Shown here: piece after piece, positions 1 to 52,958 of the stretch | How the letters are laid out: each line of letters opens with the position of its first letter | Position numbering within the stretch: the stretch's first letter is position 1 | Origin: a virus | Reading direction: 5' to 3' (one strand) | DNA: 52,958 nt | Virus genome (UHGV): UHGV-0074814 | The notes under the pieces: generated by a model | Databases searched by the model: none | The model's input: the letters and a program-made list of their open reading frames with translations, nothing else | What the model was told of the DNA's origin: nothing | Position numbers and translations under genes: made by a program

Positions 1-405
1 ATGGATCAGGTCGTTGTTTTTCAAAAGATGTTTGAGCAAGTGAGAAAAGAGCAAAACTTCTCCTGGTTTTATTCAGAATTAAAACATCACCGTATTGCAC
101 ATTACATTTATTATCTGGCTACGGATAACATCAGAATTATTACTCACGATGACACGGTTTTGTTATTAAGAGGAACCAGGAGCCTGTTAAAAGTTAGTAC
201 GATCAAGAACCCAACTAAAATAAAAGAGGCCGCATTGCTTCATATTCGCGGAAAATCTACATTTCGGGAATACTGTTCAACACTGGCAGGCGCAGGCGTT
301 TTCCGGTGGGTTACTGATGTTAATCATAACAAACGCAGTTACTACGCCATTGATAATACGCTTTTATATATTGAAGATGTAGAAAATAATAAACCATTAA
401 TATAA
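1..405 (+). CDS. hypothetical protein in left flank (134 aa); possibly DUF1398-like
   Basis: Complete ORF outside the icd repeat; no motif recognised with certainty; family guess from memory only. Confidence 0.3.
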   Translation: MDQVVVFQKMFEQVRKEQNFSWFYSELKHHRIAHYIYYLATDNIRIITHDDTVLLLRGTRSLLKVSTIKNPTKIKEAALLHIRGKSTFREYCSTLAGAGVFRWVTDVNHNKRSYYAIDNTLLYIEDVENNKPLI

Positions 406-620
406 CTAAAGTTGGGAGCTTAAGAAATGCTTCATAATTCAGTAAGGCATTAGCATAATGGAAATAAAAGTGCAGAGACCATCCCTATGGATGATTAATA
501 CTGTCTTTTTATTGCCCCCCATAATTAATCACCAGACCAATACGATCAAATTGATATTTGAAATGTGTTCACTTGACTTTTGATACGTTATTTTATAACG
601 GTTAACATATTTATAAAAAC

Positions 621-643
621 AACGGGCGTGTTATACGCCCGTT
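621..643 (-). terminator. rho-independent terminator hairpin downstream of icd 3' fragment
   Basis: 9-bp perfect stem aacgggcgt/acgcccgtt with 5-nt loop; on minus strand followed by GTTTTTAT; lies just past the icd stop. Confidence 0.45.
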
Positions 644-666
644 TCAATATTTAACACATATAGAGA

Positions 667-831
667 TTACATATTCTTGATGATCGCGTCACCAAACTCT
701 GAACATTTCAGCAGTTTAGCGCCCTCCATCAGACGTTCGAAGTCATAGGTTACGGTCTTGGCGTTGATTGCGCCTTCCATACCTTTAACAATCAGGTCAG
801 CCGCTTCAGTCCAACCCATATGGCGCAGCAT
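667..831 (-). pseudogene. icd: icd 3'-terminal fragment (copy 1, att-associated; last ~54 codons only)
   Basis: Minus-strand translation [54 protein letters not shown]-stop matches isocitrate dehydrogenase C-terminus; no upstream icd body. Confidence 0.8.
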
Positions 832-1368
832 TAGATTTAGAAAATTATTATATCCAATTGAATTAAAACAATTTTATACTTAACGAACATCTAAACTTGT
901 TTTTTTACCTTCACCATAACTCGCTGATTTTGTATAGTTTACGTAGCGTTTTGATAACCACTTTATGGCAAAATGGAGGTTCGCTTGAAAACTTCTGTTC
1001 TTATCCAGAAATTAATGGAAATTGACAAAACTGTACTATTCGATGCGGACGTAGTGACCGGTGAGGAATGGTGGCCAACCCCGATTTCTCGTGTTTATCA
1101 CAATCCGCCACATACTTATGTAGAATTTTAAACAGGTGAACAATCTCAAAATGAATCTGACGAGCTAAGTGTTTATAGCGAATTACAAATTTGTGCACAT
1201 CGAATGATGCAAATTAGAGATTTTGTGCAATCTAACGAGGGACTGAAACCTGAAAAAATTGTTTCGGAAATAAACATTCAAATTGAACGTATTAAAAAGT
1301 GATGGCTGAAGCAATTCTGAAACACTAATTCATATTCTATGTTATTCATACCAATGTGGATTTAACTC

Positions 1369-1432
1369 CCACCAACCCACCAACCCACCAACCCACCAAC
1401 CCACCAACCCACCAACCCACCAACCCACCAAC
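1369..1432. repeat. perfect tandem simple sequence repeat, 8 copies of CCACCAAC
   Basis: Counted directly: 8 identical contiguous 8-bp units from 1369 to 1432. Confidence 0.95.
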
Positions 1433-1689
1433 CATGATTGGGCGGCGCAAGAAACTAATATCAATTAAAACAGCAAGTTATCAGTCTAAACAGAACACCA
1501 ACGGGATGGAGGAGAGACAAAAAATATCCAATGAAACCGTAGCGCGTCAGCATTCAAAAGCGGGGTTTCTTATTTTTACTTCACCAGTAACAAATACACT
1601 GTATCATAACTACATAAAAATGATTGTTCTGACTCAGATGAATTTCTTACTCTTGTGGAATGTCACTTAATGTTATTTATAGGTAAACA

Positions 1690-3579
1690 ATGAAATCCGA
1701 AACGCTAACCATCCAGCAAATTTTCCAAAATCAACGACAATATCGTGTTCCATTCTATCAACGTGCCTACGTATGGACGCAACGAAACCAATGGTCAGCT
1801 TTGTTGGAGGATATCTTCGAAAAAGCACAGAGCCGACTTTCGGGAACAAAACCAACCCCTCATTTCCTCGGCGCGGTGGTGCTGGAACCTCAACTCAAAA
1901 ACAGCTTGTTAGGTGTAGATACCATACATATTATTGACGGCCAGCAACGTTTAACCACTCTTCAATATATTCTGGCATCCATTCGATTATCATTGCGTGC
2001 TACAGGCCTTTCTGAACTGGAAGGGTTAGTATTGACTTGCTTGAAAAATACAAACGAAGCAACGATGAGAAATAAAAAGGTAGAATGCTTCAAACTGTGG
2101 CCAACTTTTCGAGATCAAACTCATTTTATTCAAAGTCTTAATGTTGATAATATTGACGATCTCCGTAATGTATTTTCTGATAGCTTCACGCAACATGGTA
2201 CGTTACGTAAACATTTCAACCACCCGCCGTCACTAGAGGCATTATGGTTTTTTACTGAAGCCTTTATAAAATGGATTAAAATAGAAAACCACTCACCACA
2301 AGAAAATGCTGTAGCACTAATTGAGGCTGTCTTGACGGATCTGAAACTGGTAAGCATATTTCTCGAAGCTGAAGATGATGCCCAAATAATTTTTGAAACA
2401 TTAAATGGGCGAGGAGCGGAACTTCATGCAACGGATCTTATTCGCAACTATATCTTTATGTGCGCTGAGCATGAAAATATTAATGCTATTGAATTATATG
2501 AAAATGAGTGGAAGATCTTTGAAGATAAATACTGGTCGGAAAAGCAACGCCGTGGACGTATTAATAAACCACGCATGGAGTGGCTTGTACATGCGACATT
2601 GCAATCAGAAAGGCAGCGTGAAATTGATCTGTCTCGCCTTTACAATGAGTATCGTGATTATGTAAGTAAGGACTTGCCTTCACAACGAGCAGATCTGCAA
2701 GTAAAGCGCCTCAAACAATATGCATCACAATATAAAGAATTGGTTGGTGGTTTTGGCACAACCCCCATCTCACACTTTGGACATCGCATCGCAGCCTATG
2801 ATGTGACGACACTCTATCCGCTTGCTTTGTTCATTTCGATAGCTAACATCGCCGATGATGAGAAAGCAGCCATGTATAATGATCTTGTCTCCTACGTAGT
2901 ACGAAGATCCGTATGTGGCCTGACGCCAAAGAATTACAACAATGTATTTATGAATGTATTGCGACACTTGTCTAAAACGGAAATTTCCAGTGTTGAGTTA
3001 CGTAATATCCTCAATAGCTTAAATGGCGAAGCCTCACGTTGGCCTGGGGACTCAGAATTTCTCAACGCTTGCATCAATGCTCCACTTTATCCTGGCAGGC
3101 TCGACGCACCGAAAATGCGCTCAATGTTAACGGAACTTGAAAGAGAACTTTGTCGCCAAGTGAAGACAGAAAAGCCTGATGTTCCAAATCTTTCTAATCT
3201 CGATATCGATCATCTTATGCCTCAAAGTTGGTATTCCTGTTGGCCTCTCGAAAATGGTCATATGGTGACAAATTCAGATGCTACGGTAATGAACCAAATT
3301 GTTCTGTCTGGAACCGATCTTACCCCTGAACAGCTACTGGTAAGGAAACGGCAACAAGCGATAGCTACGTTGGGAAATCTAACTTTGCTTAACCTTAGCG
3401 TAAACCGTTCCGTTCAGAATGCTGTATTTCTGAAAAAACGTGATGCTCTCATCGTCCACACCAATCTACGACTGAACATACCACTTATACTTAAGGATAA
3501 ATGGGATGAGAGTGAAATACAGGAGCGAGGTAAAAAGTTGGGGGAAATTGCATTGAAAGTATGGCCAAAATACGATTAA
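1690..3579 (+). CDS. DUF262/DUF1524 family protein, GmrSD-like type IV (modification-dependent) restriction endonuclease candidate
   Basis: N-terminal FYQRAYVW and IIDGQQRLTT (DUF262/ParB-like DGQQR motif); C-terminal DIDHLMPQS His-Me/HNH-like motif (DUF1524); SD AGGTAA 5 nt before ATG. Confidence 0.6.
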   Translation: MKSETLTIQQIFQNQRQYRVPFYQRAYVWTQRNQWSALLEDIFEKAQSRLSGTKPTPHFLGAVVLEPQLKNSLLGVDTIHIIDGQQRLTTLQYILASIRLSLRATGLSELEGLVLTCLKNTNEATMRNKKVECFKLWPTFRDQTHFIQSLNVDNIDDLRNVFSDSFTQHGTLRKHFNHPPSLEALWFFTEAFIKWIKIENHSPQENAVALIEAVLTDLKLVSIFLEAEDDAQIIFETLNGRGAELHATDLIRNYIFMCAEHENINAIELYENEWKIFEDKYWSEKQRRGRINKPRMEWLVHATLQSERQREIDLSRLYNEYRDYVSKDLPSQRADLQVKRLKQYASQYKELVGGFGTTPISHFGHRIAAYDVTTLYPLALFISIANIADDEKAAMYNDLVSYVVRRSVCGLTPKNYNNVFMNVLRHLSKTEISSVELRNILNSLNGEASRWPGDSEFLNACINAPLYPGRLDAPKMRSMLTELERELCRQVKTEKPDVPNLSNLDIDHLMPQSWYSCWPLENGHMVTNSDATVMNQIVLSGTDLTPEQLLVRKRQQAIATLGNLTLLNLSVNRSVQNAVFLKKRDALIVHTNLRLNIPLILKDKWDESEIQERGKKLGEIALKVWPKYD

Positions 3580-3601
3580 TGCAATTAATAAAATGATTAT
3601 A

Positions 3602-3625
3602 GCGGCCTTACATTAGTAAGGCCGC
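3602..3625. terminator. hairpin between convergent DUF262 gene and pin remnant (possible bidirectional terminator)
   Basis: Perfect 10-bp stem gcggccttac/gtaaggccgc with 4-nt loop; A/T-rich flanks. Confidence 0.4.
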
Positions 3626-3804
3626 AACTCACTATTAAATCCTTTAATTTGCATCAAGAACAGCACTGTCAGCCCTAGGCTCTCGGACTTTGTACCGCTT
3701 ATCTTGTCTTCAAAAATCAGCTCGCATCCTGCACAGTTCAACGCATTACGTTGTAGATCGATTTTCTGGTCATTTGTTGATACGCAAACATAGCCAATAA
3801 GCAT
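3613..3804 (-). pseudogene. truncated serine invertase (Pin/Gin/Hin family), N-terminal ~45 residues conserved then divergent
   Basis: MLIGYVCVSTNDQKIDLQRNAL matches invertase catalytic N-terminus (Ser in VSTNDQ); ORF only 64 aa versus ~185-190 aa; SD GAGGGAG before ATG at 3804. Confidence 0.65.
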
Positions 3805-3830
3805 GGTAGCTCCCTCTGACAAAAGCAGGA

Positions 3831-4220
3831 ATGATGCCATTTTCTCGTTATTTCTGCATTTTCATAAACGTTGGTTTGGGAGAATTATCTCTGGCTGGCA
3901 CTGCATCGGGTGTCATTGGTCTGAATGGGTATGTAACGATTCCGTTAATTATTTCAGGTTCCCGGAGAACACTGATTATTCAGTGGGGGCAGGCGAGATT
4001 TGGTGGGTCTGGTGGTGAAGATGCCGGATATCTTAATGATTTTCCTTTTGCCTTTCCGTCAGCATGTTATGGAATGATAGTTAGTCATGTGGGGCATACA
4101 CCTTCAGGCGCAGGAATCCTGTCGGCTTCTGCAATTACATCAAATCAGTTCCGCGGTTTTTCAAGCATAGCGACTGCTGCAAATGCTGTATTAGGTCGTT
4201 ATATCGCTATAGGGGGTTAA
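3831..4220 (+). CDS. alternative tail-fibre C-terminal variable segment (silent orientation)
   Basis: Gly/Ser-rich fibre-like sequence inside the invertible segment, opposite strand to the expressed fibre gene; true reading frame entry is at the crossover site. Confidence 0.4.
   Translation: MMPFSRYFCIFINVGLGELSLAGTASGVIGLNGYVTIPLIISGSRRTLIIQWGQARFGGSGGEDAGYLNDFPFAFPSACYGMIVSHVGHTPSGAGILSASAITSNQFRGFSSIATAANAVLGRYIAIGG
3859..3884. repeat. invertase crossover site (gix/pix-like), left arm of invertible tail-fibre segment
   Basis: ttttcataaacgttggtttgggagaa; its reverse complement resembles site at 5389-5414 and the Mu gix core pattern AAACC-N-GTTT. Confidence 0.5.
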
Positions 4221-4221
4221 T

Positions 4222-4659
4222 ATGTTTTATAGTCCATCATTAAACATTTTTGTGAATCCTGCGCTTAAGGATGATTACATTAATGCAAATTCATGGCCAG
4301 ATGATGCTCTGGCTGTCAGTGATGATGTTTATAATGAATTTGCAATCAATACGCCCCCATATGACAAAATTCGTGTTGCAGGAAAAAATGGATTACCCAC
4401 ATGGGCACTAATACCTCCACCATCGCATGAAGAACTTATTCAACAGGCAGAATCAGAAAGGCAATTATTGCTTAATCAGGCCAACGAATACATGAACAGT
4501 AAACAATGGCCCGGTAAAGCCGCTATTGGTCGTCTGAAAGACGAGGAACTGGCACTATATAATTTGTGGCTGGATTACCTGGACGCACTGGAACTGGTGG
4601 ATACCTCCAGTGCTCCAGATATTGAATGGCCTACACCTCCGGTAACTCAGGCCAGCTAA
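4222..4659 (+). CDS. tail fibre assembly protein (alternative copy, silent orientation)
   Basis: C-terminus LVDTSSAPDIEWPTPPV matches conserved Tfa C-terminal motif VDTSTAPDIEWP. Confidence 0.6.
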   Translation: MFYSPSLNIFVNPALKDDYINANSWPDDALAVSDDVYNEFAINTPPYDKIRVAGKNGLPTWALIPPPSHEELIQQAESERQLLLNQANEYMNSKQWPGKAAIGRLKDEELALYNLWLDYLDALELVDTSSAPDIEWPTPPVTQAS

Positions 4660-5026
4660 TCTCAGGAGCCGTCGAAGTGTCGACGGCTTTTACTTCTTTT
4701 TTGTAGTCCATCCAGGCGGATAGTTTTTCTTTATCTGTACTGCTGATATCACCAAGCATTAATTCCACTCGCCAGTCAGCTGTGACATTATCGGCATGAG
4801 CAAGTAACTGCATTCGCTGATTTTCAGCACGTGCGACATAATCAATCGCCGGAGATTTCAGTACCGGTAAACCATTTTCATCTGACGTGATTAATTTACC
4901 CCCTTCCTGCTGTCCGGCAATTAATTCATTGTATAAGTCTGTACTTATCTCAACAATGTCAGCAGGCATGTCGCTGTTTATACCATCAAAGAAAAAACCA
5001 TTAGTCGATTTTGAGAAATAAATCAT
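4631..5026 (-). CDS. tail fibre assembly protein (expressed orientation)
   Basis: C-terminus AVDTSTAPEISWPELPEV matches Tfa motif; follows the tail fibre gene; start taken at the ATG (MIYFSK) at 5026 instead of the upstream non-ATG start of the ORF track. Confidence 0.6.
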   Translation of the reverse strand: MIYFSKSTNGFFFDGINSDMPADIVEISTDLYNELIAGQQEGGKLITSDENGLPVLKSPAIDYVARAENQRMQLLAHADNVTADWRVELMLGDISSTDKEKLSAWMDYKKEVKAVDTSTAPEISWPELPEV

Positions 5027-5034
5027 AGATATAC

Positions 5035-5691
5035 CTATACACCGATTGCTACCCAAAAACAGGACCTTTCATATTTGACAATTTCTCCCTGAGATATACC
5101 GCCAACAATTATATAGAACTGTGATTTGGTGATATCAGAACAGTTCGCAATGCCCATTGCAGATATACCCGCCACCGACGTTGTATGTGGTACAGCCAAC
5201 AGCGCAAGTGAACGACTTGGGAATGTTACCGGGTAAGTCACCGTATAGTTTGATGCTCCACTGACTATACCCCACTGAATAATCAGACCTGAAGGGAGTT
5301 TTTGAAAACCCGTTGATGAAAGTGAACTGGCAAACGCCGCCATATCCGGAATTTGGTTTTGCTCGTTACCCACATTTCGTTTTGCCGCTTCTCTCAAACC
5401 AAGGTTTTGAAGAGCCGTTTTCACCGTGCCGTCCGATTTGATATCGCCAAACGGATTTTTGCGACTTAACAGCAGCGCACGAAGCGCGGTAAGCAGCTGG
5501 TCATGCCGCCCCTTCTCCAGGCTGGCACCGGATGCCTCCACCACGCTGCAGAGCTCTTCCTGCAACATGTCAAAGTAGTCATCATCCAGATCGGTGGCAG
5601 GCGTGCCGGTCTGGGGGTTACCACGGGTAAAACCGTTCTTACCCGCGCCGAACTTATCCTTCTGCGCGGTTTTCGTGTCTATACGATGCAT
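5035..5691 (-). CDS. tail fibre protein (Mu S / e14 Stf-like) with constant N-terminus and invertible C-terminus
   Basis: Position after baseplate genes; crossover site at 5389-5414 lies inside the gene; followed by Tfa. Confidence 0.55.
5389..5414. repeat. invertase crossover site, right arm, inside tail fibre gene
   Basis: ttctctcaaaccaaggttttgaagag is an inverted near-copy of 3859-3884. Confidence 0.5.
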
Positions 5692-5694
5692 GGA

Positions 5695-6279
5695 TTACTC
5701 CGGATATTTAAAAATTACGTAGGTATGCGACGGGCAGAGTTTGTTAAGCACACATTCGACAACTGTGTCGCCCCAGATACGCAGTGCGGAATCACAGGGA
5801 TCGCCACATGTCATCCAGGTGGTGTTGGTGGCGGCTGGCATGTTGACCTGCCAGTAATACCGCCATTCAGGCGCGTTCACAGCGTCAGTACAGGCCGATG
5901 AGCAGGTGAACGTGCTTTTGTCGTATCGCGTGATAGTGGCATCTGGTCTGCCCAGGGCAGCAAGCTGTGCAAGATAAAAATCCTCGTTGATGCCGCCCGC
6001 CAGGTTAACCTTCGCATCCAGCCGTTGCTGACGCTGGCGAAGGGTCTGTGTCCCTGCGGGAATACATTCATCCGGCAGACCGCACAGACGCTCCCAGCGG
6101 TTTATCAGTTCAGTGGTGGTGCGCGGATCCAGCTCCCGCATCAGGGCATCCGCACGCTGATGAACGCGGGATAATGACGGTGCCGCACCGGCAATCGCCG
6201 GATCGCTGGCTGACCACGCCGGACCGGGGGGCAACAGTGCCGACAACAGACGGATGTAATCATCGTTTGTCACGTCCAT
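5695..6279 (-). CDS. Mu gp48-like tail protein (DUF2313; YmfQ-like)
   Basis: 194 aa, position after baseplate J gene; length and order match Mu-type baseplate module. Confidence 0.5.
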
Positions 6280-7328
6280 GAAATCGTCCCCAGTACCGCC
6301 AGTTCATTTTTTGCAATGGAGATATTGTCTGCCGGTGCAAGCAACTGATGGCTGTATTCCCCGTTCGCACCGGAAATCGCCTCACTGATACGCGATACCT
6401 TCAGTTCTCCCTGCGGATAACCATCACGCAGCAGGAACGAACGCAACTCCGCGGTGATGGCAGCCCGTATTTCCGGTGTGTCCGGCGTCACACGGATATG
6501 AAAATCCACCGTATGTGCCACCGGCCTGAACACATACAAATCAGAGCCTGCCACCGGGGCCAGTGGCCCGATATGTTGTCTTGCTGCCGTTTCCGTTGAT
6601 TCTTCCGGAATGGGATTAATCAGGTCACTGCTGGCAATCATCACACCGACAGTCCCCGTTCCCATCCAGTGACGGTATGTCCATGCGCGGGTAATGCCGG
6701 GCACTTCTTTAGCCCAGACGACATAGTCCCTGTCAGCCCCGCCCTGCGGCGTCCAGTAATACCGCTCAATGACGCGGGCTCGCCACGTTTCCAGCTCTTC
6801 AGTATCAAATCCACCTGTCAGGGTATCTGCCACGCCGGAAGACGGCAGACCATTAACCGGCGTGACCAGGATTAATGACGTACCGTCGTCAGCGTTACCG
6901 ACCGCGCCTGCACTTGAGCAGGCGATCGGCACGCGCAGGACACCACCGGAGCTGGTTGCATCGGCAGTTGCCGTGTACTGAACCAGGTCATCGCGCTGAA
7001 TAACACTCCCGGCGGTCACCTTCAGGCCATCGCTGACACCTTCCCAGCGCATATACCCGCTGGCAGCAGTGGCCCCCTTGCGCGGACACCGTTTCATCGC
7101 AGCATGTCGCGCCAGCCAGGACTCATCGCACAGGTCAGGCAGCATGTTCATCGCCAGATAATCGATGTACCCGTAAACCGTATGCAGCGCCGCCGCATAC
7201 ACCTTTGCCCGCACGTCTTCATCCATGCGCCGGAGCGTGTCGCTGACGTCCAGCCTGGCGAATAAATCGTTACGGAGCATACTGATATTTTCTGCCAGCG
7301 TCGGGCGCTGAAATTCACTGTCCGCCAT
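6270..7328 (-). CDS. baseplate J-like protein (Mu gp47-like)
   Basis: 352 aa; order and size in Mu-like baseplate block. Confidence 0.6.
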
Positions 7329-7743
7329 GCGTTATCGCACTCCACAGATCATCAAAAGAAATCATTACCGGTCCGTCACGACGCCAGAGAGTGATACTGT
7401 TACCCAGTTCATTAATCCCAGTGCGGCGGATATCCAGATCAATACGGGACACCACGCCGTCATCAATCATCCATTGCAGGCATTCGCGGATATACCCCCT
7501 TACCGTCTGCACCAGCTGATTGGTCAGTTTGCTGCGCTGAAGCAGCCACAGTCGGGAGCCGTAACGGTCATTCTGTACCGCAGGCCAGGTATCCCCCCAC
7601 CATCCCATCGGGACGTCGGCGTTGTCATCAGGCTCCGCCCGCCGCCAGGTAAACAGGGAAATCACCACGGCGCGGGTCAGCGGATCCAGCGGTGCGCTGG
7701 CGCAGGTGCGTTTACCGTTCACCGTCAGCCACAGTTCCATCAT
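7315..7743 (-). CDS. baseplate protein, phage GP46 family (Mu gp46-like)
   Basis: 142 aa; synteny in Mu-like baseplate block. Confidence 0.5.
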   Translation of the reverse strand: MMELWLTVNGKRTCASAPLDPLTRAVVISLFTWRRAEPDDNADVPMGWWGDTWPAVQNDRYGSRLWLLQRSKLTNQLVQTVRGYIRECLQWMIDDGVVSRIDLDIRRTGINELGNSITLWRRDGPVMISFDDLWSAITHGGQ

Positions 7744-8288
7744 GCCTCCATCGCTTTATCAGGTTTGTCGGTGTTACTGCCCTGACCGTTCTCTCTGTGA
7801 CGATGCCCGTTATAGGCAAGCCGCATCGCTGACATGGTAGTGCCGCTGGAGTCGCACAGGTCTTTCACCTGTCCTGTCACTTCCAGGTCCATTTCAAAAC
7901 GTGCTTTAGGTGAATTGCGAAACGTGATCGTTTTACCTGCACCGTCCACCACGATCCCCTCCCGGGTCAGCGTCACGGACTGCCCCTGATCGTCATAGAC
8001 AGCCACCTCACCCGTCTGCAGCCCTTTCAGGCGGTAGCGCCGGTCCGACACCGTAACAACCACCGCATGAGAACGGTCGCCATCCGGAAACAACACCACC
8101 GCTTCCGCACCGCTGTTTGCCCTTGCGGTAAAACCGTAGGGTTCAAGATGCTCAACCCCGGCTTTGGGTTCACCGGCAATCAGGGACACATCCACGGTCT
8201 GACATTTCGTGGCGGCACTGATGCTTTTCACCACGGCCCGCCCAATCAGGCCGAGGAGTTGTCGCTGCATGGCTTCAATCGTCCTCAT
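7740..8288 (-). CDS. baseplate assembly/spike protein (Mu gp45-like)
   Basis: 182 aa; synteny. Confidence 0.5.
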   Translation of the reverse strand: MRTIEAMQRQLLGLIGRAVVKSISAATKCQTVDVSLIAGEPKAGVEHLEPYGFTARANSGAEAVVLFPDGDRSHAVVVTVSDRRYRLKGLQTGEVAVYDDQGQSVTLTREGIVVDGAGKTITFRNSPKARFEMDLEVTGQVKDLCDSSGTTMSAMRLAYNGHRHRENGQGSNTDKPDKAMEA

Positions 8289-9367
8289 CAGAACGGGTCC
8301 TCCTGTACTCTGGCTTTTTTCTTTTTCCGCGCGCCGGGGGCTTCGGGTTCAGGCAGATAAGCATCAGACGGGCCGACACGGATTTCCGTCAGGGTGCCGT
8401 TCTGGTCCTGAGTAAACGTGACTTCCGAAACAAGCAGTTCGGTATTATCGAAACCACAGACCGGATCGAAGACAATCACCCGCTGGTTAGGCTGCCACAG
8501 CGTACCGTTACCCTGTCGCCAGCCCTGCACCACATAGGTGGTTTCATCCGTCCGCGCCGCCCGTTGTCGGGCTTCAAAGTCAGCACGGGCAATACAGCCT
8601 GCCCCCGTAGCCTGCCCTGTCTGCCTGATATACATCGGACGGTAACGGGCAATAAATGCGTCCTCTGTGCGGGCCCGCAGCGCGGTGGTGGTAGCCTCAC
8701 CGAAATCATCGTCGTTTCCGGCACGCTGCCCCGCCACCTGGTAAACTGAAAACCGCTCCCGGATACTCTTCTCCGTATCGCAGGAAAGGATGTTTTCCCC
8801 GAGTACCAGCGCGGTATGTGCCCGCGTTGAGCCAATACCGCCAATCACCAGCCTGCCGTGCGGGTCGTCGTAAGCCAGTGCCTGCTGCTGACCGAGTATT
8901 TTGTTGATCACCTCAATCACCGTTTCGCCGTGATCAGGCTGGACATCAGGAATAACACCCGACGGCGCACCGCTGTTCACCACCTCAATGCCGAAAGGCG
9001 CAGCAAGCGCCTGCGCAATCTGAACCAGCGATCGTCCGTTAAACGGTGTCGGTTCGGCTGCACAGTCAATCAGGTCAGCGGTCAGACTACGCCCGGCAAT
9101 ACCGGTGCTGACCGAACGGGCATCGTAACGAACGGGGGTCGCTTCCACCCAGCCAGTGATCACCAGCTCATCACCAATCAGCACTTCCACTTTTGAACCG
9201 TTTTTAATACGCGGCTGAAGCGTGGTGATACCCTCATCTCCCGGCCACTGGCGGGTGATCTCCACACTGAAATCCCGCGCCAGCCGTTCAATACCGGCAC
9301 CGATGCGCACCGATGTCCAGCCATTCCACTCCCGGCCATTTACCCGTAGCGTGACGTTATCGTTCAT
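8288..9367 (-). CDS. Mu gpP-like tail/baseplate hub protein
   Basis: 359 aa; synteny between gpN-like and gp45-like genes. Confidence 0.5.
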   Translation of the reverse strand: MNDNVTLRVNGREWNGWTSVRIGAGIERLARDFSVEITRQWPGDEGITTLQPRIKNGSKVEVLIGDELVITGWVEATPVRYDARSVSTGIAGRSLTADLIDCAAEPTPFNGRSLVQIAQALAAPFGIEVVNSGAPSGVIPDVQPDHGETVIEVINKILGQQQALAYDDPHGRLVIGGIGSTRAHTALVLGENILSCDTEKSIRERFSVYQVAGQRAGNDDDFGEATTTALRARTEDAFIARYRPMYIRQTGQATGAGCIARADFEARQRAARTDETTYVVQGWRQGNGTLWQPNQRVIVFDPVCGFDNTELLVSEVTFTQDQNGTLTEIRVGPSDAYLPEPEAPGARKKKKARVQEDPF

Positions 9368-10734
9368 TGCACTGGCACCTTCAGAGGGATCACCGGCACA
9401 AAGCCGGGATGCGTAATGGCATTACGCCGGATAATGTCCGCGTCACGCGCCGCGTTATCAAACCAGGTCGCCGCCAGCACCAGCGCGGGTAAAACCTCAT
9501 CCGGCGTGCGCTGAATGATCCGTGCAGACTGTTCAAGGCGCGTGTTGATATCCGCATTCAGATCTGCTTTCACCCGGCGCAGCGCCAGAAACAGCGCATC
9601 ACTGGTTGTACGGGACAACTCCTTATCAATTGCCGTATTCAGTGTGTCGCGAATGTCAGTCAGTTCTTCCCACGTCGGCAGGTCAACCGTGCTTTTCACC
9701 GCCGGTGCATTGTTCAGTGCCGGATGCGTGACGGAAGGCCAGCCAGTGCTCTGCGCGGGTGTTGTTGCCTGCCCCACTGCGGCATTCTGCATCACCGCGG
9801 AAGTTGTTGGCGCAGGCAATCGGGTAACGGCATACGCCGCTTCGCTGATTGCAGTCGTACGAAGGGTGCTGGCAACCACGTTACGCTGCTGCGTCGCCGT
9901 GGCGGTGGTTTTACTGTCCGTTTTCCAGACGCCGCGCGGTTGCAGATCGCTGCCAAGGCTGACACCAGAAAGCGTTTTGATCATGGTGACCAGGTCGCTG
10001 GCGTTACCGTAAAGGCGTTTCCCGGTACGCCACATTTTCTGCACCTGCTCAACGAAATTTTTGCCTGACGATGGTGGCGGCAGAAGTACCGAGATATCCC
10101 CCTGCAACAGCCTGGCCGCATCCGATACGGCAGAATCCACCACTTTCATCGCATCAGAAACATACCCAAGCATTGTGCTGACATTACCAACGACGTCGTT
10201 CTGCACAAAATCCGCCACGCCATCGATACTGAAACCGCTGAAGCTGTCACTGATGCAGTCATCCAGTGCAGAACAGGATGACATCAGCGTCTGCGCCGTC
10301 GCCGCACCTGATATGGGGTAAGAGAGCTCTCCTGCTTCGACAAACTTTAGGTCAAAGCGGACAATACGCCCTTCACTTTTCGATGTGCTGACCCGAACTT
10401 CCCCGTCAACACAGACTTTCAGCTCACCGTATGTCGGATGGACAAGCGTGCCGGGACCGGGTTTATTCAGCGCGTCAATCAGGCGATCGCGCTGGTCAAA
10501 GCAGTCATCTCCCACCACATAAGCCGTGATGGACGGGCGGAAAGTGATTTTCCCCAGGTCTTCGGTATAGGGTTTGTCGCGGTTCGGGTATTCGTGCGTT
10601 TCCACACGACGACCGGTTCCCGCACTTTCTTCTTCAACCTTAAACGGCACACCGCGAAATGACGCGTCCTGAAGTCTGTCTTTCCACGTCATATAAACTC
10701 CGTACATAAAAAATCCCACCGGAGTGGGACTCAT
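9364..10734 (-). CDS. Mu gpN-like DNA circulation protein (start may be internal, near MTWKDRL)
   Basis: 456 aa; follows tape measure gene; ASFRGVPF motif near N-terminus. Confidence 0.5.
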   Translation of the reverse strand: MSPTPVGFFMYGVYMTWKDRLQDASFRGVPFKVEEESAGTGRRVETHEYPNRDKPYTEDLGKITFRPSITAYVVGDDCFDQRDRLIDALNKPGPGTLVHPTYGELKVCVDGEVRVSTSKSEGRIVRFDLKFVEAGELSYPISGAATAQTLMSSCSALDDCISDSFSGFSIDGVADFVQNDVVGNVSTMLGYVSDAMKVVDSAVSDAARLLQGDISVLLPPPSSGKNFVEQVQKMWRTGKRLYGNASDLVTMIKTLSGVSLGSDLQPRGVWKTDSKTTATATQQRNVVASTLRTTAISEAAYAVTRLPAPTTSAVMQNAAVGQATTPAQSTGWPSVTHPALNNAPAVKSTVDLPTWEELTDIRDTLNTAIDKELSRTTSDALFLALRRVKADLNADINTRLEQSARIIQRTPDEVLPALVLAATWFDNAARDADIIRRNAITHPGFVPVIPLKVPVQ

Positions 10735-10752
10735 TAACAGATTAATTTTTCA

Positions 10753-12588
10753 TTACCTGCCAAAGCGCGTATAGCCAACATCATGGCTGACATCAAAACC
10801 GCTGGATCGCGTTTCCATAACCCGCATACCCGGAGGCGAATTCACAAAAGAGACCTTGATCTCACCATCAACTTTTGGCGCAGAAGCTTTGTTAATCATG
10901 AAGGGATTCGGGCCTGTGGCATCGGAGGCGTTGTTTGACTGAGCCAGATCTACCGCCGGATAAGGTGTGTATCCCCGCGCCGGTATTCCCGTCCCATAAG
11001 CATCATAAGCACCCGCGCCCCACTGCGCAGAGTTAATGGCATCGACCGTGTCACCGGAACTGTCGGTAAACCACTCAATAATTGGCTTCAGCTTGTCCCA
11101 CATATCCTGAAACCACTTAACAACCGGCCCCCAGTTATTGATCACCATACCCAGCGGCGACCAGGCAAAAACTTTCTTAAGGAGTTCCCAGCCAGCCTCA
11201 AAATAAGGACCAATGGTTTCCCAGAGTTTCTTAAAATAAGGTCCGACAACATCCCAGTTAGTGATAATTAATCCCGCAGCCAGGGCTATCGCCGTCGCAA
11301 TCATGCCAATCGGCGTCATCGACATAATCCTGCTGACAATACTGATGGCACCGCCAACGCCCATCAATCCCAGTTTCAGAATCGCAAGACCGGCAGCAAG
11401 CCCGACGACGCCGCGAATAACCCGGGGATTTTCATCCGCAAACTTCGTGAATTTTTCCCCCAACTCCCCCAGCCACTGCGTGATGTTTTTAGCGTCATCA
11501 GAAAATGCGCCACCAATAGCCGCAAGGCCGTTAGTTGCGGTCCCCGTCATTGCCTCCCACAGGTTGGACAGCGTACCAAGCTGTGCCTGAACACGTTTAT
11601 TCAGGCTGGCCTGTTTATTCATCTTTTGCTGGATCTGATCGTAACCATCCTTTCCTTTATCGATCAGCGCATTGACCACCTGAAGGGTTTCGGCATCATC
11701 ACCAAATATTGCCTTAAGTACACCTGTTCGCTTAACGTCGGTCAGTTTTCGCAGCTTTGTCAGTTGCTTAAACATGTTATCAAGACCGCCAAAACTTCCT
11801 TTGCTGTCAGTAAAATCGAGCTGTACCCCGAGTTTCTGGCGGGCCATGACTTTATTGACGTCCCTGATTTTCTTAACGCTTAATCCAGACTGAATAACTT
11901 TTCGCAGGGCATTACCTGCCGACTCCCCGTTCATCCCCATCTGATCCATCATGACGCTGATGGGGGCAAGGCTCTGGGCAGCCTGAAGACCGTCCTTATT
12001 CACCATCTTCAGAATAGAACTGGTTTTAGTGAAAAAGGACAACATGTTGGTATCGTCAACGCCCAGATAAAACGCCTTCTGAATTGTGTCGAACAGCCCC
12101 ATCATGTCTTCTGATGCCGTTCCGGTAGCATCCTGCATCTTTGCGGCAAACTCAGCAGCCGCTTCCGGTGTTTTTTTCAGTTGTATCGCAAGATAAGCCG
12201 TCGCTTTACCCACACCGCCAAGAATGTTTTCTGCCGGGATCCCCTGACGCACCAGCATCTGCATCATATTCTGAAAATCAGCCGTTGTGCCGGGTAGCTG
12301 GTTACCCAGGCCAATAGCCAGTTTATTGATGTCCTGAAAGCTCTTTCCGACCTCACCGTTCGCATCCATCATGGCAACTTTCAGCCCGGTGGCGGCGTTT
12401 TCCTGATCGGCATAAGATTTCAGGGAAAGCGTCAGACCCGCTGCCAGCCCGCCACCAAGCGCCAGCCCACCCTGTGACGCTTCTTCCGCCTGACGTTTAA
12501 ATCCCCGGATTTTCTTTTGCATTTTCGACAGTGCGGGAGAAAGCCTGTCGACACCGGTGATCAACGCCTTAAGCTCAAATTCAGCCAT
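10753..12588 (-). CDS. tail tape measure protein
   Basis: 611 aa, Gly/Ala-rich with C-terminal hydrophobic segments; located after tube and chaperone genes. Confidence 0.7.
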   Translation of the reverse strand: MAEFELKALITGVDRLSPALSKMQKKIRGFKRQAEEASQGGLALGGGLAAGLTLSLKSYADQENAATGLKVAMMDANGEVGKSFQDINKLAIGLGNQLPGTTADFQNMMQMLVRQGIPAENILGGVGKATAYLAIQLKKTPEAAAEFAAKMQDATGTASEDMMGLFDTIQKAFYLGVDDTNMLSFFTKTSSILKMVNKDGLQAAQSLAPISVMMDQMGMNGESAGNALRKVIQSGLSVKKIRDVNKVMARQKLGVQLDFTDSKGSFGGLDNMFKQLTKLRKLTDVKRTGVLKAIFGDDAETLQVVNALIDKGKDGYDQIQQKMNKQASLNKRVQAQLGTLSNLWEAMTGTATNGLAAIGGAFSDDAKNITQWLGELGEKFTKFADENPRVIRGVVGLAAGLAILKLGLMGVGGAISIVSRIMSMTPIGMIATAIALAAGLIITNWDVVGPYFKKLWETIGPYFEAGWELLKKVFAWSPLGMVINNWGPVVKWFQDMWDKLKPIIEWFTDSSGDTVDAINSAQWGAGAYDAYGTGIPARGYTPYPAVDLAQSNNASDATGPNPFMINKASAPKVDGEIKVSFVNSPPGMRVMETRSSGFDVSHDVGYTRFGR

Positions 12589-12729
12589 GTGTGCGTTTCT
12601 CCTGCTCTATCCTGTTTGCCTGACTGACCAGTAAGGGAATTTCACTGATCGGCATATTCAGCAATTCGAAGGGATTAATGCGCCAGTAGCTGGCGCAGTC
12701 AAAGAAGCGATCAGTGAGGTATTCAGCCG

Positions 12730-12999
12730 TCAGGCCTGGAGGAAAAAACCGGCCACAAGCCACGCCGCCGCATTCAGATCTGCGGGAGACATCTGGTCGA
12801 CAGAGCTTTGCGGCACTTTCGCCAGCCGCACAATGTATTTCGACACCACATGCGCCAGAAGTCTGACGGACTCATCCTGATTCATCTGGTAGGGATACCC
12901 CAGCTCGCGGACATCCTTCCCGGTGGGCTCATCAAACTCCAGTACGGAGAGTGTCTCGCCATGAGCAGTAATCGATTTCTTTAACTCAAGCTCTTTCAT
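12730..12999 (-). CDS. tail assembly chaperone (Mu gp41-like)
   Basis: 89 aa ORF between tube and tape measure genes. Confidence 0.4.
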   Translation of the reverse strand: MKELELKKSITAHGETLSVLEFDEPTGKDVRELGYPYQMNQDESVRLLAHVVSKYIVRLAKVPQSSVDQMSPADLNAAAWLVAGFFLQA

Positions 13000-13355
13000 T
13001 ACTGGTAATCCCCTTCTTCACCGTGGAACTCAATATCGACCGTGCCTTCTTCGGCATTATGGTTCGCTTCGCCGTGCAGCCAGGCAGACGACAGTACATA
13101 GACCTGACCGTTCGCCAGCTCGGCAGTGATGGTCATCTCATCAGACGAGGTGATTTTGCTCACCGGAAAATTCTTCGGCACCTTGAAGGTCCCTTTAACA
13201 TAAGGCGCACGGTGAGTTTCCTTGCGGTCCACTGAACCATCCAGGCCGATGATGTCATCATTGACCGTCCTGTTCATGGGCACCTCAATGCCGCCGGTCA
13301 GCGATAGCTGCTGACCGTCAATTTTGAAATAACAGGTTCCCCCGATACGGGCCAT
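12999..13355 (-). CDS. tail tube protein
   Basis: 118 aa, immediately downstream of sheath gene. Confidence 0.6.
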   Translation of the reverse strand: MARIGGTCYFKIDGQQLSLTGGIEVPMNRTVNDDIIGLDGSVDRKETHRAPYVKGTFKVPKNFPVSKITSSDEMTITAELANGQVYVLSSAWLHGEANHNAEEGTVDIEFHGEEGDYQ

Positions 13356-14851
13356 TATGCAGACTCCTCTGAATACTGAAGACGGAACTGATTAACCACG
13401 GCAAAGACACGCAACTGGTTAACATAGTCAGGCGGGAACAGCGTATTCAGGCGGTTCGGATCGCTGGCATCACGCTCCACAACCAGGTACTGCTTAAAAA
13501 GTTCGTAGTTTTCCACGATCCCCGCACGCTCAAGCTGACGGTAGGTTGCCAGCAGTTCCCCTTTGATCACCGCCGGGGTGACAATCGCCTGACCGGGACC
13601 AAAGCGGGTACCGTCGCTGGCAAGCTTGTGACGCCCGTACTTACTGGTAATGACGGATTTCAGTTTGCGCAGTACATACGCACTGGTATGCAGCGTCTCG
13701 CTGTCGAGGTAGCTGTTATCCGCAACCCCGTAAGCGTTTTTCCTGTACGTGGTGACATCACGCTGAATGCGCAGCACCCCGCTTTCGACATACGCCGTTG
13801 CCACGCCATGAGACAGCAGGGTCTGCTGCTCGGTCATCGTGAACCGTTTCCCCTTCGGCGCAGGCAGCATACCCACCAGCTCACCGGTCTGCGTGGGACG
13901 TGCAGGATCGTTGCGAATAAACACCGCTGCGCGGGCGGTACGGCTTGCCGCCAGCTCGTCGGCAGGCGTCTGGGTGTCTTTTTCGTACCCCGCCAGGGTA
14001 ATGTGCTGCTGGTTAAACTGGTCACCTGCGGTCACCAGTTCTGACAGCGTGCCGATCTTTGCCGTATACACATGACCATACAGCTGACGCGCATAGCTCC
14101 AGCGACCGCTGGTATCGTTCATCTCGGTCACCAGCGTGTTAACGGAGCCCGTGTCGTTGAACGGCAGGCCGATATAATCAAACGGCTCATCCGCCATTGC
14201 AGCCACCGCGCCGGTGAGAACCGGAGCGCCCGTTCCGGCGGTCCCCGTCGCCACGGCAATCTGTACGCCCGCTGGCAGCACTTCGCCCCCACCAAAGCCG
14301 TAGTAATTGAGGCTGACAGGAATTTCATTCCCGCAAAGCCCCTTATGACGCGCGGTCAGTGTGACCACGCCAGCCGAAGATGAGGCCGTAAACGGCAGGG
14401 CCGGAACGGCATTGATGGCATCCTGGATACTGCTGGCAATCGTCGCGACGTTATCGCCGTTGGTCACCGATGCCTGCACGCGGGTACGTCCCACATAAAC
14501 ATTCACCGTGCCGGTTTCGGTTGCCGCCCCGGTCACCGTCAGCGTAACCGTTGCCGCCGCGCCTGTGGCTTCCGGAACGGCAATCACATACAGCTCGCCA
14601 AACGGGTCAGTCTGGCGATAAGCCTCGACCATACGCGCCAGCTGACTTCCCGCACCACAAATCTGGCGTGCATAGTCTGCCGACGGCATCAGCACCAGAC
14701 TGTTGGCAACAATCTCTGTACCGTTATTGGCGTGACCAATCAGCAACGATGCCCCGCTGTCCTGTGCAGTATTCGCCGCCTGGTTATCCATTTCCGCATA
14801 AAACAGCGGAACCAGCGTATTCGACGGAATGGTGTTAAAGCTTATCGTCAT
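13355..14851 (-). CDS. contractile tail sheath protein
   Basis: 498 aa; position and size typical of Mu L-type sheath. Confidence 0.7.
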   Translation of the reverse strand: MTISFNTIPSNTLVPLFYAEMDNQAANTAQDSGASLLIGHANNGTEIVANSLVLMPSADYARQICGAGSQLARMVEAYRQTDPFGELYVIAVPEATGAAATVTLTVTGAATETGTVNVYVGRTRVQASVTNGDNVATIASSIQDAINAVPALPFTASSSAGVVTLTARHKGLCGNEIPVSLNYYGFGGGEVLPAGVQIAVATGTAGTGAPVLTGAVAAMADEPFDYIGLPFNDTGSVNTLVTEMNDTSGRWSYARQLYGHVYTAKIGTLSELVTAGDQFNQQHITLAGYEKDTQTPADELAASRTARAAVFIRNDPARPTQTGELVGMLPAPKGKRFTMTEQQTLLSHGVATAYVESGVLRIQRDVTTYRKNAYGVADNSYLDSETLHTSAYVLRKLKSVITSKYGRHKLASDGTRFGPGQAIVTPAVIKGELLATYRQLERAGIVENYELFKQYLVVERDASDPNRLNTLFPPDYVNQLRVFAVVNQFRLQYSEESA

Positions 14852-15013
14852 CGGTGTTCACCTTTTTATTCACGCGCCGGATATCACCCGCGGCTTCACG
14901 GCGCAGCCAGTAGTTGTTCTCATCAACATTTCGCCCCTCGGCGGGCAAAAGGTCGCCGCGGGCAGGGTCAGGAACTGACCGCCCTTTAACAGGTTTCACA
15001 AACATGAAGATTC

Positions 15014-15574
15014 TCAGGAAGGAAGGGTTATTTCGGTGTGATATTCGATATCGCCGTCAGGCCCGTTACCGGGATCGAGATAATCAACATCAATCGCCAG
15101 CGTTCGCAGTTCATCCAGACTGTTCAGATCATCCTGCTGGCGGGTATCGTCTTCGGTCAGCTCGCTGATGACCGAAAAATCGAACTGATAAATCAGCTCA
15201 TGACGATTCAGATCCAGCAGCGTGCCGCCGTCATAGGTAATCGGGTTACCGCACGCCTCCGGGTTCCAGCCCAGCAGGGCCTTAAAGAGCATCTGCCGGA
15301 CATCGTCCACCACATCATACGAGGCAAACTGACCGCGCTCATCACGCCCGTTACTCAGTATGACAACCACGGAGAAACCCTCTTTCAGCTCCTGCCAGTA
15401 GTCGGTCTGGCTTTTGTTTTCTCCCGGAGAATCATCACCCGGTACAACATATGCCGCCGGGAGTTTCAGCTTTCCGACCTCCGGCAGATTTTTGAACTGG
15501 GCCGCGCCTGCAACCCGGTTTTCAAAATACGGACAGCGGGCACGCAGTGCAGCAATAACAGGCGTCAGTTTCAT
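15014..15574 (-). CDS. hypothetical virion protein (tail completion / neck candidate)
   Basis: 186 aa ORF between head-tail joining genes and sheath. Confidence 0.35.
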   Translation of the reverse strand: MKLTPVIAALRARCPYFENRVAGAAQFKNLPEVGKLKLPAAYVVPGDDSPGENKSQTDYWQELKEGFSVVVILSNGRDERGQFASYDVVDDVRQMLFKALLGWNPEACGNPITYDGGTLLDLNRHELIYQFDFSVISELTEDDTRQQDDLNSLDELRTLAIDVDYLDPGNGPDGDIEYHTEITLPS

Positions 15575-16077
15575 CTGTGTCGTCGCTCCGGCTTCAGTGA
15601 TTTACGCAATTCCCGCGCCAGAAAATAGCGTGTCCAGCTGCGGTTCTTTTCAAGCGTTTCCACCATGAAGTTATTACGTGGAGCCAGTCGCCAGCCGCTG
15701 CCACCGGATGCACCACGATGATGGCTGCGACGACGCTTTGCCCCTCGCCTCACACCATAGAACAAAAAAGCCGGATAAAAATCACCGCTGATACGGCGGT
15801 TTCCCTCTCCATTACGCTGGTTAGGGGCTATACGTGCCATAAAACCAGGGCGATGTTTACTGGCTCTGGGTACCATGTAACCAATCGAACGAGCCAGGCG
15901 TCCGGTCTGATAACCGGGGTTTTCACCCGGTGCCGACCGCGCACGGCGCATCACCAGCCGACGGGCATCACGCATATGACGCTGACCAATCGTGACAAAC
16001 GCCCGCCGGACACGGGCGCGGTTAAAGCGCATCTCCGCGGGCTGCTGAAAATCAACGTGCAAAAAGGAAGTCGTCAT
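15571..16077 (-). CDS. hypothetical head-tail joining protein (HK97 gp10-like candidate)
   Basis: 168 aa, Arg-rich; synteny. Confidence 0.35.
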   Translation of the reverse strand: MTTSFLHVDFQQPAEMRFNRARVRRAFVTIGQRHMRDARRLVMRRARSAPGENPGYQTGRLARSIGYMVPRASKHRPGFMARIAPNQRNGEGNRRISGDFYPAFLFYGVRRGAKRRRSHHRGASGGSGWRLAPRNNFMVETLEKNRSWTRYFLARELRKSLKPERRHR

Positions 16078-16462
16078 TGTTGCCTCCGTGACTCTGCCTA
16101 CATTCGCCCAGCTCCGTACACTCCAGCAGCAGAAAGCGCCGCGCCCCGTTCAGATCGCGCTGACGTTTCACCCGGTACACACTGTCACCGCAGACCACCT
16201 CATAATCAGCGGTGATCCCCCGGCGATAACGAATGGTGATGTAATGGGTGATGGCGTCCCCTGTCTGCGCGGTTTCCTGCCAGGTGGTGGCACTGGTCTG
16301 GATAACCTTCGCCCATGTCCGGAACGTAACCGGGTATTGAGGCTCCACGCCAAAGTTATCCGCGGGCATATCCACCCGCAGGCGGATCAGGACGCGTTTA
16401 TTCAGTTCACCGGGGTCCGGCAGAATGTAGGTTGCGCTGGTCTGCGCCTGACGAATTTTCAT
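16052..16462 (-). CDS. head closure / head-tail adaptor protein
   Basis: 136 aa; synteny after connector gene. Confidence 0.45.
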   Translation of the reverse strand: MKIRQAQTSATYILPDPGELNKRVLIRLRVDMPADNFGVEPQYPVTFRTWAKVIQTSATTWQETAQTGDAITHYITIRYRRGITADYEVVCGDSVYRVKRQRDLNGARRFLLLECTELGECRQSHGGNNDDFLFAR

Positions 16463-16782
16463 TGCGGAAAGTACCTGTACGGGCCGACAAGCCAGCCAAA
16501 ACTCTGCGGCATGTCGAGTTTCTCCACTTCCGTAACCGACGAGCGGTTTTCGTAAAAATGGCTGATAAGCATCAGCATCCCCAGACGAATATCATCCGGC
16601 AGGTGCAGCCCGTCCGGATCGCTGTCCGGAATGGTTTCATCCGGTGCATAGAGCTTCCGGTTCAGATACGTTTCCGTCCGCTTTTGTGCCGCACAGGCCA
16701 GCAGTTGCAGATGGCGGTCATCAGCATCGAAATCCTCATCCAGCCGGAGTTGGGCTTTAATCTCTTCCATTGTCAGAAGCAT
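16459..16782 (-). CDS. head-tail connector protein (gp6-like)
   Basis: 107 aa; synteny after capsid gene. Confidence 0.5.
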   Translation of the reverse strand: MLLTMEEIKAQLRLDEDFDADDRHLQLLACAAQKRTETYLNRKLYAPDETIPDSDPDGLHLPDDIRLGMLMLISHFYENRSSVTEVEKLDMPQSFGWLVGPYRYFPQ

Positions 16783-16784
16783 AC

Positions 16785-16985
16785 TCAGCCCTCTTTACTG
16801 GTCGTGGCTTTTTTCTCTTTTGCCGCTTTACTGCTTTTTGCACTGGTTCCGCGCTCTGCTAACCCGGCCTGAAGTGCAATCTCCTGCACCCGGGCAGGAA
16901 GCGCCCCGTCGTCATACTCACCGGCCCGAATGACCTCAACACGCATACCGTCCGGTGACCATTTCAGATCTTGTTTCAGGATCAT
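16785..16985 (-). CDS. small hypothetical protein downstream of capsid gene
   Basis: 66 aa ORF, translationally adjacent to connector gene. Confidence 0.3.
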   Translation of the reverse strand: MILKQDLKWSPDGMRVEVIRAGEYDDGALPARVQEIALQAGLAERGTSAKSSKAAKEKKATTSKEG

Positions 16986-17034
16986 GATTCTTCACCCGCC
17001 AGAACAGGGGGCGCGGTTCCGCGCCCCTGAGTGA

Positions 17035-18240
17035 TTACGCCGCTGCAATCTTCAGCAGTTTGATGGCCTGCGAATCGACCAGCATCCCGCCGGTGCGCTT
17101 GGTGGTATAAAAACCGACAAACGGTTTATTGGTGTACGGGTCACGCAGAATGCGGGTGCCGATACGGTCAACGATGGTGTAACCCCGTTTGAAGTTACCA
17201 AATGCAATGGCTTTCGCATCAGCGGCGATATCCGGCATCTGTTCGTTTTCAGCGATACCGTAACCCGCCAGAGAGGACGGCTGCCCCAGTTCCAGCCCCG
17301 GACGCCACAGATAGTTACCCTCGGTGTCTTTCAGCAGACGGATGGCAAACAGGCTGTTGTTGTTCATCATGAACTTCGCGCCGGTGCGGTGTGCCTTACG
17401 CAGCGTGTAAATCAGTTTGATAATGGCGTCTGCGGTCACCGCAGTCGCGTCGCCGGATACAATATGCTGAAGTTTGCCGAACGCCCGGACCTTATCGGTT
17501 TCATCCGTGGATTCATACGCCAGGAACCCTTTCGGCTTCTTGGTACCATCGCCGGTGGTAAAGGCAATTTCTTCCTGTTCGGCAAATTCGGTTGCCAGCT
17601 CGCTGTTGATCCATGCTTCCACGTTGAAAAAGGCATCATCCAGCATTTTCTGGGTGGCCTGCGGGTTACCGTAGATTTCCCCCATGAAAGGTTCAATCAG
17701 GCCCAGTTTTGAGGTGGCAGTCTGGGAGCGCGCGTCAGTCTCGCCAACCCATCCGGAAGCCGTGCCGCCCAGATTCACCAGTTTTTTGTAGTCGGAACCA
17801 CCAACGGTGATCACCGTGGCTTCCTGGCGCATCACCACTTCATCTTTCAGCAGGGTCAGAATGTTGCGATCCAGCGCTTCCGGCACGGCATAGCCGCCGT
17901 CTTCATCGGTGCCCACCTGTAATGCCTTGCGCTCCAGATCGCGCAGACCATCTTCACGGCCTTTACGCAGGAAGCCCACAAACGCTTCTTTATGCTCGGT
18001 GGTCAGTTTATTTTGCGCACCACCTGCCGGACGTTTCAGCTCAAGCAGCTCTTTTTCAAGATCGCTTTTGAGGTTTTCCAGCTCGCTGAGTTTTCCGTTC
18101 AGGGTTTCCACCTGCCCGGCAAGCTTGCCTTTTTCCTGCTCAATCGCATCCACGCGCTTGTCGTTCTTTGCTTTGAAGTCGTCAAACTTCTGCTGCAGCT
18201 CCTGCGCGACCTGTTCGACATCTTTAATATCAACCGCCAT
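17035..18240 (-). CDS. major capsid protein, HK97 fold with N-terminal coiled-coil delta (scaffold) domain
   Basis: 401 aa; N-terminal ~100 aa charged coiled coil then capsid domain; preceded by prohead protease and portal. Confidence 0.8.
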   Translation of the reverse strand: MAVDIKDVEQVAQELQQKFDDFKAKNDKRVDAIEQEKGKLAGQVETLNGKLSELENLKSDLEKELLELKRPAGGAQNKLTTEHKEAFVGFLRKGREDGLRDLERKALQVGTDEDGGYAVPEALDRNILTLLKDEVVMRQEATVITVGGSDYKKLVNLGGTASGWVGETDARSQTATSKLGLIEPFMGEIYGNPQATQKMLDDAFFNVEAWINSELATEFAEQEEIAFTTGDGTKKPKGFLAYESTDETDKVRAFGKLQHIVSGDATAVTADAIIKLIYTLRKAHRTGAKFMMNNNSLFAIRLLKDTEGNYLWRPGLELGQPSSLAGYGIAENEQMPDIAADAKAIAFGNFKRGYTIVDRIGTRILRDPYTNKPFVGFYTTKRTGGMLVDSQAIKLLKIAAA

Positions 18241-18254
18241 CGTATTTCTCCTGA

Positions 18255-18941
18255 TTAGAAGTTCAGATTTTTCAGTGCATTCAGTGCAGAGCCCACATCC
18301 TCAGCGTCGCGCAGGGACAGTGCGCCATAGCCCCCGGCCATGAATGCTTTGGCCTGGGTACGGGAGAGTCCGACATCACGCAGGACTCTTTCGATTTTTT
18401 TCTGTTCGGGGATTTCCCCGCGGGCCAGTGCGTTCTTGACGTCGCTGATCCGCGCCTCGTCGTTAGACGGGAACGTCACCAGGCTGACTTCCCAGAGGTC
18501 GATTTCTTTCAGCAGAAAGGCTTCTTTGCTCCGGTCGTATTCCCAGTCTTTCAGGACGTACCCAATAGAAAGGCCGGTTAACGAACCGGCCTTCATGTGT
18601 GCATGTGCGCGTTTTGCGAGGGGATCATCATCAATAAGCAACCGTCCCCTGACGTAAAGCCCGACATCGTCTTCCTTCATTTCGGTGTAAACACCGATGG
18701 GTTCATCCATGCGGTGCTGCCAGAGCAGCGCAGGTAACGCTTTTCTGTCACTCCACGCCCGCAGGGAAGCAGCAAATGCCCCGGACATCACCACATCATC
18801 GTGGCTGTCCTTTACACCAAAGACGGAGCCATACCCTTCAAACTCACCGGAGTCACTGACAGATTTCAGACTCAGCGGTACATCAAGACGTTGTTTCGTC
18901 TGCATTGGCGTTATCCTTCTGCTTACCGGCTTTACTGCCAT
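18255..18941 (-). CDS. prohead protease (HK97 family)
   Basis: 228 aa between portal and capsid genes. Confidence 0.7.
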   Translation of the reverse strand: MAVKPVSRRITPMQTKQRLDVPLSLKSVSDSGEFEGYGSVFGVKDSHDDVVMSGAFAASLRAWSDRKALPALLWQHRMDEPIGVYTEMKEDDVGLYVRGRLLIDDDPLAKRAHAHMKAGSLTGLSIGYVLKDWEYDRSKEAFLLKEIDLWEVSLVTFPSNDEARISDVKNALARGEIPEQKKIERVLRDVGLSRTQAKAFMAGGYGALSLRDAEDVGSALNALKNLNF

Positions 18942-20124
18942 CGGAGGGTTTCGTGGTCATGTTCATCGGTGTGAGATAGACATCCCCACCGGGACGCGGA
19001 TTCATATCTTCCAGGTCGCGGCAGTCATTGGGAGAGTAAATTCCCCAGTTAATCCCGGTGGCGTAGGCTTCAAAACGGGACTTCATATCCCCGCGCAGTA
19101 ACGCCCCGGCGTTAAATTTGGCGTAATAAACGCCCTGCTTACTTTTTCGTACCAGTCCGGTGTTGATCCGCTGTTCGATGCGGGTCAGATACGGCACCAG
19201 TGAATAGTTGATAAATCCCAGCCCCAGCTCTTCGATATTGTTGAAGGTGGCGCGATCGGTGTTCTGCACCATGTGCAACGGCACCCGGAACAGACGACAG
19301 ATTTCTTCAAGCTGAAACTTGCGGGTTTCCAGGAACTGGCTGTCCTCGGCGTTCAGCGCCATCGACTTCCAGTCCAGCCCCATCTCAAGGATCATCGGGC
19401 GGTGAGCATTGCCAAGCCCGGTGTGACGCTCCTCAAAATCTTTCTTCAGGCGCTCATAAGCCTGATCTGACAGCGTCTGCTCTGTACGCAACACACCCGA
19501 CGTCACCGCGCCATTGCTGAACAGTCTGGCCCCGTGCTCTTCGGTCGCTGCCGCCAGCGATATTGCCTCGCGGGCATAGGCGATGGGATTCAGCCCCACC
19601 AGTCCGTCCAGCGTCAGCGTGCGCACATGCCAGATATCCTCCTGGCTCAGTACATCCGTGGAGCCATCCGGGAATGTGACCTGATAGACCGGCTCCCAGC
19701 TACTGTTAAGCTTCGGTACCACACAGCCGGGATCGACGGGCAGCAGTTCAGCCACTTCGCCAAATGCTTTCACTTTGTAGGCGTAAAAGTTTCCCCGCAG
19801 GCACAGACAGGTGACCACCAGCTCCCAGAACTCCTGCGGCGTCATATAGCCATTGGGATGCGTGGAGATCAGCTTATGCAGACGTTCGCCAGTGGCTCTC
19901 TGCTTCAGGCTGCCGTTCAGGTGATACAGGTTGCAGGGCAACATCCCGACCGACTCCGCCAGCACCCTGACACAGGAAAAAACCGCCGTCAGTCGCATGG
20001 CCCGCTGGCTGCTGATCTGCTTTCCGGTATAGGTGTCGTAGGACAACCCGATAGCATCCGCCAGCTCTGCTGGCGTGGTCACCGGTGCGTCACTTTTTTG
20101 TTGAAATAATCCCGAAAAGAACAC
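18883..20124 (-). CDS. portal protein
   Basis: 413 aa following terminase large subunit. Confidence 0.75.
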   Translation of the reverse strand: MFFSGLFQQKSDAPVTTPAELADAIGLSYDTYTGKQISSQRAMRLTAVFSCVRVLAESVGMLPCNLYHLNGSLKQRATGERLHKLISTHPNGYMTPQEFWELVVTCLCLRGNFYAYKVKAFGEVAELLPVDPGCVVPKLNSSWEPVYQVTFPDGSTDVLSQEDIWHVRTLTLDGLVGLNPIAYAREAISLAAATEEHGARLFSNGAVTSGVLRTEQTLSDQAYERLKKDFEERHTGLGNAHRPMILEMGLDWKSMALNAEDSQFLETRKFQLEEICRLFRVPLHMVQNTDRATFNNIEELGLGFINYSLVPYLTRIEQRINTGLVRKSKQGVYYAKFNAGALLRGDMKSRFEAYATGINWGIYSPNDCRDLEDMNPRPGGDVYLTPMNMTTKPSDGSKAGKQKDNANADETTS

Positions 20125-20306
20125 TATTTACCTCCGCCGACAGACGACTGTGTACGGTCGAGATATCGCGCCACCAGCCACGACCAGAACAGGCACAACG
20201 CCCCGGCAACAACAAACCCCGCCGGGGGATAAATCAGCCAGGCACCATACGCCAGCAAAAGCGCCCCCAGCACGCCCACCAGAGGCGCGAGAATCAGCAT
20301 GATCAT
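20124..20306 (-). CDS. small membrane protein (hypothetical)
   Basis: 60 aa, strongly hydrophobic, wedged between terminase and portal. Confidence 0.3.
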
Positions 20307-20317
20307 AATTACCTCAG

Positions 20318-22051
20318 TTAAAGCGAGCGGATCCCATAGGACTCAATGTGGTCAGACAGCGTGTCTTCTTTCTCGTACAGCATGGCTCTGCCAACCGCCA
20401 TAATCAGCGCAACTGCACCATCGATTTTGTTTTCCGCCTGCTCTTTGACGGGCTTCACCACATCATCGTTACCCGGAATGGTTTTGCCGACCACGTTGCC
20501 GATACACCAGGTCATGATGGGATTGCCATCATGATGAAAGCGCCCCGATTCAATTGCCGCTTCCAGCTCTTTCATCGGGTCGGACATGTTGGTGTAGTTC
20601 TGAATGATAGTGATGGGGTTCAGGTCTTCATCAGCAAGGTCATGTGACAACCCGGTCGCCCCGAAGGGGTCGATGGGTGACTCACTGACCGGGCTGATTT
20701 TGTTCGCCGCTTTGGCCTCCTCGAGGATGTAGCGATAATCCACCTCCGCACCATCGGTAACGGTCAGAACGCCCATTTCCACCCATTTCTGAAAGCGTTC
20801 GGCTGTCCGTCGATCTTCATTTTTCTCGACGCTGTACACCGTGTCATACGGTACCCAGAAACGCGGGGCCACACTGTAGTAATGCGTTTTACCGTCAATC
20901 TCGCGGGTATAAAGTCGCGCCATGCTGTTCATATCCAGCTTACGCGCCAGGTCAAAGGCCAGAATGCACGGCTGCCCCTCGAACTGCTCAAGGGTCAGTG
21001 ATTTATCCTCGCAGCTCTGCCAGCTCACCAGGTTGAAATACGCCGAACGCGCCGACACCCAGATATTGAGGTGTTTTGTTTTAAAGACGTTTGCCAGACG
21101 GGCGTTATTTTTCGCACGCTGCTGCTGACTTAACAAAAATTCGCGATAAACCGACACGCCAATATTCGGGTTAGCTTTTTCCAGCACCTGCGGGTCAGTC
21201 CAGTCATCGCCTTCGTCAACGGTATAGATGATCCCGAACAGTTCATCGTTGGGTACCGACCCGTTGAGCATCTCGATAACTTCCCGTCGCTTGTCGTAGC
21301 ACGGCCCCTCAATGTTGTACCCGGCAGTAGTAATGGCCCACATCAGTGGCTGACGTCGCGCCCCCATCCCGGTAAGCATCGTGGTGTAAAGCGCATCGGT
21401 GGCGTGCTCGTGATATTCATCCACCACCGCACAGTGGGGTGATGAACCATCACCGGGGTTACCGATCAGCGGTTCAAACCGCGCGCCATCCTCCGGACGA
21501 TTCATGTTTGAGGCGTTAACCTCAATCCCGAACGCTTCCGTCAGCATGGGTGTGCGTTTACACATCAGTCTTGCCGGACGAAAGACTTCCCATGCCTGTT
21601 TCTCCGTCGTGGCACCGGAATACACTTCCGCGCCGAACTCGTTATCACAGGCAAAACAATACAGGGCGACACCGGCAGAGATTGCTGATTTGCCGTTCTT
21701 ACGGGGGATTTCGGTATACACCTCCCGGAAGCGGCGCAGCCGGGAGCCTTTATTGACCCAGCCAAACGCGCAGCAGATCACAAAGAGCTGCCACGGCTCC
21801 AGCGTGATGGGCATCCTCTTGAATGCCCACTCACCCTTGGTGTGCGGCAACAGCTGAATAAATTTGGCGGCCCGTTCAGCCAGGTCCTTGTCGAAGCGGT
21901 AACGAAACGACTTACTTTTTTCCGCCATCAGGTCATCAAGATGGCGCTGGCAGGCCTGAATCACAAACTGGCAGGCCACAATCTTTCCGCGCACGACATC
22001 CCGGGCATACTGATTGGCAGCATTTACGTTGGGGTAAGATTTCCGGCTCAT
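20318..22051 (-). CDS. terminase large subunit
   Basis: 577 aa; position downstream of small subunit and HNH gene, upstream of portal. Confidence 0.8.
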
Positions 22052-22551
22052 GATTCGATGATTTTCAGAAACGGGTTAGTGGCTTTCTTCTGCCCCGCCA
22101 GGCCAATCAGACGCTGGCGGCTGCTGGGGTCGAGTCCGAGCATTGCCCCCGTGCTGCTCATCTCGGACTCCTGTTCTTTTTTGGCTGTCAGCTCCGGATT
22201 TTTGACCCTGCCGCCCATTGCGCCGGTGATGGTGTTGCCCTGTATGGCAATATTTTTCACAGCACGTCGCCAGAACTCATAGGCCACGCACCACCGCTCA
22301 AGCACCGCGAGGTCAGTCACGCACAGCAGGCCCTGACCGCAGAGTTCTTTGGTTGTCAGTTGCCACATGATCGTGGCGAGAGGGAGATCTTCTTCAGCGA
22401 ACCACTCCGGTGGCTCAACACCTTTGATGGGCGTAAAAACAGGTTCATCTTTGTTCAGGGCTCGCTTGCCGGGATTTCCGGCCAGCGCCTTGCGCGCCGT
22501 TGGCTTGGGGCGACGCCCGGAACGCCCCGCCGTTCCAGCCATATGCGGCAC
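22048..22551 (-). CDS. terminase small subunit
   Basis: 167 aa overlapping start of large subunit gene. Confidence 0.6.
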
Positions 22552-22667
22552 TCCTGGTTAAATTTCATTTTTCGCGGGTATAAAAAAACGATGGGGCGGG
22601 CAGTCCGGAAGACGTCAGGCCGCAGGGATTTGACCCGCCCCTCCCCTCAGGCAGTTGAGAATCATTA

Positions 22668-23018
22668 TCACTTCAACCGTTCACGGGCCGTCTTCGCCTT
22701 ATGACACGGCCAGCACAGACTCTGCAGATTACAGTCGGCATCAGTGCCGCCATGCGATTTAGGGATGATGTGGTCAACGGTCTTCGCCTCACGCACCACA
22801 CCAGCACGCAGACATAACTGACACAGGCCTTTGTCACGCTTCAGGACACGCGCGCGGATACTGTCCCACTTCGAACCGTAGCCGCGCTGATGACGGGATT
22901 GTCCAGGTTTGTATTGCTTCCAGCCTTCGCTTTTGTGGCTTTCGCAGTAGCCTGAAGGGTCCGTGGTTGTAGAGCGGCAGCCGCGAACACGGCAGGCTTT
23001 TGGGGTTCGTGGGGGCAT
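22668..23018 (-). CDS. HNH endonuclease (terminase-associated)
   Basis: Cys-rich with TVDHIIPKSHGG and CxxCH motifs typical of HNH; immediately upstream of terminase genes. Confidence 0.7.
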   Translation of the reverse strand: MPPRTPKACRVRGCRSTTTDPSGYCESHKSEGWKQYKPGQSRHQRGYGSKWDSIRARVLKRDKGLCQLCLRAGVVREAKTVDHIIPKSHGGTDADCNLQSLCWPCHKAKTARERLK

Positions 23019-23542
23019 ATGTACTCCAATGAAGAAACCAGCGAAATAGCTGCCTTCATTCGTAGTAAACCTTTTTCATCAACGCAGTAATGGATTCTTT
23101 GAAGAGTCGCAATCAATACAACTCACTAATGGAGAGACTTGTCTCACGCATGAGACAAATTTCCCGTTTGAATTAATGGACACTATAGAGGGACAGAATG
23201 CCTTCCTCACTCGAATCACATCAATTAAGGAAGTTCAACATGTTTCATTCCACAAGTCATCAGGCTGTAATTATGGCAGCATCAGTTTGTGCCACAGACC
23301 TTTTCCGCTTCACTTTGAGCCTGATTCATTTCTACCTGACCGGCTCGCTTCTATCTTTTTAATCCCCGCTTTATCCAAATTGCATTGCCAGAATGCCGAC
23401 AACAGACTGACATTCAAATCCTGACTACCTCCAATAGTCTGACCGTACACCTATATAGTTTTAATTTTCATCAATCCATTTAACTATCGTTTAATTGTTG
23501 TCACATAGGATTCTGCCGTTTTTAACAATGCAGGATAATAAG

Positions 23543-23836
23543 ATGAAAAAAATGTTGTTTTCTGCCGCTCTGGCAATGCTTATTACAGGATGTGCTCAAC
23601 AGACGTTTACTGTTGGAAACAAACCTACAGCAGTAACACCAAAGGAAACCATCACCCATCATTTCTTCGTTTCGGGAATTGGGCAGAAGAAAACTGTCGA
23701 TGCAGCAAAAATTTGTGGTGGTGCAGAAAATGTTGTTAAAACAGAAACCCAGCAAACATTCGTAAATGGATTGCTCGGTTTTATTACTTTAGGCATTTAT
23801 ACTCCGCTGGAAGCGCGTGTGTATTGCTCACAATAA
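23543..23836 (+). CDS. bor: Bor-family lipoprotein (serum resistance protein)
   Basis: MKKMLFSAALAMLITGCAQ lipobox signal and near-identity to lambda Bor as recalled; opposite strand to lysis genes as in lambda; SD AGGA. Confidence 0.8.
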   Translation: MKKMLFSAALAMLITGCAQQTFTVGNKPTAVTPKETITHHFFVSGIGQKKTVDAAKICGGAENVVKTETQQTFVNGLLGFITLGIYTPLEARVYCSQ

Positions 23837-23867
23837 TTGCATGAGTTGCCCATCGATATGGGCAGCT

Positions 23868-24329
23868 CTATCTGCACTGCTCATTAATATACTTCTGGGT
23901 TCCTTCCAGTTGTTTTTGCATAGTGATCAGCCTCTCTCTGAGGGTGAAATAATCCCGTTCAGCGGTGTCTGCCAGTCGGGGGGAGGCTGCATTATCCACG
24001 CCGGAGGCGGTGGTGGCTTCACGCACTGACTGACAGACTGCTTTGATGTGCAACCGACGACGACCAGCGGCAACATCATCACGCAGAGCATCATTTTCAG
24101 CTTTCGCATCAGCTAACTCCTTCGTGTATTTTGCATCGAGCGCAGCGACATCACGTTGGCGCACCTGCATGTCAGTAATTGTCGAGTTCGCCAGCTTCAG
24201 TTCTCTGGCATTTTTGTCGCGCTGGGCTTTGTAGGTAATGGCGTTATCACGGTAATGATTAACCGCCCATGACAGACAGACGATGATGCAGATAACCAGA
24301 GCGGAGATAATCGCGGTTAATCTGTTCAT
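23868..24329 (-). CDS. spanin inner-membrane subunit Rz
   Basis: Near-identical to lambda Rz as recalled; follows endolysin gene. Confidence 0.85.
23927..24109 (-). CDS. spanin outer-membrane lipoprotein Rz1 (embedded in Rz, alternative frame)
   Basis: Embedded ORF with lipobox VVVGCTS and proline-rich C-terminus, as in lambda Rz1. Confidence 0.75.
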
Positions 24330-24802
24330 ACCTCAATCTCTCTGACCATTCCGCCCGCTTCTTTGAATTTTGCAATCAGGCTGTCAGCCTTATGCTCGAA
24401 CTGACCATAACCAGCGCCCGGCAGTGAAGCCCAGATATTGCTGCAACGGTCGATAGCCTGACGAATATCACCGCGATCAATCATCGGTAAAGCGCCACGC
24501 TCTTTAATCTGTTGCAGTGCCACAGCGTCCTGGCTTTTCGGAGAGAAGTCTTTCAGGCCAAGCTGCTTGCGGTAAGCATCCCACCAGCGTGAAAGAAGTT
24601 GATAACGGCCTGCAGCTGTTGATTTGAGTTTCGGGTTTAGCGTGACAAGTTTGCGAGGGTGATCGGAGTAATCAGTGAAGAGTTCTCCACCGACAATAAC
24701 GTCATAACCGTGGTTACGTGTCGGTTGTCGCCCGTTATCCGTTCCCTCTGACCATGCCACCATATCCAGGAAAGCTTTACGCTGGGAATTTAGTACCTGC
24801 AT
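24326..24802 (-). CDS. endolysin (lambda R-type lytic transglycosylase)
   Basis: Sequence nearly identical to lambda R as recalled ([20 protein letters not shown] ...). Confidence 0.85.
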
Positions 24803-24805
24803 AAA

Positions 24806-25132
24806 TTACTCCTTAGAGCCACCAAACTTGTTACCGATTACTCTCATTGCAGCCCCACGAATAGCATCAACACCGATCAGCCCCACCCCACCACCAATGG
24901 CAACAGATAGTGATTTAGGCCATCCGACATACTCAAGAGCGGATGCAAAAGTCAGCGTCAGAGCGCCACAGAGTAGAATTTCGAGTGTTTTTCGCTTCCA
25001 GCCGCCACCACCGCCAAAATAGGCAATACGTAAACCAGCCATAACAATCGACATAATCACTGCGCCCAGCGGTGTGTCTCCACGCCACCAGCTCTGGACC
25101 AACTCCAGCCATGTATTTGGGTTATGAGGCAT
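24806..25132 (-). CDS. holin (putative)
   Basis: 108 aa with hydrophobic helices and charged C-terminus, immediately upstream of endolysin. Confidence 0.6.
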   Translation of the reverse strand: MPHNPNTWLELVQSWWRGDTPLGAVIMSIVMAGLRIAYFGGGGGWKRKTLEILLCGALTLTFASALEYVGWPKSLSVAIGGGVGLIGVDAIRGAAMRVIGNKFGGSKE

Positions 25133-25283
25133 TTGTAGTTATCTCTCACCTCGCTGATACAGCAGGTGCAAATTGAGGAAACATCATGTACCGCAAATCA
25201 GAAGCGGAAACGTCAAAGAAGCCGAGTCAATGGATAACTGCGGGATAGGCTAGGACCAAGGAATCCCCAGACCCAGAAACGAC

Positions 25284-25306
25284 AAAACCCGCTCGATGGC
25301 GGGTTT
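25284..25306 (-). terminator. hairpin terminator upstream of holin (tR'-like candidate of the late operon)
   Basis: Stem aaacccgc/gcgggttt with 6-nt loop; on minus strand followed by TTTTGTCGTTT. Confidence 0.4.
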
Positions 25307-25350
25307 AAGCTGTGTGGCGAAGTGAGCACACTTAACAGATTACGATATTT

Positions 25351-25379
25351 TTTGCGTACGCGTTAGTGTTTTGATAGAA
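25351..25379 (+). promoter_or_regulatory. candidate sigma70 promoter for the cargo cassette
   Basis: TTGCGT (25351-25356), 17-bp spacer, TAGAAT (25374-25379), 44 bp upstream of the ATG at 25424. Confidence 0.3.
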
Positions 25380-25423
25380 TTTTCAGCCACATAAAAATTC
25401 ATTCTTATAATTCGGGATATATA

Positions 25424-26599
25424 ATGGATATAACTTGTTTAGAATGTGGCAATGTTCTTGACGACCCAACTGTAGCTTGCGATAAATGCGGTGCCACGCC
25501 TCATGTTGTAGTGCTGGGCAAACAATCGTACTTTCCTATTGGTGCTGTAACAGCAAATCTTGAAAAAAATGATTCAAGAGCATTTGATTATCGATTAGGT
25601 GAAGTTTGGGATCTAAAAAATGAAGTCACATCTGAATTCATAACCAGAATTGAGAAAAAATTTAGCCGAAAAAACAAATTTCATAACTTCCTAGACTCAG
25701 ATCACAACCCTTCATCCATTCCTACGATCCTAAAAAAATACATTAATAAAAATAATGAATTCATTGATTTATCTAGAGCTATAATAGAGAAGCTTAAACA
25801 TAATGCTAATAACGAATCGAGAGTTGCCCAACTTCAGGGGGGGAGCGTTGTTTTCATCCACTATAAGTCTACCGAACCAGAGGATTTGGGGAAACTTCTA
25901 ATCGTAATGGTTGATAAACAAAGCGCCTATGACTTTGATTCGGATAAGTTGACCCCAACAAGATTAAATCCAATTAATACCGATGCCTTACGGCAGGCTG
26001 CGATGTTCGATTTAACTTTATTCGAAGCCAGTTATCCAGAAAACAAGGGTGACTCATATGTACATTTCTTGCAAGGTAAATCTAAAAGCGATTTTTTCAA
26101 AGACTCATTAGGTTGCCGACATGATTCGGACAATAAAAGAAGCATTCAGCAATTATTCAGTGCTATAGATATTTTTGCTAGTAAAAACTCACTCGGTCGT
26201 GTACTGCGTGATACTATTGACAATGAAGTTAAATCCTTACTGGAAAAAAAATCAAAAGATAAACACGGAAATAAGTCCGTTAAGATAGAGGATATTTCAA
26301 AAATAATTGACTCATGCCTGACTGATTCACACAAATGTAAGGGAACGTTTGTCGATTTTGTTAATCTTAATGGTTTCCAGATTGACCCTCAATTTGAACC
26401 AACTCCTAAAGCAGCTGAAAGCGCGCTTACAATTGAAGTGGCAGATAACGACAATAATTTTAAGTTGAAAATAATGCGTGGAGCTATTGGAGACGAAAAG
26501 TCAAATAAGCCTGTAATTCTCACTGACAACAAATGCGAAATTGTGATAAAATTGAGTCAGGCAAATTATGATGAACTCAAAAGATATAGAGACAGCTAA
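25424..26599 (+). CDS. zinc-ribbon protein with NdpA/YejK-like (NA37 nucleoid-associated) domain; candidate defence component A
   Basis: N-terminal CLECG-N10-CDKCG zinc ribbon; central GGSVVFIHY...YVHFLQGKSKSDFFKDSLGC resembles YejK GGIVLFCHY...[23 protein letters not shown]; AT-rich relative to flanks. Confidence 0.5.
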   Translation: MDITCLECGNVLDDPTVACDKCGATPHVVVLGKQSYFPIGAVTANLEKNDSRAFDYRLGEVWDLKNEVTSEFITRIEKKFSRKNKFHNFLDSDHNPSSIPTILKKYINKNNEFIDLSRAIIEKLKHNANNESRVAQLQGGSVVFIHYKSTEPEDLGKLLIVMVDKQSAYDFDSDKLTPTRLNPINTDALRQAAMFDLTLFEASYPENKGDSYVHFLQGKSKSDFFKDSLGCRHDSDNKRSIQQLFSAIDIFASKNSLGRVLRDTIDNEVKSLLEKKSKDKHGNKSVKIEDISKIIDSCLTDSHKCKGTFVDFVNLNGFQIDPQFEPTPKAAESALTIEVADNDNNFKLKIMRGAIGDEKSNKPVILTDNKCEIVIKLSQANYDELKRYRDS

Positions 26600-26601
26600 T
26601 A

Positions 26602-27816
26602 ATGACAATTGCTGATGACTTATCAAGATTAGCGCAGATTATTAACGGAGCCTCAAGCAGAGTTGAGGGCTACTACACTGTCATAAGTCTTGAAGAAAGC
26701 ATTGTTATTGTAAATAGTTCTGAAATAATTAGACTGTTACAATCTATAGGTTATAAAAAGGCAACAACCTGCATCGAAAATAATGAAATTTGGCTAGATC
26801 GCCAAGCTTCATCTTGGGATGATGCTATAATTTATGAGAATGTTGAGTCTTTTTGGTCTAGAGTAAACACCCAAAACGCTCTTCCGAAAAATTATATCAT
26901 CGGAACGCCGTTAATACTCCCTACTTCTAAGAATGAAAGCATCGAAAAAATCCATATTTTCTTTATGTGGAAAGATATCCTTTCATTAATTTCTGATCAT
27001 CATAACAGTGACTGCTCTGTCTTATTTTTCACCAATGAAGACAAAAGTTATACAGTCGAACTCACGCATTTTTTACAATATAGCGAGATTAATCGCTTAT
27101 CGAACTCGTCTCTTAAATATGAAATTATAAAGGAGCTTCTCGACACAATAAAAATCAATGATTTACACAAAAGCGAGCGCAAGCTCGTTATACGCTCAGC
27201 CATAAACGAAGTATTTAAAGCAAATGGTACGTTCAATTTCTTTGACTTGCTTAACTCTACTGAACTCGTCAGGAAAAAATATGATGAACTATATGAGATT
27301 TACACAAAGAGGTTTTCTGTAAATAAAATTCTTAACGAACTCGATGAGAAAAATCTTGAGTTCACGAGTAAAATTAACGAATTCATATCATCTAATCAGA
27401 CAAAAGCATTGACTATTCCCGGTGCATTAATAGCAGCTGGTGGCTTAGTGAAGGCTAATGAAACAACCGAAGCAATATTGATTATCGCAGGACTTTGGAT
27501 GATAAAAAAAGTCAATTACATTTCTATTGAGATATTCAATGAAACATTCGACAACTTACGTTCTCGAGTGGAGTCCGCTTTCGATAAGTATTTAAAGTTT
27601 GAAGAAAATAAAGAAATCAAAGATAATGCAGATAGTATTAAGAGTAGCATTACAGGTTTGATTGATAAAGCTAAAAAAAGGATGAGAACTGTTAAATATC
27701 TCGCATCAGCCATGTTTTATGGAGGCCTTATTTACGTTGGATATAAACAGTTCCCAGTCTTTTTTGAAAAATCGGCAGTAAATCTATTTTATTTTTTATG
27801 CCATACTATAAGCTAA
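26602..27816 (+). CDS. membrane protein with two C-terminal TM helices; candidate defence component B (effector?)
   Basis: Starts 3 nt after the stop of the upstream gene; hydrophobic segments ALTIPGALIAAGGLV...AILIIAGLWMI and YLASAMFYGGLIYVGY. Confidence 0.5.
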   Translation: MTIADDLSRLAQIINGASSRVEGYYTVISLEESIVIVNSSEIIRLLQSIGYKKATTCIENNEIWLDRQASSWDDAIIYENVESFWSRVNTQNALPKNYIIGTPLILPTSKNESIEKIHIFFMWKDILSLISDHHNSDCSVLFFTNEDKSYTVELTHFLQYSEINRLSNSSLKYEIIKELLDTIKINDLHKSERKLVIRSAINEVFKANGTFNFFDLLNSTELVRKKYDELYEIYTKRFSVNKILNELDEKNLEFTSKINEFISSNQTKALTIPGALIAAGGLVKANETTEAILIIAGLWMIKKVNYISIEIFNETFDNLRSRVESAFDKYLKFEENKEIKDNADSIKSSITGLIDKAKKRMRTVKYLASAMFYGGLIYVGYKQFPVFFEKSAVNLFYFLCHTIS

Positions 27817-28167
27817 CATTGCTAAACAGCCATCAACAAACCCCATTGCAGTTTGCAGTTCCTTCCTAATTGTGCCATCAGAGCATTTTCTCTTCTTCGC
27901 AATAGTGCGTAATGAGATACCGATAACAAAGTGGGCGATGATGAGCTCATATTCCTCTGGTTTATACCTTCTCAACCGAGCCACACAACTGTCTATCATG
28001 ATGCCTTCGTCATCATCACACTGAATCCGTGACTTTTTGCCATGAGGTAAAAGTCCCTTGAAACCAGCCGCTATCGGCTGCCAGTCCACTCCGCTATTGT
28101 CTGAAGCAGCCCAAGCTCCCCAACGATCCATTACTTCATACATATCACGCATCAACTTTCTCCACAA
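27796..28167 (-). CDS. late-gene antiterminator Q-like protein (small Q family)
   Basis: 123 aa; position upstream of lysis region after DUF968 gene; family assignment from memory of small Q proteins (QuuD-like). Confidence 0.5.
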   Translation of the reverse strand: MWRKLMRDMYEVMDRWGAWAASDNSGVDWQPIAAGFKGLLPHGKKSRIQCDDDEGIMIDSCVARLRRYKPEEYELIIAHFVIGISLRTIAKKRKCSDGTIRKELQTAMGFVDGCLAMLAYSMA

Positions 28168-28169
28168 AA

Positions 28170-29165
28170 TCAGGCCAACACACCAATTGCCAGCGCACGA
28201 TCGATAAAACGAAATATCAACTCCAGCTGGGAGCCATACTTCTCTTCAAATGCCACGGTATCCGCATGCAGCTCGTCGTGATGCTTTCTGCACAAAGGCA
28301 ACACAAAGAGGTCATGCGCTTTTGTTCCCATTCCACCCTGACCGTGACCTATCAGGTGGTGGGGATCATCAGCAGGCTTTCCACAACATGCACACGGCTG
28401 TGTCTTAACCCAGCGCGTGTACTTTTCATTAACCCAGCGGCGACGTTTTGGGCGTAACATAAAAGACTCCGGCGACTCCGGATCCACTTTCAGCGCCAGC
28501 ACCTTTTTTGCCTTATCCTGGATGATGCTGGTGGCAGGAACCGAAGGCACAAGGTCACTTTCCCGGGTGACAGACGGCACAACAGGCTTTGGTAATCTCA
28601 GTGCCTTACGGGCTGCACTTTCCGGTAAGGCATCCGCCAGGTCATTACGAATCAGCCACCAGCACAGTTCCGGCATTGTCACAACGTGACTATCATCAAA
28701 ACCGAGATCCCGACGCACAACAGACAACACCCAGCGGGCACAGTTATCCGTTGCCATTGATTCCAGCCGTTCCGTGAACTGATCGCGCAGCTGGTTATCG
28801 CAGTGCCAGCACAGACGGATTGCGCCCGTAGCGTGTCGCATTGTTGTCATATTCTCGCTGTGCCAGTCGGAATGAGGCCACTGGCAGCCTTTTTCACGAA
28901 GTAACCAGCTTTCAAGACATTCCACGCCACCAGCACGACGGATCACTGCCTCATTGCGGAACACGGCCCGAACGGCAGGATCATCCGCCAGCGGTTGTGA
29001 TGCCGCCGGAACGGCACCACTGGCGAAAGATGAATAACGTTCCGGCTCAGGCTCCAGCAGGACACGCCCCTGCATAAACAAGGGCATCAGCTCTGAACCT
29101 GGTCTGAACAATACGATCCCCATACGCGGGGCAATTTCAGGGGTCAGTAGTGCTCTCACGGTCAC
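28170..29165 (-). CDS. DUF968 domain phage protein (HNH-like C-terminus)
   Basis: 331 aa; C-terminal CACCGKPADDPHHLIGHG...CRKHHDELH motif typical of DUF968. Confidence 0.55.
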   Translation of the reverse strand: MTVRALLTPEIAPRMGIVLFRPGSELMPLFMQGRVLLEPEPERYSSFASGAVPAASQPLADDPAVRAVFRNEAVIRRAGGVECLESWLLREKGCQWPHSDWHSENMTTMRHATGAIRLCWHCDNQLRDQFTERLESMATDNCARWVLSVVRRDLGFDDSHVVTMPELCWWLIRNDLADALPESAARKALRLPKPVVPSVTRESDLVPSVPATSIIQDKAKKVLALKVDPESPESFMLRPKRRRWVNEKYTRWVKTQPCACCGKPADDPHHLIGHGQGGMGTKAHDLFVLPLCRKHHDELHADTVAFEEKYGSQLELIFRFIDRALAIGVLA

Positions 29166-29166
29166 C

Positions 29167-29964
29167 TCAATGAACGGTATCGAGCAGCTTTAACAGCTCA
29201 GGGAATCGGGATTCGAAGAAATGCGGCTGCGTCTCGCGCGGATTTGCGGGACTGGTGATGTTCTTGCCGAACATGCAGCCTTTCGCCGTCAGCGACCAGA
29301 ATTTTTTGATGTTGTTAATCGCGGTACGGCTGTATCGTTCGCGCTGCTCGACGATCCCCAGCTTCACCATCTGGTGATATGCCTGATTAGCTGTCAGGCG
29401 GATACCATACTGCTTCAGCAGTGCACTCAGTGACAGCGTGGGGCGGCTTGAGCCATCAGGCGCGTCAGCAGGAGCATCAATGGCATAGCGCGGTGCCAGA
29501 TTCGGTAAGCCAACAGCCTCCTGGAGTTTCTGACAGGCTCCAAGCACTGAAGAGTTAGACAGATTTAACTCCCGGCGCATAAAGTCCAGCAGAATCACGC
29601 CAGCCTGCATCTTGTCAGCAGCCTGTCCGGATAATTTTTCAGGTGCGCTGGTTACCATGTCGAAAGTACGGATCACCTTCAGATGGAATGACGGGCTGAT
29701 CCACATTGCATAGGCATACACCAGTTCTTTGCAGACATACGTCCCCTGGTTATTTCCGCCACGAATAACGTTAACTGGCTCTATATTGACCGAGTTGCAA
29801 ATCTGCAACTCGCTTATTAAACGTTCAGTTTGCTCATTGCGGAGCCAGAATGCAGGCTTATGCTTATCCAGAGAATCGGCAGCCCTGTGCAGATCGTTCA
29901 GGCTGTAACGACCATAAGCATCACGACGAACTTCAATACCATCAATGACCATCAGATTATTCAT
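29167..29964 (-). CDS. KilA-N domain protein / antirepressor-like
   Basis: N-terminal MVIDGIEVRRDAYGRYSLNDLHRAA resembles KilA-N; position in nin-like region. Confidence 0.55.
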   Translation of the reverse strand: MNNLMVIDGIEVRRDAYGRYSLNDLHRAADSLDKHKPAFWLRNEQTERLISELQICNSVNIEPVNVIRGGNNQGTYVCKELVYAYAMWISPSFHLKVIRTFDMVTSAPEKLSGQAADKMQAGVILLDFMRRELNLSNSSVLGACQKLQEAVGLPNLAPRYAIDAPADAPDGSSRPTLSLSALLKQYGIRLTANQAYHQMVKLGIVEQRERYSRTAINNIKKFWSLTAKGCMFGKNITSPANPRETQPHFFESRFPELLKLLDTVH

Positions 29965-29983
29965 ACTTCGTTTCTCCTCTTAA

Positions 29984-30373
29984 TCAGGCGGCTGCACCCG
30001 CCGGTTTCTCGTACTTACTGATAGTGATCTCAACCTTCCCTTCCGGGATAACCGGTCCCCACTCCACCAGCATTCTTTTCACCTGACTGTCGTCTTCCCA
30101 CACCCCCGCGTGGGTCAGGGCGTCAAACAGCGCCTTGTTATAGTTGTCCAGATCGCGGATCCGGTTATCCGGAGGAAACAACACGATCTCCACTGAAGCA
30201 GGTGCCGACGTTGGTTTCGGCAGACGACGTAACTGCTCAACTATTGCTGCGCACGCCGCGCTCTGAAATTTTCGCCCCGCCTCGCTTATCAGGCTCTTAC
30301 CAGCAAATGCCCCTTTGTTGGGGTGTCGCCAGTACGTGTTCACACTGGGCGGGAAAGGAAGGATCAACTTCAT
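29984..30373 (-). CDS. rusA: Holliday junction resolvase RusA
   Basis: 129 aa with PPSVNTYWRH and RDLDNYNKALFDALTHAGVWEDDSQV motifs matching RusA. Confidence 0.8.
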   Translation of the reverse strand: MKLILPFPPSVNTYWRHPNKGAFAGKSLISEAGRKFQSAACAAIVEQLRRLPKPTSAPASVEIVLFPPDNRIRDLDNYNKALFDALTHAGVWEDDSQVKRMLVEWGPVIPEGKVEITISKYEKPAGAAA

Positions 30374-30696
30374 ACTTTCAGGCCCCTCTCATGTAACCAG
30401 TGGGCTGCACGCAACCTAGCGTTCTCCTCAGCGGCAAGCAGTGCGCGGATGATACCGACCGCTTCGCTGTCGTCGTCCTTCACTGCGGTATGAAGCGTGA
30501 TCCCCCGGGCCACGCCACGCTTTATCGTGATGACGCCTTTTTTCTCCAGTGCGCGAAGATGCTCCACCGCTGCATTCACTGAACGGTATCCCAGCATGGT
30601 TGCCACCTCCTGATTGGTTGGCGGGAAGCCACGTTCTTTCTGATAAGAAATCAGCATATCCAGCACCTGCTGCTGGCATTGAGTTAACGTCGTCAT
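30370..30696 (-). CDS. LexA DNA-binding-domain-only protein (no peptidase domain)
   Basis: LTQCQQQVLDMLISYQKERGFPPTNQEVATMLGYRSVNAAVEHLRALEKKGVI closely parallels LexA N-terminal winged helix. Confidence 0.55.
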   Translation of the reverse strand: MTTLTQCQQQVLDMLISYQKERGFPPTNQEVATMLGYRSVNAAVEHLRALEKKGVITIKRGVARGITLHTAVKDDDSEAVGIIRALLAAEENARLRAAHWLHERGLKV

Positions 30697-31346
30697 GCCG
30701 CCATCTCCCTGACCAGTTTTTCCGCCTGCTGGCGAACCTGCGCCAGAAACGCCTCACCACATGCCTCAAGTTCATCGCGCCCGATGTAGCTGATTGCCGG
30801 TCCCTTCCAGGTCTTGTCGAAAACAGCAATAGCACCAGCGAAGAAAGCGCCTGTCGGCACCTGCTTCTCATCTTTCGGGATAAACCAGGCAGGCAGTTCA
30901 AAACCAATACGCCCGCGAATAAAAGCAATATGATCTGCATCTTCCGGCCACCACACTTCGCTGGTGGCAGCTTTGATCAGGAAAACATAGCGCCCGCCTT
31001 TATCACGCATGGCACTGGCATGTTTCATGATGTAACGCATGCCGGTGATGTATTGCCCCTCATGCTGACTGGCGCGGCTGTATGGGGGATTACCAAAGGC
31101 AGCACCTTTAAGCTCCGCAAGACGTTCTGACCAGTCATGCGCCAGCGCGTTGTCTTCCGCAGTGTAATAAGCGGCACATTTGGCGTTATCACCATCAGTG
31201 AACAGATCCAGAACAAACGGGCCAAACAGGGTGTTAATTCCCCAGAAAATGTTATCCGGCGTGCGCCACTGATCGCCCACTTCCTTCAGTTCATGGGCTG
31301 GTTTGTTCCGCAGTTCCACCAGCGCCTGGCAATATTTATTACTCAT
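30693..31346 (-). CDS. phage DNA N6-adenine methyltransferase (Dam-like)
   Basis: GNPPYSRA catalytic motif; start set at the ATG overlapping the upstream stop (TAATG). Confidence 0.7.
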   Translation of the reverse strand: MSNKYCQALVELRNKPAHELKEVGDQWRTPDNIFWGINTLFGPFVLDLFTDGDNAKCAAYYTAEDNALAHDWSERLAELKGAAFGNPPYSRASQHEGQYITGMRYIMKHASAMRDKGGRYVFLIKAATSEVWWPEDADHIAFIRGRIGFELPAWFIPKDEKQVPTGAFFAGAIAVFDKTWKGPAISYIGRDELEACGEAFLAQVRQQAEKLVREMAA

Positions 31347-31840
31347 TAAGCCCCCACGAAATTCCCTGACAGATACCACTCTTCACCCGATGCAGCGCGC
31401 TTGCTGCTTTTCCGTAAGCACCGCTCACGACGTGCCAGAAAATTGTTTCGTTCTGGCTGGGAGTGGCTTTCACGGAATGCCGCCATCCACACGGTTGCAG
31501 CACGACGGTATAAGCCCCTTGACTCCAGTTCTTCAGCCTGGCGGGTCAGGCACAAAATCACCCGGGGATCGTTAGTGCCGACATAGAAATTGCGCACAGG
31601 TCTGGTTTCACGAACTGGTTGTGGTTCCGGCTCCTGCGCTCTCTCAGTCAGGCGTGGGAAATGTCTGCGTGTATCTCCTTCACAACGGTGAGCCACACGC
31701 CCACTCTGACGTAACTTGCTTGCTGACTGCAGAACGCGCTGCCGTGAGTAACCTGCAAAAGCATCCGCAATGTCTCCGGAAGTACAGCCCGGATGGGCTT
31801 CAATGAATTTCTGAACGTCATTCAAAAGACTCATGCTCAC
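31346..31840 (-). CDS. hypothetical replication-region protein
   Basis: 164 aa, translationally coupled between O-like gene and Dam gene. Confidence 0.4.
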   Translation of the reverse strand: MSMSLLNDVQKFIEAHPGCTSGDIADAFAGYSRQRVLQSASKLRQSGRVAHRCEGDTRRHFPRLTERAQEPEPQPVRETRPVRNFYVGTNDPRVILCLTRQAEELESRGLYRRAATVWMAAFRESHSQPERNNFLARRERCLRKSSKRAASGEEWYLSGNFVGA

Positions 31841-32778
31841 CCCCTGAATCCTGCCGGGATCTGGCTGTAGTCCACATTGTCGTAACTGGCTTTGAAGTAC
31901 GGGTCTTCGCGTTTTTCTGTGTACGTGCTGACGGACGGCGATAAGCGCAGGGAAAGCTCATCCCATTTTTCCCGCAGCTTCGACGGGCTGAGCACGTTAC
32001 GGCACCAGAACGGATCGCGGCTGACGCGGCTGTACATCTCGCAGATTTGTTTGTGAGTACGACCATCCTGCACACACATCAGGCGAATTTCGTTTGCCCA
32101 GGCTGTCCAGTTCGGTTCTTTGGGACGAACCACCTCGCCGTCACATTCGGCAGCCTGCTCGTACAGGGCGATGATTTTTTTCCAGAGCCACTGTGCGCAG
32201 GTCAAATCATCCTGCGTCCCCCACTGGCGCTTTTTAGGGCTGAATACAACCGCATCAGGATGGCGAGTTAAAAAATCCTGTTCAGCCGTCTGCGTGTCCG
32301 GTTGCGAAGCGTCCGGACGAGAAGTTTTTTTATCTGACGGATCATGTTTTGATTTTACTGACGGATCCCCGCCAGATTCTGACGGGTGAAAACCCGCTTT
32401 TTTGCCAGATTTCGACGCATCAAATTTTGACGGGTCAGATTTTGATGCGTCAGATTTTGACGGGTCAGAATCTGACAGTTGAGAAAATGCCGCTGCCTGA
32501 AGCTTCGCAACGTTAAGCTGATAAACATTCGACGCATTGCGGTTACCCTGGCGACGCGCCTTACGCGTTAACCAGCCTTCTGCTTCCAGCCGTGCGATAG
32601 CCGTTCTGACGGTACTCATCCCCGCGCCAATCTGACGGGCAATGGTTTTAATTGATGGCCAGCACACACCTTCGTCATTACTGAAATCAGCCAGGCGGGC
32701 CATAATTGCCACGCTGGATAACTTCATGCCTGATGCAGCGCAACCATCCCATACATAGCCGGTTAATTTAGTGCTCAT
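31837..32778 (-). CDS. replication initiation protein (O-like, N-terminal winged HTH) containing ori iterons
   Basis: N-terminal HTH SIKTIARQIGAGMSTVRTAIARLEAEGWL; internal peptide repeats encoded by 15-bp DNA iterons. Confidence 0.6.
   Translation of the reverse strand: MSTKLTGYVWDGCAASGMKLSSVAIMARLADFSNDEGVCWPSIKTIARQIGAGMSTVRTAIARLEAEGWLTRKARRQGNRNASNVYQLNVAKLQAAAFSQLSDSDPSKSDASKSDPSKFDASKSGKKAGFHPSESGGDPSVKSKHDPSDKKTSRPDASQPDTQTAEQDFLTRHPDAVVFSPKKRQWGTQDDLTCAQWLWKKIIALYEQAAECDGEVVRPKEPNWTAWANEIRLMCVQDGRTHKQICEMYSRVSRDPFWCRNVLSPSKLREKWDELSLRLSPSVSTYTEKREDPYFKASYDNVDYSQIPAGFRG
32351..32481. repeat. tandem iterons (~7 copies of 15-bp unit AGATTTTGACGGGTC and variants); putative origin of replication
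   Basis: Read directly: gattttactgacgg / agattctgacgggtg / agatttcgacgcatc / aaattttgacgggtc / agattttgatgcgtc / agattttgacgggtc / agaatctgacagttg. Confidence 0.6.
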
Positions 32779-32787
32779 GACCGACCT

Positions 32788-33126
32788 CTATTTCCCTGAA
32801 TTTACGACGAAACTGTTCGAGCGGACTGAAGCATTCATGCTCATAACCTTCGCGGAGGTAGATAACCCGTTGTGTTTCCGGCTCCCAACGAATGACTCTG
32901 ACGGGCACTCCGTAGTGATCTTTGAACCAGCGGTTAACTTGTCGCAAAGGACTGTCTCCTTCTGCCGGTTGAAATCACCCACAGCCCACTCTGCAAAGCT
33001 GTGGGTTACAATTTCCCTGTCACCTGGTACATTCACTGCATAGCAATATTCCACCTTCGCTTTTCCACCCGGTACCGGAAGCGCAATCAGTTGCGAGCGA
33101 CGGTAGTGTGTTGTTAAACTGTTCAT
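32788..33126 (-). CDS. hypothetical early protein (YmfM-like position)
   Basis: 112 aa, start overlaps stop of upstream gene. Confidence 0.35.
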
Positions 33127-33680
33127 GCGTTAGTTTCTCCACAACCAGAAGCAATCGACGCCACGACGCCCGGAGCTGCACACTCGCGGGCGTCATTACT
33201 TTCTGAAATGCAAAAAATTTTGTAGACAAGTGCTGCATGCTCCTGCAGCTTCGAAATTGAGAGATACAGCTCGTCGTTAATTGCTGTCTTCTCATGCGGT
33301 TCCACTACACCGTCTTCGATTGCTGAACGAATCTGTTTTGAATAACTGCCGATCTGTTCAATGACTTCCAGCAGACGCTGGTTAATATCGGCGTTGTCCA
33401 CATCCTCGACGTCAGGAAGAGACACAAAGACGCCATTTGCAGACTGCGCCACAGCATCAGCAATGAAGTGAGTGCCACCAGCACGCTGTAAAACCATTGC
33501 CCATCCCAGCGGGAAAATCTGATCGCCATCTGCACGAAGGCGGTTGAATAAAGCGTTTTCTGTTACATCGAGCCAGTCAGCCGCTTCAGCGTAACCACCC
33601 GGCAACGCCGCGATAGTTTTTCTGACAGCTTTCACGTACCACTCAGGCTGTTTTTCTATTTTCCAGTGATGCTTACCCAC
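33123..33680 (-). CDS. hypothetical early regulatory protein (CII/YdaT-like position)
   Basis: 185 aa immediately downstream of cro-like gene. Confidence 0.35.
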
Positions 33681-33933
33681 GGTTCACCTCCTGTTCCTGT
33701 GGTTTAAACCCATTCTGATTTTGGCTAGATTGAAAACGTGCCGGATAAAGAATCTGCATTTCGCTGACTTCACCCTTAAAAAAATTGGCTAAACGTTCTG
33801 CAAGCTCGATAGATGGAATCTGCTCCAGCCTCTCAATACGACTCAACGTCGCTGGATTGACTTGAACACCCGCAGCAACATGCTGCAAAGTGAAACCATG
33901 CGCCTTACGCACATTTCGTAATGGTGATTGCAT
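33673..33933 (-). CDS. Cro-like HTH (XRE family) repressor
   Basis: 86 aa; HTH VAAGVQVNPATLSRIERLEQIP; divergent from CI gene. Confidence 0.7.
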   Translation of the reverse strand: MQSPLRNVRKAHGFTLQHVAAGVQVNPATLSRIERLEQIPSIELAERLANFFKGEVSEMQILYPARFQSSQNQNGFKPQEQEVNRG

Positions 33934-34030
33934 ATACCCTCCAAATATTGCGCGTTATGCATGTTATTTCACGCAATTATTTTGCGCAAGTTGATTTGCT
34001 TATCACGCAATAAAGAAATGTAATAAACGC
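33934..34030. promoter_or_regulatory. OR-like divergent promoter/operator region between cro-like and cI-like genes
   Basis: Four TTGCGC/CACGCAAT motifs at 33948, 33970, 33982, 34004 including palindromic TTGCGCAA. Confidence 0.5.
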
Positions 34031-34723
34031 ATGAACATAGGAAACCGAGTCAGACAACTTCGCCAAGCGAAGAACATGAAAATCGCCGATCTCGCTGAAG
34101 CAATAGGAGTAGATGCGGCGAACATCTCGCGCTTAGAAACGGGTAAGCAAAAACAATTTACCGAACAAACACTGAGTAATATTGCCAAGAGCTTAGGTGT
34201 TGATATTGCTGATCTCTTTACCTCTGCCCTCAAAAGTAATACTGTATATAAAAACAGTAATAATGAGGATGTTGCGCAGGTGAAGGATGTGTTCCGTATT
34301 GAAATGCTGGATATCAGTGCCAGTGCGGGAAATGGCCTTATCCAGGGCGGTGATGTCATTGATGTGATTCATGCCATCGAATACAGAACTGATAATGCTG
34401 TATCAATGTTCGGCGGACGACCAGCCAATCACATCAAAGTTATCAACGTTCGTGGGGACAGTATGTGTCCAACCATTGAGCCAGGAGATCTCATCTTCGT
34501 TGATGTCAGCATCAATCAGTTTGATGGTGATGGTATATATGTCTTTGGTTTTGATGACAAAATATACGTTAAAAGACTTCAAATGATTCCTGACAAACTG
34601 CTGGTGATTTCTGATAACCAGATTTACCGTGAATGGGGAATTACTAGCGAAAACGAACACCGATTCATGGTCTTTGGAAAGGTCTTAATCAGTCAGTCGC
34701 AAACCCTTAAGAGACATAATTAA
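34031..34723 (+). CDS. CI-like repressor (HTH plus S24 LexA-like peptidase domain)
   Basis: N-terminal HTH IADLAEAIGVDAANISRLETGKQ; C-terminal VRGDSMCPTIEPGDLIFVD and K in KRLQ (Ser/Lys dyad). Confidence 0.8.
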   Translation: MNIGNRVRQLRQAKNMKIADLAEAIGVDAANISRLETGKQKQFTEQTLSNIAKSLGVDIADLFTSALKSNTVYKNSNNEDVAQVKDVFRIEMLDISASAGNGLIQGGDVIDVIHAIEYRTDNAVSMFGGRPANHIKVINVRGDSMCPTIEPGDLIFVDVSINQFDGDGIYVFGFDDKIYVKRLQMIPDKLLVISDNQIYREWGITSENEHRFMVFGKVLISQSQTLKRHN

Positions 34724-34742
34724 CCTCAATATCCCATCCATC

Positions 34743-34765
34743 GGCCACCGAAAGGTGGCTTTTTA
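34743..34765 (+). terminator. rho-independent terminator after cI-like gene
   Basis: Stem gccacc/ggtggc with gaaa loop followed by TTTTTA. Confidence 0.55.
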
Positions 34766-34777
34766 TTACCCATCATT

Positions 34778-34814
34778 TTGCATATATCGCAATATTACTT
34801 GCATATCTCGCAAT
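34778..34814. promoter_or_regulatory. OL-like operator repeats (two 16-bp direct repeats TTGCATAT(A/C)TCGCAAT, 21 bp apart)
   Basis: Repeats at 34778-34793 and 34799-34814; share CGCAAT core with OR motifs. Confidence 0.4.
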
Positions 34815-35000
34815 TTAATTTTATCTTTTGTTCCAGACCAACTACAGGATTACAACAAAATCTGGTTGCAAAACGGTGCATGTGTCGTAAGCGGTCAGTA
34901 AATGTCAAAAACGAACAGGCAGGACGCCCACGAAGTAGCAGCCTGGGGCATATGAAGTCCAGGATGATTCGTTAGCGGATGATTTCAGTGGAGAGAATAG

Positions 35001-35309
35001 ATGAATGAGCAGGATTTGAAGCATGTGATCGCATTGTTGCTGGAAGACGCTAAACGTTTGCAGCAGATAGAGCCAAATGCAGGCACTGAGGCCCGTATTT
35101 TGTTAGCAAAACAGGCATTAAAGACTTGCGAGGCGCAAGACCCTGATCGAACCAAGTTCATGAATTTCATGGCTAACACGATCACCCCACTGCCATGCAA
35201 TGGAGAGAGGGTGAGCCGTGTTTATCACGACACAATGGTTAAGGCATTAAGAATCGAGCTTGATGGGCTTAGGCGTAAGATCGTGATGAACAAAATCGTT
35301 GCCAACTAA
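35001..35309 (+). CDS. hypothetical early-left protein
   Basis: 102 aa with SD GGAGAG 8 nt upstream. Confidence 0.35.
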   Translation: MNEQDLKHVIALLLEDAKRLQQIEPNAGTEARILLAKQALKTCEAQDPDRTKFMNFMANTITPLPCNGERVSRVYHDTMVKALRIELDGLRRKIVMNKIVAN

Positions 35310-35588
35310 GGAAGCAGACGGAAGTAAGCATGCGCTTTGTTCAAATTTGCAGACAAATATATTTGCGTCAACACCAGCACTGTTAGCAATGGAAAAAGTT
35401 TGATCAAGGATTTGTTGGCAGTTCATTGTGCTTTTGAGGATATATCCCTCTGGAATCAGTCTGCAGCAGCTATCGTCAGACTCTTTGATTGTTTTCTGGT
35501 ACAGAAAGTTAAGCATTAATTCTTCAAATTTTTTGGTCTGTTCGGCTGTTGCTTCAAACAGACGAACGTGAACATAAAACTGGTTCAT
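35247..35588 (-). CDS. hypothetical protein, opposite orientation to early-left operon
   Basis: 113 aa from ATG preceded by AAGGAAA; Cys-containing; no family recognised. Confidence 0.35.
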   Translation of the reverse strand: MNQFYVHVRLFEATAEQTKKFEELMLNFLYQKTIKESDDSCCRLIPEGYILKSTMNCQQILDQTFSIANSAGVDANIFVCKFEQSACLLPSASLVGNDFVHHDLTPKPIKLDS

Positions 35589-35867
35589 TAGGTTTCCTTG
35601 CTGGCTGTGTGAGAACTCCAGCATACCACCGAGCCTGAAGTGGTGAAAAGACAGGCAATAGTTTCATTGCTGTGTGTAGTCCTGGCGGTACCAGTTTGTA
35701 CCCTTGCTTCCGGCTGGTACCGCTCTTTTTACAAAACAGAGAAGAGCATCACCGGACGACGGGCTCATAACCCAATCCATCCGGGCGGCTGCCACCGCAG
35801 GTGTTCTTCTCTGTTTTGTGGAGAAACCAACCGACCTTGCAGGGTCGATATGATGAGGAGCAGCAAA

Positions 35868-36230
35868 ATGGCTAGCGAACGCGGTACTGATGTGCAGGCA
35901 TTTATCGGGGAGCTGGACGGCGGCGTATTTGAAACCAAAATCGGCGCAGTTCTCAGTGAAGTCGCTTCCGGTGTGATGAACACGAAAACCAAAGGTAAGG
36001 TCTCGCTCAACCTGGAAATCGAACCGTTTGATGAGAACCGTGTGAAAATCAAACACAAACTCTCATATGTTCGCCCGACTAACCGCGGGAAAATTTCCGA
36101 AGAAGACACCACCGAAACGCCGATGTATGTCAATCGCGGTGGTCGCCTGACTATTCTGCAGGAAGACCAGGGACAATTACTGACTCTTGCCGGTGAACCT
36201 GACGGAAAACTCCGCGCAGCAGGTCGTTAA
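35868..36230 (+). CDS. YfdP-like hypothetical phage protein
   Basis: 120 aa from ATG with SD GAGGAG; synteny with YfdQ/YfdR-like genes as in CPS-53. Confidence 0.45.
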   Translation: MASERGTDVQAFIGELDGGVFETKIGAVLSEVASGVMNTKTKGKVSLNLEIEPFDENRVKIKHKLSYVRPTNRGKISEEDTTETPMYVNRGGRLTILQEDQGQLLTLAGEPDGKLRAAGR

Positions 36231-36295
36231 TATCGTTCTTAATTAACCGATTATTTATCTCATCACTGAATATCTTTATATAGTGAGGACTTATT

Positions 36296-37120
36296 ATGTC
36301 TCAGAACTTAGACGCAACCGCAATTAATCAAATCCATGCCCTTATTTCTGCTCAGGGTGTTAATGAAATTATCAGTAAGATTGGTGCCGATGCTGTGGCA
36401 TTGCCTGAGAATTTCCGCATTCATGATCTGGAAAAATTTAATTTAAATCGCTTCCGTTTCCGTGGTGCGCTTTCCACTGCCAGCATCGATGACTTTACCC
36501 GTTATTCTAAAGATCTTGCAGATGAAGGCACCCGCTGCTTTATCGATGCTGATAATATGCGTGCCGTCAGTGTGCTTAACCTGGGTACTATTGATGAACC
36601 AGGTCACGCAGATAACACCGCCACTCTCAAACTGAAAAAGACAGCACCGTTCTCTGCCCTGTTGTCTGTTAACGGCGAGCGTAACTCCCAGAAGTCACTG
36701 GCAGAATGGATTGAAGACTGGGCCGACTACCTTGTGGGCTTTGATGCTAATGGTGACGCTATTCAGGCAACAAAAGCGGCTGCGGCAGTCCGTAAAATCA
36801 CGATTGAAGCAAACCAGACCGCTGATTTTGAAGATAATGACTTCAGCGGCAAACGCTCCCTGATGGAGTCTGTCGAAGCGAAGACCAAAGACATTATGCC
36901 AGTGGCATTTGAATTTAAATGCGTTCCGTTTGAAGGCCTTAAAGAACGTCCGTTTAAATTACGCCTCAGCATTATCACTGGCGATCGTCCTGTACTGGTA
37001 CTACGCATTATTCAGCTGGAAGCAGTGCAGGAGGAAATGGCTAACGAATTTCGTGATCTGCTTGTTGATAAATTCAAAGACAGCAAAGTAGAAACCTTTA
37101 TTGGTACTTTCACCGCCTGA
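36296..37120 (+). CDS. YfdQ-like protein (DUF2303)
   Basis: 274 aa, length and synteny as CPS-53 yfdQ; family call from memory. Confidence 0.5.
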
Positions 37121-37247
37121 TTTCATTACTGCAAATGCCCCTGCGGGGGCATTTATGGAAACATAATTTACTCAATAATCGCCGGATGGTGATGGCTTCC
37201 TTTTACCAGAATTCAGCGCGGTGCAGCGCATATACGTGGAGAACAAA

Positions 37248-37784
37248 ATGTCATTTATTAAAACTTTTTCCGGGAAGCATTTTTATTATGACAGGATAAA
37301 TAAAGACGACATCGTTATTAACGATATCGCGGTTTCCCTTTCAAATATCTGTCGCTTTGCAGGACATCTTTCACACTTCTACAGCGTCGCCCAACATGCG
37401 GTGCTTTGCAGCCAGCTGGTACCGCAGGAATTTGCTTTTGAAGCGTTAATGCATGATGCAACAGAAGCATATTGCCAGGACATCCCCGCACCACTGAAAC
37501 GCCTTCTTCCTGACTATAAACGGATGGAAGAAAAAATAGACGCCGTAATCCGTGAGAAATACGGGTTACCTCAGGCTATGAGCACGCCCGTGAAATATGC
37601 CGATCTCATCATGCTGGCAACCGAACGCCGCGATCTCGGGCTTGATGATGGCTCTTTCTGGCCAGTATTGGAAGGTATCCCGGCAACAGAGATGTTCGAA
37701 GTTGTTCCTCTGGCTCCTGGCCATGCCTACGAGATATTTATGGAACGTTTTAAAGAGCTGCATAAGATACATAAGCAATCCTGA
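37248..37784 (+). CDS. HD-domain 5'-deoxynucleotidase YfdR-like
   Basis: 178 aa from ATG with SD GGAGAA; HD motif ALMHDATEAY. Confidence 0.55.
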   Translation: MSFIKTFSGKHFYYDRINKDDIVINDIAVSLSNICRFAGHLSHFYSVAQHAVLCSQLVPQEFAFEALMHDATEAYCQDIPAPLKRLLPDYKRMEEKIDAVIREKYGLPQAMSTPVKYADLIMLATERRDLGLDDGSFWPVLEGIPATEMFEVVPLAPGHAYEIFMERFKELHKIHKQS

Positions 37785-37824
37785 CAGCGAAATTAACTAG
37801 TGAAATAGTTTTGTAGCAAAAGAA

Positions 37825-38085
37825 ATGAGGTTATCAAAAATGCTTCAAATGCTGACACTTGAGGAATGGGCTGCGGAAAAATTTAGGAGTAATCCTCCAA
37901 GTGTGTCCACATTGCGTCGTTATGCTAAGCAGAATTTATTTTGTCCACCAGCAATGAAACAAGGTCGACTCTGGCGAGTACGTGAGGACGCAGAGTTAGT
38001 TGGGGAATTAGTTACTCCAGTAATCAAGAAAAGTGATTCTATTATTCTGCAAAGGATTTTAAGCAATGGCAGCCAGACCACGTAA
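37825..38085 (+). CDS. excisionase (lambda Xis-like); start may be one of two downstream ATGs
   Basis: MLTLEEW...STLRRYAKQNLFCPP resembles lambda Xis; overlaps integrase start. Confidence 0.6.
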   Translation: MRLSKMLQMLTLEEWAAEKFRSNPPSVSTLRRYAKQNLFCPPAMKQGRLWRVREDAELVGELVTPVIKKSDSIILQRILSNGSQTT

Positions 38086-39193
38086 AAATAATGTTTCAGT
38101 ACCTAACTTGTATCCGCTTTATAGTAGAAAAGTAAATAAAGTCTATTGGCGATATAAGCATCCAGTGACCGGGAAATTTCATTCGTTGGGCACAAATGAA
38201 GCTGAAGCTATTGCTATTGCCACTGAAGCTAACACTCGTCTGGCTGAGCAAAGAACCCGGCAGATTCTAGCTATCAGTGATAGGATCGCAACCAGCAAAG
38301 GAAAAGCGATCACAACGTCAACCTGGTTAGATCGCTATCAAGCGATCCAGGATGACAGGCTCAAAAGTGGTGATATAAGACTCAACACCTATAAGCAAAA
38401 AGCTAAACCAGTATCCTTGCTCAGAGAACGAGCAGGAATGAAGTTGATCTCATCCGTTGATGTTAGAGATATAGCACAATTGCTTGATGAGTATATTGCA
38501 GCTGGACAGCCTAGAATGGCCCAAGTCGTTAGGTCTGTATTGATCGATGTGTTTAAGGAAGCACAGCATTATGGCGAAGTTCCGCCAGGGTATAACCCTG
38601 CTCTTGCGACGAAGCAACCCAAAAGAAAAATTACCCGTCAACGCCTCAGCCTGGAAGAATGGCAAAAAATATTCGATATAGCAGACGCCAGTCATCGTTA
38701 CATGGGAAATGCCATGCTCCTAGCTTTGGTCACTGGGCAGCGTTTGGGAGATATATCCAAAATGAAATTTAGTGATATTTGGGAAGATCATCTTCACGTC
38801 ATTCAGGAAAAGACTGGAAGCAAAATCGCTATCCCTCTTTCTCTTCGCCTCAATGCGATTAACTGGAGTTTACGCGATGTAATAGCCCGCTGCCGTGACT
38901 ATGCAGTCAGCCCATACCTAGTGCATTTTTTCCGTTCAACTTCACAAGCAGAACGTGGGGCACAGGTTAAATCCAATACATTGACGATGAACTTTAGTAA
39001 AGCGAGAGATTTAGCAGGAATTGACTGGGGTGATGGCTCACCCGCAACATTCCATGAACAAAGATCGTTATCTGAACGCCTGTACAAGGAGCAAGGGATA
39101 GATACCAGAAAGCTACTTGGGCATAAAACACAACAACAAACCGATCGTTACCATGATGACCGAGGGAAAGGTTGGAGCAAAGTAGCTTTGTGA
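38066..39193 (+). CDS. tyrosine integrase (lambda Int family, e14 IntE-like)
   Basis: 375 aa; C-terminal catalytic region with R...HxxR...Y (HKTQQQTDRYHDD); adjacent to Xis and att-side icd repeat. Confidence 0.85.
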   Translation: MAARPRKNNVSVPNLYPLYSRKVNKVYWRYKHPVTGKFHSLGTNEAEAIAIATEANTRLAEQRTRQILAISDRIATSKGKAITTSTWLDRYQAIQDDRLKSGDIRLNTYKQKAKPVSLLRERAGMKLISSVDVRDIAQLLDEYIAAGQPRMAQVVRSVLIDVFKEAQHYGEVPPGYNPALATKQPKRKITRQRLSLEEWQKIFDIADASHRYMGNAMLLALVTGQRLGDISKMKFSDIWEDHLHVIQEKTGSKIAIPLSLRLNAINWSLRDVIARCRDYAVSPYLVHFFRSTSQAERGAQVKSNTLTMNFSKARDLAGIDWGDGSPATFHEQRSLSERLYKEQGIDTRKLLGHKTQQQTDRYHDDRGKGWSKVAL

Positions 39194-39403
39194 GCGTTTA
39201 AGTTTCTCAATCCCACATTAATTATCTCATCACACATGTAACAGGCCAAACAGACTGCTCTGAGCGACGAACCGTTGTTGACCAGTAACGCCATAGAGTA
39301 TATTCAGTAAGTGTTCCAATGTATATAAGAAATGCGCTGTGTATATTTTTAATTCAAAATAGTTTGAAGCACAATCATGAAACAGATTCTTATGAATACA
39401 AAA

Positions 39404-40519
39404 TTAAATTAAATCAAATAGCCCATGTTCATCTATAGCCTTTGAACTAATTAAGTTCGCGGCTTCTATGTCATTGTCACTTGCCTCAGAAATAAGGAAA
39501 AATGAATCAACATGATTTTGCAAAATAATTTCCTTATACTTCTTGAGCCATTGTAATTTACCTGTAGTGAACAATACTTTACGCGGTAGCAAAATACGGC
39601 TAAAAACTGATGGAAGATACTCACTTCTATTAAATGGAATAAAAGGGTCGCCTAAAGAAAGAATAGTTAGACGATTAAATTCACCGTGCGAATTCAATTT
39701 TTCAGCTGATTTGGCTATACCACTTGGTAAAAAAACACCTGTCTTGATACCGTTGCGTAAAGCAACAACAGCCATCATTTTATCAAAGGCAGTACCTCCA
39801 AATAATAAGGAATATCCTTTTTTAACAGAAAGATCAATAGTATCAAGAACAACTTGTTTTTCTATATCACTTGGTGACGTGCTCGAAATTATCGAAAGAT
39901 CAAAATCAGTAAATAACTGCCCAGTATAATAAAGATTTTTGCCGGTGAAAGTTGACAACTTTAAAGGAAACATTTTATCATCATGCTTAATTTCAGATAC
40001 ATTAAGATCTGTTAAGGATGGATAGTTAAAGTTTGGTGAGGCTTTTCCGTGTTTATTATTTTTTGATGCCTGCGGACTAAAAACTAGAATTTCATTTTTA
40101 TTATTACACAGGTAATCCTGTATCATTTTTTTTACAATATCCCAATCAAGACCACCGTGACCACAACCTAAAGCTGGCAGGGTGATTGTTTTTCCATGTT
40201 TATTATCCAAATATTTCGAGAGCCAATGCAGTCCTTTTTCGATATATTCGTACTTAGACTTATTTCTCCAATGATCCTTGGTGGGAAAGTTTATGATTTC
40301 TATTTCCTTACCATACGTATCATTACCTTTCCAAACAGCTGGTCTTCCTGGAGATATTTCTCCTTTTTTACACAGCAATACGTATTCATTATACATTTCA
40401 GGAAACTTATTCTTAAAAGCAAAAGCAACCCCTGCCCCCATTACACCAACACAATTAACTGTATTAATTCTAATGTCAGCAGCATAATCGAAAAAATCAC
40501 CATCAACATATCTAATCAT
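39404..40519 (-). CDS. macro-domain protein (DarG/TARG1-like) with C-terminal Rossmann-like domain; candidate antitoxin
   Basis: GDFFDYAADIRINTVNCVGVMGAGVAFAFKNKFPEMY and ALGCGHGGLDW macro motifs; start set at ATG with SD AAGGAGG (ORF track extends to 40645); AT-rich. Confidence 0.55.
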   Translation of the reverse strand: MIRYVDGDFFDYAADIRINTVNCVGVMGAGVAFAFKNKFPEMYNEYVLLCKKGEISPGRPAVWKGNDTYGKEIEIINFPTKDHWRNKSKYEYIEKGLHWLSKYLDNKHGKTITLPALGCGHGGLDWDIVKKMIQDYLCNNKNEILVFSPQASKNNKHGKASPNFNYPSLTDLNVSEIKHDDKMFPLKLSTFTGKNLYYTGQLFTDFDLSIISSTSPSDIEKQVVLDTIDLSVKKGYSLLFGGTAFDKMMAVVALRNGIKTGVFLPSGIAKSAEKLNSHGEFNRLTILSLGDPFIPFNRSEYLPSVFSRILLPRKVLFTTGKLQWLKKYKEIILQNHVDSFFLISEASDNDIEAANLISSKAIDEHGLFDLI

Positions 40520-40991
40520 AAAACCTCCTTTGGTCAGAGTATACATCCTTATTTCTGGCTCTTCAATTCTATTGTCAAAAACTTTTACAAAGTCTGCATC
40601 AGTAAAACTGATGGCGCATTTTAAAATTAAAATCAATATGTCCATATCAAACGTTATATTTGTTATTTTTTGTATTTATTATTCATATCCATCATGTGCT
40701 ATTAAATCGCCCAAAAGAACATAATAAATTATGTGCACCACTTTCTTCTTATTGAATTTTGGATTACATTACGATCTAAATTAGATCTTTTGCCAATATC
40801 ATAAACATATGCAGCAAACGTTGCAACAAGCTGTTCTCATTCTAACAGTTAGTAGAATATAAACTCTGTAATTAGCACACTGAATTCCCTTCATCTATGA
40901 GTTACAACATCCTTTAAGTGAATAGTATTGTTAGTTTAAATCTATTAATATCATTCATAAAACTATTTTATATAGTTAAAGTCATTATAAA

Positions 40992-41015
40992 TCCATCTGA
41001 ATATATACAGATGGA
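40992..41015. promoter_or_regulatory. perfect palindrome TCCATCTG-N8-CAGATGGA in intergenic spacer (candidate operator)
   Basis: 8-bp inverted arms with 8-bp AT spacer, read directly. Confidence 0.3.
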
Positions 41016-41226
41016 TTCTGCCAATAGTCTTTGCAGGTGAAGTGCATGTTATATATTTTTTAGGGAATATATTTTCTAATTATTTCTCAGATAAAAATTT
41101 GCAGAACGAAATTACTTTACATAATACCGAATGTTACAGATTATTTTATTGCATATAAGCATTGAACTAACCACTATCACAGTGACTATGTTAATCATAA
41201 AATCTGCATCAAATTCAAAAAGCTCC

Positions 41227-42573
41227 TCATAAACTGTTCCCCTGCAATCTTTGGAGAACTTCATCCCGGAGATCATCGATCCCGTCAGAAACCTGAGCTA
41301 ACCAAACTTGACTTAATGAGCCAATATCAGCCTTACTTAGGGCTACTAACATATTGATATCTTCAGAAGATGTAACTATATCGAACAACTGATTTTTATT
41401 CCTCCCTTTAGCTACTATTTCCCCCAATAAATCATCATACGTAACTAACATCATTATTTTTCTAACTAGATCGGTTTGTATGACTGGCAGATCTTCTGTC
41501 AAAATTCGTTGTAGCATCGCAAGTGACTTCCTAGGATGCTCTCCATCTGCCTCATGCATGTAATTATTATTCCAACGTGTTTTAGGCCCTTTGCCTATAT
41601 CATGCAAATAAGCGGCCAACTCCAAAACTTCCTGATGAATAGAGTCTAATTGATAAAACTCTGGTGAATTAACTACAAGACTAGCCACTCGTCGACTATG
41701 AGAGCCAACATCTTCATTATGAGGCCCGTAGCTCGTCCCCAATCCATCGATATCTTCAAGCTCTTGGATGGAGGAGAAATTACCACGAATTGCACTTAGA
41801 GCATCACTAATACTTTGAAATTTTGGCCTCGTTTCTCGTTGAAATGAAGTTACATATTCAATAGCTTCATCAAAAAGCATTTTTAACACTACCGGTCCCG
41901 TGACTAAGGATGAGGACCAGTTTCCAGGTTGATAATAATAATGTTGAAAATCACCCTCAACAATATTTGGTGGAACAATACCTTTGTTCTGGAAAATACT
42001 CCTCACAATATCAGACATAGAACGATTCCATGTAATTATCTGATTTATTTCGCTTAAAGAGACATGATCTGGCAGCAAAAGTTCTGCCATCTTTTTATGC
42101 CTCTGAGTCTCGTCAGCATAACCCCATGCATTATTATCTATGGTAGCCCAATCTAATACATCAAGCTGGTCAGCTTGAGTATTACCAGAATAAAAGTTCG
42201 GTGGATTAACTGTATTTGCGGAAGCATCTGTAAAATATGACCCATTCCTTGTTTCGAGTGATAATATAGAAACTGAAAGATAGATAATAAATTGCTGATC
42301 TACATTTTTTTTATGAAGAACAGACAATTGCATGGGCGTTTTTTTTGCAAAATAAAAAGGAACATAATCATGAACACAACGACCATTCGTATTAGGCACC
42401 TGCATCACTGCCCTACGCCCCTGTATTCCTTCATCAGCAACATTCACATGTGATATACGACGTGCAATTTTCTGATTAGTCGAAAACAGCCCAGTTTCAA
42501 TTATTGATTCAAGATTATCTACTGACGTAAAGTGATATGCATTTCGGTGTCTATGGTGAACAGGAACTGTCAT
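41227..42573 (-). CDS. DarT-like (DUF4433) ADP-ribosyltransferase domain fused to HD phosphohydrolase domain; candidate toxin
   Basis: N-terminal YHFTSVDNLESIIETGL, HDYVPFYF and YFTDASA resemble DarT; C-terminal HSRRVASLVV...LAAYLHDIGK is an HD motif; SD GGGGGA; AT-rich. Confidence 0.5.
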   Translation of the reverse strand: MTVPVHHRHRNAYHFTSVDNLESIIETGLFSTNQKIARRISHVNVADEGIQGRRAVMQVPNTNGRCVHDYVPFYFAKKTPMQLSVLHKKNVDQQFIIYLSVSILSLETRNGSYFTDASANTVNPPNFYSGNTQADQLDVLDWATIDNNAWGYADETQRHKKMAELLLPDHVSLSEINQIITWNRSMSDIVRSIFQNKGIVPPNIVEGDFQHYYYQPGNWSSSLVTGPVVLKMLFDEAIEYVTSFQRETRPKFQSISDALSAIRGNFSSIQELEDIDGLGTSYGPHNEDVGSHSRRVASLVVNSPEFYQLDSIHQEVLELAAYLHDIGKGPKTRWNNNYMHEADGEHPRKSLAMLQRILTEDLPVIQTDLVRKIMMLVTYDDLLGEIVAKGRNKNQLFDIVTSSEDINMLVALSKADIGSLSQVWLAQVSDGIDDLRDEVLQRLQGNSL

Positions 42574-42928
42574 GTATCCCCCATGAAAAACTATAAAAAT
42601 TTAGGTAGTGTGCTTTATATTATTACAGTAATTGTAAATTACCGATATAGGATATCAACCTTCCTGTGATCTAGGTCACTCAGGATGAGCAACTTCCTAT
42701 TGATTAGGATTCAAAATGTTTGAAATGTGCGCTTACAGAACCACAGGCCACTTTGAGCGAAGAACAGACCTAAATATAAACGAGGGTTAATCAGCAATAA
42801 TTATAATAAACTGAGGTATGCCTAATTGGAACTTGACAATATAACTACCATCTCTCCCTAAACAACTAGGAGTTTTGATAACTTATTTTGATAAAATTTT
42901 GATAACCGTTAGCAGACTAACAAAAAAC

Positions 42929-42951
42929 AACGGGAGCGTTACACTCCCGTT
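42929..42951 (-). terminator. rho-independent terminator hairpin downstream of icd 3' copy 2
   Basis: Stem aacgggag/ctcccgtt, 7-nt loop; on minus strand followed by GTTTTTTGTT. Confidence 0.45.
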
Positions 42952-42974
42952 AATAGATTTAACAAATCACGATA

Positions 42975-43139
42975 TTACATATTCTTGATGATCGCATCAC
43001 CAAATTCTGAACATTTCAGCAGTTTAGCACCTTCCATCAGACGTTCGAAGTCATAGGTTACGGTCTTCGCGTTGATTGCGCCTTCCATACCTTTAACAAT
43101 CAGGTCTGCGGCTTCAGTCCAACCCATATGGCGCAGCAG
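42975..43139 (-). pseudogene. icd: icd 3'-terminal fragment (copy 2, attL-side)
   Basis: Translation [54 protein letters not shown]-stop; ~9 mismatches vs copy 1 over 165 bp. Confidence 0.8.
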
Positions 43140-43598
43140 TATATAAAAATTATGTATTCAACTCGCTGATATTTAATCATAAATATTATTTTCTTGTCTT
43201 TGTATTAGCCAAAATCAACTTTATTCAACCGTTTGATTTCATTGACGTTCGTTTTTATTTTGGGGAAAGATTTTCTCTACCATTTATATCAAAATTACAA
43301 GTCTACATTTTATTAACATCTCAATACATGTGTGGCCTTGCAAGCCATTGCGAGGCCTTATGTGTCTCAGTTTTGTCCCGCCTTGTATTACGACTTGCAT
43401 AGCCAATGAAGATAAACGTGACGACAAACAAAGCAGCTGTCTTCTTTTCTTTCACACTTTCCCCACTCAGCAGCATGCATACCTTCTACTATAACTGTAG
43501 TGAATGTCTATTATGAGCGAACTGCGGACATCGTGGAGACAACATGCTGCTGGGTGCGGATATCCCATGGCACGTCATATCGCTCGCCGTATTACTTG

Positions 43599-44369
43599 TT
43601 ATTTTTTTGAAACGAGAAGTTGATACAATTCCTTCAGGGATAAGGCTAATAACTCATTCTTCCTGATGAGATCTTTATCAGCGTCTATACCCTCTGCGCA
43701 TGATTCATTTAAATAGTTCAGTGTTTCCTGATCATCATCCAAGCATTCATAGCTGCCTGAATAAAATTCATCGCAACTTGCTTTGTTATTTTTGTCAATG
43801 TAACCAATGCATTGAATCACGCCTTTAACAACTTTAGCAGCAGAAAAAACAAAGTAACTGCAGTCATTTATATAGCGTTCAATATCAAAAATCATATAAA
43901 AATAGTGCATAGAGTGTTTTTCAATTTCAAACTCACTTGAAATCATAGCTATTTCACATTCAAGGTCTTTCAGACCATCTAACATTATGGAAAGTTTACA
44001 TTGTTTTTCTTGCACAGTTTCATACTTAAATGACTCTCTCCCCTTTGCCCTGACATTTATTCTTTCTTCAATTGCATAAATATAAGCAGGATATACACGC
44101 GACCACACTTGGTTTATTTTTAGGATTAACCGGCCTCTTTTCAGCCTTTCTTTTGTAGCTATAAATTCTGCATATAGCGCAGCATCCTCTTCGCACCATA
44201 CATCAACTTTTCGTTTATAACCCAACTTTAATTCTTTCCCTACGCATTCAGGAAACAAAGGATCAAAGTCCTTTAAGTATTCAAACTCACTTAGATAGAA
44301 TCCTGTCTCATAACGATTAAATAATTTCCTAAACTCTTTCCCACTTAAGGTTTTCATTGTATCAATCAC
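43599..44369 (-). CDS. hypothetical AT-rich cargo protein (256 aa)
   Basis: Clean ORF with strongly AT-biased codon usage; no motif recognised. Confidence 0.4.
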   Translation of the reverse strand: MIDTMKTLSGKEFRKLFNRYETGFYLSEFEYLKDFDPLFPECVGKELKLGYKRKVDVWCEEDAALYAEFIATKERLKRGRLILKINQVWSRVYPAYIYAIEERINVRAKGRESFKYETVQEKQCKLSIMLDGLKDLECEIAMISSEFEIEKHSMHYFYMIFDIERYINDCSYFVFSAAKVVKGVIQCIGYIDKNNKASCDEFYSGSYECLDDDQETLNYLNESCAEGIDADKDLIRKNELLALSLKELYQLLVSKK

Positions 44370-44963
44370 TCTGTTTTCATAAAAGCAAAGTCAACAAGAT
44401 AAAACAATAAAAACTCTTACACAACCAGCTGATGTTTTTAAAATAGAGGATAATATAAGACAAGCATAACCTCGTTCACTTCAATGCTACTCCTATCGTT
44501 CTTTTGCGTCACAGAGCGCCTGCCGGACAACTGCATCATAGACCAAACGGAACTGCTTCCGTCGATTAATCAGATGGCAGCGCATAAACACGCTCAACAA
44601 CCCGTTTGACTGCTTCAATTTTAAGCTCTTCGGAATAACGCTTACCGTGTAAGTCTCCCTGCAAAACGAGCTATCAACTTTTAAGGAGTCTCTGGCCCCC
44701 CTGCTTCCGCTCCTGGCACACAGCAGCCCTAGAGACAGTGGAGTAAAGTCATGGAGGCTCGGTGGGGGGAGGTGCAAATCCTCCCATACAAAAAATACGA
44801 AAATCAGTAACGGCTAGAAATCATTCAATACATGCACTCTCGAAATTGCATCAGCCAACCGCAAAACGTTATTTCAAAGCCTACTAGCTGCCTTACTTTT
44901 TTCCTCAATAACGCGTCGCCAGCAGGAAACAACCTAATCCCTGTTTTGGGCCTCAAAGCTGCT

Positions 44964-44982
44964 AATGATAATCATTTTCATT
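44964..44982 (+). promoter_or_regulatory. Fur box upstream of sitA
   Basis: AATGATAATCATTTTCATT matches Fur consensus GATAATGATAATCATTATC at about 15 of 19 positions. Confidence 0.5.
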
Positions 44983-45001
44983 TTGTATAGGCTGTGCTAT
45001 A

Positions 45002-45023
45002 AAACATAGCCGTTGCTATGTTT
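45002..45023 (+). promoter_or_regulatory. MntR operator palindrome upstream of sitA
   Basis: AAACATAGC-cgtt-GCTATGTTT perfect inverted repeat, the known MntR box pattern. Confidence 0.55.
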
Positions 45024-45055
45024 GTTCTAATTTTGCTCACTATAGGTACTAAATT

Positions 45056-45970
45056 ATGCACTCGATAAAAAAAGTAACCATGCTCTTGGGGGGGCTCGCA
45101 CTCACCTGCTCGATCGCATTTCAGGCAAGTGCAACTGAAAAATTCAAGGTCATTACAACATTTACCATCATCGCGGATATGGCCAAAAACGTGGCGGGAG
45201 ATGCTGCAGAAGTCTCATCCATAACCAAGCCTGGTGCAGAAATTCATGAGTATCAGCCTACCCCTGGCGATATTAAACGTGCGCAGGGGGCACAACTGAT
45301 TCTCGCCAATGGTATGAATCTGGAATTGTGGTTCCAACGCTTTTACCAGCATCTCAATGGGGTTCCAGAAGTAATTGTCTCTTCGGGTGTGACGCCTGTA
45401 GGGATCACCGAAGGACCCTATGAGGGCAAACCTAACCCCCATGCATGGATGTCGCCAGATAATGCTCTGATTTACGTCGATAATATTCGTGATGCGTTGA
45501 TAAAATACGATCCGGCAAATGCACAAACCTACCAACGCAATGCCGATACTTATAAAGCCAAGATTACCCAAACCCTTGCCCCCCTGCGTAAGCAGATTAC
45601 GGAACTCCCTGAGAATCAGCGATGGATGGTCACCAGTGAAGGGGCTTTTTCTTATCTCGCACGCGATTTGGGGCTAAAAGAGCTTTATCTGTGGCCGATT
45701 AATGCCGATCAACAAGGAACACCGCAGCAGGTACGTAAGGTTGTTGATATAGTTAAGAAAAATCATATCCCGGCAGTCTTTAGCGAGAGTACGATTTCCG
45801 ATAAACCAGCGCGTCAGGTTGCGCGTGAAACCGGCGCACACTACGGCGGTGTGCTCTATGTCGATTCCCTGAGCACAGAAAACGGCCCGGTACCGACGTA
45901 TATCGACCTTCTTAAGGTTACTACCAGTACGCTGGTACAGGGAATTAAAGCTGGGAAAAGGGAGAAATAA
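45056..45970 (+). CDS. sitA: Mn/Fe ABC transporter periplasmic binding protein SitA
   Basis: Signal peptide, 304 aa, first gene of four-gene ABC operon with Fur and MntR boxes. Confidence 0.8.
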
Positions 45971-46797
45971 TGATGCAATCTGCAGGCATTGTCGTTAATG
46001 ATGTTACTGTCACCTGGCGTAACGGGCACACAGCACTGCGCGATGCATCCTTCACAGTACCAAGTGGATCTATTGCCGCTCTGGTTGGGGTAAACGGTTC
46101 CGGAAAATCGACGTTGTTTAAAGCGATTATGGGATTTGTGCGTCTGACCAGCGGAAAGATATCTGTTCTGGGTATTCCCACGCGACAGGCGTTACAGAAA
46201 AACCTGGTTGCCTACGTCCCTCAGTCAGAAGATGTTGACTGGTCATTTCCTGTACTGGTGGAAGATGTGGTGATGATGGGCCGCTATGGGCATATGGGTA
46301 TGTTGCGTATCGCCAAAAAGAGGGATCGTCAAATTGTCACCGATGCGCTGGAACGTGTCGATATGGTGAATTTTCGCCATCGACAAATCGGCGAGCTTTC
46401 CGGTGGACAAAAGAAACGCGTCTTTCTGGCGAGAGCGATTGCACAGCAGGGTGATGTGATCCTGCTGGATGAACCTTTTACTGGCGTTGATGTGAAAACC
46501 GAAGCCAAAATCATCAGCCTGTTGAGGGAGTTACGCGCGGAAGGCAAAACGATGCTTGTCTCAACACACAATCTCGGATCCGTCACGACATTTTGCGATT
46601 ATACGGTCATGGTCAAAGGCACCGTCCTGGCAAGCGGGCCGACAGACACCACTTTTACAGCCGAGAACCTAGAGCTGGCTTTTAGCGGCGTACTGCGCCA
46701 TGTCACACTTAACGGCTCGGAAGAAAGCATTATTACTGACGATGAACGCCCTTTTGTGGCTCATCGACCGTCAGCGGTGCAGAGGGAAGAAAGATGA
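45970..46797 (+). CDS. sitB: Mn/Fe ABC transporter ATP-binding protein SitB
   Basis: Walker [10 protein letters not shown], signature LSGGQKKR, Walker B ILLDEP. Confidence 0.85.
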
Positions 46798-47651
46798 ACG
46801 TGCTACTGGAACCCTTCAGCTATGAATATATGCTCAATGCGATGTGGGTCTCGGCGATGGTCGGCGGTCTCTGCGCTTTCCTGTCATGCTATCTGATGCT
46901 AAAAGGCTGGTCGCTGATTGGCGATGCGTTGTCGCACTCTATTGTCCCGGGTGTTGCGGGGGCATATATGCTGGGGCTTCCGTTTTCTCTGGGAGCCTTC
47001 TTTTCCGGCGGACTGGCTGCGGGCAGCATGCTGTTTCTTAACCAACGCACCCGCTTAAAAGAAGATGCCATCATCGGTCTGATCTTCTCGTCCTTTTTTG
47101 GCCTGGGGCTGTTTATGGTGTCATTGAACCCGACATCTGTGAACATTCAGACCATCGTCCTGGGCAATATTCTGGCAATCGATCCGGCGGATATCCTGCA
47201 ACTCACTATCATTGGCATTCTCTCGATCATCGTGCTTTTTTTCAAATGGAAAGATCTTATGGTGACCTTTTTCGACGAGAATCACGCCCGTGCTATTGGA
47301 TTGCATCCGGGCAGATTAAAACTCCTCTTCTTCACCCTGCTGTCGGTTTCGACCGTTGCGGCGCTGCAAACGGTTGGTGCCTTTCTGGTGATCTGTCTGG
47401 TGGTGACTCCCGGTGCAACAGCATGGTTGTTAACCGATCGTTTTCCCCGCCTGCTCATGATTGCTGTAACTATTGGCAGTGTAACCAGTTTCCTCGGCGC
47501 GTGGGTCAGTTACTTTCTGGACGGCGCGACAGGTGGAATCATCGTGGTGGCGCAGACACTGCTGTTTCTTTTAGCATTTGTCTTTGCGCCCACCCATGGG
47601 CTTTTGGCAAATCGTCGGCGTGCGCATAAGGCGCTGGAGGATCGCTCATGA
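46794..47651 (+). CDS. sitC: Mn/Fe ABC transporter permease SitC
   Basis: 285 aa polytopic membrane protein, overlapping starts in operon. Confidence 0.8.
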
Positions 47652-48505
47652 TGGCATTATTACTGGAGCCACTGCAGTTCACCTTTATGAGTCACGCACT
47701 GCTGATTTCACTGGTAGTTTCCATACCCTGTGCGCTGCTGTCGGTCTTTCTGGTCCTGAAAGGTTGGGCACTGATGGGTGACGCGATGAGTCATGCGGTT
47801 TTTCCTGGCATCGTGCTTGCCTGGATTCTGGGGTTACCTTTGGCTACAGGGGCATTCGTCGCCGGAGTATTCTGCGCGGTGGCGACGGGATACCTGAAAG
47901 ACAACAGCCGAATCAAGCAAGATACAGTGATGGGGATTGTTTTTTCTGGCATGTTTGCCGCAGGTCTGATCTTGTATATTGCAGTCAAACCAGACGTACA
48001 TCTTGACCATATTCTTTTCGGCGACATGCTCGGGATAACCATCGGCGATATAATCCAGACGATGATTATTGCCGGGCTGGTTACACTTGTTATTAGCGTA
48101 AAATGGCGGGATTTTTTGCTGTTCAGCTTTGATTATCAACAGGCGCAGGTAAGCGGTTTGCATACGAGATGGCTGCATTATGGGCTGCTGTGCATGGTCT
48201 CTCTGACCATTGTGGCGACGCTGAAAGCGGTAGGTATCATTCTCTCCATTTCTCTGCTCATTGCGCCTGGCGCCATTGCGGTACTCCTGACACAACGCTT
48301 TCATATTGCGCTCCTACTGGCGACTGGCATATCGGTAATAGTGTCAATGACTGGTGTCTGGTTGTCCTTTTTTATCGACAGCGCACCAGCTCCGACGATT
48401 GTCGTCTTATTCGCGGTTTTGTTCATCATGACGTTTGCCGTTACCAGCATCAACGCACGCAAAAAGGGAAACTCCCATACACAGGATCTGTTATCACCCA
48501 ATTAG
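47648..48505 (+). CDS. sitD: Mn/Fe ABC transporter permease SitD
   Basis: 285 aa polytopic membrane protein paralogous to SitC. Confidence 0.8.
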   Translation: MMALLLEPLQFTFMSHALLISLVVSIPCALLSVFLVLKGWALMGDAMSHAVFPGIVLAWILGLPLATGAFVAGVFCAVATGYLKDNSRIKQDTVMGIVFSGMFAAGLILYIAVKPDVHLDHILFGDMLGITIGDIIQTMIIAGLVTLVISVKWRDFLLFSFDYQQAQVSGLHTRWLHYGLLCMVSLTIVATLKAVGIILSISLLIAPGAIAVLLTQRFHIALLLATGISVIVSMTGVWLSFFIDSAPAPTIVVLFAVLFIMTFAVTSINARKKGNSHTQDLLSPN

Positions 48506-48596
48506 CACAACATCCGAGGACAGCAACACCCGATACTTTTTCCTGGCTTCCAGCAACGGGGTTTCTTCCTCCGTTGCATATACAGCTCACCTTTTT

Positions 48597-48890
48597 TCAC
48601 CCACGATTAACCAACAGCCAGACCAGCAGACACGCCACCACCGGCACAGCAAAATCCATCAGGCTTGCCACATCCCAAGCTCGCGGATCAAAACCGCCCC
48701 ACCACGGCATATTCATTCGCTTGCCATGCCCGAACATTTCAATCCAGCGATATTCTGCCTGGGTATGTTCACGCGCAATGAAGAACGTACAACCGGCTAT
48801 CGCTCCGTAAGCCCAGTTTCCGGTAAAAAGACCAACCAGTATCTGCGCAGCCACAGCACAAAGTGCATGAAGTAAGGGGCTTATATCCAT
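48597..48890 (-). CDS. hypothetical membrane protein
   Basis: 97 aa with two hydrophobic segments. Confidence 0.3.
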   Translation of the reverse strand: MDISPLLHALCAVAAQILVGLFTGNWAYGAIAGCTFFIAREHTQAEYRWIEMFGHGKRMNMPWWGGFDPRAWDVASLMDFAVPVVACLLVWLLVNRG

Positions 48891-48902
48891 TATTTCCTCC
48901 TT

Positions 48903-49181
48903 TCAGCTCCATTCCCGAAGCGGTGTTTCCAGCTCCACGACATAATCAGAGAATACAGAAACATCAAACAAGTCATCAAGAATGCGAATGTTGACAAAAT
49001 AACCATCATTCCGGATACAGACAGGTTCTCCCTCTTCTGTTACCCCTGTTTCTGTGTAGGTGAAACCAATTTCATCAACTAACAGTTTATTCTGGAGGTC
49101 TTCATCTTCCGCCCAGCCAAGAGATGACAGGAAGGCCTTAAACTGCAGTTTGTCATGAAACTTCAAAGTTAAATCTTTCAT
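48903..49181 (-). CDS. hypothetical protein translationally coupled to side tail fibre gene
   Basis: 92 aa; start overlaps Stf stop. Confidence 0.3.
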   Translation of the reverse strand: MKDLTLKFHDKLQFKAFLSSLGWAEDEDLQNKLLVDEIGFTYTETGVTEEGEPVCIRNDGYFVNIRILDDLFDVSVFSDYVVELETPLREWS

Positions 49182-51244
49182 ACGACCTCTTTTAATTGCC
49201 TGTCATTTAATTCTTTATGCCATATGCGGAAATTGCGAATATGGCCAAACAGATGTCGTTCTCCAGTATTCGTCTGCCCTCCAAATCGGATATTTTTATC
49301 AGCGGTCACGCCATTATATTCACAATAAACTTCATTAACCGCTTTACCATTTGTCACCACATGAAAGTGACCATCAGCTTTTGCAATACATCCAAATGTG
49401 GTTTTCTCTGCAAATACATCTGTCGCTGCGCTATTAACATACGAGCCTGAAGGGTTTGACAGACTCATATATAACTTACCACTACCTCTGTTGATTGCTG
49501 CAATTGCTGATTGCCCGGTATTGGCTGCTGCTATATCCCACACGCGGGGTGCGGCGTTTGGTGCAATATCCCAGTTTTTATGAATCTCAAGTAAAAAAGT
49601 AAATGGTAACTTATAAAGATTATTTCTGGTGGGGATACTAACCAAATCACTGGCTCTTGTCGTTGCGCTGCCTCCTGAAATAATAAATGATGATACACAC
49701 GGCCCATTCTCTACTTGTGGGGTGGCAAGATAAATATAGTCACCAGATACTGTTGCCCCACCCTGCCCAGGAGAATACTGTATCTGAGAGCCTATTTTTA
49801 ACTCACCATCAATTGCCTGAATCGTTGCCTCTGCAAAAATCCAGCCCGTGGTCTTATCCTTCCTGACTCGTGCCGTAATTCTGCCGGCAGCACCACCTGT
49901 CATACTAATTTCAAGCGTTTGCGTATCAATGTACGCATCGCCAAGAAAAGTTGTTGCACTACCATCATACTTATCAAACCGTATACGTAACCTTACCTGT
50001 CGTTCTGTTTTAAAACGGCATGAGGTTGTCACGTACTTGTTATCGCCTGAGACATCAACTGACTTTGTTGCAGCAATTGATGCCATATTAATAGCCGAAG
50101 TTTGCCCAACCAGAGAATCGTTGCAGACAAACTTTCCATAAGTAAAACCAAAACTATCCGTCCCGGTTTCGGGCACATCCATGTTTGATGACTTCCCCCA
50201 GCTGGCTGGACTTTCCGAATTGAGCATGTAGTTCGTTCTTTGTCCCTCAATAAGCAGGCCATCACACTCAAATCGCGGCTCATTAATTTCCGCCGTTTTC
50301 AGTTCGCCAGATTTGTTGATATATGTTGCCGTTGATGCGCGACTGAAATTAACCTGTTTATCACTGGCGACCTGAACCACATCGTCACCAATAGCTATTT
50401 TTTTATAGCCCGGAGAAAAACCCGCAATCATATCCAGTGAATCGTTAAACGGTATCCACACATCAGGCAGCGGCGGCACTATATTCGCACAGGGCTCTGC
50501 AGTCACTTCCGCTGCGGCTTCTGCGCGGTCTGCCGCCTTTTCAGCTCGTGTCGCTGCCGACAGAGCCTCATCCTTTTTCTGCCCGGCCTTTGTTGCGTCT
50601 GCTGCGGCCTCCCGCGCTTTTGTGGTGGCGACTCCGGCATTTTCAGCGGCTGACTCTGCATTACGGCGGGAAGCCTCTTCACTGTCTGCGGAGGCTTCTT
50701 CTGACGCACGGGCATTTGTCTCTGAACGTTCTGCCGCTGTTGCTGCGTTTTGTGCGGCTGTTTTTGAAGAAGCTGCCGCTTTCGCGCTGTTACCTGCATT
50801 CGTCTCTGATGTTTTCGCCGCGTTCCTGGACGATGCCGCTGCTGTTTCTGATTTCTTTGCTGCCGCTGCGCTCTGAGAGGCGGCTTCAGCGTTGCGTGCC
50901 GCCTCTTCCACCATCTTTTCAAAACGATACAGTGCCTCCGGACAAACATCATCTTCTGTTGCAGCGCCCAGAAAATCATTCAATGTCCCCGGCTTAGAAT
51001 CCTCATACACGGTGATGGTCCCGGCATGTGAAGGCGGAAAACCTTCAACCAGCAGGGCGACGCTGTACTGGCCATACTCAACATCCATGCTGTAACGTCC
51101 GGCTTCATCCGGATTTTCTGAGGCCACCGTGTTCACCACAACTGTGGTGCTGTTACGTTTTGCTTTGAGCTGAATGGTGCAGTTCTGTATCGGTTTTCCT
51201 GCACCGTCTTTCAGCACACCTGAAATCTGTACTGCCATATTCAC
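49178..51244 (-). CDS. side tail fibre protein (lambda Stf-like N-terminus, Ala-rich stalk, distinct C-terminal domain)
   Basis: N-terminus MAVQISGVLKDGAGKPIQNCTIQLKAKRNSTTVVVNTV...GRYSMDVEYGQYSV nearly identical to lambda Stf as recalled. Confidence 0.7.
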   Translation of the reverse strand: MNMAVQISGVLKDGAGKPIQNCTIQLKAKRNSTTVVVNTVASENPDEAGRYSMDVEYGQYSVALLVEGFPPSHAGTITVYEDSKPGTLNDFLGAATEDDVCPEALYRFEKMVEEAARNAEAASQSAAAAKKSETAAASSRNAAKTSETNAGNSAKAAASSKTAAQNAATAAERSETNARASEEASADSEEASRRNAESAAENAGVATTKAREAAADATKAGQKKDEALSAATRAEKAADRAEAAAEVTAEPCANIVPPLPDVWIPFNDSLDMIAGFSPGYKKIAIGDDVVQVASDKQVNFSRASTATYINKSGELKTAEINEPRFECDGLLIEGQRTNYMLNSESPASWGKSSNMDVPETGTDSFGFTYGKFVCNDSLVGQTSAINMASIAATKSVDVSGDNKYVTTSCRFKTERQVRLRIRFDKYDGSATTFLGDAYIDTQTLEISMTGGAAGRITARVRKDKTTGWIFAEATIQAIDGELKIGSQIQYSPGQGGATVSGDYIYLATPQVENGPCVSSFIISGGSATTRASDLVSIPTRNNLYKLPFTFLLEIHKNWDIAPNAAPRVWDIAAANTGQSAIAAINRGSGKLYMSLSNPSGSYVNSAATDVFAEKTTFGCIAKADGHFHVVTNGKAVNEVYCEYNGVTADKNIRFGGQTNTGERHLFGHIRNFRIWHKELNDRQLKEVV

Positions 51245-51296
51245 TCCACAAATAAAAAAGGCACCATTTCTGGTGCCCGAATTTGGGTTTTAAAAT

Positions 51297-52958
51297 TCAA
51301 CTGATACTGATGCCGGCTGTTGATTTCTTCATCACGACAACAAGAAGGTCGCTGATACTGGTCGTTGGCGTCCAGTTATTTGCACCATATGAAGAAACAT
51401 TGAAAGTCAGGGTGACATGGCCGTGTCCGGCAGGCATATCAATGACTGATGAAAATACCCTGCTGACATCCGTCGCGGGTTGCTGAAAGATTTCCTGTCC
51501 GTTCTTCAGCACCTGCAGCTTACAGGTTGAATACCAGTATGACTGTTGGTTGTTGCTGTTGAAGTTTTCATGCTTACCACCGCGAAACAGAACGGGGGGG
51601 ACGACTATCTGACGGTCAAAAGCCTGGTCATCGTACACAGTGACCGTTATTGTACCGCTGGCATAACTGCCATTTCTCGGAAAGGCTTTTCCCACCGTTT
51701 TGACAATATCACCTTCAATCTGGTTAGCTGACAGTTTTCCCAGAATCCGACAGTTCTGGTTAATCGTGACATTATTGAGCGTCCCGGAGTTCGCATTCAC
51801 GTTACCGCTGATATCCGCATTTCTCGCAGAAAGTCGACCATCAGGTGTCAGTGAAAACGTTGGGGGATTGCCACCGCTGGTAATGGTGGGAGCCGTCAGA
51901 TATTTCAGGAACACTTCGTTCATGAATATCTGATCGCCCTGACCAACAAACATCGGCTTTGTGTTGCCATTCGCAGGATTAACCATCGCAATCCTGTCCG
52001 CCGCCAGCAGCACCTGACTCTGCATGCCGTCAGGGGTGTTCTCAATACCGGCACCAATACCCGCGATATAAAGGCGTCCGTCCTGCATCTGCTGCAGCTT
52101 CACAGCCCACATGCTGTTCAGGTTATTATTTGTATCAACCTGAACCTTCTGTATCTGCTGAATTGCCGCACTCTGGTCTTCCAGTTTCTTATTGACGGTC
52201 TGCGTGATTTCATTGCTGACATCCGTAATGGACGTCCTGATTTCAGCCAGGTCAGGCGCAAGCTGACCGTTATCAATCTGCGTCCACAGCTCCTGAGCCA
52301 GATGGCTTTTCCCTATCTCGCCTTTGAAAAAATCCAGATAGCCGGATGCATCATCACTCGGCTGGCCAACAGCCTCCACAAATGCCGATTTGCCAACGGT
52401 GTTCACACTGCGAATGTAAAAATAATAATCATGGCCCGGTTTGATATTGATACTGGCGGCTATCCAGTACAGCGCCGTACCAAGATAACGCGCGCTGGCT
52501 TCAACCTGCCTGATATCCGCAATCCGCTTTTCCGAGAACCAGAACTCAAACTGTACCGTCGGATCATAAACGGCAAGATGCGGCGTTGCGGTTATCTGAA
52601 AATAGCCCGGCGTCAGCTCAATCCTCGACGGTGCTGCCGGTGCGGCAATCCGGAACGATACCGACGCCGGATCGCCCTGCTGCCCCCACGCATTTACCGC
52701 CCGGACTGTCAGCCTGTAGTTCCCCAGCGCCAGTTGCCTGAAGCGGTATGTGGTTTCCGTCGTCCGGGCCGTGCTGACCAGCCGCTCACTGCCGTCATCC
52801 GCTGTTACGGTCAGACGGAGCAGGAAGCTCACGCCCTTCACCACCTTCGGCGTGTCCCAGCGCGCCAGCACCTGATATTCCCCGCTGTCTGCGGTGACTT
52901 CGGCGGTCAGGTGCTGCACCGCTGGCGGCGTGACACCATTCACCGTGCCGCTCTGGTC
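51297..52958 (-). CDS. tail tip host-specificity protein J-like, C-terminal part (5' end lies beyond window)
   Basis: Open reading frame continues to window edge; position immediately upstream of Stf. Confidence 0.6.

Follow-up and report, generated by a model that had tools for sequence, protein, structure and literature searches.

Two orphan icd 3' ends in a viral genome sequence point to tandem e14-like and phage 21 prophages at the icd attachment site of Escherichia coli

A gene end found twice

The virus genome UHGV-0074814, a stretch of 52,958 nucleotides referred to here in its entirety as the window, holds the 3' end of icd twice, the two copies being direct repeats some 42 kb apart. 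What leaves two ends of one gene in a viral sequence, and where is the gene to which they belong? The attB in icd has been recognized as common to e14 and phage 21 since 1989-1997. The evidence set out below argues, at a probability that we put near 0.9, that two prophages sit in tandem at the icd attachment site of E. coli and that the window covers the distal part of this double lysogen, an e14-like prophage (prophage 1) lying beside a phage 21 prophage (prophage 2).

The two icd 3' ends

Both copies lie on the minus strand in the same orientation, at 667-831 (copy 1) and 42975-43139 (copy 2), where the initial annotation had placed them. Each comprises the last 55 codons and translates on that strand to the icd C-terminus. 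Comparison of the complete icd gene (blastn) and protein (tblastn) with the window matched two segments, covering residues 362-416 only, and neither search found an icd body in the window. The copies differ at 8 of 165 positions, a count first given as about 9. Seven of these differences are synonymous third-position changes, as expected if the enzyme end encoded by a phage copy has to function. The eighth (T at 831, G at 43139) lies immediately outside the shared core TGCTGCGCCA, which occupies 821-830 in copy 1 and 43129-43138 in copy 2, and is for that reason assigned to two distinct phage arms. The copies recur at a period of 42,308 bp. They had been described as 165 bp long, which is correct for their coding part; similarity continues for ~100 bp past the stop codon and through the terminator, although identity is lower there and a 12-bp indel intervenes, so the repeats are better described as about 260-280 bp.

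Copy 1 is identical to the icdC of A42. When copy 1 and its left flank were joined to an icd body, the resulting synthetic empty site agreed at 99.9% identity with strain SCU-115, in which the site is unoccupied; copy 1 with this flank is the resident chromosomal icd end. The site is unoccupied in 2,906 of 5,426 complete E. coli genomes. At the left end of the window stands ycgX (DUF1398; 1-405, plus strand), which belongs to the chromosome beyond the icd attachment site and is annotated under this name in matching genomes. Copy 1 is a displaced resident 3' end, an icdC-type pseudogene forming the attR of prophage 1. Copy 2, by comparison, is identical, together with ~110 bp downstream that include its terminator, to the end of the intact icd of S87, a strain with the same prophage alone, and its region closely resembles K-12 at the e14-derived icd end and P' arm. 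These matches show that the enclosed 42.3-kb prophage carries copy 2 together with its terminator and the next ~100 bp. Alignment of the copies to icd and to K-12 icdC, a check suggested at the outset, bears this out, as both align and each is accompanied by the matching type of terminator.

The terminators deserve comment as the initial annotation had proposed that each copy has its own, with different stems that preserve pairing. Both hairpins are real, as judged by terminator scan and folding. That of copy 1 (621-643, minus strand) is a resident chromosomal-type icd intrinsic terminator with a GGGCGT/ACGCCC stem, reading AACGGGCGT-ATAAC-ACGCCCGTT and then GTTTTTAT from 643 to 621 on the minus strand (folding z = -3.1); the same type follows K-12 icdC and the LF82 remnant. 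That of copy 2 (42928-42952, minus strand), predicted by folding, is a phage-borne terminator of the e14 family with a GGGAG/CTCCC stem, reading TAACGGGAGTG-TAA-CGCTCCCGTTG and then TTTTTTG from 42952 to 42928 (z = -3.4); this type follows K-12 icd, where it is e14-derived, and S87 icd. Compensatory evolution of the two stems in place was considered and rejected. They are not a covarying pair but the chromosomal and the e14-borne types, as at K-12 icdC versus K-12 icd.

The enclosed e14/SfV-type prophage

The repeats bracket a prophage of 42 kb, as had been claimed. With one repeat counted it runs from 832 to 43138, and its interior suggests a full-length, complete-looking 42.3-kb phage of the e14/SfV type with int and xis. 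The displaced resident copy of the flanking direct repeats is at the end distal to int. At the left, the P arm of e14 type (832-960, minus strand) was recognized by alignment with the K-12 e14 attR and has a putative arm motif TTATCAAAA at 949-957. At the right, the P' arm (42873-42905, minus strand) has three putative arm-type repeats of TTATCAAAA and is almost the same as the P' arm that e14 has downstream of K-12 icd. The motif occurs five times against 0.73 expected, and all but one of the five lie no more than ~130 bp from either prophage 1 junction.

The integrase gene (38066-39193, plus strand) encodes an e14-type tyrosine integrase with the Pfam domains Arm-DNA-bind_1, the lambda-type arm-binding domain, and Phage_integrase. 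It is identical to K-12 IntE at 360 of 375 residues (96%, full length). The excisionase gene (37825-38085, plus strand; Pfam Exc, annotated xisE in matching genomes) is adjacent upstream, and both reading frames are intact. The body of the prophage (3600-37800) comprises tail fibres, baseplate, sheath and tube, head, terminase, lysis, Q, replication and immunity genes, read from the ORF list and the RefSeq annotation of the near-identical A42 prophage. It is that of a myovirus of the e14/SfV/SfI/SfII type with lambdoid early genes, being 97.4% identical to vB_EcoM-689R6, SfII and SfI over ~70% of window positions 3600-28000.

Two cargo regions flank the body. Beyond the P arm a full-length type IV restriction enzyme of the GmrSD type (1690-3579, plus strand; Pfam GmrSD_N and GmrSD_C, PADLOC mREase_IV) sits in the position of e14's mcrA in the K-12 layout. 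Between int and the att site (39404-42573, minus strand) lies DarTG, consisting of DarG (39404-40645) and a DarT-HD fusion (41227-42573), with PADLOC hits at 6.6e-58 for DarG and 1.4e-42 for DarT and the Pfam domains Macro, DarT and HD. DarTG adjoins intact icd in seven genomes and occupies the position of lit/ymfDE in e14. A search of the whole window with Rfam, at the gathering threshold, and with a tRNA scan gave no match.

The likeness to e14 of K-12 is extensive. It takes in the IntE-family integrase, the attB core in icd, a gene order of att, cargo, int, xis and so on to tail fibres, invertase, restriction gene and att, the phage-borne icd 3' end with its GGGAG/CTCCC terminator and triple TTATCAAAA P' arm, and the displaced icdC-type pseudogene with its chromosomal terminator. 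The two differ in that e14 is a 15.2-kb deletion remnant whereas prophage 1 is 42.3 kb and complete-looking, with DarTG instead of ymfD/ymfE/lit and a GmrSD enzyme instead of McrA. The pin invertase, judging from the A42 annotation, is only a fragment in prophage 1, and the region of the e14 sRNA C0293 is not conserved downstream of copy 2. The phage-borne copy of prophage 1 is, besides, joined to a phage 21 arm and not to icd.

A hybrid junction at copy 2

To the right of copy 1 lies prophage 1's own P arm, and to the right of copy 2 the P arm of phage 21, so neither copy is joined to an icd body, as the initial annotation had noted. Across copy 2, the phage 21 P arm is followed by the common core and then by a P' arm of e14 type. 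LF82 and MS1657 share the junction CAGCA|GTATATAAAAATTATG with the window, and the junction ...TATATAC|TGCTGCGCC is identical to that of the phage 21 attP and of LF82. LF82 has a phage 21-type prophage only and MS1657 has both kinds; both strains also possess an intact icd, which in MS1657 follows the phage 21-type int. Natural single and double lysogens together show that the phage 21 crossover falls within the 15 bp TGCTGCGCCATATGG.

It could be supposed that icd has been truncated or lost in this strain, copy 2 being the stump of a deleted gene, and the window does lack an icd body. This can hardly be right. The phage 21 P arm joins copy 2 exactly at the core, which is the product of site-specific recombination rather than deletion, the same junction coexists with intact icd in LF82 and MS1657, and every one of the 5,426 complete genomes has a match to the icd portion of the query. 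Nor is there much to recommend the idea that the copies are not att sites at all but a segmental duplication or an assembly artefact, for instance two strains collapsed together or joined as a chimera. Short-read assemblers can be misled by repeats of 165-280 bp that are 95% identical, but the flanks of copy 1 match the independent, complete references A42 and SCU-115 base for base, copy 2 agrees just as exactly with S87 in one flank and with phage 21 or LF82 in the other, the breakpoints fall exactly at the known core, and the three-copy architecture is present in two finished chromosomes. A duplication or artefact of this kind is extremely improbable.

The right-hand element

The tandem occupation by two different phages that had been proposed is upheld by the sequence to the right. 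Window positions 42921-52958 are colinear with phage 21 (record positions 17514-27551) over 10,038 bp at 98.8% identity. Prophage 2 begins at 43139. Its P arm (43140-43330, minus strand) is 99.3% identical to phage 21 (OL657228.1) and has a putative 21-type arm motif TTCCCCAAAA at 43258-43267; the phage 21 record itself annotates at attP an ICDH-like 165-bp pseudogene, a terminator and the arm-site consensus YYTTCCCCAAAA. There follow a b-region ORF (43599-44369, minus strand), a homologue of CPT_21_31 without a match in Pfam or PADLOC, and sitABCD (45056-48505, plus strand), an iron/manganese transporter carried as a moron and so annotated by RefSeq in MS1657 and LF82. The same genes are in the b region of the phage 21 genome itself. 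The late genes (48597-52958, minus strand) comprise two small ORFs, the side tail fibre gene (49178-51244) and the 3' part of J from 51297, which is cut by the window end; the window thus displays the distal quarter (~9.8 kb) of the prophage. Phage 21 (OL657228.1, Jouyvirus) and the PAI-icd/NC-SV prophages of ExPEC and AIEC share with prophage 2 the P arm, the b-region ORF, sitABCD, the side tail fibre and J. They differ from it in that the attR of prophage 2 abuts another phage's icd-end copy and not the chromosomal one.

A 'PAI-icd' carrying Iss and Sit has been catalogued in many ExPEC and AIEC strains (PMC7545054), and the right-hand element could be a decayed sit island of this kind, a fossil beside one live prophage. 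PAI-icd spans 12 to 61 kb among strains, with only 12 kb in ED1a (PMC7545054), the phage 21-type int of MS1657 is interrupted by IS2, and no more than 9.8 kb of the element falls within the window. The visible 10 kb, however, follows phage 21 without rearrangement at 98.8% identity, and the sit, tail-fibre and J reading frames are intact. Such decay is possible but somewhat unlikely. A sit-island remnant would, moreover, also go back to a second phage that had integrated at this att site, and the history of the locus would be the same. Prophage 2 may nevertheless be defective, by analogy with the closest double lysogen, MS1657, in which int is split by IS2.

How the array would have arisen

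Under the tandem-lysogen reading, each phage attP would carry, just 3' of the core TGCTGCGCCA, a terminator and a version of the last 54-55 icd codons with synonymous changes of its own. On integration the phage copy would become the working end of icd, and the earlier copy would be displaced to the far end of the prophage. As icd is transcribed from right to left, its body would lie beyond the right end of the window. The array, taken in the direction of icd, would start outside the window with the icd body and a phage 21 copy of the 3' end, followed by the phage 21 prophage with sitABCD. It would continue with the phage 21 P arm, core, copy 2 with its terminator and three-repeat P' arm, and the 42.3-kb prophage 1, and end with the e14-type P arm, core, copy 1 with its terminator, and ycgX. 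Two copies and one hybrid junction are within the window; the third copy is expected from MS1657 and the orientation of icd. MS1657 also possesses the phage 21-type parts expected beyond position 52958, namely int/xis, with int split by IS2, a triple YYTTCCCCAAAA P' arm and a phage copy of the icd end fused to the icd body. The earlier proposal that places intact icd to the right, beyond prophage 2, agrees with related genomes such as this double lysogen and is required by the minus-strand orientation of icd. Since the product is the same whichever phage integrated first, the order is not readable from the sequence.

The integration of e14 in icd duplicates about 163-165 bp, and its excision restores icd (PMC6379469, PMC13626634). 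The initial annotation had regarded the repeats as substrates for recombination, and this agrees with their identity as the attR and hybrid attL of prophage 1 and with the documented excision of e14 between icd and icdC (PMC13626634, PMC6379469). Copy 2 would serve as attL and copy 1 as attR for the e14-type Int/Xis pair, if this pair is as active as its intact sequence suggests. Excision of prophage 1 would leave an arrangement of the LF82 type with the icd body untouched. The copies would also be 95%-identical substrates for RecA-dependent deletion. The core-proximal half-site in the attL of prophage 1 is that of phage 21 in place of icd sequence, which could lower the efficiency of the e14-type Int. 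A laboratory tandem lysogen of e14 and 21, K-12(21), was reportedly described by Wang et al. in the Journal of Bacteriology in 1997, and in it e14 is said still to excise itself when adjacent to 21.

Double occupancy in complete genomes

A synthetic query joining int/xis to the phage 21 arm found the pair of e14-type and phage 21 prophages in two of 5,426 complete E. coli genomes, MS1657 and VTB96929v. Independent occurrence of the 495 e14-type int carriers and the 734 phage 21-arm carriers would lead one to expect roughly 67. In these two finished chromosomes, as is proposed for the window, phages with different Int specificities have entered one attB serially, giving three copies of the icd end. 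MS1657 differs from the window in having an Sll1717-type P-loop ATPase where the e14-type prophage of the window has DarTG. The exact combination of the window was absent from the complete E. coli genomes, in which no record covers at least 80% of 42000-46000.

The pair might owe its rarity to the hybrid inner junction, should this render the array unstable or the two prophages mutually interfering, and the window would then be a transient intermediate; we consider this improbable. Two ways in which such an array might behave have been proposed under this view, namely that either Int/Xis resolves it or that the two prophages co-mobilise. If it were true, the array would be useful for studying the competition of phages with different Int specificities for one attB, and for studying swaps of the DarTG/GmrSD defence cargo at att-proximal hotspots.

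What the repeated ends mean

The reading of the locus as a tandem array is correct but ordinary, repeated gene ends being the expected footprints at the long-known icd site. It adds a third natural example of the tandem array of e14-type and phage 21 prophages, with the prophage boundaries fixed to the base. It also identifies the two att-proximal cargo slots of an e14-type phage as the places of DarTG and GmrSD, and a phage 21 prophage as the carrier of sitABCD. Its value is chiefly for annotation: the two orphan 'isocitrate dehydrogenase' fragments are footprints of att sites and not decayed genes.

The two icd 3' ends

A 165-bp sequence is present in the window as two direct copies, at 667-831 (copy 1) and 42975-43139 (copy 2), both coding on the minus strand for the final 55 residues of isocitrate dehydrogenase when translated. 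The initial annotation had placed the differences between these same-orientation icd ends at about 9 of 165 positions; the direct repeats are real, but alignment gives a count of 8. Seven are synonymous, and the eighth (T at 831, G at 43139), immediately outside the shared core, is part of the flanking arms. Similarity extends for ~100 bp past the stop codon, at lower identity and with a 12-bp indel. Each copy is followed, as had been proposed, by its own terminator hairpin, found by terminator scan and folding (z about -3) and differing in stem: GGGCGT/ACGCCC behind copy 1 (643 to 621, minus strand) and GGGAG/CTCCC behind copy 2 (42952 to 42928, minus strand). The complete icd gene and protein of strain A42, which carries a near-identical e14-type prophage, align with both copies and nothing else in the window, over residues 362-416 only, so that the icd body is absent and neither copy is joined to one. 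Given the minus-strand orientation of icd, the body of the gene must be on the right-hand side.

Origin of the two copies

The window derives from the E. coli chromosome, its left end being ycgX. Window 301-830 joined to the adjoining 500 bp of an icd body makes an artificial empty site that strain SCU-115 matches at 99.9% identity, and the icd site is likewise unoccupied in 2,906 of 5,426 complete genomes. The match to SCU-115 identifies copy 1, along with its terminator and the DNA to its left, as the icd terminus native to the chromosome, now separated from the gene. The DNA beyond this terminator (window 560-620) looks like an e14 P' arm in degenerate form (GACTTTTGATACGTTATTTT...ATAACGGTTAAC versus GAGTTTTGATAACTTATTTTGATAAAATTTTGATAACCGTTAGC, with a 12-bp gap); K-12 is different at the matching position and carries iraM there. 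An older e14-type phage may have left behind even the 'native' icd end of this lineage.

From its stop codon through the terminator to a triple repeat, copy 2 is a close match to the e14-derived DNA that follows icd in K-12. The decisive comparison for its origin is with strain S87, which has the same prophage as the enclosed one (prophage 1), with the same DarTG cargo and without a second element. In that strain, intact icd terminates in exactly the sequence of copy 2 and the region downstream of it, which indicates that copy 2 is the icd-end copy carried by the prophage 1 phage in its attP. Five matches to the 9-mer TTATCAAAA lie in the window, where 0.73 would be expected. Four of them are at the prophage 1 junctions: the P arm has a single match (949-957) and the P' arm has three (42873-42905), the arms being phage sequence either side of the crossover core. 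The fifth (37831-37839, plus strand) falls at the very start of xis (37825), and could be a chance match or a putative Int-binding site regulating xis.

The two prophages

Prophage 1 (832-42974) is a complete-looking phage genome with tail fibre, baseplate, sheath, tube, HK97-type head and terminase genes, lysis genes, Q, and replication and immunity genes, together with xis (37825-38085) and int (38066-39193). Its integrase is 96% identical to K-12 IntE over the full length and has the lambda-type arm-binding domain. The late region is ~97% identical to vB_EcoM-689R6, SfII, SfI and SfV, and e14 is a known relative of this phage group (PMC3636060).

Both att-proximal ends hold defence cargo. 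DarG (a macro-domain protein) and a DarT-HD fusion adjoin int (39404-42573), and a GmrSD type IV restriction enzyme lies at the opposite end (1690-3579); in K-12 e14 these slots are occupied by lit/ymfDE and mcrA. A42 and strain MS1657 have a Sll1717-type P-loop ATPase at the DarTG position. About 260 bp upstream of the GmrSD-type gene, the octamer CCCACCAA forms a perfect tandem array of 8.2 copies (1368-1433), with 4 units at the same place in A42 and, as match lengths suggest, 6 in MS1657 and 3 in EC28. As a unit of 8 bp is not divisible by three, the array could work as a phase-variable switch of the slipped-strand kind, acting on either the defence gene or a small ORF upstream (1356-1670).

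A moron pair, two plus-strand genes (25424-27816), separates the Q antiterminator from the lysis cassette. One is a homologue of the 37-kDa nucleoid-associated protein (Pfam NA37); the other (404 aa) had no match in Pfam and PADLOC searches. A homologue of iss (increased serum survival lipoprotein) lies between the HNH/terminase and lysis genes (23495-23836, plus strand); its A42 counterpart is annotated iss, and MS1657 has a copy also on its phage 21-type prophage. Four 15-bp units, CAGATTTTGACGGGT, at 32406-32469 within a replication-initiator-like ORF (31837-32778), are probably the origin iterons. Beside oppositely oriented tail-fibre/tail-fibre-assembly cassettes (3831-5691), a pin-type invertase (~3660-3805) appears reduced to a fragment, since the A42 annotation reads 'recombinase family protein, missing C-terminus'; the host-range switch may be frozen.

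To the right of copy 2 the sequence is non-icd, as had been noted. Window 42921-52958 is colinear with the complete phage 21 genome (OL657228.1; 98.8% identity over 10,038 bp), and prophage 2 starts at 43139 with a P arm, followed by a b-region ORF, sitABCD, two small ORFs, a side tail fibre and J. The attP annotated in the phage 21 record comprises a 165-bp 'ICDH-like' pseudogene, a terminator and three arm subsites (consensus YYTTCCCCAAAA). A motif of this type lies in the window's phage 21 P arm at 43258-43267, ~120 bp from the core, which is also how far the e14-type site stands from the core in the other P arm. An identical junction, ...TATATAC|TGCTGCGCC..., is shared by the window, LF82 and MS1657. 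LF82 has only a phage 21-type element, abutting the chromosomal icd copy, whereas MS1657 has both prophages, its array running on through a lambdoid genome to xis, an IS2-split int, intact icd and rluE. A 'PAI-icd' bearing sit and iss has been catalogued in many ExPEC and AIEC strains (PMC7545054).

Frequency of the array

Tandem occupation of the icd att site by two different phages is supported, and the earlier observation and interpretation were both essentially right. The arrangement is the textbook att-site architecture of two known phages and is already known. Among the complete genomes, only MS1657 and VTB96929v had a single place covering a synthetic query that joined an e14-type yfdQ-int block to a block of copy 2, the phage 21 arm and sitAB; coverage in the next-best records was 57%. 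The e14-type xis-int is present in 495 genomes; for the phage 21 arm the number is 734. Under independence ~67 doubles are predicted, a figure confounded by K-12-derived strains and phylogroup structure; a reading of the rarity as incompatibility was not accepted on the same grounds. A DarTG-bearing e14-type phage adjoining phage 21 was not found in the complete-genome collection (n=5,426).

Recombination at the shared site

Both phages recombine at a core, TGCTGCGCCA (icd strand), that they have in common with icd; e14 shares one base more (ATG...). After two integrations, the inner junction is a hybrid of phage 21 P arm, core, e14-type copy and e14 P' arm, and the product does not depend on which phage integrated first. 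The sixth codon of copy 2 is GGT, as in S87, against GGC in phage 21 and in the MS1657 icd end, which would place the phage 21 exchange within TGCTGCGCCATATGG if the incoming phage had the reference allele. The middle icd copy of MS1657 (L002:3900-4230 in the comparison loci) and the A42 icd end (L001:43230-43550) belong, past the stop codon, to one e14-type subtype. They differ at four sites in the core-proximal ~70 bp, and at two of these the MS1657 copy agrees with the phage 21-type icd end of MS1657 itself, a mosaic suggesting that the three copies have undergone gene conversion or exchange at variable points.

For the e14-type Int/Xis pair, copy 2 is the predicted attL and copy 1 the predicted attR. 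If prophage 1 were excised, the arrangement would become that of LF82; if prophage 2 were lost, that of S87. Both arrangements occur naturally, and their junction sequences are the same. The repeats, 95% identical, may also allow RecA-dependent deletion. In an adjacent e14 and 21 pair, which would be a laboratory tandem array, e14 reportedly excises itself better than it does the 21 prophage (Wang 1997 abstract). In published accounts e14 integrates in icd with duplication of ~163-165 bp and excises by recombination of icd with icdC, the displaced icd end in K-12 (PMC6379469; PMC13626634, citing Hill 1989 and Brody & Hill 1988). Both phages bring a synonymous replacement of the icd 3' end together with a terminator, so that the enzyme stays functional in lysogens; the synonymous nature of all seven internal differences is consistent with this.

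Follow-up and report, generated by a model that had tools for sequence, protein, structure and literature searches.

The window analysed here, a 52,958-nt stretch of viral DNA (UHGV virus genome UHGV-0074814), carries a perfect array of octanucleotide units upstream of a restriction gene, and this raises the question of whether the length of the array governs the gene or whether the array is a bystander. The preliminary description of this DNA had favored the former, proposing that a leader open reading frame (ORF) running through the repeat is frameshifted by gain or loss of a unit and so acts as an on/off switch. Its structural observations all stand: the eight perfect contiguous 8-bp units, the ORF that crosses them and ends 19 nt before the ATG of the restriction gene, and the DUF262 restriction gene itself, which by its domains, a PADLOC match and its catalytic residues is a GmrSD type IV enzyme. 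The coordinates of these and the surrounding features are collected in Table 1.

Table 1. Features of the window bearing on the origin and possible function of the octanucleotide tract
Feature	Position	Strand	Basis or remark
ycgX	1-405		Start of window
icd 3′ fragment, duplicated; one end of the e14-like prophage	667-831	-	Translation matches the icd C-terminus
Pseudogene of a 113-aa hypothetical protein, prophage backbone	973-1302	+	In-frame TAA at 1129-1131; frameshift near 3′ end
Divergent ssrA 3′-terminal copy (final ~26 nt: 3′ half of the T-arm, 3′ strand of the acceptor, CCA), containing the repeat	1356-1432	+	Alignment
Microsatellite, 8 perfect CCACCAAC units	1369-1432	+	Repeat finder, pattern search, shuffles
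ssrA 3′ trailer and intrinsic terminator, in divergent copy	1433-1577	+	blastn, alignment
Sigma-70 promoter-like site, TTCACC-N16-TATCAT	1580-1607	+	Consensus scan, conservation
Conserved gmrSD leader with 16-codon upstream ORF (ATG 1620 to TAA 1670) and weak AGGT ribosome-binding site	1608-1689	+	
gmrSD, single-chain type IV restriction endonuclease, 629 aa	1690-3579	+	Pfam, PADLOC, residues
Integrase, lambda-type arm-binding domain	38066-39193		Only integrase found in the window; belongs to the icd prophage
Second icd fragment	42923-43157		89% identical to the copy at 667-831

The two icd fragments delimit a ~42-kb e14-like prophage in icd, with gmrSD at one end. The fragment at that end is annotated as partial isocitrate dehydrogenase in all related genomes; an ORF at 39404-40645, also considered as icd, was rejected, as its product is DarG-like; the second icd fragment lies elsewhere (Table 1). 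In strain A42, whose prophage is 99.9% identical, the annotation lists HK97-like head genes and myovirus-like tail genes. Between the first icd fragment and the tract lies a backbone gene for a 113-aa protein, intact in 8GC and EC190486 and a pseudogene here; its in-frame TAA is present in seven of the seven repeat-bearing loci examined. The decay of the region is thus also seen in this adjoining upstream gene.

The product of gmrSD contains the GmrSD_N (DUF262; E = 1.7e-33) and GmrSD_C (DUF1524; E = 4.9e-20) Pfam domains and matches the PADLOC mREase_IV model over its full length (1523.7 bits). It retains D507, H508, and N522, the residues of the GmrD His-Me nuclease DH...N motif. At least 1000 contigs encode the identical protein, whose UniRef cluster is named after Q8KTH0_ECOLX. 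Judged by sequence, it matches Eco94GmrSD in length, residues and prophage position; according to the available passages of the source (PMC4437046), GmrSD of E. coli STEC_94C/CT596 likewise has 629 aa, DUF262 and DUF1524 domains and D507/H508/N522, and is encoded in a ~41.5-kb prophage, adjacent to its tail-fibre genes. No difference between that enzyme and the one encoded here was found. The same passages report that Eco94GmrSD cuts glucosyl-hydroxymethylcytosine DNA and restricts T4 lacking ip1 about a million-fold, that overexpression of GmrSD is toxic, and that its expression in the native setting is believed to be under tight control (PMC4437046).

The 8-unit CCACCAAC tract lies far beyond chance expectation. 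Tandem Repeats Finder reports a repeat at 1368-1433 with a period of 8, 8.2 copies, 100% matches and a score of 132, and a regular-expression search recovers exactly eight contiguous units. Self-matching at a lag of 8 reaches its maximum of 58 at position 1368 and does not exceed 7 in the rest of the ~53-kb window, while in shuffled sequences (n = 100) the longest such run averages 7.4, with a top value of 10. Long perfect arrays of short repeats are rare in E. coli. When one genome of each species was scanned for (CCACCAAC)3, at least 120 matches came back; those listed fall in distant phyla and represent apparently unrelated repeat tracts. A phage-genome collection searched with positions 832-3600 returned no match.

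Comparison of counts across related genomes, which the preliminary description had proposed, shows that the number of units does vary, with 2, 3, 4, 5, 6, 7, 8, at least 10, and 11 units found on identical or nearly identical flanks. Querying 5426 complete E. coli genomes with positions 1140-1760 identified the locus in 55 (about 1%). Counts were read from match lengths, whose offsets from the query were whole multiples of 8, and one locus of each unit class was fetched and its count confirmed by sequence. Two units are present in 14 of the 55 genomes, three in another 14 (two of them inferred from match lengths of 580 and 579 alone), four in seven, five in four, six in 13, seven in one, and 11 in two. 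Six viral and eight metagenome contigs carry two, three, four, five, a perfect seven, and at least 10 units, giving an overall range of 2 to at least 11. Alleles of 3, 4, 5, 6, 7, and 8 units all occur on identical 560-nt flanks; the allele of at least 10 units lies at a contig end, with an identical right flank of 260 nt; and five shared substitutions mark a second flank haplotype, on which both 2- and 7-unit alleles occur.

Closely related prophages show how fast these changes occur. The prophage of A42 (4 units) differs by one SNP in 22.9 kb from that of VTB96929v (6 units), and by one SNP in 22.9 kb from that of S87 (6 units); VTB96929v and EC28 (3 units) have no SNPs in the first 22.1 kb; and the window (8 units) differs from EC28 by four SNPs in 22.4 kb, none of them in the 1368-nt left flank. 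Near-identical pairs with unlike counts imply that the tract changes about as often as all point substitutions over ~20 kb combined, and we infer a rate per site four or more orders of magnitude above that of point substitution. Counts are equal in several near-duplicate genome pairs (for example, two O166:H15 strains, 22-245/22-250, and DAM/ANT), so that switching does not proceed at the extreme rates of some contingency loci. Variant units have also been propagated inside arrays, CCACTAAC in H22 and CCATCAAC in 20KM0223N. The tract is hypermutable.

The sequence around the tract derives from the 3′ end of ssrA. A sensitive blastn search with the 288 nt 3′ of the tract returned two classes of match. 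One comprises the last ~250 nt ahead of other gmrSD genes; the other covers positions 1433-1524 only, at 75-77% identity, in unannotated DNA downstream of ssrA in ~900 E. coli genomes. In CFT073 the match of the second class lies directly 3′ of GGGTTCAACTCCCGCCAGCTCCACCA, the ssrA 3′ end, and in SFE8 it lies directly 3′ of an annotated, ARAGORN-confirmed tmRNA gene and reaches the terminator of that gene. In the alignment, GCGGGTTCAACTCCCGCCAGCTCCACCAAT-CATGATTGG of ssrA corresponds to GTGGATTTAACTCCCACCAAC-CCACCAAC-CATGATTGG of the 2-unit allele, and the homology runs on through the trailer into a terminator remnant, with 68% identity over 170 aligned columns. The hairpin of this terminator has been deleted, leaving AAAAGCGGGGTTTCTTATTTTT at about 1556-1577. 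The ssrA fragment of CFT073 begins at the same position as the copy in the window.

Strain 8GC provides a less decayed counterpart. Its prophage shares the backbone (icd fragment and 113-aa gene), being 91% identical to positions 832-1352, and the homology stops at about 1352, at the boundary of the ssrA core. In the corresponding place, 8GC carries an undecayed ssrA 3′ fragment with its trailer and an intact terminator; after these, in the place of gmrSD, comes a type II restriction-modification pair. Together with the ssrA alignments, this places the tract as an expansion inside the acceptor-strand/CCA part of a fossil ssrA-type attachment segment. An intact tmRNA gene, with tRNA-like domain, tag frame and pseudoknots, is ruled out, as the homology is limited to the last ~26 nt and the trailer; ARAGORN found no tmRNA gene anywhere in the window, and Rfam gave no RNA match in 800-1800 even at E ≤ 10. 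As in the tRNA and tmRNA 3′-end duplicates found at element borders (e.g., CP4-57 at ssrA), the segment extends from the T-arm through CCA and is followed by trailer-like sequence, as seen against SFE8, CFT073 and 8GC. Unlike those duplicates, it lies off the integration junction and is decayed (68-77% identical); the prophage is in icd and its borders are the icd fragments, rather than an ssrA-type border with a partner copy. We call the segment "fossil" because of this position away from the current integration borders. It is most likely, on these alignments, an old ssrA-type attachment segment traveling with the gmrSD cargo cassette.

The native ssrA end already contains an imperfect 8/9-nt direct repeat, CCGCCAGC/TCCACCAAT, and conversion of CCGCCAGC-TCCACCAAT to the perfect pair CCACCAAC-CCACCAAC takes G-to-A changes at two positions, a T-to-C change at one and the deletion of 1 nt. 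The 2-unit allele, carried by 14 genomes, is therefore a plausible ancestral state. A few substitutions and the 1-nt deletion in the acceptor end would have produced this two-unit perfect seed, which slipped-strand mispairing could then expand and contract across the range of alleles now seen. Loops of 8 nt are poorly handled by mismatch repair.

Downstream of the tract, gmrSD appears to have a promoter of its own. The tract ends 257 nt ahead of the gmrSD ATG and 148 nt ahead of the predicted −35 hexamer of the sigma-70 promoter-like site. Where gmrSD lies at other prophage sites without the repeat, ~110 nt of proximal sequence are retained, this element among them. Relative to the strain 32-4 locus (L010), upstream identity peaks at 88% in the −100 to −61 bin, in which the −10 hexamer lies and the leader starts; it is 62% in the bin with the −35 hexamer (−140 to −101) and 33-72% in the remaining upstream bins. 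At loci L010-L012, the short upstream ORF of the leader is fused in frame with gmrSD. These patterns suggest that the element is probably the gmrSD promoter. A scan and inspection by eye of both strands found no promoter with the tract in its spacer or hexamers. Other promoter-like sites do occur upstream of the tract on the same strand (910-938 and 1097-1126), and terminator prediction over 830-1800 identified no terminator-like site; transcripts from these upstream sites could thus cross the tract into gmrSD, the terminator hairpin having been lost.

The frameshift switch requires that translation of the leader ORF be coupled to that of gmrSD, so that a single 8-bp unit gained or lost would shift the frame and switch the enzyme. 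ORF 1356-1670 has a GTG start and encodes 104 aa, including PTNPPTHQ repeats, with its stop at 1668-1670 and a gap of 19 nt to the ATG at 1690. Its existence and position, a unit length indivisible by 3 and the variable copy number are all compatible with coupling, but other features of the ORF argue against it. It runs in order through the ssrA relic, the trailer, the terminator remnant, the promoter-like site and the gmrSD leader, and sequence inspection found no recognizable ribosome-binding site upstream of the GTG. An in-frame ATG (1434-1436) immediately 3′ of the repeat leaves the 79 codons nearest gmrSD open at any copy number. The GTG is in frame only at 2, 5, 8, and 11 units, that is, in 20 of the 55 genomes, and the three frame classes each make up approximately one third, as expected without selection on frame. 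H22 carries five CCACTAAC units, which place a TAA in every frame; 20KM0223N has a premature stop within the ORF; and stop codons break the frame at gmrSD loci in other sites, where the proteins are 93-97% identical. The sole Pfam match of the leader peptide, to the "PT repeat" family, was below threshold and was dismissed. The ORF is not conserved and, on its sequence, is an accidental reading frame. With an unconserved ORF, an ATG restart, no frame preference and TAA-bearing units, the switch put forward in the preliminary description is not supported; the coupling model is largely refuted, and we regard it as highly improbable. A comparably slight chance attaches to site-specific recombination, in which an ssrA-specific integrase of a resident element, acting on the pseudo-attachment core, would duplicate an 8-bp overlap region. 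The tract does lie inside the core of an ssrA-type attachment relic, and an 8-bp overlap would be of usual size for a tyrosine recombinase; to our knowledge, however, no such overlap-duplication mechanism has been described, the continuous series of whole-unit alleles with propagated variant units is typical of replication slippage, and the sole integrase found in the window belongs to a prophage sited in icd. Nor do assembly artefacts offer a credible account of the copy-number differences, the chance of which we consider negligible. Some assemblers miscall repeats, but the tracts (16-88 bp) are below typical read length, the differences are of whole units between identical flanks in complete genomes from many laboratories, and related genomes agree.

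An effect at the level of transcription is harder to dismiss, although we still consider it unlikely. Here tract length would tune read-through into gmrSD, in a graded or on/off manner, by way of an expandable Rho-loading (rut) site on untranslated C-rich RNA, a G-quadruplex in the template or altered spacing or phasing. The hypermutability of the tract, the same-strand promoter-like sites upstream and the loss of the terminator hairpin between tract and gene would all permit this. A transcript of the tract would contain 55% C and 4% G across 78 nt, making it the most C-rich and G-poor RNA in the window, and its C-over-G excess (0.54, against a 99.9th percentile of 0.35) is the window extreme; such a composition would suit a candidate rut site, for which at least ~60-80 nt of C-rich, G-poor, untranslated RNA are expected. 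On the minus strand, (GGTTGGTG)n agrees with a G-quadruplex motif of two tetrads, with G-runs of two to three bases, such motifs calling for four or more G-runs with short loops between them. This last point rests on the motif match, since ViennaRNA energies used RNA parameters and were unchanged with DNA parameters loaded, and were set aside. Repeats are known to control genes elsewhere: in H. influenzae hmw1A/hmw2A (7-bp repeats) and N. meningitidis nadA (a TAAA tract), upstream or leader repeats grade expression. The toxicity of overexpressed GmrSD, as reported in the available passages of PMC4437046, would give stochastic control a plausible benefit, and to that extent counts against neutrality. 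Against such tuning, the conserved promoter-like site lies downstream of the tract, and intact gmrSD loci that lack the repeat are common. The DNA to the left of the tract is backbone shared with the differently loaded prophage of 8GC, which makes a gmrSD-specific upstream operator unlikely. In addition, 14 genomes stay at the minimal two units, and several near-duplicate pairs have equal counts. Any measurable regulatory effect of the tract is accordingly doubtful on sequence grounds. Its most specific form, in which the array is a length-tunable insulator before a toxic gmrSD, acting as a C-rich, G-free Rho-loading site or a template-strand G-quadruplex after decay of the terminator, with slippage yielding heritable, reversible differences in restriction, is decidedly improbable, and an adaptive switch at the tract is about equally so.

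The explanation we favor, with a probability of roughly 0.6, is that the tract is a fast-evolving by-product microsatellite in non-functional DNA, that gmrSD has its own promoter, and that the array is not a frameshift switch. It is the location of the tract, in a decayed ssrA 3′ end and upstream of the promoter-like site of gmrSD, that makes a by-product the most likely reading. The gene would probably be transcribed from the conserved site ~150 nt downstream, and tract length would then probably have little or no effect on the enzyme. Neutrality of the tract is assumed in this explanation, and slippage and the activity of the promoter-like site are its putative components.

The tract shares with the contingency loci of Haemophilus, Neisseria, and Campylobacter, which include phase-variable restriction-modification genes, a long perfect repeat, a unit indivisible by 3, a count that varies among near-identical genomes and a position adjoining a defence gene. 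In those loci, however, the tract lies inside a coding sequence or core promoter, whereas here it lies upstream of both, in a relic without a conserved reading frame. The repeats of hmw1A/hmw2A and nadA are closer in kind, being non-coding and some way upstream of the gene (with a unit of 7 bp for hmw, as against 8 bp); they are situated between mapped promoters or operators and the gene, whereas the predicted promoter-like site here is downstream of the tract. Like the tract as read here, the VNTRs used for typing are neutral or nearly so and change by whole units much faster than point mutations accumulate, but the present tract is prophage-borne, occurs in 55 of 5426 complete genomes and has an unusual origin in a tmRNA 3′ end. 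By analogy, then, the tract resembles typing repeats or, at most, upstream repeats of the hmw1A/nadA type.

No paper describing this polymorphic microsatellite was found. Full-text literature searches for CCACCAAC returned only primers and unrelated matches, and searches on repeat-based phase variation in E. coli or on prophage restriction returned nothing on this locus. For E. coli, the only switches listed by a 2025 phase-variation review are those based on inversion and Dam methylation (PMC11868660), and a preprint dealing with contingency loci of phages is about T2 and T4, which are lytic. In the passages of GmrSD papers returned by term searches, PMC4437046 among them, an upstream repeat is not mentioned.

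For a polymorphic microsatellite of bacteria, the origin of this one is unusually clear. If neutral, it would represent a clean natural case of birth, in which a two-unit seed is followed by whole-unit expansion. It also offers a ready, fast-evolving marker for tracking this prophage lineage; it does not belong to the core-genome markers, since a prophage carries it and ~1% of complete E. coli genomes have it. More generally, a striking repeat does not amount to a switch simply because it lies beside a defence gene, and copy-number variation alone cannot distinguish a contingency locus from a bystander. The order of elements at this prophage end (icd fragment, backbone gene, ssrA-like segment and exchangeable cargo, which is gmrSD here and a type II system elsewhere) suggests how e14-like prophages may exchange the defence genes at their ends. 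Should the tract in fact tune gmrSD, E. coli would gain a form of stochastic immunity control known mainly from Haemophilus, Neisseria, and Campylobacter; and were the array a length-tunable insulator, it would count as a bet-hedging switch based on repeats, without precedent in E. coli or among modification-dependent restriction enzymes.

Immediately to the left of the prophage, the window lacks iraM and ymgK (405–667), which in most related genomes sit between ycgX and the icd fragment. The same absence is found in strain EC28, a related E. coli with a three-unit tract, and the two sequences are identical across 1–1368. This interval takes in a backbone gene (973–1302) that precedes the tract and is a pseudogene in the window, carrying an in-frame TAA (1129–1131) and a 3′ frameshift; it is also a pseudogene in every repeat-bearing locus examined. 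In strains 8GC and EC190486 the gene is intact and encodes 113 aa (locus L014, 3655–3996), with no Pfam match for the protein. A look-alike of the repeat occurs in L142, a low-GC, unrelated IMG/VR viral contig, where TTAACTCCCACCACACCAAC is followed by four CCACCAAC units (3548–3605). No tRNA or tmRNA gene is found in this contig, and the likeness of the segment to the E. coli ssrA relic may be coincidence.

Between the tract and gmrSD, the type IV restriction endonuclease gene, the conserved leader contains an upstream ORF of 16 codons (1620–1670; MIVLTQMNFLLLWNVT). At three loci with gmrSD variants 93% identical and at other prophage sites (L010–L012), a 10-nt difference fuses this ORF in frame with gmrSD; the fusion would give the gmrSD product 20 extra N-terminal residues.

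Several further features lie within the prophage. In the region 3613–5056, a Pin-type recombinase (3613–3840, minus strand) is cut down to the first ~45 residues of the resolvase domain and adjoins opposed tail-fibre assembly genes; the invertible tail-fibre segment is therefore probably frozen. Two plus-strand ORFs adjoining the minus-strand lysis genes returned no match in PADLOC and may represent an inserted accessory cassette (25424–27816). Within a minus-strand ORF (31837–32778), a 15-bp unit (CAGATTTTGACGGGT) is repeated 4.3 times (32406–32469), and the copies look like replication-origin iterons in a replication gene.

The other prophage end is marked by a second icd 3′ fragment (42923–43157; 89% identity to 615–851), past which a second element lies in tandem. 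DarG-like and DarT-like ORFs are located between the integrase and this fragment, and both prophage ends therefore bear defence or toxin–antitoxin cargo.

Accessory and tandem-element features in the window
Feature	Position	Strand	Remark
37-kD nucleoid-associated-protein homologue	25424–26599	plus	
Unknown 404-aa ORF	26602–27816	plus	
DarG-like macro-domain protein	39404–40645	minus	NCBIfam score below curated cut-off
DarT-like ADP-ribosyltransferase with HD domain	41227–42573	minus	NCBIfam score below curated cut-off
sitABCD	45056–48505		In second, tandem element
Lambdoid tail-fibre and J genes	49178–52943		In second, tandem element

At this same end, the place that gmrSD has in the window is taken in strains 8GC and EC190486 by a type II restriction endonuclease paired with a cytosine methyltransferase (L014 4020–7000; L015). 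This type II pair, at the gmrSD end of the prophage, follows the same order of icd fragment, backbone gene, and ssrA fragment. Because the pair and gmrSD occupy one prophage position in different strains, these data point to a cargo-exchange hotspot with the ssrA-like segment as its boundary.

Follow-up and report, generated by a model that had tools for sequence, protein, structure and literature searches.

The gene at positions 1690-3579 of UHGV virus genome UHGV-0074814, a 52,958-nucleotide stretch hereafter termed the window, very probably (about 95%) encodes GmrSD, the single-chain Type IV restriction endonuclease originally discovered in E. coli CT596, with its phenotype transferred from an identical protein. 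Judged by its sequence, the gene is the GmrSD family's founding member and more than 'GmrSD-like'. As such it is already known: biochemistry, mutagenesis, phage-plating data and a phage inhibitor have all been published. The present analysis ties the anonymous annotation 'DUF262 domain-containing protein' to the GmrSD prototype, and places this prototype within an icd-integrated, intact e14-type prophage, in the slot held by mcrA in K-12. Also, gmrSD and a dead invertase constitute one mobile cassette across prophages, with at least six integration sites, and about 5.5% of complete E. coli genomes contain it. The window is thus a neat case of defence cargo at a prophage end, useful for annotation and no discovery; the equivalence of the mcrA slot, the mobility of the cassette and the ssrA fossil with its repeat are incremental additions. 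The features of this prophage end are as follows.

615-848: icd-side attachment repeat (prophage end), with a second copy at 42923-43153 that is 88.9% identical
973-1302, plus strand: small pseudo-ORF of about 109 codons, read from the sequence, with an in-frame TAA at 1129-1131
1345-1433, plus strand: fossil ssrA (tmRNA) 3'-end attachment site, from alignment with the copy in strain 8GC and the real ssrA 3' end of UTI89
1490-1689, plus strand: upstream region that co-moves with gmrSD; genomes missing the remainder of 842-1489 retain it at about 91% identity
1690-3579, plus strand: gmrSD, single-chain Type IV (modification-dependent) restriction endonuclease, equal to EcoCT596GmrSD
3602-3625: hairpin with a 10-bp perfect stem and a 4-nt loop (GCGGCCTTAC-ATTA-GTAAGGCCGC)
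3613-3804 (ORF 3613-3840), minus strand: pin remnant, codons 1-49 at 3658-3804, then unrelated sequence to the stop
3861-5412: invertible tail-fibre segment, with inverted crossover sites at 3861-3884 and 5389-5412 and opposed tail-fibre-tip and tfa genes

The gmrSD frame is uninterrupted from its ATG start to its TAA stop and encodes 629 residues in 629 codons. Pfam searches detect GmrSD_N (PF03235) at residues 8-256 (E 1.7e-33; 116.8 bits, the cut-off being 33.2) and GmrSD_C (PF07510) at residues 451-619 (E 4.9e-20; well over the gathering score), each domain being matched along its entire length. The DGQQR motif occupies residues 83-87, within IIDGQQRLTT, and DHLMP occupies residues 507-511, with the catalytic residues D507, H508 and N522 all retained; the residues mutagenised in Eco94GmrSD (D507, H508, C517, N522, N528 and N535 in Eco94 numbering) are likewise all in place. 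The window protein is identical at 629 of 629 residues to the CT596GmrSD sequence given in the supplement (Fig. S1) of He et al. (2015; PMC4437046), and the exact sequence bears the UniRef name Q8KTH0_ECOLX. The sequence-only reading had proposed a GmrSD-like (DUF262/DUF1524) protein with a DGQQR-bearing ParB-like N-domain and a His-Me C-domain, to be checked by profile search; this was borne out, as Pfam detects both domains, the motifs are present, and the identity to the prototype EcoCT596GmrSD is 100%. The PADLOC Type IV model PDLC03655 (mREase_IV) spans residues 1-629 of 629 with 1523.7 bits, and this end-to-end match suggests that the model was built from the GmrSD protein itself. A search of NCBIfam gave zero matches for GmrSD, YcgX and the pin remnant. 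Nothing in the sequence was counted as evidence against the GmrSD reading.

Comparison with known systems places the window gene among three closely related GmrSD proteins. GmrS/GmrD of CT596 is described as the prototype (Bair and Black, 2007, as cited in PMC4619093), and EcoCT596GmrSD was resequenced as one gene (GenBank AF493796); it shares all 629 residues with the window protein, so that the two do not differ at the protein level, and its neighbours are alike, being tail-fibre-assembly and invertase genes (PMC4619093). Eco94GmrSD (ECSTEC94C_1402, WP_000834395; PMC4437046) has the same length, domains and D507/H508/N522 residues and is identical at 627 of 629 positions, the differences being R316H and Q611L (R316 and Q611 in the window protein, H and L in Eco94); its gene is also prophage-borne and lies directly after tail-fibre genes (He et al., 2015; PMC4437046). 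UTI89 GmrSD (UTI89_C2960, the 'UT enzyme') shows the same 629-residue architecture, truncated-pin junction and tail-fibre module, but has 44 differences (93% identical) and resides in a prophage at ssrA, whereas the window prophage is at icd.

The window protein might instead belong to a related DUF262/DUF1524 system, namely BREX-embedded BrxU or a phosphorothioate-sensing SspE/DndI nuclease. PADLOC SspE models do match the N-domain weakly (E 3e-15), and a phmmer search of PDB sequences at E<=0.01 returned only DndI (9JFL; N-domain residues 2-261, E 2.6e-7). These matches are, however, limited to the shared DUF262 domain, with the SspE match confined to about the N-terminal 100 residues, and no ssp or dnd genes are nearby. 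BrxU has the same DUF262 plus DUF1524 layout, is stimulated by nucleotides and restricts phages with modified cytosine (PMC8565348; PMC12373910), but it differs from GmrSD in its BREX island context, in its broader substrates and in being inhibited by Ip2 and not by Ip1, which inhibits GmrSD (PMC12373910). The phmmer search at the same threshold did not recover BrxU, which is very distant, and gmrSD in the window is surrounded by the icd repeat, pin remnant and phage tail-fibre genes, with no PADLOC BREX match among the ORFs examined. As the identity to prototype GmrSD is complete, a BrxU, SspE or DndI assignment is refuted, and its probability is close to nil. McrA of K-12 e14 is a single-gene modification-dependent nuclease of HNH type at the same position, between the invertase and the icd repeat, but it shares with GmrSD its position alone: McrA is not homologous to GmrSD, and targets 5mC (C5mCGG) whereas GmrSD targets hmC and glucosyl-hmC.

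For the GmrSD assignment, biochemistry and phage restriction come from the literature, whereas identity, motifs, synteny and distribution in E. coli were computed directly here. Eco94GmrSD cuts T4 (glucosyl-hmC) and T4gt (hmC) DNA with stimulation by ATP, and leaves phage lambda unrestricted (PMC4437046). It restricts T4 and T4gt just 15-20-fold, whereas the plating efficiency of T4 delta-ip1 under Eco94GmrSD is 10^-6 to 10^-7, and the CT596 gene on a single-copy plasmid restricts T4 delta-ip1 about 10^6-fold (PMC4437046). The Eco94GmrSD mutants D507A, H508A and N522A are all inactive (PMC4437046). The inhibitor, IPI*/Ip1, is co-injected by T4 and is specific for the CT596-type enzyme, and CT596 GmrSD is specifically inhibited by Ip1 (PMC12373910). 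Because these data concern proteins identical to, or two residues different from, the window protein, the plating and catalytic-mutant experiments put forward by the sequence-only reading have already been performed. Close GmrSD relatives can differ in behaviour: the purified UTI89 enzyme was inactive in vitro, and the UTI89 protein is described as insensitive to IPI* and as not restricting T4 (PMC4437046). The window protein is the CT596 allele and not the UTI89 allele.

According to published work on these proteins, the NTP-dependent function is supplied by the N-terminal ParB-like DUF262 domain with its DGQQR motif, and DNA is cut by the C-terminal DUF1524 His-Me finger through D507, H508 and N522. 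GmrSD spares unmodified DNA and cleaves DNA containing 5-hydroxymethylcytosine or glucosyl-hmC, and from this it follows that incoming T-even phage genomes are destroyed; T4 counters by co-injection of IPI* (Ip1). In the window, gmrSD is lysogenic-conversion cargo of an e14-family myoviral prophage of about 42 kb at icd. It fills the stretch from the tail-fibre invertase to the attachment site, where K-12 e14 carries mcrA and relatives carry other nuclease or restriction-modification genes.

The gmrSD lineage is present in 304 of 5426 complete E. coli genomes. By nucleotide identity to the window gene, 56 carriers are at >=99% (CT596/Eco94 type), 29 at 95-99% and 218 at 90-95% (UTI89 type). 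A megablast search against 50,697 phage records gave zero matches and the gene was not found on E. coli plasmids, so that gmrSD is known solely from chromosomal prophages.

The gene might be a silent or decaying relic that contributes no defence in the window prophage. Its neighbours are degraded, as pin is truncated and the ORF at 973-1302 has an in-frame stop. Also, the promoter-like site in the upstream region (1580-1607; TTCACC-16-TATCAT) matches just 9 of 12 consensus positions, and such sites are no commoner in a scan of the region than in shuffled controls; assignment of this site as the gmrSD promoter is putative, and transcription of gmrSD from its own promoter in the window lysogen is likewise what we infer. 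An AGG ribosome-binding site precedes the ATG. On the other hand, the frame is unbroken over its 629 codons, and its product equals an enzyme that is active both in its native prophage and when cloned in single copy; moreover, gmrSD is intact in 299 of the 304 carriers, and dN/dS values of 0.11-0.18 between alleles indicate purifying selection. A relic is therefore highly improbable, and an intact, functional GmrSD is the preferred reading.

Between the CT596 and UTI89 types, gmrSD codons 1-190 (1690-2260) differ by 17% with a dS of 0.75 and a dN/dS of 0.12, whereas the sequence beyond codon 190 differs by 2-3% with a dS of about 0.06; 29 of the 44 amino acid substitutions fall within residues 1-186. 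Positive selection was considered as the cause of this clustering in residues 1-190 and was rejected, as a dN/dS of 0.12 with a dS of 0.75 indicates that a much older allele has recombined in, and not that adaptive change was rapid. The CT596 and UTI89 alleles are thus mosaics produced by recombination of an old N-terminal segment. The mosaic split corresponds to the reported difference in sensitivity to IPI*, the divergent region lying in that half of the protein whose changed sequence reportedly renders the UTI89 enzyme immune to IPI* (PMC4437046).

The prophage that carries gmrSD belongs to the e14 family integrated at icd, as indicated by duplication of the icd 3' end, an IntE-type integrase and colinearity with e14. 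The icd-side repeat at 615-848 is 94.7% identical to K-12 icdC plus flank and contains a 54-codon icd 3' fragment (667-831, minus strand) with a Pfam Iso_dh match; the prophage between the two repeat copies is about 42 kb. The integrase (38066-39193) has a lambda-type arm-binding domain and a catalytic domain, and its DNA is 88% identical to intE/xisE. K-12 e14 and the window prophage share eight colinear internal segments, ranging from intE to the 5' end of pin, that are 81-99% identical, seven of them at 84-99%. The following e14 segments were compared with the window prophage by nucleotide identity.

intE/xisE segment: 88%
ymfI-J segment: 95%
ymfL-M segment: 99%
aaaE segment: 97%
jayE-ymfQ-stfP segment: 96%
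pin 5' end segment: 90%
icdC segment: 95%

This piecewise but ordered match makes e14 look like a deleted derivative of such a phage. G+C content is about 0.37-0.45 over 1-5000 and reaches 0.55-0.60 past about 5400, among the tail and baseplate genes; the low value over 1-5000 fits foreign cargo.

The boundaries of homology with K-12 define the slot that gmrSD occupies. Homology at the icd repeat extends over 616-841 and stops at 841, 8 bases inside the annotated end of e14, and it restarts at 3669, which corresponds to nucleotide 136 (codon 45) of pinE, and extends over 3669-3884. These breakpoints indicate that 842-3668 of the window replaces exactly the 3' three-quarters of pinE, mcrA and its flank, in agreement with the earlier suggestion that gmrSD lies between the pin remnant and the icd repeat in the position of mcrA in e14. 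Within 842-3668, no DNA homology to the K-12 mcrA region was found, and the Pfam domains differ as well. Of the 5426 complete E. coli genomes, 329 have the mcrA arrangement.

It is a familiar idea that a prophage end may hold, after its tail-fibre/invertase block, genes that are non-essential and often defensive. For the e14 pin-att interval in particular, a literature search for its description as a defence hotspot returned nothing specific. The sequence-only reading had taken this end to be an exchangeable slot for defence cargo, and this gains support from relatives that carry other cargo there. In strain 8GC, an icd-integrated relative, the att-proximal segment of about 540 bp is 90% identical to the window, and past it lie genes for a type II restriction endonuclease and a C5-methyltransferase (cytosine), together with a LEM-3-like GIY-YIG gene. 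In relatives with full-length pinE, the genes past pin are a GIY-YIG gene with an AraC regulator, or one hypothetical gene.

At the other side of gmrSD, the slot is bounded by the pin remnant. The remnant matches Pfam Resolvase and, by BLASTP, is identical to K-12 PinE at 41 of 49 positions (84%), residues 1-49 aligning on residues 1-49; it carries an R8C substitution beside the catalytic serine. In e14, the carrier of mcrA, the invertase pinE is full length (184 residues), whereas in every gmrSD carrier examined pin is annotated as a truncated recombinase. The hairpin at 3602-3625 starts 23 nt past the gmrSD stop, is kept in AMSHJX01 and UTI89, and is probably a terminator where the pin remnant joins on. 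From the gmrSD stop through the hairpin into the pin remnant, the window shares essentially the same sequence with AMSHJX01 (prophage at icd) and UTI89 (prophage at ssrA). About 301 of the 5426 complete E. coli genomes, essentially all the gmrSD carriers, cover the full length of a 401-bp probe of this junction. The unit of gmrSD and truncated pin was found at icd, at ssrA, in a vat-linked island, at tRNA-Pro near yejM, and in the rclC and paoD neighbourhoods. The same junction in about 301 genomes and at six or more sites argues that the truncation was one old event and not local to the window locus. The earlier proposal that arrival of gmrSD deleted the 3' two-thirds of pin is thus plausible as to the deletion, 49 of 184 codons being left, but does not stand as an event at this locus.

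One replacement event that combined insertion of gmrSD with deletion of pin is the simplest account of the junction. Truncation of pin and arrival of gmrSD could alternatively have been separate events, with gmrSD inserted beside an already dead pin or with a later deletion of the pin 3' part. No intermediate between gmrSD-less and truncated-pin states was found in either direction, the junction includes a spacer of about 75 bp with the hairpin that matches neither gmrSD nor pin, and IS-mediated deletions are known at the gmrSD-pin junction, as in a lambdoid prophage of strain NDM5, where one junction copy is eroded by IS903B; all of these are compatible with two steps. Yet exactly the same junction is present in all carriers examined (301 genomes with the junction compared with 304 with gmrSD), and, secondary IS deletion aside, neither this gmrSD lineage beside an intact pin nor the pin breakpoint without gmrSD was seen. 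Two separate events are thus a possible but less likely history, and a single replacement is preferred. After this replacement, gmrSD, the dead pin and the invertible tail-fibre segment form a cassette that has since moved among prophages with different integrases.

The two crossover sites of the invertible segment match at 20 of 24 positions, as counted by hand after a pattern search and direct reading; an inverted-repeat finder with a seed of 12 missed them. The orientation of the segment in the window is opposite to that in AMSHJX01 (L001 8171-9475), and pin is dead in both, which suggests inversion by an invertase from elsewhere or recombination between variants.

The att-side flank of gmrSD has features of its own. 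The pseudo-ORF at 973-1302 lies in an att-proximal segment common to other icd prophages, and an intact 113-residue version (WP_224271434.1) adjoins the icd repeat in strain 8GC; a Pfam search of the ORF gave nothing significant. About 530 bp inward of the icd end of the prophage lies the fossil ssrA site, for which the compared intervals were L005 6520-6690 and L002 2190-2400. In the 8GC copy GGGTTCAACTCCCGCCAGCTCCACCA is retained, and the next 130 or so nt match the sequence past the real UTI89 ssrA. An Rfam search over 832-1700 gave no tmRNA-like match, the relic being recognised solely by alignment with 8GC and UTI89 ssrA. In the window this stretch has expanded to a perfect (CCCACCAA)x8.2 repeat, detected by Tandem Repeats Finder at 1368-1433. 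Matched intervals in other strains are 800 to 840 bp long compared with 848 bp in the window, in steps that are multiples of 8 bp, so that the copy number of the 8-bp repeat varies among strains. Placement of this repeat inside the gmrSD promoter was considered and rejected, as the repeat falls outside the segment of about 200 bp that co-moves with the gene. A broader and speculative model, which we consider improbable, is that the pin-to-att interval of e14/SfII-like prophages is a bounded recombination slot whose att-side edge is the fossil ssrA site, a remnant of a previous switch of integration module. At this edge, the octanucleotide repeat, hypervariable in this lineage and lying upstream of the gmrSD promoter-like site by about 150 bp, could affect how strongly gmrSD is expressed, in a phase-like way that varies with the strain, or it could be the crossover point for cargo exchange.

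Several further observations concern the remainder of the window. Between ymgL and the icd fragment, at 616-661, iraM and ymgK (about 818 bp in K-12 and AMSHJX01) are missing, and a 46-bp stretch there matches both flanks of the iraM/ymgK segment in K-12, consistent with a deletion between direct repeats. At the opposite end of the prophage, a DarTG-like pair (39404-40645 and 41227-42573, both minus strand), composed of DarT fused to an HD domain and a macro-domain DarG, is located between the integrase and the second icd repeat, at the position of lit/ymfD/ymfE in e14; with this pair, both prophage ends carry defence cargo. An intact icd gene is absent from the window. Past the second icd 3' fragment (42975-43127) come a hypothetical gene, then sitABCD (45056-48505), then tail-fibre and J genes of lambdoid type (49178-52943), and the presence of sitABCD and lambdoid genes past the second icd copy (42923-52958) indicates a second prophage in tandem at icd. 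Lastly, a plus-strand ORF pair at 25424-27816 lies amid minus-strand phage genes and encodes a 391-residue protein of the NA37 nucleoid-associated family, followed by a 404-residue protein with neither a Pfam nor a PADLOC match; this pair may be a further cargo insertion.

Follow-up and report, generated by a model that had tools for sequence, protein, structure and literature searches.

Known invertible segments

The G segment of phage Mu is inverted by Gin, an active invertase that the phage itself encodes, acting at 26-bp sites with a central dinucleotide; the enhancer lies in the 5′ end of the invertase gene, and the segment carries alternative S/U-type fibre and chaperone genes. The C segment of P1, inverted by Cin, shares the resident active invertase, the 26-bp sites, and the alternative fibre genes. 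The Fis sites of the enhancer are spaced 48 bp apart. In Salmonella, the H segment undergoes a comparable Fis- and enhancer-dependent serine invertase reaction, catalyzed by an intact Hin, but the switched element is a flagellin-gene promoter, not a set of fibre coding cassettes (PMC3798978). The Hin enhancer is 65 bp long and lies ~100 bp from hixL, and wild-type Hin is inactive without it (PMC3798978). Fin of Fels-2 is described, in work cited in PMC12529663, as acting in trans on Hin sites, which is a precedent for a second prophage-borne enzyme.

In Escherichia coli K-12, the P region of e14 (stfP-tfaP / tfaE-stfE, followed by pinE and mcrA) swaps a fibre C-terminus together with its Tfa. 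PinQ and PinR of the Qin and Rac prophages invert this segment in trans, natural genomes with the segment in both orientations have been reported, and complete deletion of pinE in K-12 leaves the segment locked (PMC12529663). Resident PinE is intact in K-12, where trans action is an addition; at the locus described here, trans action would be the sole route.

A P-type segment in a complete e14-family prophage

The window (the whole stretch of DNA analyzed, 52,958 bp of virus genome UHGV-0074814) contains a complete e14-family prophage of ~38 kb, inserted at icd, in which every structural gene is annotated. Membership in the family is indicated by integration at icd with a duplicated icd 3′ remnant (667 to 831), by synteny with K-12 e14 (ymfQ, stfP, tfaP, tfaE, stfE, pinE, type IV restriction gene, icd remnant), and by further e14-type genes (ymfR, ymfL, ymfI, and an intE-type integrase). 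From ~5370 through the baseplate genes (to 7400), the sequence is ~96 to 97% identical to Shigella phages SfV, SfII, SfIV, and SfI. The locus shares the icd site, the gene order, the pin-proximal crossover site, and the principle of swapping a fibre C-terminus and its Tfa with the P region of K-12 e14. It differs in that the prophage is complete, the cassettes are others, pin is cut after ~49 codons, and a GmrSD-family enzyme replaces McrA. The Mu gix site and the gin 5′ region also align with the window, although the Mu fibres are long and its cassettes are unrelated in sequence. An earlier sequence-only reading had recognized an arrangement of the Mu G / e14 P type, and this comparison bears it out. 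The features of the locus are as follows.

1690 to 3579, plus strand: GmrSD-family type IV restriction gene (GmrSD_N and GmrSD_C; PADLOC mREase_IV, 1523 bits, full length)
3602 to 3625: GC-rich hairpin between the GmrSD gene and the pin stub
3613 to 3807, minus strand: stub of pin (serine DNA invertase), a 64-aa ORF starting MLIGY
3720 to 3782: candidate Fis-dependent recombinational enhancer inside the pin stub
3859 to 3884, minus strand: pin-proximal crossover site (pix), 26 bp, central dinucleotide 3871-3872
3885 to 4220, plus strand: alternative fibre C-terminal cassette, silent in the window orientation (Gp53-like_C)
4222 to 4659, plus strand: Tfa gene of the silent cassette (Caudo_TAP, E 1.8e-33)
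4631 to 5026, minus strand: Tfa gene of the expressed cassette (Caudo_TAP, E 1.8e-24)
5035 to 5388, minus strand: expressed fibre C-terminal cassette (Gp53-like_C, within the 218-aa fibre ORF running 5691 to 5035)
5389 to 5414, plus strand: distal crossover site (pix), 26 bp, within the fibre gene, central dinucleotide 5401-5402
5415 to 5691, minus strand: constant N-terminal part of the tail-fibre gene, which stays in place and joins either cassette

The two crossover sites have the form found in serine-invertase switches, being inverted, ~26 bp long, and imperfectly palindromic around the same central dinucleotide. Read on the minus strand from 3884 to 3859, the pin-proximal site is TTCTCCCAAACC-AA-CGTTTATGAAAA, and the distal site (5389 to 5414) is TTCTCTCAAACC-AA-GGTTTTGAAGAG. 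An inverted-repeat search detected the pair 3866-3884 / 5389-5407, and the pattern TTCTCNCAAACCAANGTTT has exactly two matches in the 52,958-bp window, namely, these two sites on opposite strands (0.02 expected by chance). The crossover-like sites proposed from the sequence are therefore real. The pin-proximal site matches its pinE-proximal counterpart in K-12 e14 at every base and can be aligned with Mu gix.

Between the sites lie two alternative fibre C-termini, each with its own Tfa gene, and the constant N-terminus lies outside, as expected of a host-range cassette. The earlier description of alternative C-termini with two convergent Tfa genes holds (Gp53-like_C and Caudo_TAP were each found twice; the Tfa genes overlap by 29 nt). 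That description also had both Tfa proteins ending in a common motif; an approximate motif is present in both, but it lies near rather than at the C-terminus and differs between the two proteins, which end in ...VDTSSAPDIEWPTPPVTQAS and ...VDTSTAPEISWPELPEV. The fibre is in frame in either orientation: in silico inversion fuses the silent cassette to the constant part to give a 212-aa fibre (versus 218 aa in the window), and the annotations of strains 22-250 and MS1657 contain this fusion. An ORF that starts from a separate ATG at 3831 crosses the pin-proximal site and continues into the silent cassette (3885 to 4220). Promoter and terminator scans of positions 3450 to 5800 returned nothing useful, with fewer promoter-like matches than in shuffled sequence.

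The resident invertase gene is a stub that retains an enhancer-like element

The pin gene has been reduced to its 5′ end. Homology to pinE is confined to 3658 to 3807 (codons 1 to 49), where residues 1 to 49 match PinE at 75% identity (3804 to 3658) before the sequence diverges and stops. Alignment of the 64-aa product to PinE thus confirms the truncation, which had been placed after about 45 codons. Pfam finds only positions 2 to 54 of the 145 of Resolvase; the stub has neither the remainder of the catalytic domain nor helix E nor the DNA-binding domain, so that the complete small serine invertase expected beside such a switch (Resolvase catalytic domain plus C-terminal helix-turn-helix) is lacking. 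What remains has Cys in place of Arg7, a position of the conserved YVRVST motif that precedes the catalytic serine by two residues. The remaining parts of PinE are not encoded in any frame of the 52,958-bp window, which answers the proviso that the gene might be full length in another frame. RefSeq annotates the stub as a recombinase pseudogene with a missing C-terminus. The stub is presumably unable to make an active enzyme. A function for the 64-aa peptide itself was considered and rejected, because the stub of a diverged allele is frameshifted. The GmrSD gene adjoins the stub and occupies the position of mcrA in K-12 e14; the missing part of pin presumably disappeared with the arrival of the GmrSD cassette.

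Over its first ~140 bp, pin is ~90% identical to K-12 pinE (counted from the alignment), and this stretch includes two 15-bp Fis-like cores, TATCAACAAATGACC (3768 to 3782) and GTGCAGGATGCGAGC (3720 to 3734). The cores are 48 bp apart center to center, and the proximal core lies 96.5 bp from the center of the pin-proximal crossover site; K-12 pinE and Mu gin have both cores in identical or almost identical form. In size and distance to the site, the candidate enhancer agrees with that of Hin (PMC3798978). Fis would be expected to bind at 3720 to 3782, judging from this likeness, although the conserved YVRVSTNDQ coding sequence may account for part of the conservation at the DNA level.

Genomes with the same stub carry both orientations

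The identical pin stub/GmrSD junction was found in 289 of 5,426 complete E. coli genomes, and a diverged allele shares the same stub breakpoint. Among the stub genomes with the cassette pair of the window, 11 carry the segment in the window orientation and 7 in the opposite one. Over 9.4 kb, the only difference between the sister isolates 22-245 and 22-250 is an exact inversion of 3885 to 5388; the locus has identical chromosome coordinates in both, and their chromosome lengths are 5 bp apart. MS1657 likewise corresponds to the window with the segment inverted (100% identity to the in silico flipped window over 2,401 bp), and this comparison places the crossover within 8 bp, TTGGTTTG/CAAACCAA, at 3871 to 3878 of the pin-proximal and 5395 to 5402 of the distal site. 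In the two pairs compared directly, the crossover is confined to 14 and 8 bp, each interval including the central dinucleotide. In a second cassette group, of the ST95 type, orientation varies as well (UTI89 and S88 on one side, IHE3034 and APEC O1 on the other), with 24 flipped stub-type genomes versus at least 40 in the other orientation. Genome comparison therefore indicates that the segment has actually inverted, with exchange at the site center.

These distributions bear on the proposal of the sequence-only reading that truncation of pin locked the switch, fixing the segment in one orientation. Such a dead switch would be expected from a stub with little of the catalytic domain, none of the DNA-binding domain, and Arg7→Cys, with other invertases absent from the window. 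It would also fit the several carriers that have no detectable chromosomal PinE- or PinR-type sequence, and near-identical clones, such as GN06489 and GN06758, that share an orientation. At the level of the allele, however, it is already contradicted, since two cassette groups each include both orientations with identical stub alleles, sister isolates differ only by the inversion, and both crossover sites and the enhancer-like element are intact; we consider a dead switch improbable. The orientation differences could instead have arisen by RecA-dependent homologous recombination between short inverted repeats, and the inner half-sites do form an inverted repeat of 14 to 19 bp. Repeats of such length, however, fall below the need of efficient RecA recombination, yet flips separate sister isolates, and the cassettes contain a perfect inverted repeat of 17 bp (3972-3988 / 5270-5286) that was not used. 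The flipped genomes, moreover, each align without interruption to a query inverted at the site centers, in keeping with the narrow crossover intervals around the central dinucleotide. We give RecA very little chance of being the cause.

It is similarly far-fetched, in our assessment, that both orientations are older than the truncation or were imported, through independent truncations of pin in each orientation or through segments copied by homologous recombination from pin+ e14-like prophages. Prophage regions do recombine, and these cassettes also occur, in both orientations, in e14-like prophages whose pinE is intact. Nevertheless, all carriers, the diverged allele included, share one breakpoint and one flanking GmrSD sequence, which points to a single truncation event, and identical haplotypes are seen in both orientations. 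The full identity of MS1657 to the flipped window and the matching coordinates and near-equal chromosome lengths of 22-245 and 22-250 also argue against import.

Candidate invertases in trans

Invertase sequences elsewhere in the genomes were sought with chimeric queries (a DUF262 anchor joined to the 3′ part of pinE or to pinR) in the 5,426 genomes, counting only invertase-like places. The pinE chimera matched 4,791 of 5,426 genomes and the pinR chimera 3,110 of 5,426; the anchor alone explains only 296 of the genome matches. In the cassette group of the window, all seven flipped genomes have at least one PinE- or PinR-type sequence, and the four genomes lacking one are all in the window orientation (4/11 versus 0/7 without; one-sided P ≈ 0.11, not significant). 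Strains in which the count gave no other invertase include A42, S87, A8, and FDAARGOS_1295. Among the flipped ST95-type genomes, the chimeric queries found no chromosomal PinE- or PinR-type sequence in four (EC9682, GN06489, GN06758, and PMV-1), and the association between flipping and invertases is thus not general; these four flips need either past invertases that have since been lost or enzymes that the search missed. Of the complete genomes, none covers the right half of the window in full; VTB96929v and MS1657 come closest, at 85% coverage. A lambdoid prophage next to the locus in VTB96929v has no annotated invertase.

Complete deletion of pinE in K-12, which locks the P segment, also removes the enhancer region. 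The lock may be a consequence of the missing enhancer, still present in the natural stub, and the contrast between the engineered deletion and the stub points to the enhancer at the start of pin as the element whose survival matters.

Proposed mechanism and implications

This locus is the P-type invertible segment of a complete e14-family prophage at icd whose own pin has been reduced to a stub, and we think it likely that the segment flips by means of Pin-family invertases acting in trans. Given the enhancer-homologous sequence retained in the stub, trans inversion by other Pin-family invertases is the best explanation. The possibility, raised from the sequence, that an enzyme of the Pin/Gin/Hin family from another element inverts the segment is the reading that the evidence favors, with the trans step itself deduced. 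The 3′ two-thirds of pin are missing; both 26-bp sites and the first ~150 bp of pin, with the enhancer-homologous sequence, survive. Under the proposed mechanism, an invertase of the Pin family, encoded by a different prophage or by a plasmid, would bind both crossover sites, assemble with Fis on the retained enhancer, cut at the central AA/TT dinucleotide, rotate, and religate, thereby swapping the fibre C-terminus and Tfa chaperone behind the constant fibre N-terminus. Trans inversion still works probably because the retained stub covers this cis-acting element, a point absent from the sequence-only reading. Without any such invertase, the segment would stay frozen in its last orientation, and this is probably the state of the switch in genomes that have no other invertase.

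A more tentative extension, which we regard as possible but doubtful, is that the 150-bp pin stub is kept for its Fis enhancer and that the locus is an orphan switch wholly dependent on invertases of co-resident prophages or plasmids. If this were true, the choice of fibre would be set by other mobile elements in the cell and would freeze on their loss. The StfE2-like fragment encoded by the ORF from 3831 might likewise depend on those elements, assuming that it acts as its K-12 counterpart is reported to, by blocking phage adsorption.

As a member of a known switch system, the locus is ordinary and degenerate, and its mechanistic weight is small, the parts and the chemistry being textbook. 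It does provide a natural example of a phase-variable locus of one prophage relying on the enzyme of another element. The stub allele occurs in ~5% of complete E. coli genomes, and UTI89, S88, APEC O1, and IHE3034, all reference strains, are among its carriers; the fibre segment of these carriers should not be assumed to be fixed in genome comparison or inversion calling.

The slot beside pin is variable, holding, by strain, mcrA or a GmrSD gene (both type IV restriction) or a gene for a LEM-3-like GIY-YIG protein. Exchange of nuclease genes in this slot can damage the neighboring recombinase.

The invertase gene at the prophage end is truncated

A prophage integrated at icd terminates at the left end of the window, where the following genes lie:

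667-831, minus strand: icd 3' remnant
1690-3579, plus strand: GmrSD-family gene, 629 aa
3807->3613, minus strand: short ORF with an invertase-like N-terminus

Beyond this short ORF (the stub; 64 aa, the remainder of the pin serine-invertase gene) are two convergent sets of fibre C-terminus and Tfa genes, followed by the rest of the fibre gene, ymfQ and Mu-type baseplate genes, all of them on the minus strand. Around the segment the genes follow the order seen in K-12 prophage e14 (ymfQ, stfP, tfaP, tfaE, stfE, pinE, mcrA, icd remnant), and identity to Shigella phages SfV, SfII, SfIV and SfI is 96-97% over the fibre base and baseplate. RefSeq genomes identical over 3400-5800 carry the same annotated series as the window (DUF262 protein, recombinase pseudogene without its C-terminus, gp53-like, two tail-fibre assembly proteins, gp53-like, YmfQ, and baseplate J). 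In VTB96929v the whole element spans ∼38 kb and is a seemingly complete prophage, with genes for integrase, excisionase, regulators, lysis, terminase, portal, capsid, sheath, tube and baseplate.

Aligned to PinE, the e14 invertase, the stub product matched residues 1-49, with an Arg7->Cys substitution. No further PinE-like sequence was found in any frame of the window, and Pfam recovered no more of the Resolvase domain than its first third, confirming the truncation proposed from the sequence alone. The pin homology breaks off near 3658 and gives way to a hairpin rich in GC (3602-3625) and then to the 629-aa gene, which is convergent with the stub and encodes a full-length GmrSD-family type IV (modification-dependent) restriction enzyme (GmrSD_N and GmrSD_C; PADLOC mREase_IV, 1523 bits) found in 296 complete E. 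coli genomes. This prophage-end slot holds GmrSD in the window, mcrA in K-12 e14 and a LEM-3-like GIY-YIG gene in UPEC-245U; judging from the alignment, gene exchange in the slot likely took away the 3' two-thirds of pin. Of 5,426 complete E. coli genomes, 289 carry a 321-bp junction comprising the GmrSD 3' end, the hairpin and the entire stub. Because FDAARGOS_1295 carries a diverged copy that breaks off at the same point and also has a 1-bp frameshift, the comparison indicates a single old truncation event followed by decay.

Crossover sites and fibre cassettes are intact

In 53 kb the core site pattern has exactly two matches, one per strand, at 3859-3884 (pin-proximal) and 5389-5414 (distal), versus 0.02 occurrences expected; the two inverted crossover sites described earlier are therefore real and not due to chance. 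Each site, read as a 26-mer, has AA at its centre; the pin-proximal one is identical to that of K-12 e14 and aligns with Mu gix. The cargo was also as the sequence-only reading described it, domain searches finding two Gp53-like_C fibre C-termini and two Caudo_TAP chaperones; the ending motif it quoted for the Tfa products held only approximately. The window orientation gives a fibre of 218 aa, made of the constant part and 5035-5388, with the Tfa gene at 4631-5026; after in silico inversion, a 212-aa fibre with the 3885-4220 cassette is paired with the Tfa gene at 4222-4659. The two fibre cassettes also contain a perfect 17-bp inverted repeat (3972-3988 / 5270-5286), which encodes a shared LIIQWG motif. 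Within the pin-pix spacer the "silent" cassette (3831-4220, plus strand) has an ATG of its own, and a CDS of 128-135 aa is annotated for it in either orientation; the analogy of K-12 StfE2 (PMC12529663) suggests that such a fragment might be produced and serve a separate function.

Stub-carrying genomes occur in both orientations

The segment had been read as locked by the truncation. Comparison of assembled genomes did not bear this out: stub-bearing genomes occur in both orientations, in two cassette groups. The window's cassette pair was in the window orientation in 11 stub-carrying genomes, and 7 more matched, end to end and in one piece, a flipped query (the sequence predicted for exchange at the site centres, built in silico and then searched against genomes), MS1657 with 100% identity. 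Chicken-meat isolates 22-245 and 22-250, from the same place (chromosomes of 5,073,334 and 5,073,329 bp; identical pseudogene coordinates), are identical across 9.4 kb save for an exact inversion of 3885-5388. The window's two inner half-sites differ by one base, which in MS1657 had travelled with the segment while the outer half-sites were unmoved, placing the exchange point within TTGGTTTG (3871-3878) / CAAACCAA (5395-5402), an 8-bp interval that includes the central dinucleotide. The second group, an ST95-type ExPEC lineage, carries the same stub with one orientation in UTI89, S88 and NU14 (at least 40 genomes among the matches listed) and the other in IHE3034, APEC O1 and 22 more (100% coverage versus the in silico flip). 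Given both orientations with the same stub in two groups, the sister pair and the mapped crossover, we infer that the segment has gone through repeated inversion since the truncation of pin, with exchange at the site centres in the manner of a serine invertase.

This polymorphism contradicts a dead switch, in which truncation ended inversion, but in individual carriers the segment may well be frozen; GN06489 and GN06758, two near-identical clones, have a common orientation, which is what a frozen switch would give. RecA recombination between short inverted repeats is unlikely, since every junction lies at the site centres and the 17-bp repeat inside the cassettes left no trace of use as an inversion junction among the genomes examined. 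Nor do independent truncations, or import of flipped segments, fit a single breakpoint common to carriers and identical haplotypes found in both orientations. By its sites, cargo and inversion, the locus belongs, as had been proposed, to the e14 P / Mu G class, from which it derives and like which it works; it lacks a resident complete invertase and is a degenerate member of that class, with a candidate enhancer recognized by homology only.

A trans-acting invertase and a retained enhancer may explain inversion

The stub presumably cannot provide the enzyme, so the activity would have to be supplied from elsewhere. Extra invertase-like places were counted per chromosome using chimeric queries, in which the GmrSD (DUF262) gene served as anchor for the pinE 3' part or for pinR. 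These queries matched 4,791 and 3,110 of 5,426 genomes, respectively, of which the anchor alone explains just 296; by this measure, trans-acting enzymes appear to be common in E. coli genomes. In the window's group, 7/7 flipped genomes had at least one extra place on the chromosome, and none was detected on those of A42, S87, A8 and CFSAN061769, all in the window orientation; the association of orientation with invertase in these counts is suggestive only. Isolates 22-245 and 22-250 have two PinE-type and one PinR-type places. The same queries found no PinE- or PinR-type sequence on the chromosomes of flipped ST95-type genomes EC9682, GN06489, GN06758 and PMV-1, for which we assume an ancestral flip or a plasmid-borne or undetected enzyme. 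PinQ and PinR, invertases of K-12 prophages Qin and Rac, act in trans to invert the P segment of e14, which natural genomes carry in both states (PMC12529663); by analogy, this supports a trans model for the stub-carrying locus. We propose that an invertase encoded elsewhere would flip the segment in trans, the stub being unable to make one, and that an enhancer kept in the stub would let this invertase act on the two sites.

In known enhancers, Fis sites are spaced 48 bp apart. The stub contains two 15-bp Fis-like cores with this spacing, the nearer 96.5 bp from the site centre; both are the same or nearly the same in K-12 pinE and Mu gin, and pin is truncated 60 bp past them. By homology, then, the stub retains a candidate Fis-bound enhancer. 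Invertases of this family need more in cis than their two sites: the wild-type enzymes show no activity unless a 65-bp enhancer bound by Fis is present, located in Salmonella ∼100 bp from hixL (PMC3798978); in Mu it lies within the invertase gene, according to the title of Kahmann et al. (1985). In a K-12 pinE deletion mutant, the P segment is reported to be locked although PinQ and PinR are present (PMC12529663). Because whole-gene deletion takes the enhancer region too, we read this as a contrast with the natural stub, favouring the enhancer as the part that would matter for trans inversion.

Trans inversion of e14 by PinQ/PinR is already known, as is cross-complementation among Pin, Gin, Cin and Hin, and the pseudogene is annotated in RefSeq. 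The addition here is comparative evidence that a common stub allele still flips, with the suggestion that the kept enhancer explains why.

Other features of the integrated elements

A second icd 3' remnant at 42957-43138 shares the orientation of the 640-840 copy, to which it is 93.5% identical. The repeated remnant suggests that several elements are stacked in tandem where phages attach at icd: the e14-like prophage, a DarTG islet, and then sitABCD with a lambdoid prophage. The islet, immediately beyond the prophage integrase, has a DarG-like macro-domain gene (39404-40645, minus strand) and a DarT gene with an extra HD domain (41227-42573, minus strand). The slot outside the integrase (39404-42573) varies, holding a Sll1717-family P-loop ATPase in VTB96929v and DarT with a macro-domain gene in S87. 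Between the lysis genes and the Q antiterminator, two genes (25424-27816, plus strand) run opposite to their neighbours; one encodes an NA37-family nucleoid-associated protein (391 aa), the 404-aa product of the other had no Pfam or PADLOC match, and the two look like a moron or candidate accessory pair. The gene for iss, a bor-like serum-survival lipoprotein, is present in the e14-like prophage (∼23543-23833) and in the neighbouring lambdoid prophage (VTB96929v 2921000-2970000).

About 260 bp upstream of the GmrSD gene, within a small ORF (1356-1670), is a perfect tandem array of the octamer CCCACCAA (1368-1433). The window has 8 copies, VTB96929v and MS1657 have 6 each, and 22-245 and FDAARGOS_1295 have fewer than 3. 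As the unit length is not divisible by three, the reading frame moves when the copy number changes, and the array may be a slipped-strand contingency repeat.

Follow-up and report, generated by a model that had tools for sequence, protein, structure and literature searches.

The cassette and its identity with DS-1

The window examined in this study, a 52,958-nt stretch of viral DNA (UHGV virus genome UHGV-0074814), carries a two-gene cassette on the plus strand between the genes for the antiterminator Q and the holin S, in an e14-like prophage located at icd. The locus contains the following features:

24806..25132, minus strand: holin S, lambda-family, left flank and outside the system (Pfam Phage_holin_3_1, 5.7e-25; holin in the NZ_CP006834.2 annotation)
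25284..25372, minus strand: conserved module of ~90 nt, putatively a late promoter, Q-utilisation site and tR' terminator (common to the window, SfII and FORC_043)
25285..25306, minus strand: intrinsic terminator stem-loop AAACCCGC-CATCGA-GCGGGTTT, then TTTTGTCGTTTCT; candidate tR' (terminator scan: 8 pairs, 5 G-C)
25371..25398, plus strand: candidate sigma-70 promoter of the cassette, TTGATA-16 nt-AAAAAT (promoter scan, 9/12 matches; consensus match only)
25424..26599, plus strand: DS-1A, nucleoid-associated YejK/NA37-type anti-phage protein, 391 aa (391/391 identical to WP_000355468.1; PHROG 3767)
26602..27816, plus strand: DS-1B, partner anti-phage protein, 404 aa (403/404 identical to WP_000150292.1; PHROG 5023)
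27796..28152 or 28167, minus strand: antiterminator Q, right flank (Pfam Phage_antitermQ, 3.2e-47; annotation WP_001205470.1)

An earlier, sequence-only reading of the locus as two coupled plus-strand genes lying antisense between Q and the holin is borne out by these coordinates, by the Pfam matches of the flanking genes and by the 2-nt gap between the TAA stop codon of the first gene (26597-26599) and the ATG of the second (26602). The two open reading frames did not arise by chance, since each has hundreds of homologues at E < 1e-200. A perfect TATAAT is also present upstream of DS-1A (25406-25411). At the other end, the 3' end of the DS-1B gene overlaps the convergent 3' end of Q by 21 nt, so that the final codons of Q overlap DS-1B, and the C-terminal tail of Q varies with the type of cassette (Q alignment; BLAST boundaries 27807-27842). 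The start first proposed for the cassette, 25133, corresponds to the end of the holin gene, whereas the variable cassette proper begins at ~25373-25398. As had been noted, the cassette is more AT-rich than the flanking phage genes, with a GC content of 0.347 compared to 0.508 in the remainder of the prophage. Prophage cargo genes around the cassette include iss.

By sequence, the cassette is DS-1 (working name D390), a two-gene anti-phage system that has already been published and named (DeWeirdt, Mahoney & Laub, 'DefensePredictor', bioRxiv 10.1101/2025.01.08.631726; Science 2026, PMC13092281). Protein A is identical to the published protein over all 391 residues, protein B carries a single substitution (S131 here, A131 in WP_000150292.1), and the gene order and 2-nt junction match those of the published pair. 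In the annotation of APEC O2-211, the protein identical to DS-1B is WP_000150293.1. Both proteins exceed the cut-offs of curated NCBIfam equivalog models, with DS-1A matching NF053868 (DS1_1_antiphage) over its full length at 451.4 bits (cut-off 330, E = 2.1e-135) and DS-1B matching NF053869 (DS1_2_antiphage) at 375.3 bits (cut-off 315, E = 2.7e-112). The exact published pair is found in FORC_043, where the flanking Q gene is the same as in the window; the two occurrences differ only in host strain, prophage left flank and the one residue of protein B. PADLOC v2 (2023) contained no match for A or B because DS-1 postdates that library. The proposal that the cassette is a defence system was thus correct, while the accompanying statement that such a pairing had not been described was wrong. 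The cassette is no new discovery, its proteins having been validated and named in 2025-2026; that a reader of the sequence alone recognised genuine defence genes and anticipated how they might work represents a useful true positive.

Activity has been reported for a pair nearly identical to the one described here (A identical, S131A in B), which, placed on a low-copy plasmid under its native promoter (construct pCV1-D390), lowered the plating of several phages (bioRxiv 10.1101/2025.01.08.631726). The -log10 EOP values were 7.6 for Bas1, 2.7 for Bas26, 1.7 for Bas3, 1.7 for T3, 1.0 for T5 and 0.9 for T7 (Table S7, PMC13092281). The sensitive phages are T1-like (Bas01, Drexlerviridae), T5-like (Bas26, Markadamsvirinae) and T7-like. 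DeWeirdt et al. reported the activity and the YejK domain, without a mechanism, single-gene deletions or the genomic slot.

The slot between Q and the conserved module, and the wider genomic context

The ~90-nt module to the left of the cassette is present in 87 phage records, Stx1a and Stx2a phages among them, and in those phages it always lies between an antisense cassette and the late genes, with cassettes that differ among phages. Its terminator stem-loop is invariant in a three-way alignment of the window, SfII and FORC_043. A scan of the minus strand from 25307 to 25380 for a late promoter found no convincing sigma-70 consensus, and the late-promoter assignment is therefore based on conservation and position only, with the promoter predicted on the minus strand within 25307-25400. 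A scan of the whole window against Rfam returned no match, so that no known RNA element explains the module, which is interpreted here as pR'/tR'. It had been suggested that the cassette occupies the position of stx; this is not so, as stx lies downstream of the module, whereas the module and the Q gene enclose the cassette, which is therefore probably outside the Q-dependent late transcript.

The slot between the Q gene and the module is variable and antisense-oriented, and no specific description of a defence hotspot between Q and the holin turned up in the literature searched. In Shigella phage SfII, the same antisense slot, from Q to the module upstream of the holin, is occupied by PDC-M53 (orf50/orf49), a candidate system in PADLOC. 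Like DS-1, PDC-M53 consists of two genes and its second protein is hydrophobic, but the two systems are unrelated in sequence, as neither the A-family nor the B-family HMM matched PDC-M53. Other occupants of the slot include TIGR04255 plus two genes and the pairs 87+247 aa, 343+179 aa and 313+147 aa. Between Q and the putative late promoter, these prophages, Stx phages among them, carry interchangeable antisense cassettes, and the interval is a place to seek further defence candidates. It is possible that early-operon read-through past Q could turn slot cargo off upon induction of the prophage itself.

A and B also occur together in all five distant loci examined: the gene immediately after each A-family member encodes a B-family protein (HMM E-values from 1e-74 to 1e-104), and the junctions are either overlapping stop and start codons or 6-nt gaps. 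The neighbours at these loci include a Gabija-like pair, BrxR, HEPN, AbiEii and an integrase. The pair is not confined to prophages and also lies in defence islands on the chromosomes of Pseudomonas and marine bacteria.

This context bears on whether DS-1 is primarily a defence system at all. A nucleoid protein and its membrane partner could instead serve lysogeny, for instance by silencing the chromatin of the AT-rich prophage or by lysogenic conversion, and resistance would then be a side effect of plasmid expression. The role of YejK-type nucleoid proteins is poorly understood, and the cassette does sit among prophage cargo genes such as iss. However, cells were protected when the genes were expressed from their own promoter on a low-copy plasmid, unrelated bacteria carry the family within defence islands, and the same slot in related phages holds another candidate defence system, PDC-M53; a lysogeny role is thus considered very improbable.

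Architecture of the two proteins

Within the two proteins, the following parts can be distinguished, all on the plus strand:

25436..25489, plus strand: zinc ribbon at the DS-1A N-terminus, C5, C8, C19 and C22 (CxxC-N10-CxxC, read directly)
25613..26551, plus strand: NA37/YejK-like domain, DS-1A residues 64-376 (Pfam PF04245, 1.2e-23)
26602..27402, plus strand: soluble N-terminal part of DS-1B, residues 1-267, an alpha/beta domain and then helices (AlphaFold model, pLDDT 85.5)
27259..27534, plus strand: most conserved DS-1B stretch, residues 220-311, a long helix leading into a hydrophobic helical hairpin (KALTIPGALIAAGGLV...AILIIAGLWMI; alignment, family hydropathy, AlphaFold)
27682..27765, plus strand: C-terminal hydrophobic helix of DS-1B, residues 361-388 (family hydropathy >=1.6 in most members; inside helix 337-383)

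The likeness of protein A to YejK/NdpA, and its zinc ribbon, had both been recognised from the sequence alone, and both stand: the four cysteines are in place, and the Pfam NA37 match is joined by matches to chromosomal YejK (PDB 9be2) of the A-family profile (E = 7e-20) and of the predicted structure (Foldseek, E = 1.3e-14). DS-1A shares the fold and the Pfam family with chromosomal YejK/NdpA but is only ~19% identical to it, and, unlike chromosomal YejK, has an extra N-terminal zinc ribbon, a dedicated partner gene and a location on a mobile element. The possibility that DS-1A is the housekeeping YejK orthologue was rejected, as it scored 81.4 bits against the YejK equivalog model (NCBIfam NF001557) with its cut-off of 341; DS-1A is therefore a paralogous NA37 protein. 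Its conserved basic residues include R190, K219, K221 and K226. The zinc ribbon is modelled with a pLDDT of only 51-65. It is found in 18/36 aligned A-family members and in 3 further distant loci; the enterobacterial branch and some marine members carry it, whereas the Pseudomonas-type branch lacks it. The occurrence of the ribbon in only half of the family is new here, as are the 5/5 co-inheritance and the variable antisense slot.

The N-terminal part of DS-1B (residues 1-267) has a net charge of -9 and a pI of 5.2, and the corresponding part is acidic in 38/38 family members (mean charge -8.5); while acidity is not diagnostic of DNA mimicry, these residues are a candidate binding surface for protein A. 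The N-terminal ~200 residues are the most variable part of B, whereas the juxtamembrane core is nearly invariant, with invariant columns clustering at residues 226-280. In the AlphaFold model, helices span residues 220-268, 271-284, 288-331 and 337-383, and the hydrophobic regions are all-helical. Transmembrane potential was assessed by Kyte-Doolittle hydropathy over 19-residue stretches at a threshold of 1.6 in 38 family members, among which the stretches above 1.6 fall in B residues 270-311, which could accommodate a helical hairpin, and 361-388. The B protein of the window itself has no stretch at this threshold (maximum 1.56, residues 291-309). The description of B as ending in two transmembrane helices is thus borne out only in part, since hydrophobic segments are family-wide but the window's own sequence falls just below the threshold, and a hairpin plus one C-terminal helix is more likely than two transmembrane helices.

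As had been stated, no enzymatic motif could be recognised in B: no enzymatic family was matched in Pfam, the B-family profile had no match among PDB sequences, and a Foldseek search of viral predicted structures returned nothing at E <= 0.001. A CorA/Mrs2/ZntB-type channel was considered and rejected, as neither a specific fold match nor a GMN motif ending the first transmembrane helix was found.

A membrane protein of this kind could in principle act at the envelope, with B excluding certain superinfecting siphoviruses and podoviruses by blocking the entry of their DNA or a step linked to the receptor, while A only regulates expression of B. The complete loss of plaques with Bas1, the absence of an enzymatic motif in B and the fact that many prophage cargo genes near lysis genes encode exclusion proteins would all fit such a role. 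However, the receptors of the sensitive phages differ, with LptD (proposed) for Bas01 and FhuA for T5, and LPS is the receptor of T3 and T7. The occurrence of the pair in chromosomal defence islands outside prophages also argues against exclusion, the smaller plaques seen with several phages point to a post-entry block, and the coupled stop and start codons, together with the strict co-inheritance, make the 390-aa NA37 protein look more like a partner than a transcription factor. Envelope exclusion is accordingly regarded as improbable.

Proposed mechanism and comparison with PANGU

Type II PANGU consists of the nucleoid protein Pag2A and the transmembrane effector Pag2B (Li et al., bioRxiv 10.64898/2026.04.06.716658), with the nucleoid protein leaving degraded DNA and binding the membrane effector. 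In an E. coli type II system, PANGU-Ecu, defence depends on both genes, and either gene by itself is non-toxic; the phenotype is of the abortive kind, and the sensor departs from the nucleoid upon infection and binds the N-terminal domain of the effector at 19 nM (Li et al.). PANGU-Ecu may or may not be the same sequence as DS-1, and the two are compared here by description. DS-1 resembles type II PANGU in being a two-gene operon present in E. coli with the YejK-like protein first, in the build of the partner, which is acidic towards the N-terminus and hydrophobic towards the C-terminus, and in its linkage to Gabija, restriction-modification and other defence genes. By this analogy, DS-1 would belong to type II PANGU, and the model of a DNA-binding sensor coupled to a membrane effector, put forward from the sequence alone, agrees with what has been published for this architecture.

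We consider it likely that DS-1 is a nucleoid-sensor and membrane-effector abortive-infection system of type II PANGU architecture. The YejK-like protein A would sit on the host chromosome and be freed when an infecting phage degrades the chromosome; freed A would bind the acidic N-terminal part of B, whose conserved juxtamembrane helix and hydrophobic helices would then damage the inner membrane, and growth of the cell would be arrested before the phage cycle is completed. In the sequence analysis, this model is backed by the match to DS-1, by the YejK fold of A, by A and B always being inherited together, by the acidic and hydrophobic features conserved across the B family, and by the defence-island or hotspot context; chromosome degradation as the trigger and permeabilisation of the membrane by B are presumed. 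T7 is among the phages that degrade the host genome. T1 and T5 are likewise cited as host-genome degraders (Li et al.).

DS-1 also differs from the published systems. Against the PANGU systems tested, T4 was sensitive and T1 and T5 were resistant, a spectrum opposite to that of DS-1, and the word 'zinc' has zero occurrences in the PANGU preprint, leaving the ribbon of DS-1A without mention (Li et al.). It is conceivable, though rather unlikely, that DS-1 senses a specific phage protein or phage DNA instead of the loss of the host chromosome, with B still the membrane effector. The sensing part could then be the N-terminal domain of B, which is variable, or the zinc ribbon of A, which is specific to certain lineages, or A could bind the incoming phage DNA. 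In addition to the opposite spectrum, this would account for an effect that is steeply uneven within one phage family (10^7.6 for Bas1 versus 10^1.7 for Bas3) and for a zinc ribbon restricted to the enterobacterial branch and some marine members. A highly variable N-terminus beside a nearly invariant core is typical of a fast-evolving recognition domain, but it is equally expected from co-evolution of each B with its own A partner, and relocation of the nucleoid protein has been observed for a type II system (Li et al.).

The scientific interest that is left concerns how B kills or arrests the cell, the trigger of DS-1 in T1-, T5- and T7-like phages, and a possible role of the zinc ribbon. Two further readings, judged jointly, are tentative and less likely than not: that DS-1 is a zinc-ribbon nucleoid-sensor/membrane-effector lineage with a trigger unlike that of PANGU, and that the Q-to-late-promoter interval in this lambdoid/Stx phage group is an undescribed antisense hotspot of defence cargo. 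On the former reading, DS-1 acts on T1-, T5- and T7-like phages that published PANGU systems do not stop, and the conserved juxtamembrane helix and hairpin would represent a new kind of membrane effector.

Type I PANGU, composed of Pag1A and the GRel toxSAS Pag1B, offers a second comparison (Li et al.). It shares a YejK-like protein with DS-1, and its sensor, once freed from degraded DNA, binds a DNA-mimicking domain of the effector; a DNA-binding-deficient A protein was reported to be constitutively toxic together with B (Pag1A-KRK; Li et al.). The type I effector, however, is a soluble alarmone synthetase, whereas DS-1B has no such domain.

Identity of the cassette

The two-gene cassette between the antiterminator gene Q and the lambda-family holin gene is DS-1, an already known anti-phage pair that appears to share the build of type II PANGU, one of the nucleoid-protein defence systems. 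The decisive result was a pair of NCBIfam matches that passed their curated cut-offs: the first protein (A, or DS-1A) scored 451 bits (cut-off 330) against NF053868 ('DS1_1_antiphage, nucleoid-associated anti-phage protein'), and the second (B, or DS-1B) scored 375 bits (cut-off 315) against NF053869 ('DS1_2_antiphage'). The DS1 name originates from the DefensePredictor work of DeWeirdt, Mahoney & Laub (bioRxiv January 2025, 10.1101/2025.01.08.631726; Science 2026, PMC13092281), where DS-1 (working id D390) is the transcription unit WP_000355468.1 plus WP_000150292.1 of E. coli GCF_003886375.1. Protein A is identical to WP_000355468.1 across 391 residues, and B, compared with the published protein as encoded by strain FORC_043, differs from WP_000150292.1 at one of 404 residues (S131 in the window, A131 published). 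The -log10 EOP values published for D390 are 7.6 (Bas1), 2.7 (Bas26), 1.7 (Bas3), 1.7 (T3), 1.0 (T5) and 0.9 (T7), with smaller plaques for SECphi27 (Table S7, PMC13092281); the text on DS-1 is limited to a 'YejK nucleoid-associated domain' newly validated in defence, and gives the pair no mechanism (PMC13092281).

PADLOC v2 (2023) has no model for A or B, and PHROGs families 3767 and 5023, the latter lacking a function, already cover the two proteins. Given the cut-offs passed and the near-identical proteins, the sequence-only reading was wrong that no described defence system has this pairing, and right in kind in its functional interpretation, as the pair is the validated DS-1. The finding is not new, and what remains noteworthy about DS-1 is its trigger with T1-, T5- and T7-like phages, any role of its zinc ribbon, the action of its putative membrane partner, and the candidate Q-to-promoter hotspot. 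Both open reading frames are present as first described, with coordinates and stop/start confirmed, and the AT-rich composition was borne out (GC 0.347 versus 0.508 in the surrounding prophage). The 3' ends of B and Q, which are convergent, overlap by 21 nt.

Cassette genes and neighbours
24806-25132, minus strand: lambda-family holin, flanking the cassette on the side opposite Q
25284-25372, minus strand: conserved module of about 90 nt, directly left of the variable region
25306-25285, minus strand: strong intrinsic terminator within the module
25424-26599, plus strand: A, 391 aa, ending in TAA at 26597-26599
26602-27816, plus strand: B, 404 aa, ATG at 26602
27796-28152/28167, minus strand: antiterminator Q (Pfam Phage_antitermQ, 3e-47)

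Prophage context and the variable slot

Positions 2227905-2280862 of E. coli APEC O2-211 (NZ_CP006834.2), read as the reverse complement, give the window. This segment is an e14-like, contractile-tailed prophage located at icd. A search of 5,426 complete E. coli genomes found the cassette in 106 (identity 99% or higher), with a Q gene adjoining it in every full-length match among those listed; it was not found in the deposited phage genomes searched. At the attachment end, between icd and the prophage integrase, an unusually long DarT-family protein (448 aa, 41085-42431, minus) and a macro-domain protein (39262-40503, minus), about 580 nt apart, form a DarTG-like defence pair (39262-42431). 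At the other end, a DUF262-domain protein (629 aa, 1375-3264, plus) adjoins a displaced icd fragment (368-535); proteins of this kind are often type IV restriction enzymes (GmrSD-like), which may bring the number of defence loci in the prophage to three.

The module is kept across 87 phage records, Stx1a and Stx2a converting phages among them; it is unannotated in almost all of the records listed and has no Rfam match. In the Stx phages a small ORF comes after the module, then a methylase, tRNAs and stx. Because stx expression is driven by the late promoter, we infer that the module is the late promoter and tR' of the Q family present here (pR'/tR'), a candidate only, since no clear sigma-70 consensus was found in it. 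If so, the cassette would sit between the Q gene and Q's promoter, outside the Q-dependent late transcript. Its placement at the stx insertion site was not borne out, as the module, the putative pR'/tR', separates it from the stx side.

The slot between Q and the module (about 25373-27840) holds at least seven unrelated cassettes in the window and the compared loci L001 and L008-L014, every one antisense to the late genes, and the second genes of several begin with hydrophobic stretches.

Occupants of the slot between Q and the module
DS-1: plus strand, the window
PDC-M53 A+B: plus strand, SfII and GPEC620 (PADLOC 2e-32 and 3e-54)
TIGR04255 protein and two genes: plus strand
87+247 aa pair: plus strand
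343+179 aa pair: plus strand, Stx2a phage
308-aa gene: plus strand, mEp460
313+147 aa pair: plus strand, phage cdtI

The variable region begins at 25372-25397 and ends at 27807-27842, so each cassette carries its own Q C-terminal tail; the last 10-15 residues of Q vary with cassette type, and the recombination boundary falls within the Q coding sequence (27796-27842). Another AT-rich antisense cargo gene, iss (23543-23833, plus; GC about 0.38-0.40), encodes a Bor-family serum-survival lipoprotein and has lysis genes on one side and HNH/terminase genes on the other.

Protein families and comparison with PANGU

The proposed likeness of A to YejK/NdpA was upheld by an NA37/YejK domain (Pfam 1.2e-23), by the A-family profile, which matched YejK (PDB 9be2) at 7e-20, and by the AlphaFold model (pLDDT 85), for which YejK was the sole significant PDB match (E = 1.3e-14). 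The cysteines of the zinc ribbon lie at positions 5, 8, 19 and 22. Because only 18 of 36 aligned family members, plus three marine loci, have the ribbon, and the Pseudomonas-type branch has an acidic tail in its place, the alignment indicates that it is an accessory, non-defining feature.

Homologues of A and B occur in Enterobacterales, Pseudomonas, Vibrio and marine gammaproteobacteria. Co-occurrence of the pair, a check that had been proposed, was examined at five loci encoding remote members of both families, and A and B were adjacent in all five. Three B homologues (24-29% identity) have directly upstream, with stop and start overlapping, a gene matching the A-family HMM (1e-100 to 1e-104), and two A homologues (35-38% identity) are followed by a gene matching the B-family HMM (6e-94 and 3e-74). 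Neighbours at distant loci include an OLD-TOPRIM and UvrD (Gabija-like) pair, BrxR, a HEPN protein, AbiEii, AAA_21 ATPases and an integrase. In Pseudoalteromonas (L006/L007, 1195-3638), a distant DS-1-like pair has beside it two overlapping genes, one DprA-like (DNA_processg_A) and one for a HAD-hydrolase/phosphoribosyltransferase, with an integrase alongside; these may represent a further module for defence or conflict. Additionally, a distant B homologue of Pseudoteredinibacter (P0059, 527 aa, L004 5001-6584) has a C-terminal extension past the last hydrophobic helix; its source name, 'SH3 domain-containing', suggests that this end faces a compartment with something to bind, possibly the periplasm or cell wall.

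PANGU systems are built on YejK-like proteins (Li et al., bioRxiv April 2026, 10.64898/2026.04.06.716658), and in type II the nucleoid protein Pag2A is partnered by Pag2B, a transmembrane effector with an acidic 'DNA-mimic' domain at its N-terminus and a TM domain at its C-terminus. In a type II operon from E. coli, both genes are required, neither is toxic and the phenotype is abortive; Pag2A binds the Pag2B N-terminal domain at 19 nM, and Pag2A-GFP departs the nucleoid during T4 infection, the route of Pag2B activation being unknown according to the authors (10.64898/2026.04.06.716658). The sensor and membrane-effector model inferred from sequence is the same as that published for type II PANGU. 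DS-1 appears to share this architecture, a likeness judged from the published description. However, caution is needed in equating DS-1 with the PANGU operon because their phage ranges differ: with PANGU, T4 is sensitive and T1 and T5 are resistant (10.64898/2026.04.06.716658), whereas DS-1 acts on T1-like (Bas01, Drexlerviridae), T5-like (Bas26, Markadamsvirinae) and T7-like phages.

Follow-up and report, generated by a model that had tools for sequence, protein, structure and literature searches.

A probable Q-dependent late control module overlapped by a predicted divergent cargo promoter in a lambdoid prophage

The window analysed here (the whole 52,958-nucleotide stretch of virus genome UHGV-0074814) belongs to a lambdoid prophage whose late genes lie on the minus strand, as indicated by the ORF list and family scans. 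We find that the minus-strand segment 25372-25277 is, with a probability of about 0.8, the Q-dependent late control module of this prophage, with a predicted divergent cargo promoter overlapping the Q site. The genes on either side are arranged as follows:

27796-28167, minus strand: antiterminator Q of the small Q21/933W-family type (Pfam PF06530, E 3.2e-47)
26602-27816, plus strand: cargo gene B, second component of DS-1 (NCBIfam NF053869 DS1_2_antiphage, 375 bits against a cut-off of 315)
25424-26599, plus strand: cargo gene A, DS-1 YejK-like nucleoid-associated anti-phage protein (NCBIfam NF053868, 451 bits against a cut-off of 330; Pfam NA37)
25133-25276, minus strand: holin 5' untranslated region (within the blastn homology 24318-25372; common to phage SfII)
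24806-25132, minus strand: holin S, the first late gene (Pfam PF05106 and annotations of homologous phages)
24326-24802, minus strand: endolysin, the next late gene after the holin
23868-24329, minus strand: Rz, the late gene after the endolysin

The GC profile falls to ~0.34 over 25300-27850, consistent with foreign cargo. In the ORF list, Q and gene B overlap tail to tail by 21 nt, so that no non-coding DNA is left after Q. It was on the grounds of this overlap, with the Q stop at 27796 lying within the 3' end of gene B, that a sequence-only reading had assigned the late promoter and Q-utilisation site to 25133-25423, and the ORF list bears out that Q and the holin have no other non-coding stretch between them. 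Comparison of ~150 related loci supports the assignment and narrows it to 25372-25284, a conserved module of ~90 bp which in the related loci compared is always located downstream of a small Q21-family Q (PF06530). A sequence scan of the holin-proximal part, 25133-25276, gave no promoter-like site. The layout is common to many related prophages, and the finding is correct and mostly ordinary.

Local blastn comparison shows phage SfII to be homologous to the window over 24318-25372 and 27842-28700, with a different convergent two-gene cargo in between. Stx2a_1447 has only 25284-25372 and 27825-28700 in common with the window; it carries another convergent cargo, and its block is followed by a small ORF, a methylase, tRNAs and stx2. 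On the Q side, homology ends inside the Q gene itself, at 27842 (SfII) and 27825 (Stx2a_1447), and blastn reveals no conserved sequence downstream of Q in these two cargo-bearing relatives. The 89-bp block was found in 87 phage records, including 434B, PA-2, cdtI, SfIV, Stx1 phages and Klebsiella phages, and cargo between Q and the module is a layout also seen in SfII, cdtI and Stx1/Stx2 phages. In the case of Stx2 phage 1720a-02, which has no cargo, the block starts 16 nt past the Q stop and precedes a methylase and stx2.

A survey across genera, using one genome per species and a degenerate leader pattern, yielded 45 loci, ~38 of them real, from Escherichia, Shigella, Salmonella, Citrobacter, Klebsiella, Enterobacter, Kosakonia, Yersinia, Serratia, Rahnella, Erwinia, Pantoea, Tatumella and others. 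Every real locus has a small Q upstream on the same strand. In 12 loci, all free of cargo, the block begins -20 to +16 nt from the Q stop; elsewhere the two are 0.3-2.9 kb apart. An IMG/VR sample selected on ACGCGTACGCAAAA alone contained 110 elements, 89 with enough upstream DNA. All 89 encode a window-type Q located 582-3001 bp from the module and never adjacent to it; for this Q subtype the slot is always occupied. Cargo does separate the module from Q, as had been proposed, whereas the idea of a one-off displacement does not survive these 89 of 89 loci. The proposed 2.7 kb is the separation of the holin from the Q stop; measured to the start of the module itself, at 25372, the distance from the stop at 27796 is ~2.42 kb. 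A promoter directly after Q is thus absent from the window and present in the 12 cargo-less relatives, and the position of the promoter relative to Q is a family habit, as opposed to a mechanistic requirement. As Q would act in trans, the 2.4-kb separation should be irrelevant.

These comparisons bear on a different arrangement, in which the late promoter and Q-loading site are antisense within gene B, where Q ends or immediately beyond, leaving the block as tR' and holin leader only. The late promoter directly follows Q in textbook lambdoid phages, and a scan identifies a weak minus-strand promoter-like site at 27526-27499; Q-modified polymerase would, in this arrangement, cross 2.4 kb of antisense cargo. 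We consider this extremely improbable, as the post-Q sequence is unrelated among cargo-bearing relatives, the block adjoins the Q stop in cargo-less relatives with no room for a second promoter, the element matching the Q type sits in the block, and the transcription start of the DLP12 homologue (see below) maps inside it.

The Q ORF comprises 123 residues from a TTG start, with a likely ATG start at 28152 giving 118 residues. Both Q21 and the window Q belong to PF06530 and have a sigma-R4-like DNA-binding fold, and profile searches with the window Q returned sigma-R4/ECF-like helix-turn-helix matches. The match to the Q21 structures 6JNX and 6P18 is weak, the alignment being confined to residues 13-91. 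Whereas Q21 has 162 residues and a long loop in its DNA-binding motif, the window Q (118-123 residues) has a C-terminal region with a plain sigma-R4-like helix-turn-helix that lacks this loop.

The elements of the control region are listed below, in the order in which late transcription would meet them:

25375-25380, plus strand: predicted cargo promoter -10 TAGAAT, with TG at 25372-25373 and a 17-nt spacer from TTGCGT
25350-25365, minus strand: probable Q-binding element TAACGCGTACGCAAAA (class pairing with the Q helix-turn-helix)
25361-25354, minus strand: inverted-repeat core GCGTACGC, its centre 15.5 bp upstream of the late -10
25352-25357, plus strand: predicted cargo promoter -35 TTGCGT, inside the conserved module and overlapping the probable Q site
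25337-25342, minus strand: late promoter -10 TAATCT (TAnnnT at this place in nearly every homologue)
25329-25331, minus strand: probable late transcription start (homology to the DLP12 Cappable-seq start)
25307-25328, minus strand: leader, highly conserved, with the family consensus GAGTGGTyACTTmGnCACnnnGCTTAA
25277-25306, minus strand: intrinsic terminator, equivalent to tR', AAACCCGC-CATCGA-GCGGGTTT followed by a T-run (scan, folding and conservation)

Module positions are numbered in the late sense, as 25360 minus the window coordinate. An alignment of the loci places an inverted repeat at positions -3 to +8, and inverted-repeat symmetry is found in every class of locus (GCGTACGC, GCGGwCCGC, TTTACGTACGTAAA, TTCGTwACGAA, TGGAATTCCA and others). 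Repeats and Q helix-turn-helices each divide into seven classes that correspond one-to-one, and all 41 loci conform:

Repeat GCGTACGC, Q helix-turn-helix SLRxIAKKRKCSDGTIRKELQ: the window class
Repeat TTTACGTACGTAAA, Q helix-turn-helix TFMSLAxKHxCSDGxIGKKLQ: the DLP12 class
Repeat GCGG(T/A)CCGC, Q helix-turn-helix SKRxxAxxRKKxEKxIRIExQ
Repeat TTCGT(T/A)ACGAA, Q helix-turn-helix SKSxIARxxKxSEGxxRNxLM
Repeats TGCG(C/T)TACGCA, TGGAATTCCA and TGTAATTACA, one Q helix-turn-helix variant apiece

GCGGTCCGC, like TTTACGTACGTAAA, is a repeat that is non-cognate to the window Q. The GCGTACGC core is paired with a window-type Q in 89/89 IMG/VR loci, across many different cargos. Genetic linkage may account for some of this correspondence, but it is unlikely to be the whole explanation because the pairing holds across so many different cargos. 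This suggests that the repeat is the probable Q-binding element. The uniqueness of GCGTACGC was dropped as evidence, with one occurrence in the window against 0.6 expected by chance.

Downstream of the repeat and at a fixed distance from it, TAnnnT (TAATCT in the window) occupies module positions 18-23 in nearly every locus, as the -10 of a probable sigma-70 promoter. The aligned loci contain no good conserved -35 for the late promoter, whether TAATCT or the upstream AAAAAT (25352-25347) is read as the -10. Assigning AAAAAT as the -10, with TAATCT as a pause element, was rejected: the AAAnnT hexamer (positions 8-13, 10 bp upstream of TAnnnT) is not conserved in other Q classes, and the DLP12 start lies downstream of TAnnnT. 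The appeal of that assignment had been the phage 21 late promoter, where an AAnnnT -10 is followed by a TAnnnT pause element.

The MG1655 Cappable-seq start-site list (PMC4782308, supplementary file 1) contains a start at U00096.2 576452 (+), corresponding to position 30 or 31 of the DLP12 block, 7-8 nt past TAnnnT. The offset between U00096.2 and U00096.3 used for this mapping, 777 or 778, was calculated in this analysis from IS1 and 1-bp differences; when it is applied to a second start, 576081, that start falls 7 nt past a TATTAT -10. For any given 3-nt interval, the probability of containing a listed start by chance is ~0.5%. The DLP12 start is weak (score 1.7) and belongs to a homologue with a different Q subtype. 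By homology, late transcription in the window probably starts near 25330. Experimental support for the module consists of this transcription start at the equivalent base of a single homologue, DLP12.

Conservation of the leader was determined per position on 94 unique sequences selected independently of the leader, and module positions 24-55 were found to be conserved at the sequence level. The window leader departs from the consensus in two places, A to T at +1 and G to C at +5, where the consensus is held at 85-91%, and activity in this strain is for that reason not guaranteed. Had these changes inactivated Q control, the module would be a decaying relic in which only the cargo promoter is functional, and many such prophages, including DLP12, are indeed defective. 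Decay is nevertheless very improbable. The same variant is present in ~80 E. coli genomes, with 99.7% identity over the stretch from Q to the lysis genes, and occurs twice in IMG/VR, while the ORF list and family scans show the Q, holin, endolysin and Rz ORFs to be intact. Furthermore, in a small 5' hairpin the two substitutions remove one base pair and create two others, a pattern closer to compensation than to decay. As for that hairpin (GUGG...CCAC), a structural claim for it was abandoned, since its pairs are not consistently kept across genera.

Q systems known so far require a sigma-dependent pause element. A canonical sigma-70-dependent pause element (TAnnnT) was not found in the leader from +1 to +25; the nearest pause-like hexamers are (T/C)ACTTC at +7 to +12 and AAGAGT over the start, which lack key positions or lie in the wrong place. 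The CRP site annotated inside the block in the PA-2 record was set aside as a poor match to the consensus.

The minus-strand terminator-like hairpin pointed out in the sequence-only reading is present in the scan as a stem at 25306-25285 followed by a T-run. The stem has 8 pairs (5 G-C) and a 6-nt loop, and is followed by TTTTGTCGTTT. A scan match alone is weak evidence, because 9 terminator-like sites occur in 3.7 kb compared with 3.1 expected. Leader RNA 25331-25276 has a predicted folding energy of -17.8 kcal/mol (z = -2.87), and none of 200 shuffled sequences was as stable. Across 38 loci a hairpin and T-run lie at +25 to +40 from the predicted start, with at least six different stems. The stem sequences vary between genera yet still pair, and thus represent compensatory changes. 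Stems found in different genera are:

AAACCCGC/GCGGGTTT
AACCTCGC/GCGGGGTT
CCCTGCC/GGCGGGG
AGCCTCGGC/GCCGGGGCT
AAAACCTCG/CGAGGTTTT
CCCTGTCA/TGACGGGG

The Term-seq tables of PMC7815308 hold no entry near the DLP12 terminator. We propose that, without Q, the late transcript would stop at the hairpin 25306-25285, giving an RNA of ~50 nt in the window (50-68 nt across loci). Q bound to the repeat and loaded onto RNA polymerase would lead to read-through into the holin, endolysin and Rz genes.

The block could alternatively be a constitutive small-RNA gene with a ~50-nt product, whereby the repeat is the operator of some other regulator and the lysis genes are expressed by read-through or from other promoters. 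Several observations are in line with this: the leader is conserved far beyond the needs of a simple spacer, terminated late-promoter transcripts can be regulatory RNAs (StxS, PMC7547250), the sigma-dependent pause element is missing from the leader scan, and DLP12 has promoters upstream of the block, namely a primer-deduced sigma-E promoter and the strong start 576081. However, repeat and Q helix-turn-helix class stay matched even where the cargos are unrelated, the block always lies between Q and the late genes or stx and adjoins Q when cargo is absent, and searches at gathering or E-value thresholds gave no Rfam family match. A small-RNA gene in place of a late promoter is therefore improbable, and the two roles are in any case not mutually exclusive. 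HnrS, a 66-nt prophage small RNA (PMC13502914), was rejected as the leader: its host prophage Sp12 encodes a 229-residue Q of another type and is devoid of the block, and a leader variant with CUUCU has no E. coli match.

On the opposite strand, the plus-strand TTGCGT-17-TAGAAT that had been read as the promoter of the cargo cassette is present at 25352-25357 and 25375-25380, and would start transcription near 25387. A simple scan missed it because TTGCGT matches TTGACA at only 3/6 positions. TTGCGT corresponds on the minus strand to ACGCAA, made up of one half of the probable Q site and two bases beside it. In IMG/VR, TAnnnT is found exactly 17 bp from TTGCGT in 56/85 unique contexts, compared with a background of 2.8%. 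Among the genome loci, an opposite-strand TAnnnT with 16-18 bp spacing is present in 17/31 cargo-bearing loci versus 1/13 cargo-less loci (Fisher p = 0.006), and in 16 of these 17 the spacing is exactly 17 bp. Only the key T, A and T positions of this -10 are kept amid unrelated cargo-proximal DNA, which makes the promoter look like a resident feature of the slot as opposed to one belonging to each cargo. The MG1655 Cappable-seq starts listed include no minus-strand start for such a divergent promoter.

The cargo -35 covers -22 to -27 of the late promoter, and the predicted starts (~25330, minus; ~25387, plus) are ~57 bp apart. Divergent promoters so placed would yield non-overlapping transcripts, and hence the collision of late and cassette transcription that had been envisaged within 25133-25423 is not expected there. 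What the geometry does support is promoter competition: the predicted back-to-back promoters share ~30 bp, and overlapping polymerase footprints would lead to competition for RNA polymerase. It is also possible that Q on its site would cover, and so occlude, the cargo -35. Transcription does converge outside this stretch, through the cargo and where Q and gene B meet, with the cargo operon opposing transcription via Q; a sequence scan found no plus-strand terminator after gene B. A bolder proposal, which we put forward as rather doubtful, is that the small Qs form a mechanistic subclass acting on a two-fold symmetric site near -27.5 of a late promoter devoid of a -35, with the -10 as sigma anchor and polymerase loading without a separate pause element, and that Q binding toggles late genes on and cargo off, since this site would also supply the -35 and spacer of the resident outward promoter. 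If true, this would amount to a built-in toggle by which the induced prophage silences its own defence system.

Judged by family profiles, the adjacent genes A and B are a DS-1 anti-phage system, both scoring above their equivalog cut-offs. DS-1 and the YejK domain were newly validated in defence by the DefensePredictor study (PMC13092281); PADLOC 2023 contains no model for DS-1. The genome survey revealed at least 18 unrelated cassettes in the slot between Q and the module, and cargo ORFs of the cargo-bearing genome loci almost always run opposite to the late genes. A few cassettes contain defence-flavoured domains scoring below cut-off (Dam-like methylase, QatA/KAP-like ATPase, RelA/SpoT-like and AAA ATPase). 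DS-1A-like genes occupy the same slot in two Klebsiella phages, Shigella flexneri and one Serratia genome.

A comparison with phage 21 marks the window module as a Q21-type variant that departs from the original in several details. In phage 21, Q recognises two direct TGAGCA repeats that occupy -25 to -12 within the -35/-10 spacer, and a pause element resembling a -10 follows closely after the start (PMC6606751; bioRxiv 10.1101/651190). IMG/VR loci give the phage 21-type late promoter as TTGACA, TCAT, TGAGCA, AA, TGAGCA, AACACT, ATTCGC and A(+1)TAAGCT in succession, followed by a hairpin and seven T residues. Phage 21 and the window both have compact modules of ~90 bp, in which the Q site precedes a -10-type hexamer and the first terminator is ~45-50 nt from the start. 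In the window, 15.5 bp separate the repeat centre from TAnnnT, the same spacing as between the downstream Q21 subsite, measured from its centre, and the Q21 pause element. The modules differ in that the Q21 site is made up of two direct-repeat subsites 8 bp apart, in contrast to the 8-14 bp inverted repeat centred near -27.5 in the window. In addition, the -35 of phage 21 is a perfect TTGACA and its pause element, TAAGCT, lies at +2 to +7, whereas the window has neither a good -35 nor an identifiable pause element. Finally, the phage 21 promoter adjoins Q, while a cargo slot intervenes in the window.

The layout of Q, convergent moron, control DNA and lysis genes is already known for DLP12 (quuD, nmpC, essD-rrrD-rzpD) and PA-2 (lc porin), which share the order of small Q, convergent moron, block and lysis genes with the window. 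The DLP12 Q is of a different subtype (46% identity, repeat TTTACGTACGTAAA), and its cargo is a porin ~370 bp from the block, as opposed to the defence pair of the window. The DLP12 spacer has extra promoters, including a sigma-E promoter, and lacks the opposite-strand TAnnnT at 17-bp spacing. The start of the 2015 DLP12 paper, as deduced from primers in PMC7918800 Table S1, was rejected as a Q-dependent promoter, being of sigma-E type, ~355 bp upstream of the block and in nmpC-proximal DNA only. PMC7918800 cites Rueggeberg 2013 for Q-type antiterminator control of the DLP12 lysis operon.

The lambda late promoter with its 6S RNA, and StxS of the 933W/Sp5-type Stx phages, follow the same logic of a constitutive promoter, short RNA and Q read-through. 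They differ from the window in several ways: their Qs are of other families or subtypes, their leaders are longer, at 194 nt and 258 nt, the promoter is immediately 3' of Q, and no divergent promoter lies over the Q site. As for the cargo slot, the P2/P4 defence hot spots (PMC9122126) likewise are fixed sites between conserved phage genes with many swappable, unrelated cassettes; unlike these, the slot described here lies between Q and its own late promoter, and its resident promoter overlaps the Q site. A limited literature search retrieved no description of Q sites with inverted-repeat symmetry or of how these pair with classes of Q helix-turn-helix, of constant slot occupation for the window Q subtype, or of the cargo slot and its resident divergent promoter over the Q site.

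For a large class of lambdoid prophages, among them Stx2a_1447/WGPS2, Stx1_14040, 1720a-02, SfII, cdtI and DLP12, the analysis indicates where the late promoter, the probable Q site and the terminator lie; in this class the DNA just past Q is cargo and not control DNA. This affects the comparison and cloning of q/stx 'late promoter regions'. The correspondence between Q helix-turn-helix classes and inverted repeats provides a ready specificity table for binding assays, and a slot with its own promoter and at least 18 unrelated cassettes, DS-1 among them, is a practical hunting ground for new defence systems. That the predicted cargo -35 and the probable Q site overlap suggests that prophage induction may be coupled to the shut-off of prophage-encoded defence.

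Homology to two phages that share the late control block, SfII (L001) and Stx2a_1447, stops within the Q gene of the window, at 27842 and 27825 respectively. Because both homologies break off inside this antiterminator gene, the final 10-15 Q codons move with the cargo cassette; the 3' end of the window cargo gene overlaps these last codons (27796-27842 region), and Q C-termini vary from phage to phage. A stretch of 13 residues around SDNSGVDWQPIAA, found in every other window-type Q protein, is missing from the SfII Q, and this protein may be impaired.

In other genera, the slot that separates Q from the late promoter also holds YejK-domain genes resembling DS-1A, the first gene of the window's defence pair, together with a partner of ~400 aa:

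L011 and L012, Klebsiella phages Kp4865-4 and P7641
L164/L178, Shigella flexneri
L177, Serratia MAG

When clustered, DS-1B of the window did not group with these ~400-aa partners, being too diverged. Within the window cargo, terminator-like hairpins were found in antisense orientation:

27187-27174, minus strand, terminator-like hairpin
26805-26790, minus strand, terminator-like hairpin
26280-26265, minus strand, terminator-like hairpin

The region contains 9 terminator-like sites, compared with 3.1 expected from shuffles, and those antisense to the cargo could limit antisense read-through arriving from Q. As for the block itself, no intrinsic terminator was recognised within ~95 nt in a few homologous modules (L137, Kosakonia; L150, Tatumella; L155, Rosenbergiella; L162, Trabulsiella; and L165), all of which retain the putative Q site, the -10 and the conserved leader.

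The window leader departs from the family consensus at +1 (A to T, 25330) and +5 (G to C, 25326), positions held at 85-91% in the family. Both changes fall in a predicted small 5' hairpin, with the loss of one pair and the gain of two, and the variant is common to ~80 E. coli genomes. At the far end of the lysis genes, a lipoprotein ORF lies directly downstream of Rz, on the opposite strand:

23495-23836, plus strand, 113-aa lipoprotein ORF (MKKMLFSAALAMLITGC...)

Set within a low-GC patch (23050-23800), it resembles the lambda bor/iss moron in place and appearance.

Two further late-sense promoters adjoin the nmpC start in K-12 DLP12 (L010, ~4340-4375):

U00096.2 576081, late sense, strong Cappable-seq start downstream of TATTAT
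Second promoter, late sense, sigma-E-like GAACT-16-TCAC, in agreement with the start used by Rueggeberg 2015 (deduced from primers)

The block terminator in DLP12 must lie in the path of transcripts from both promoters.
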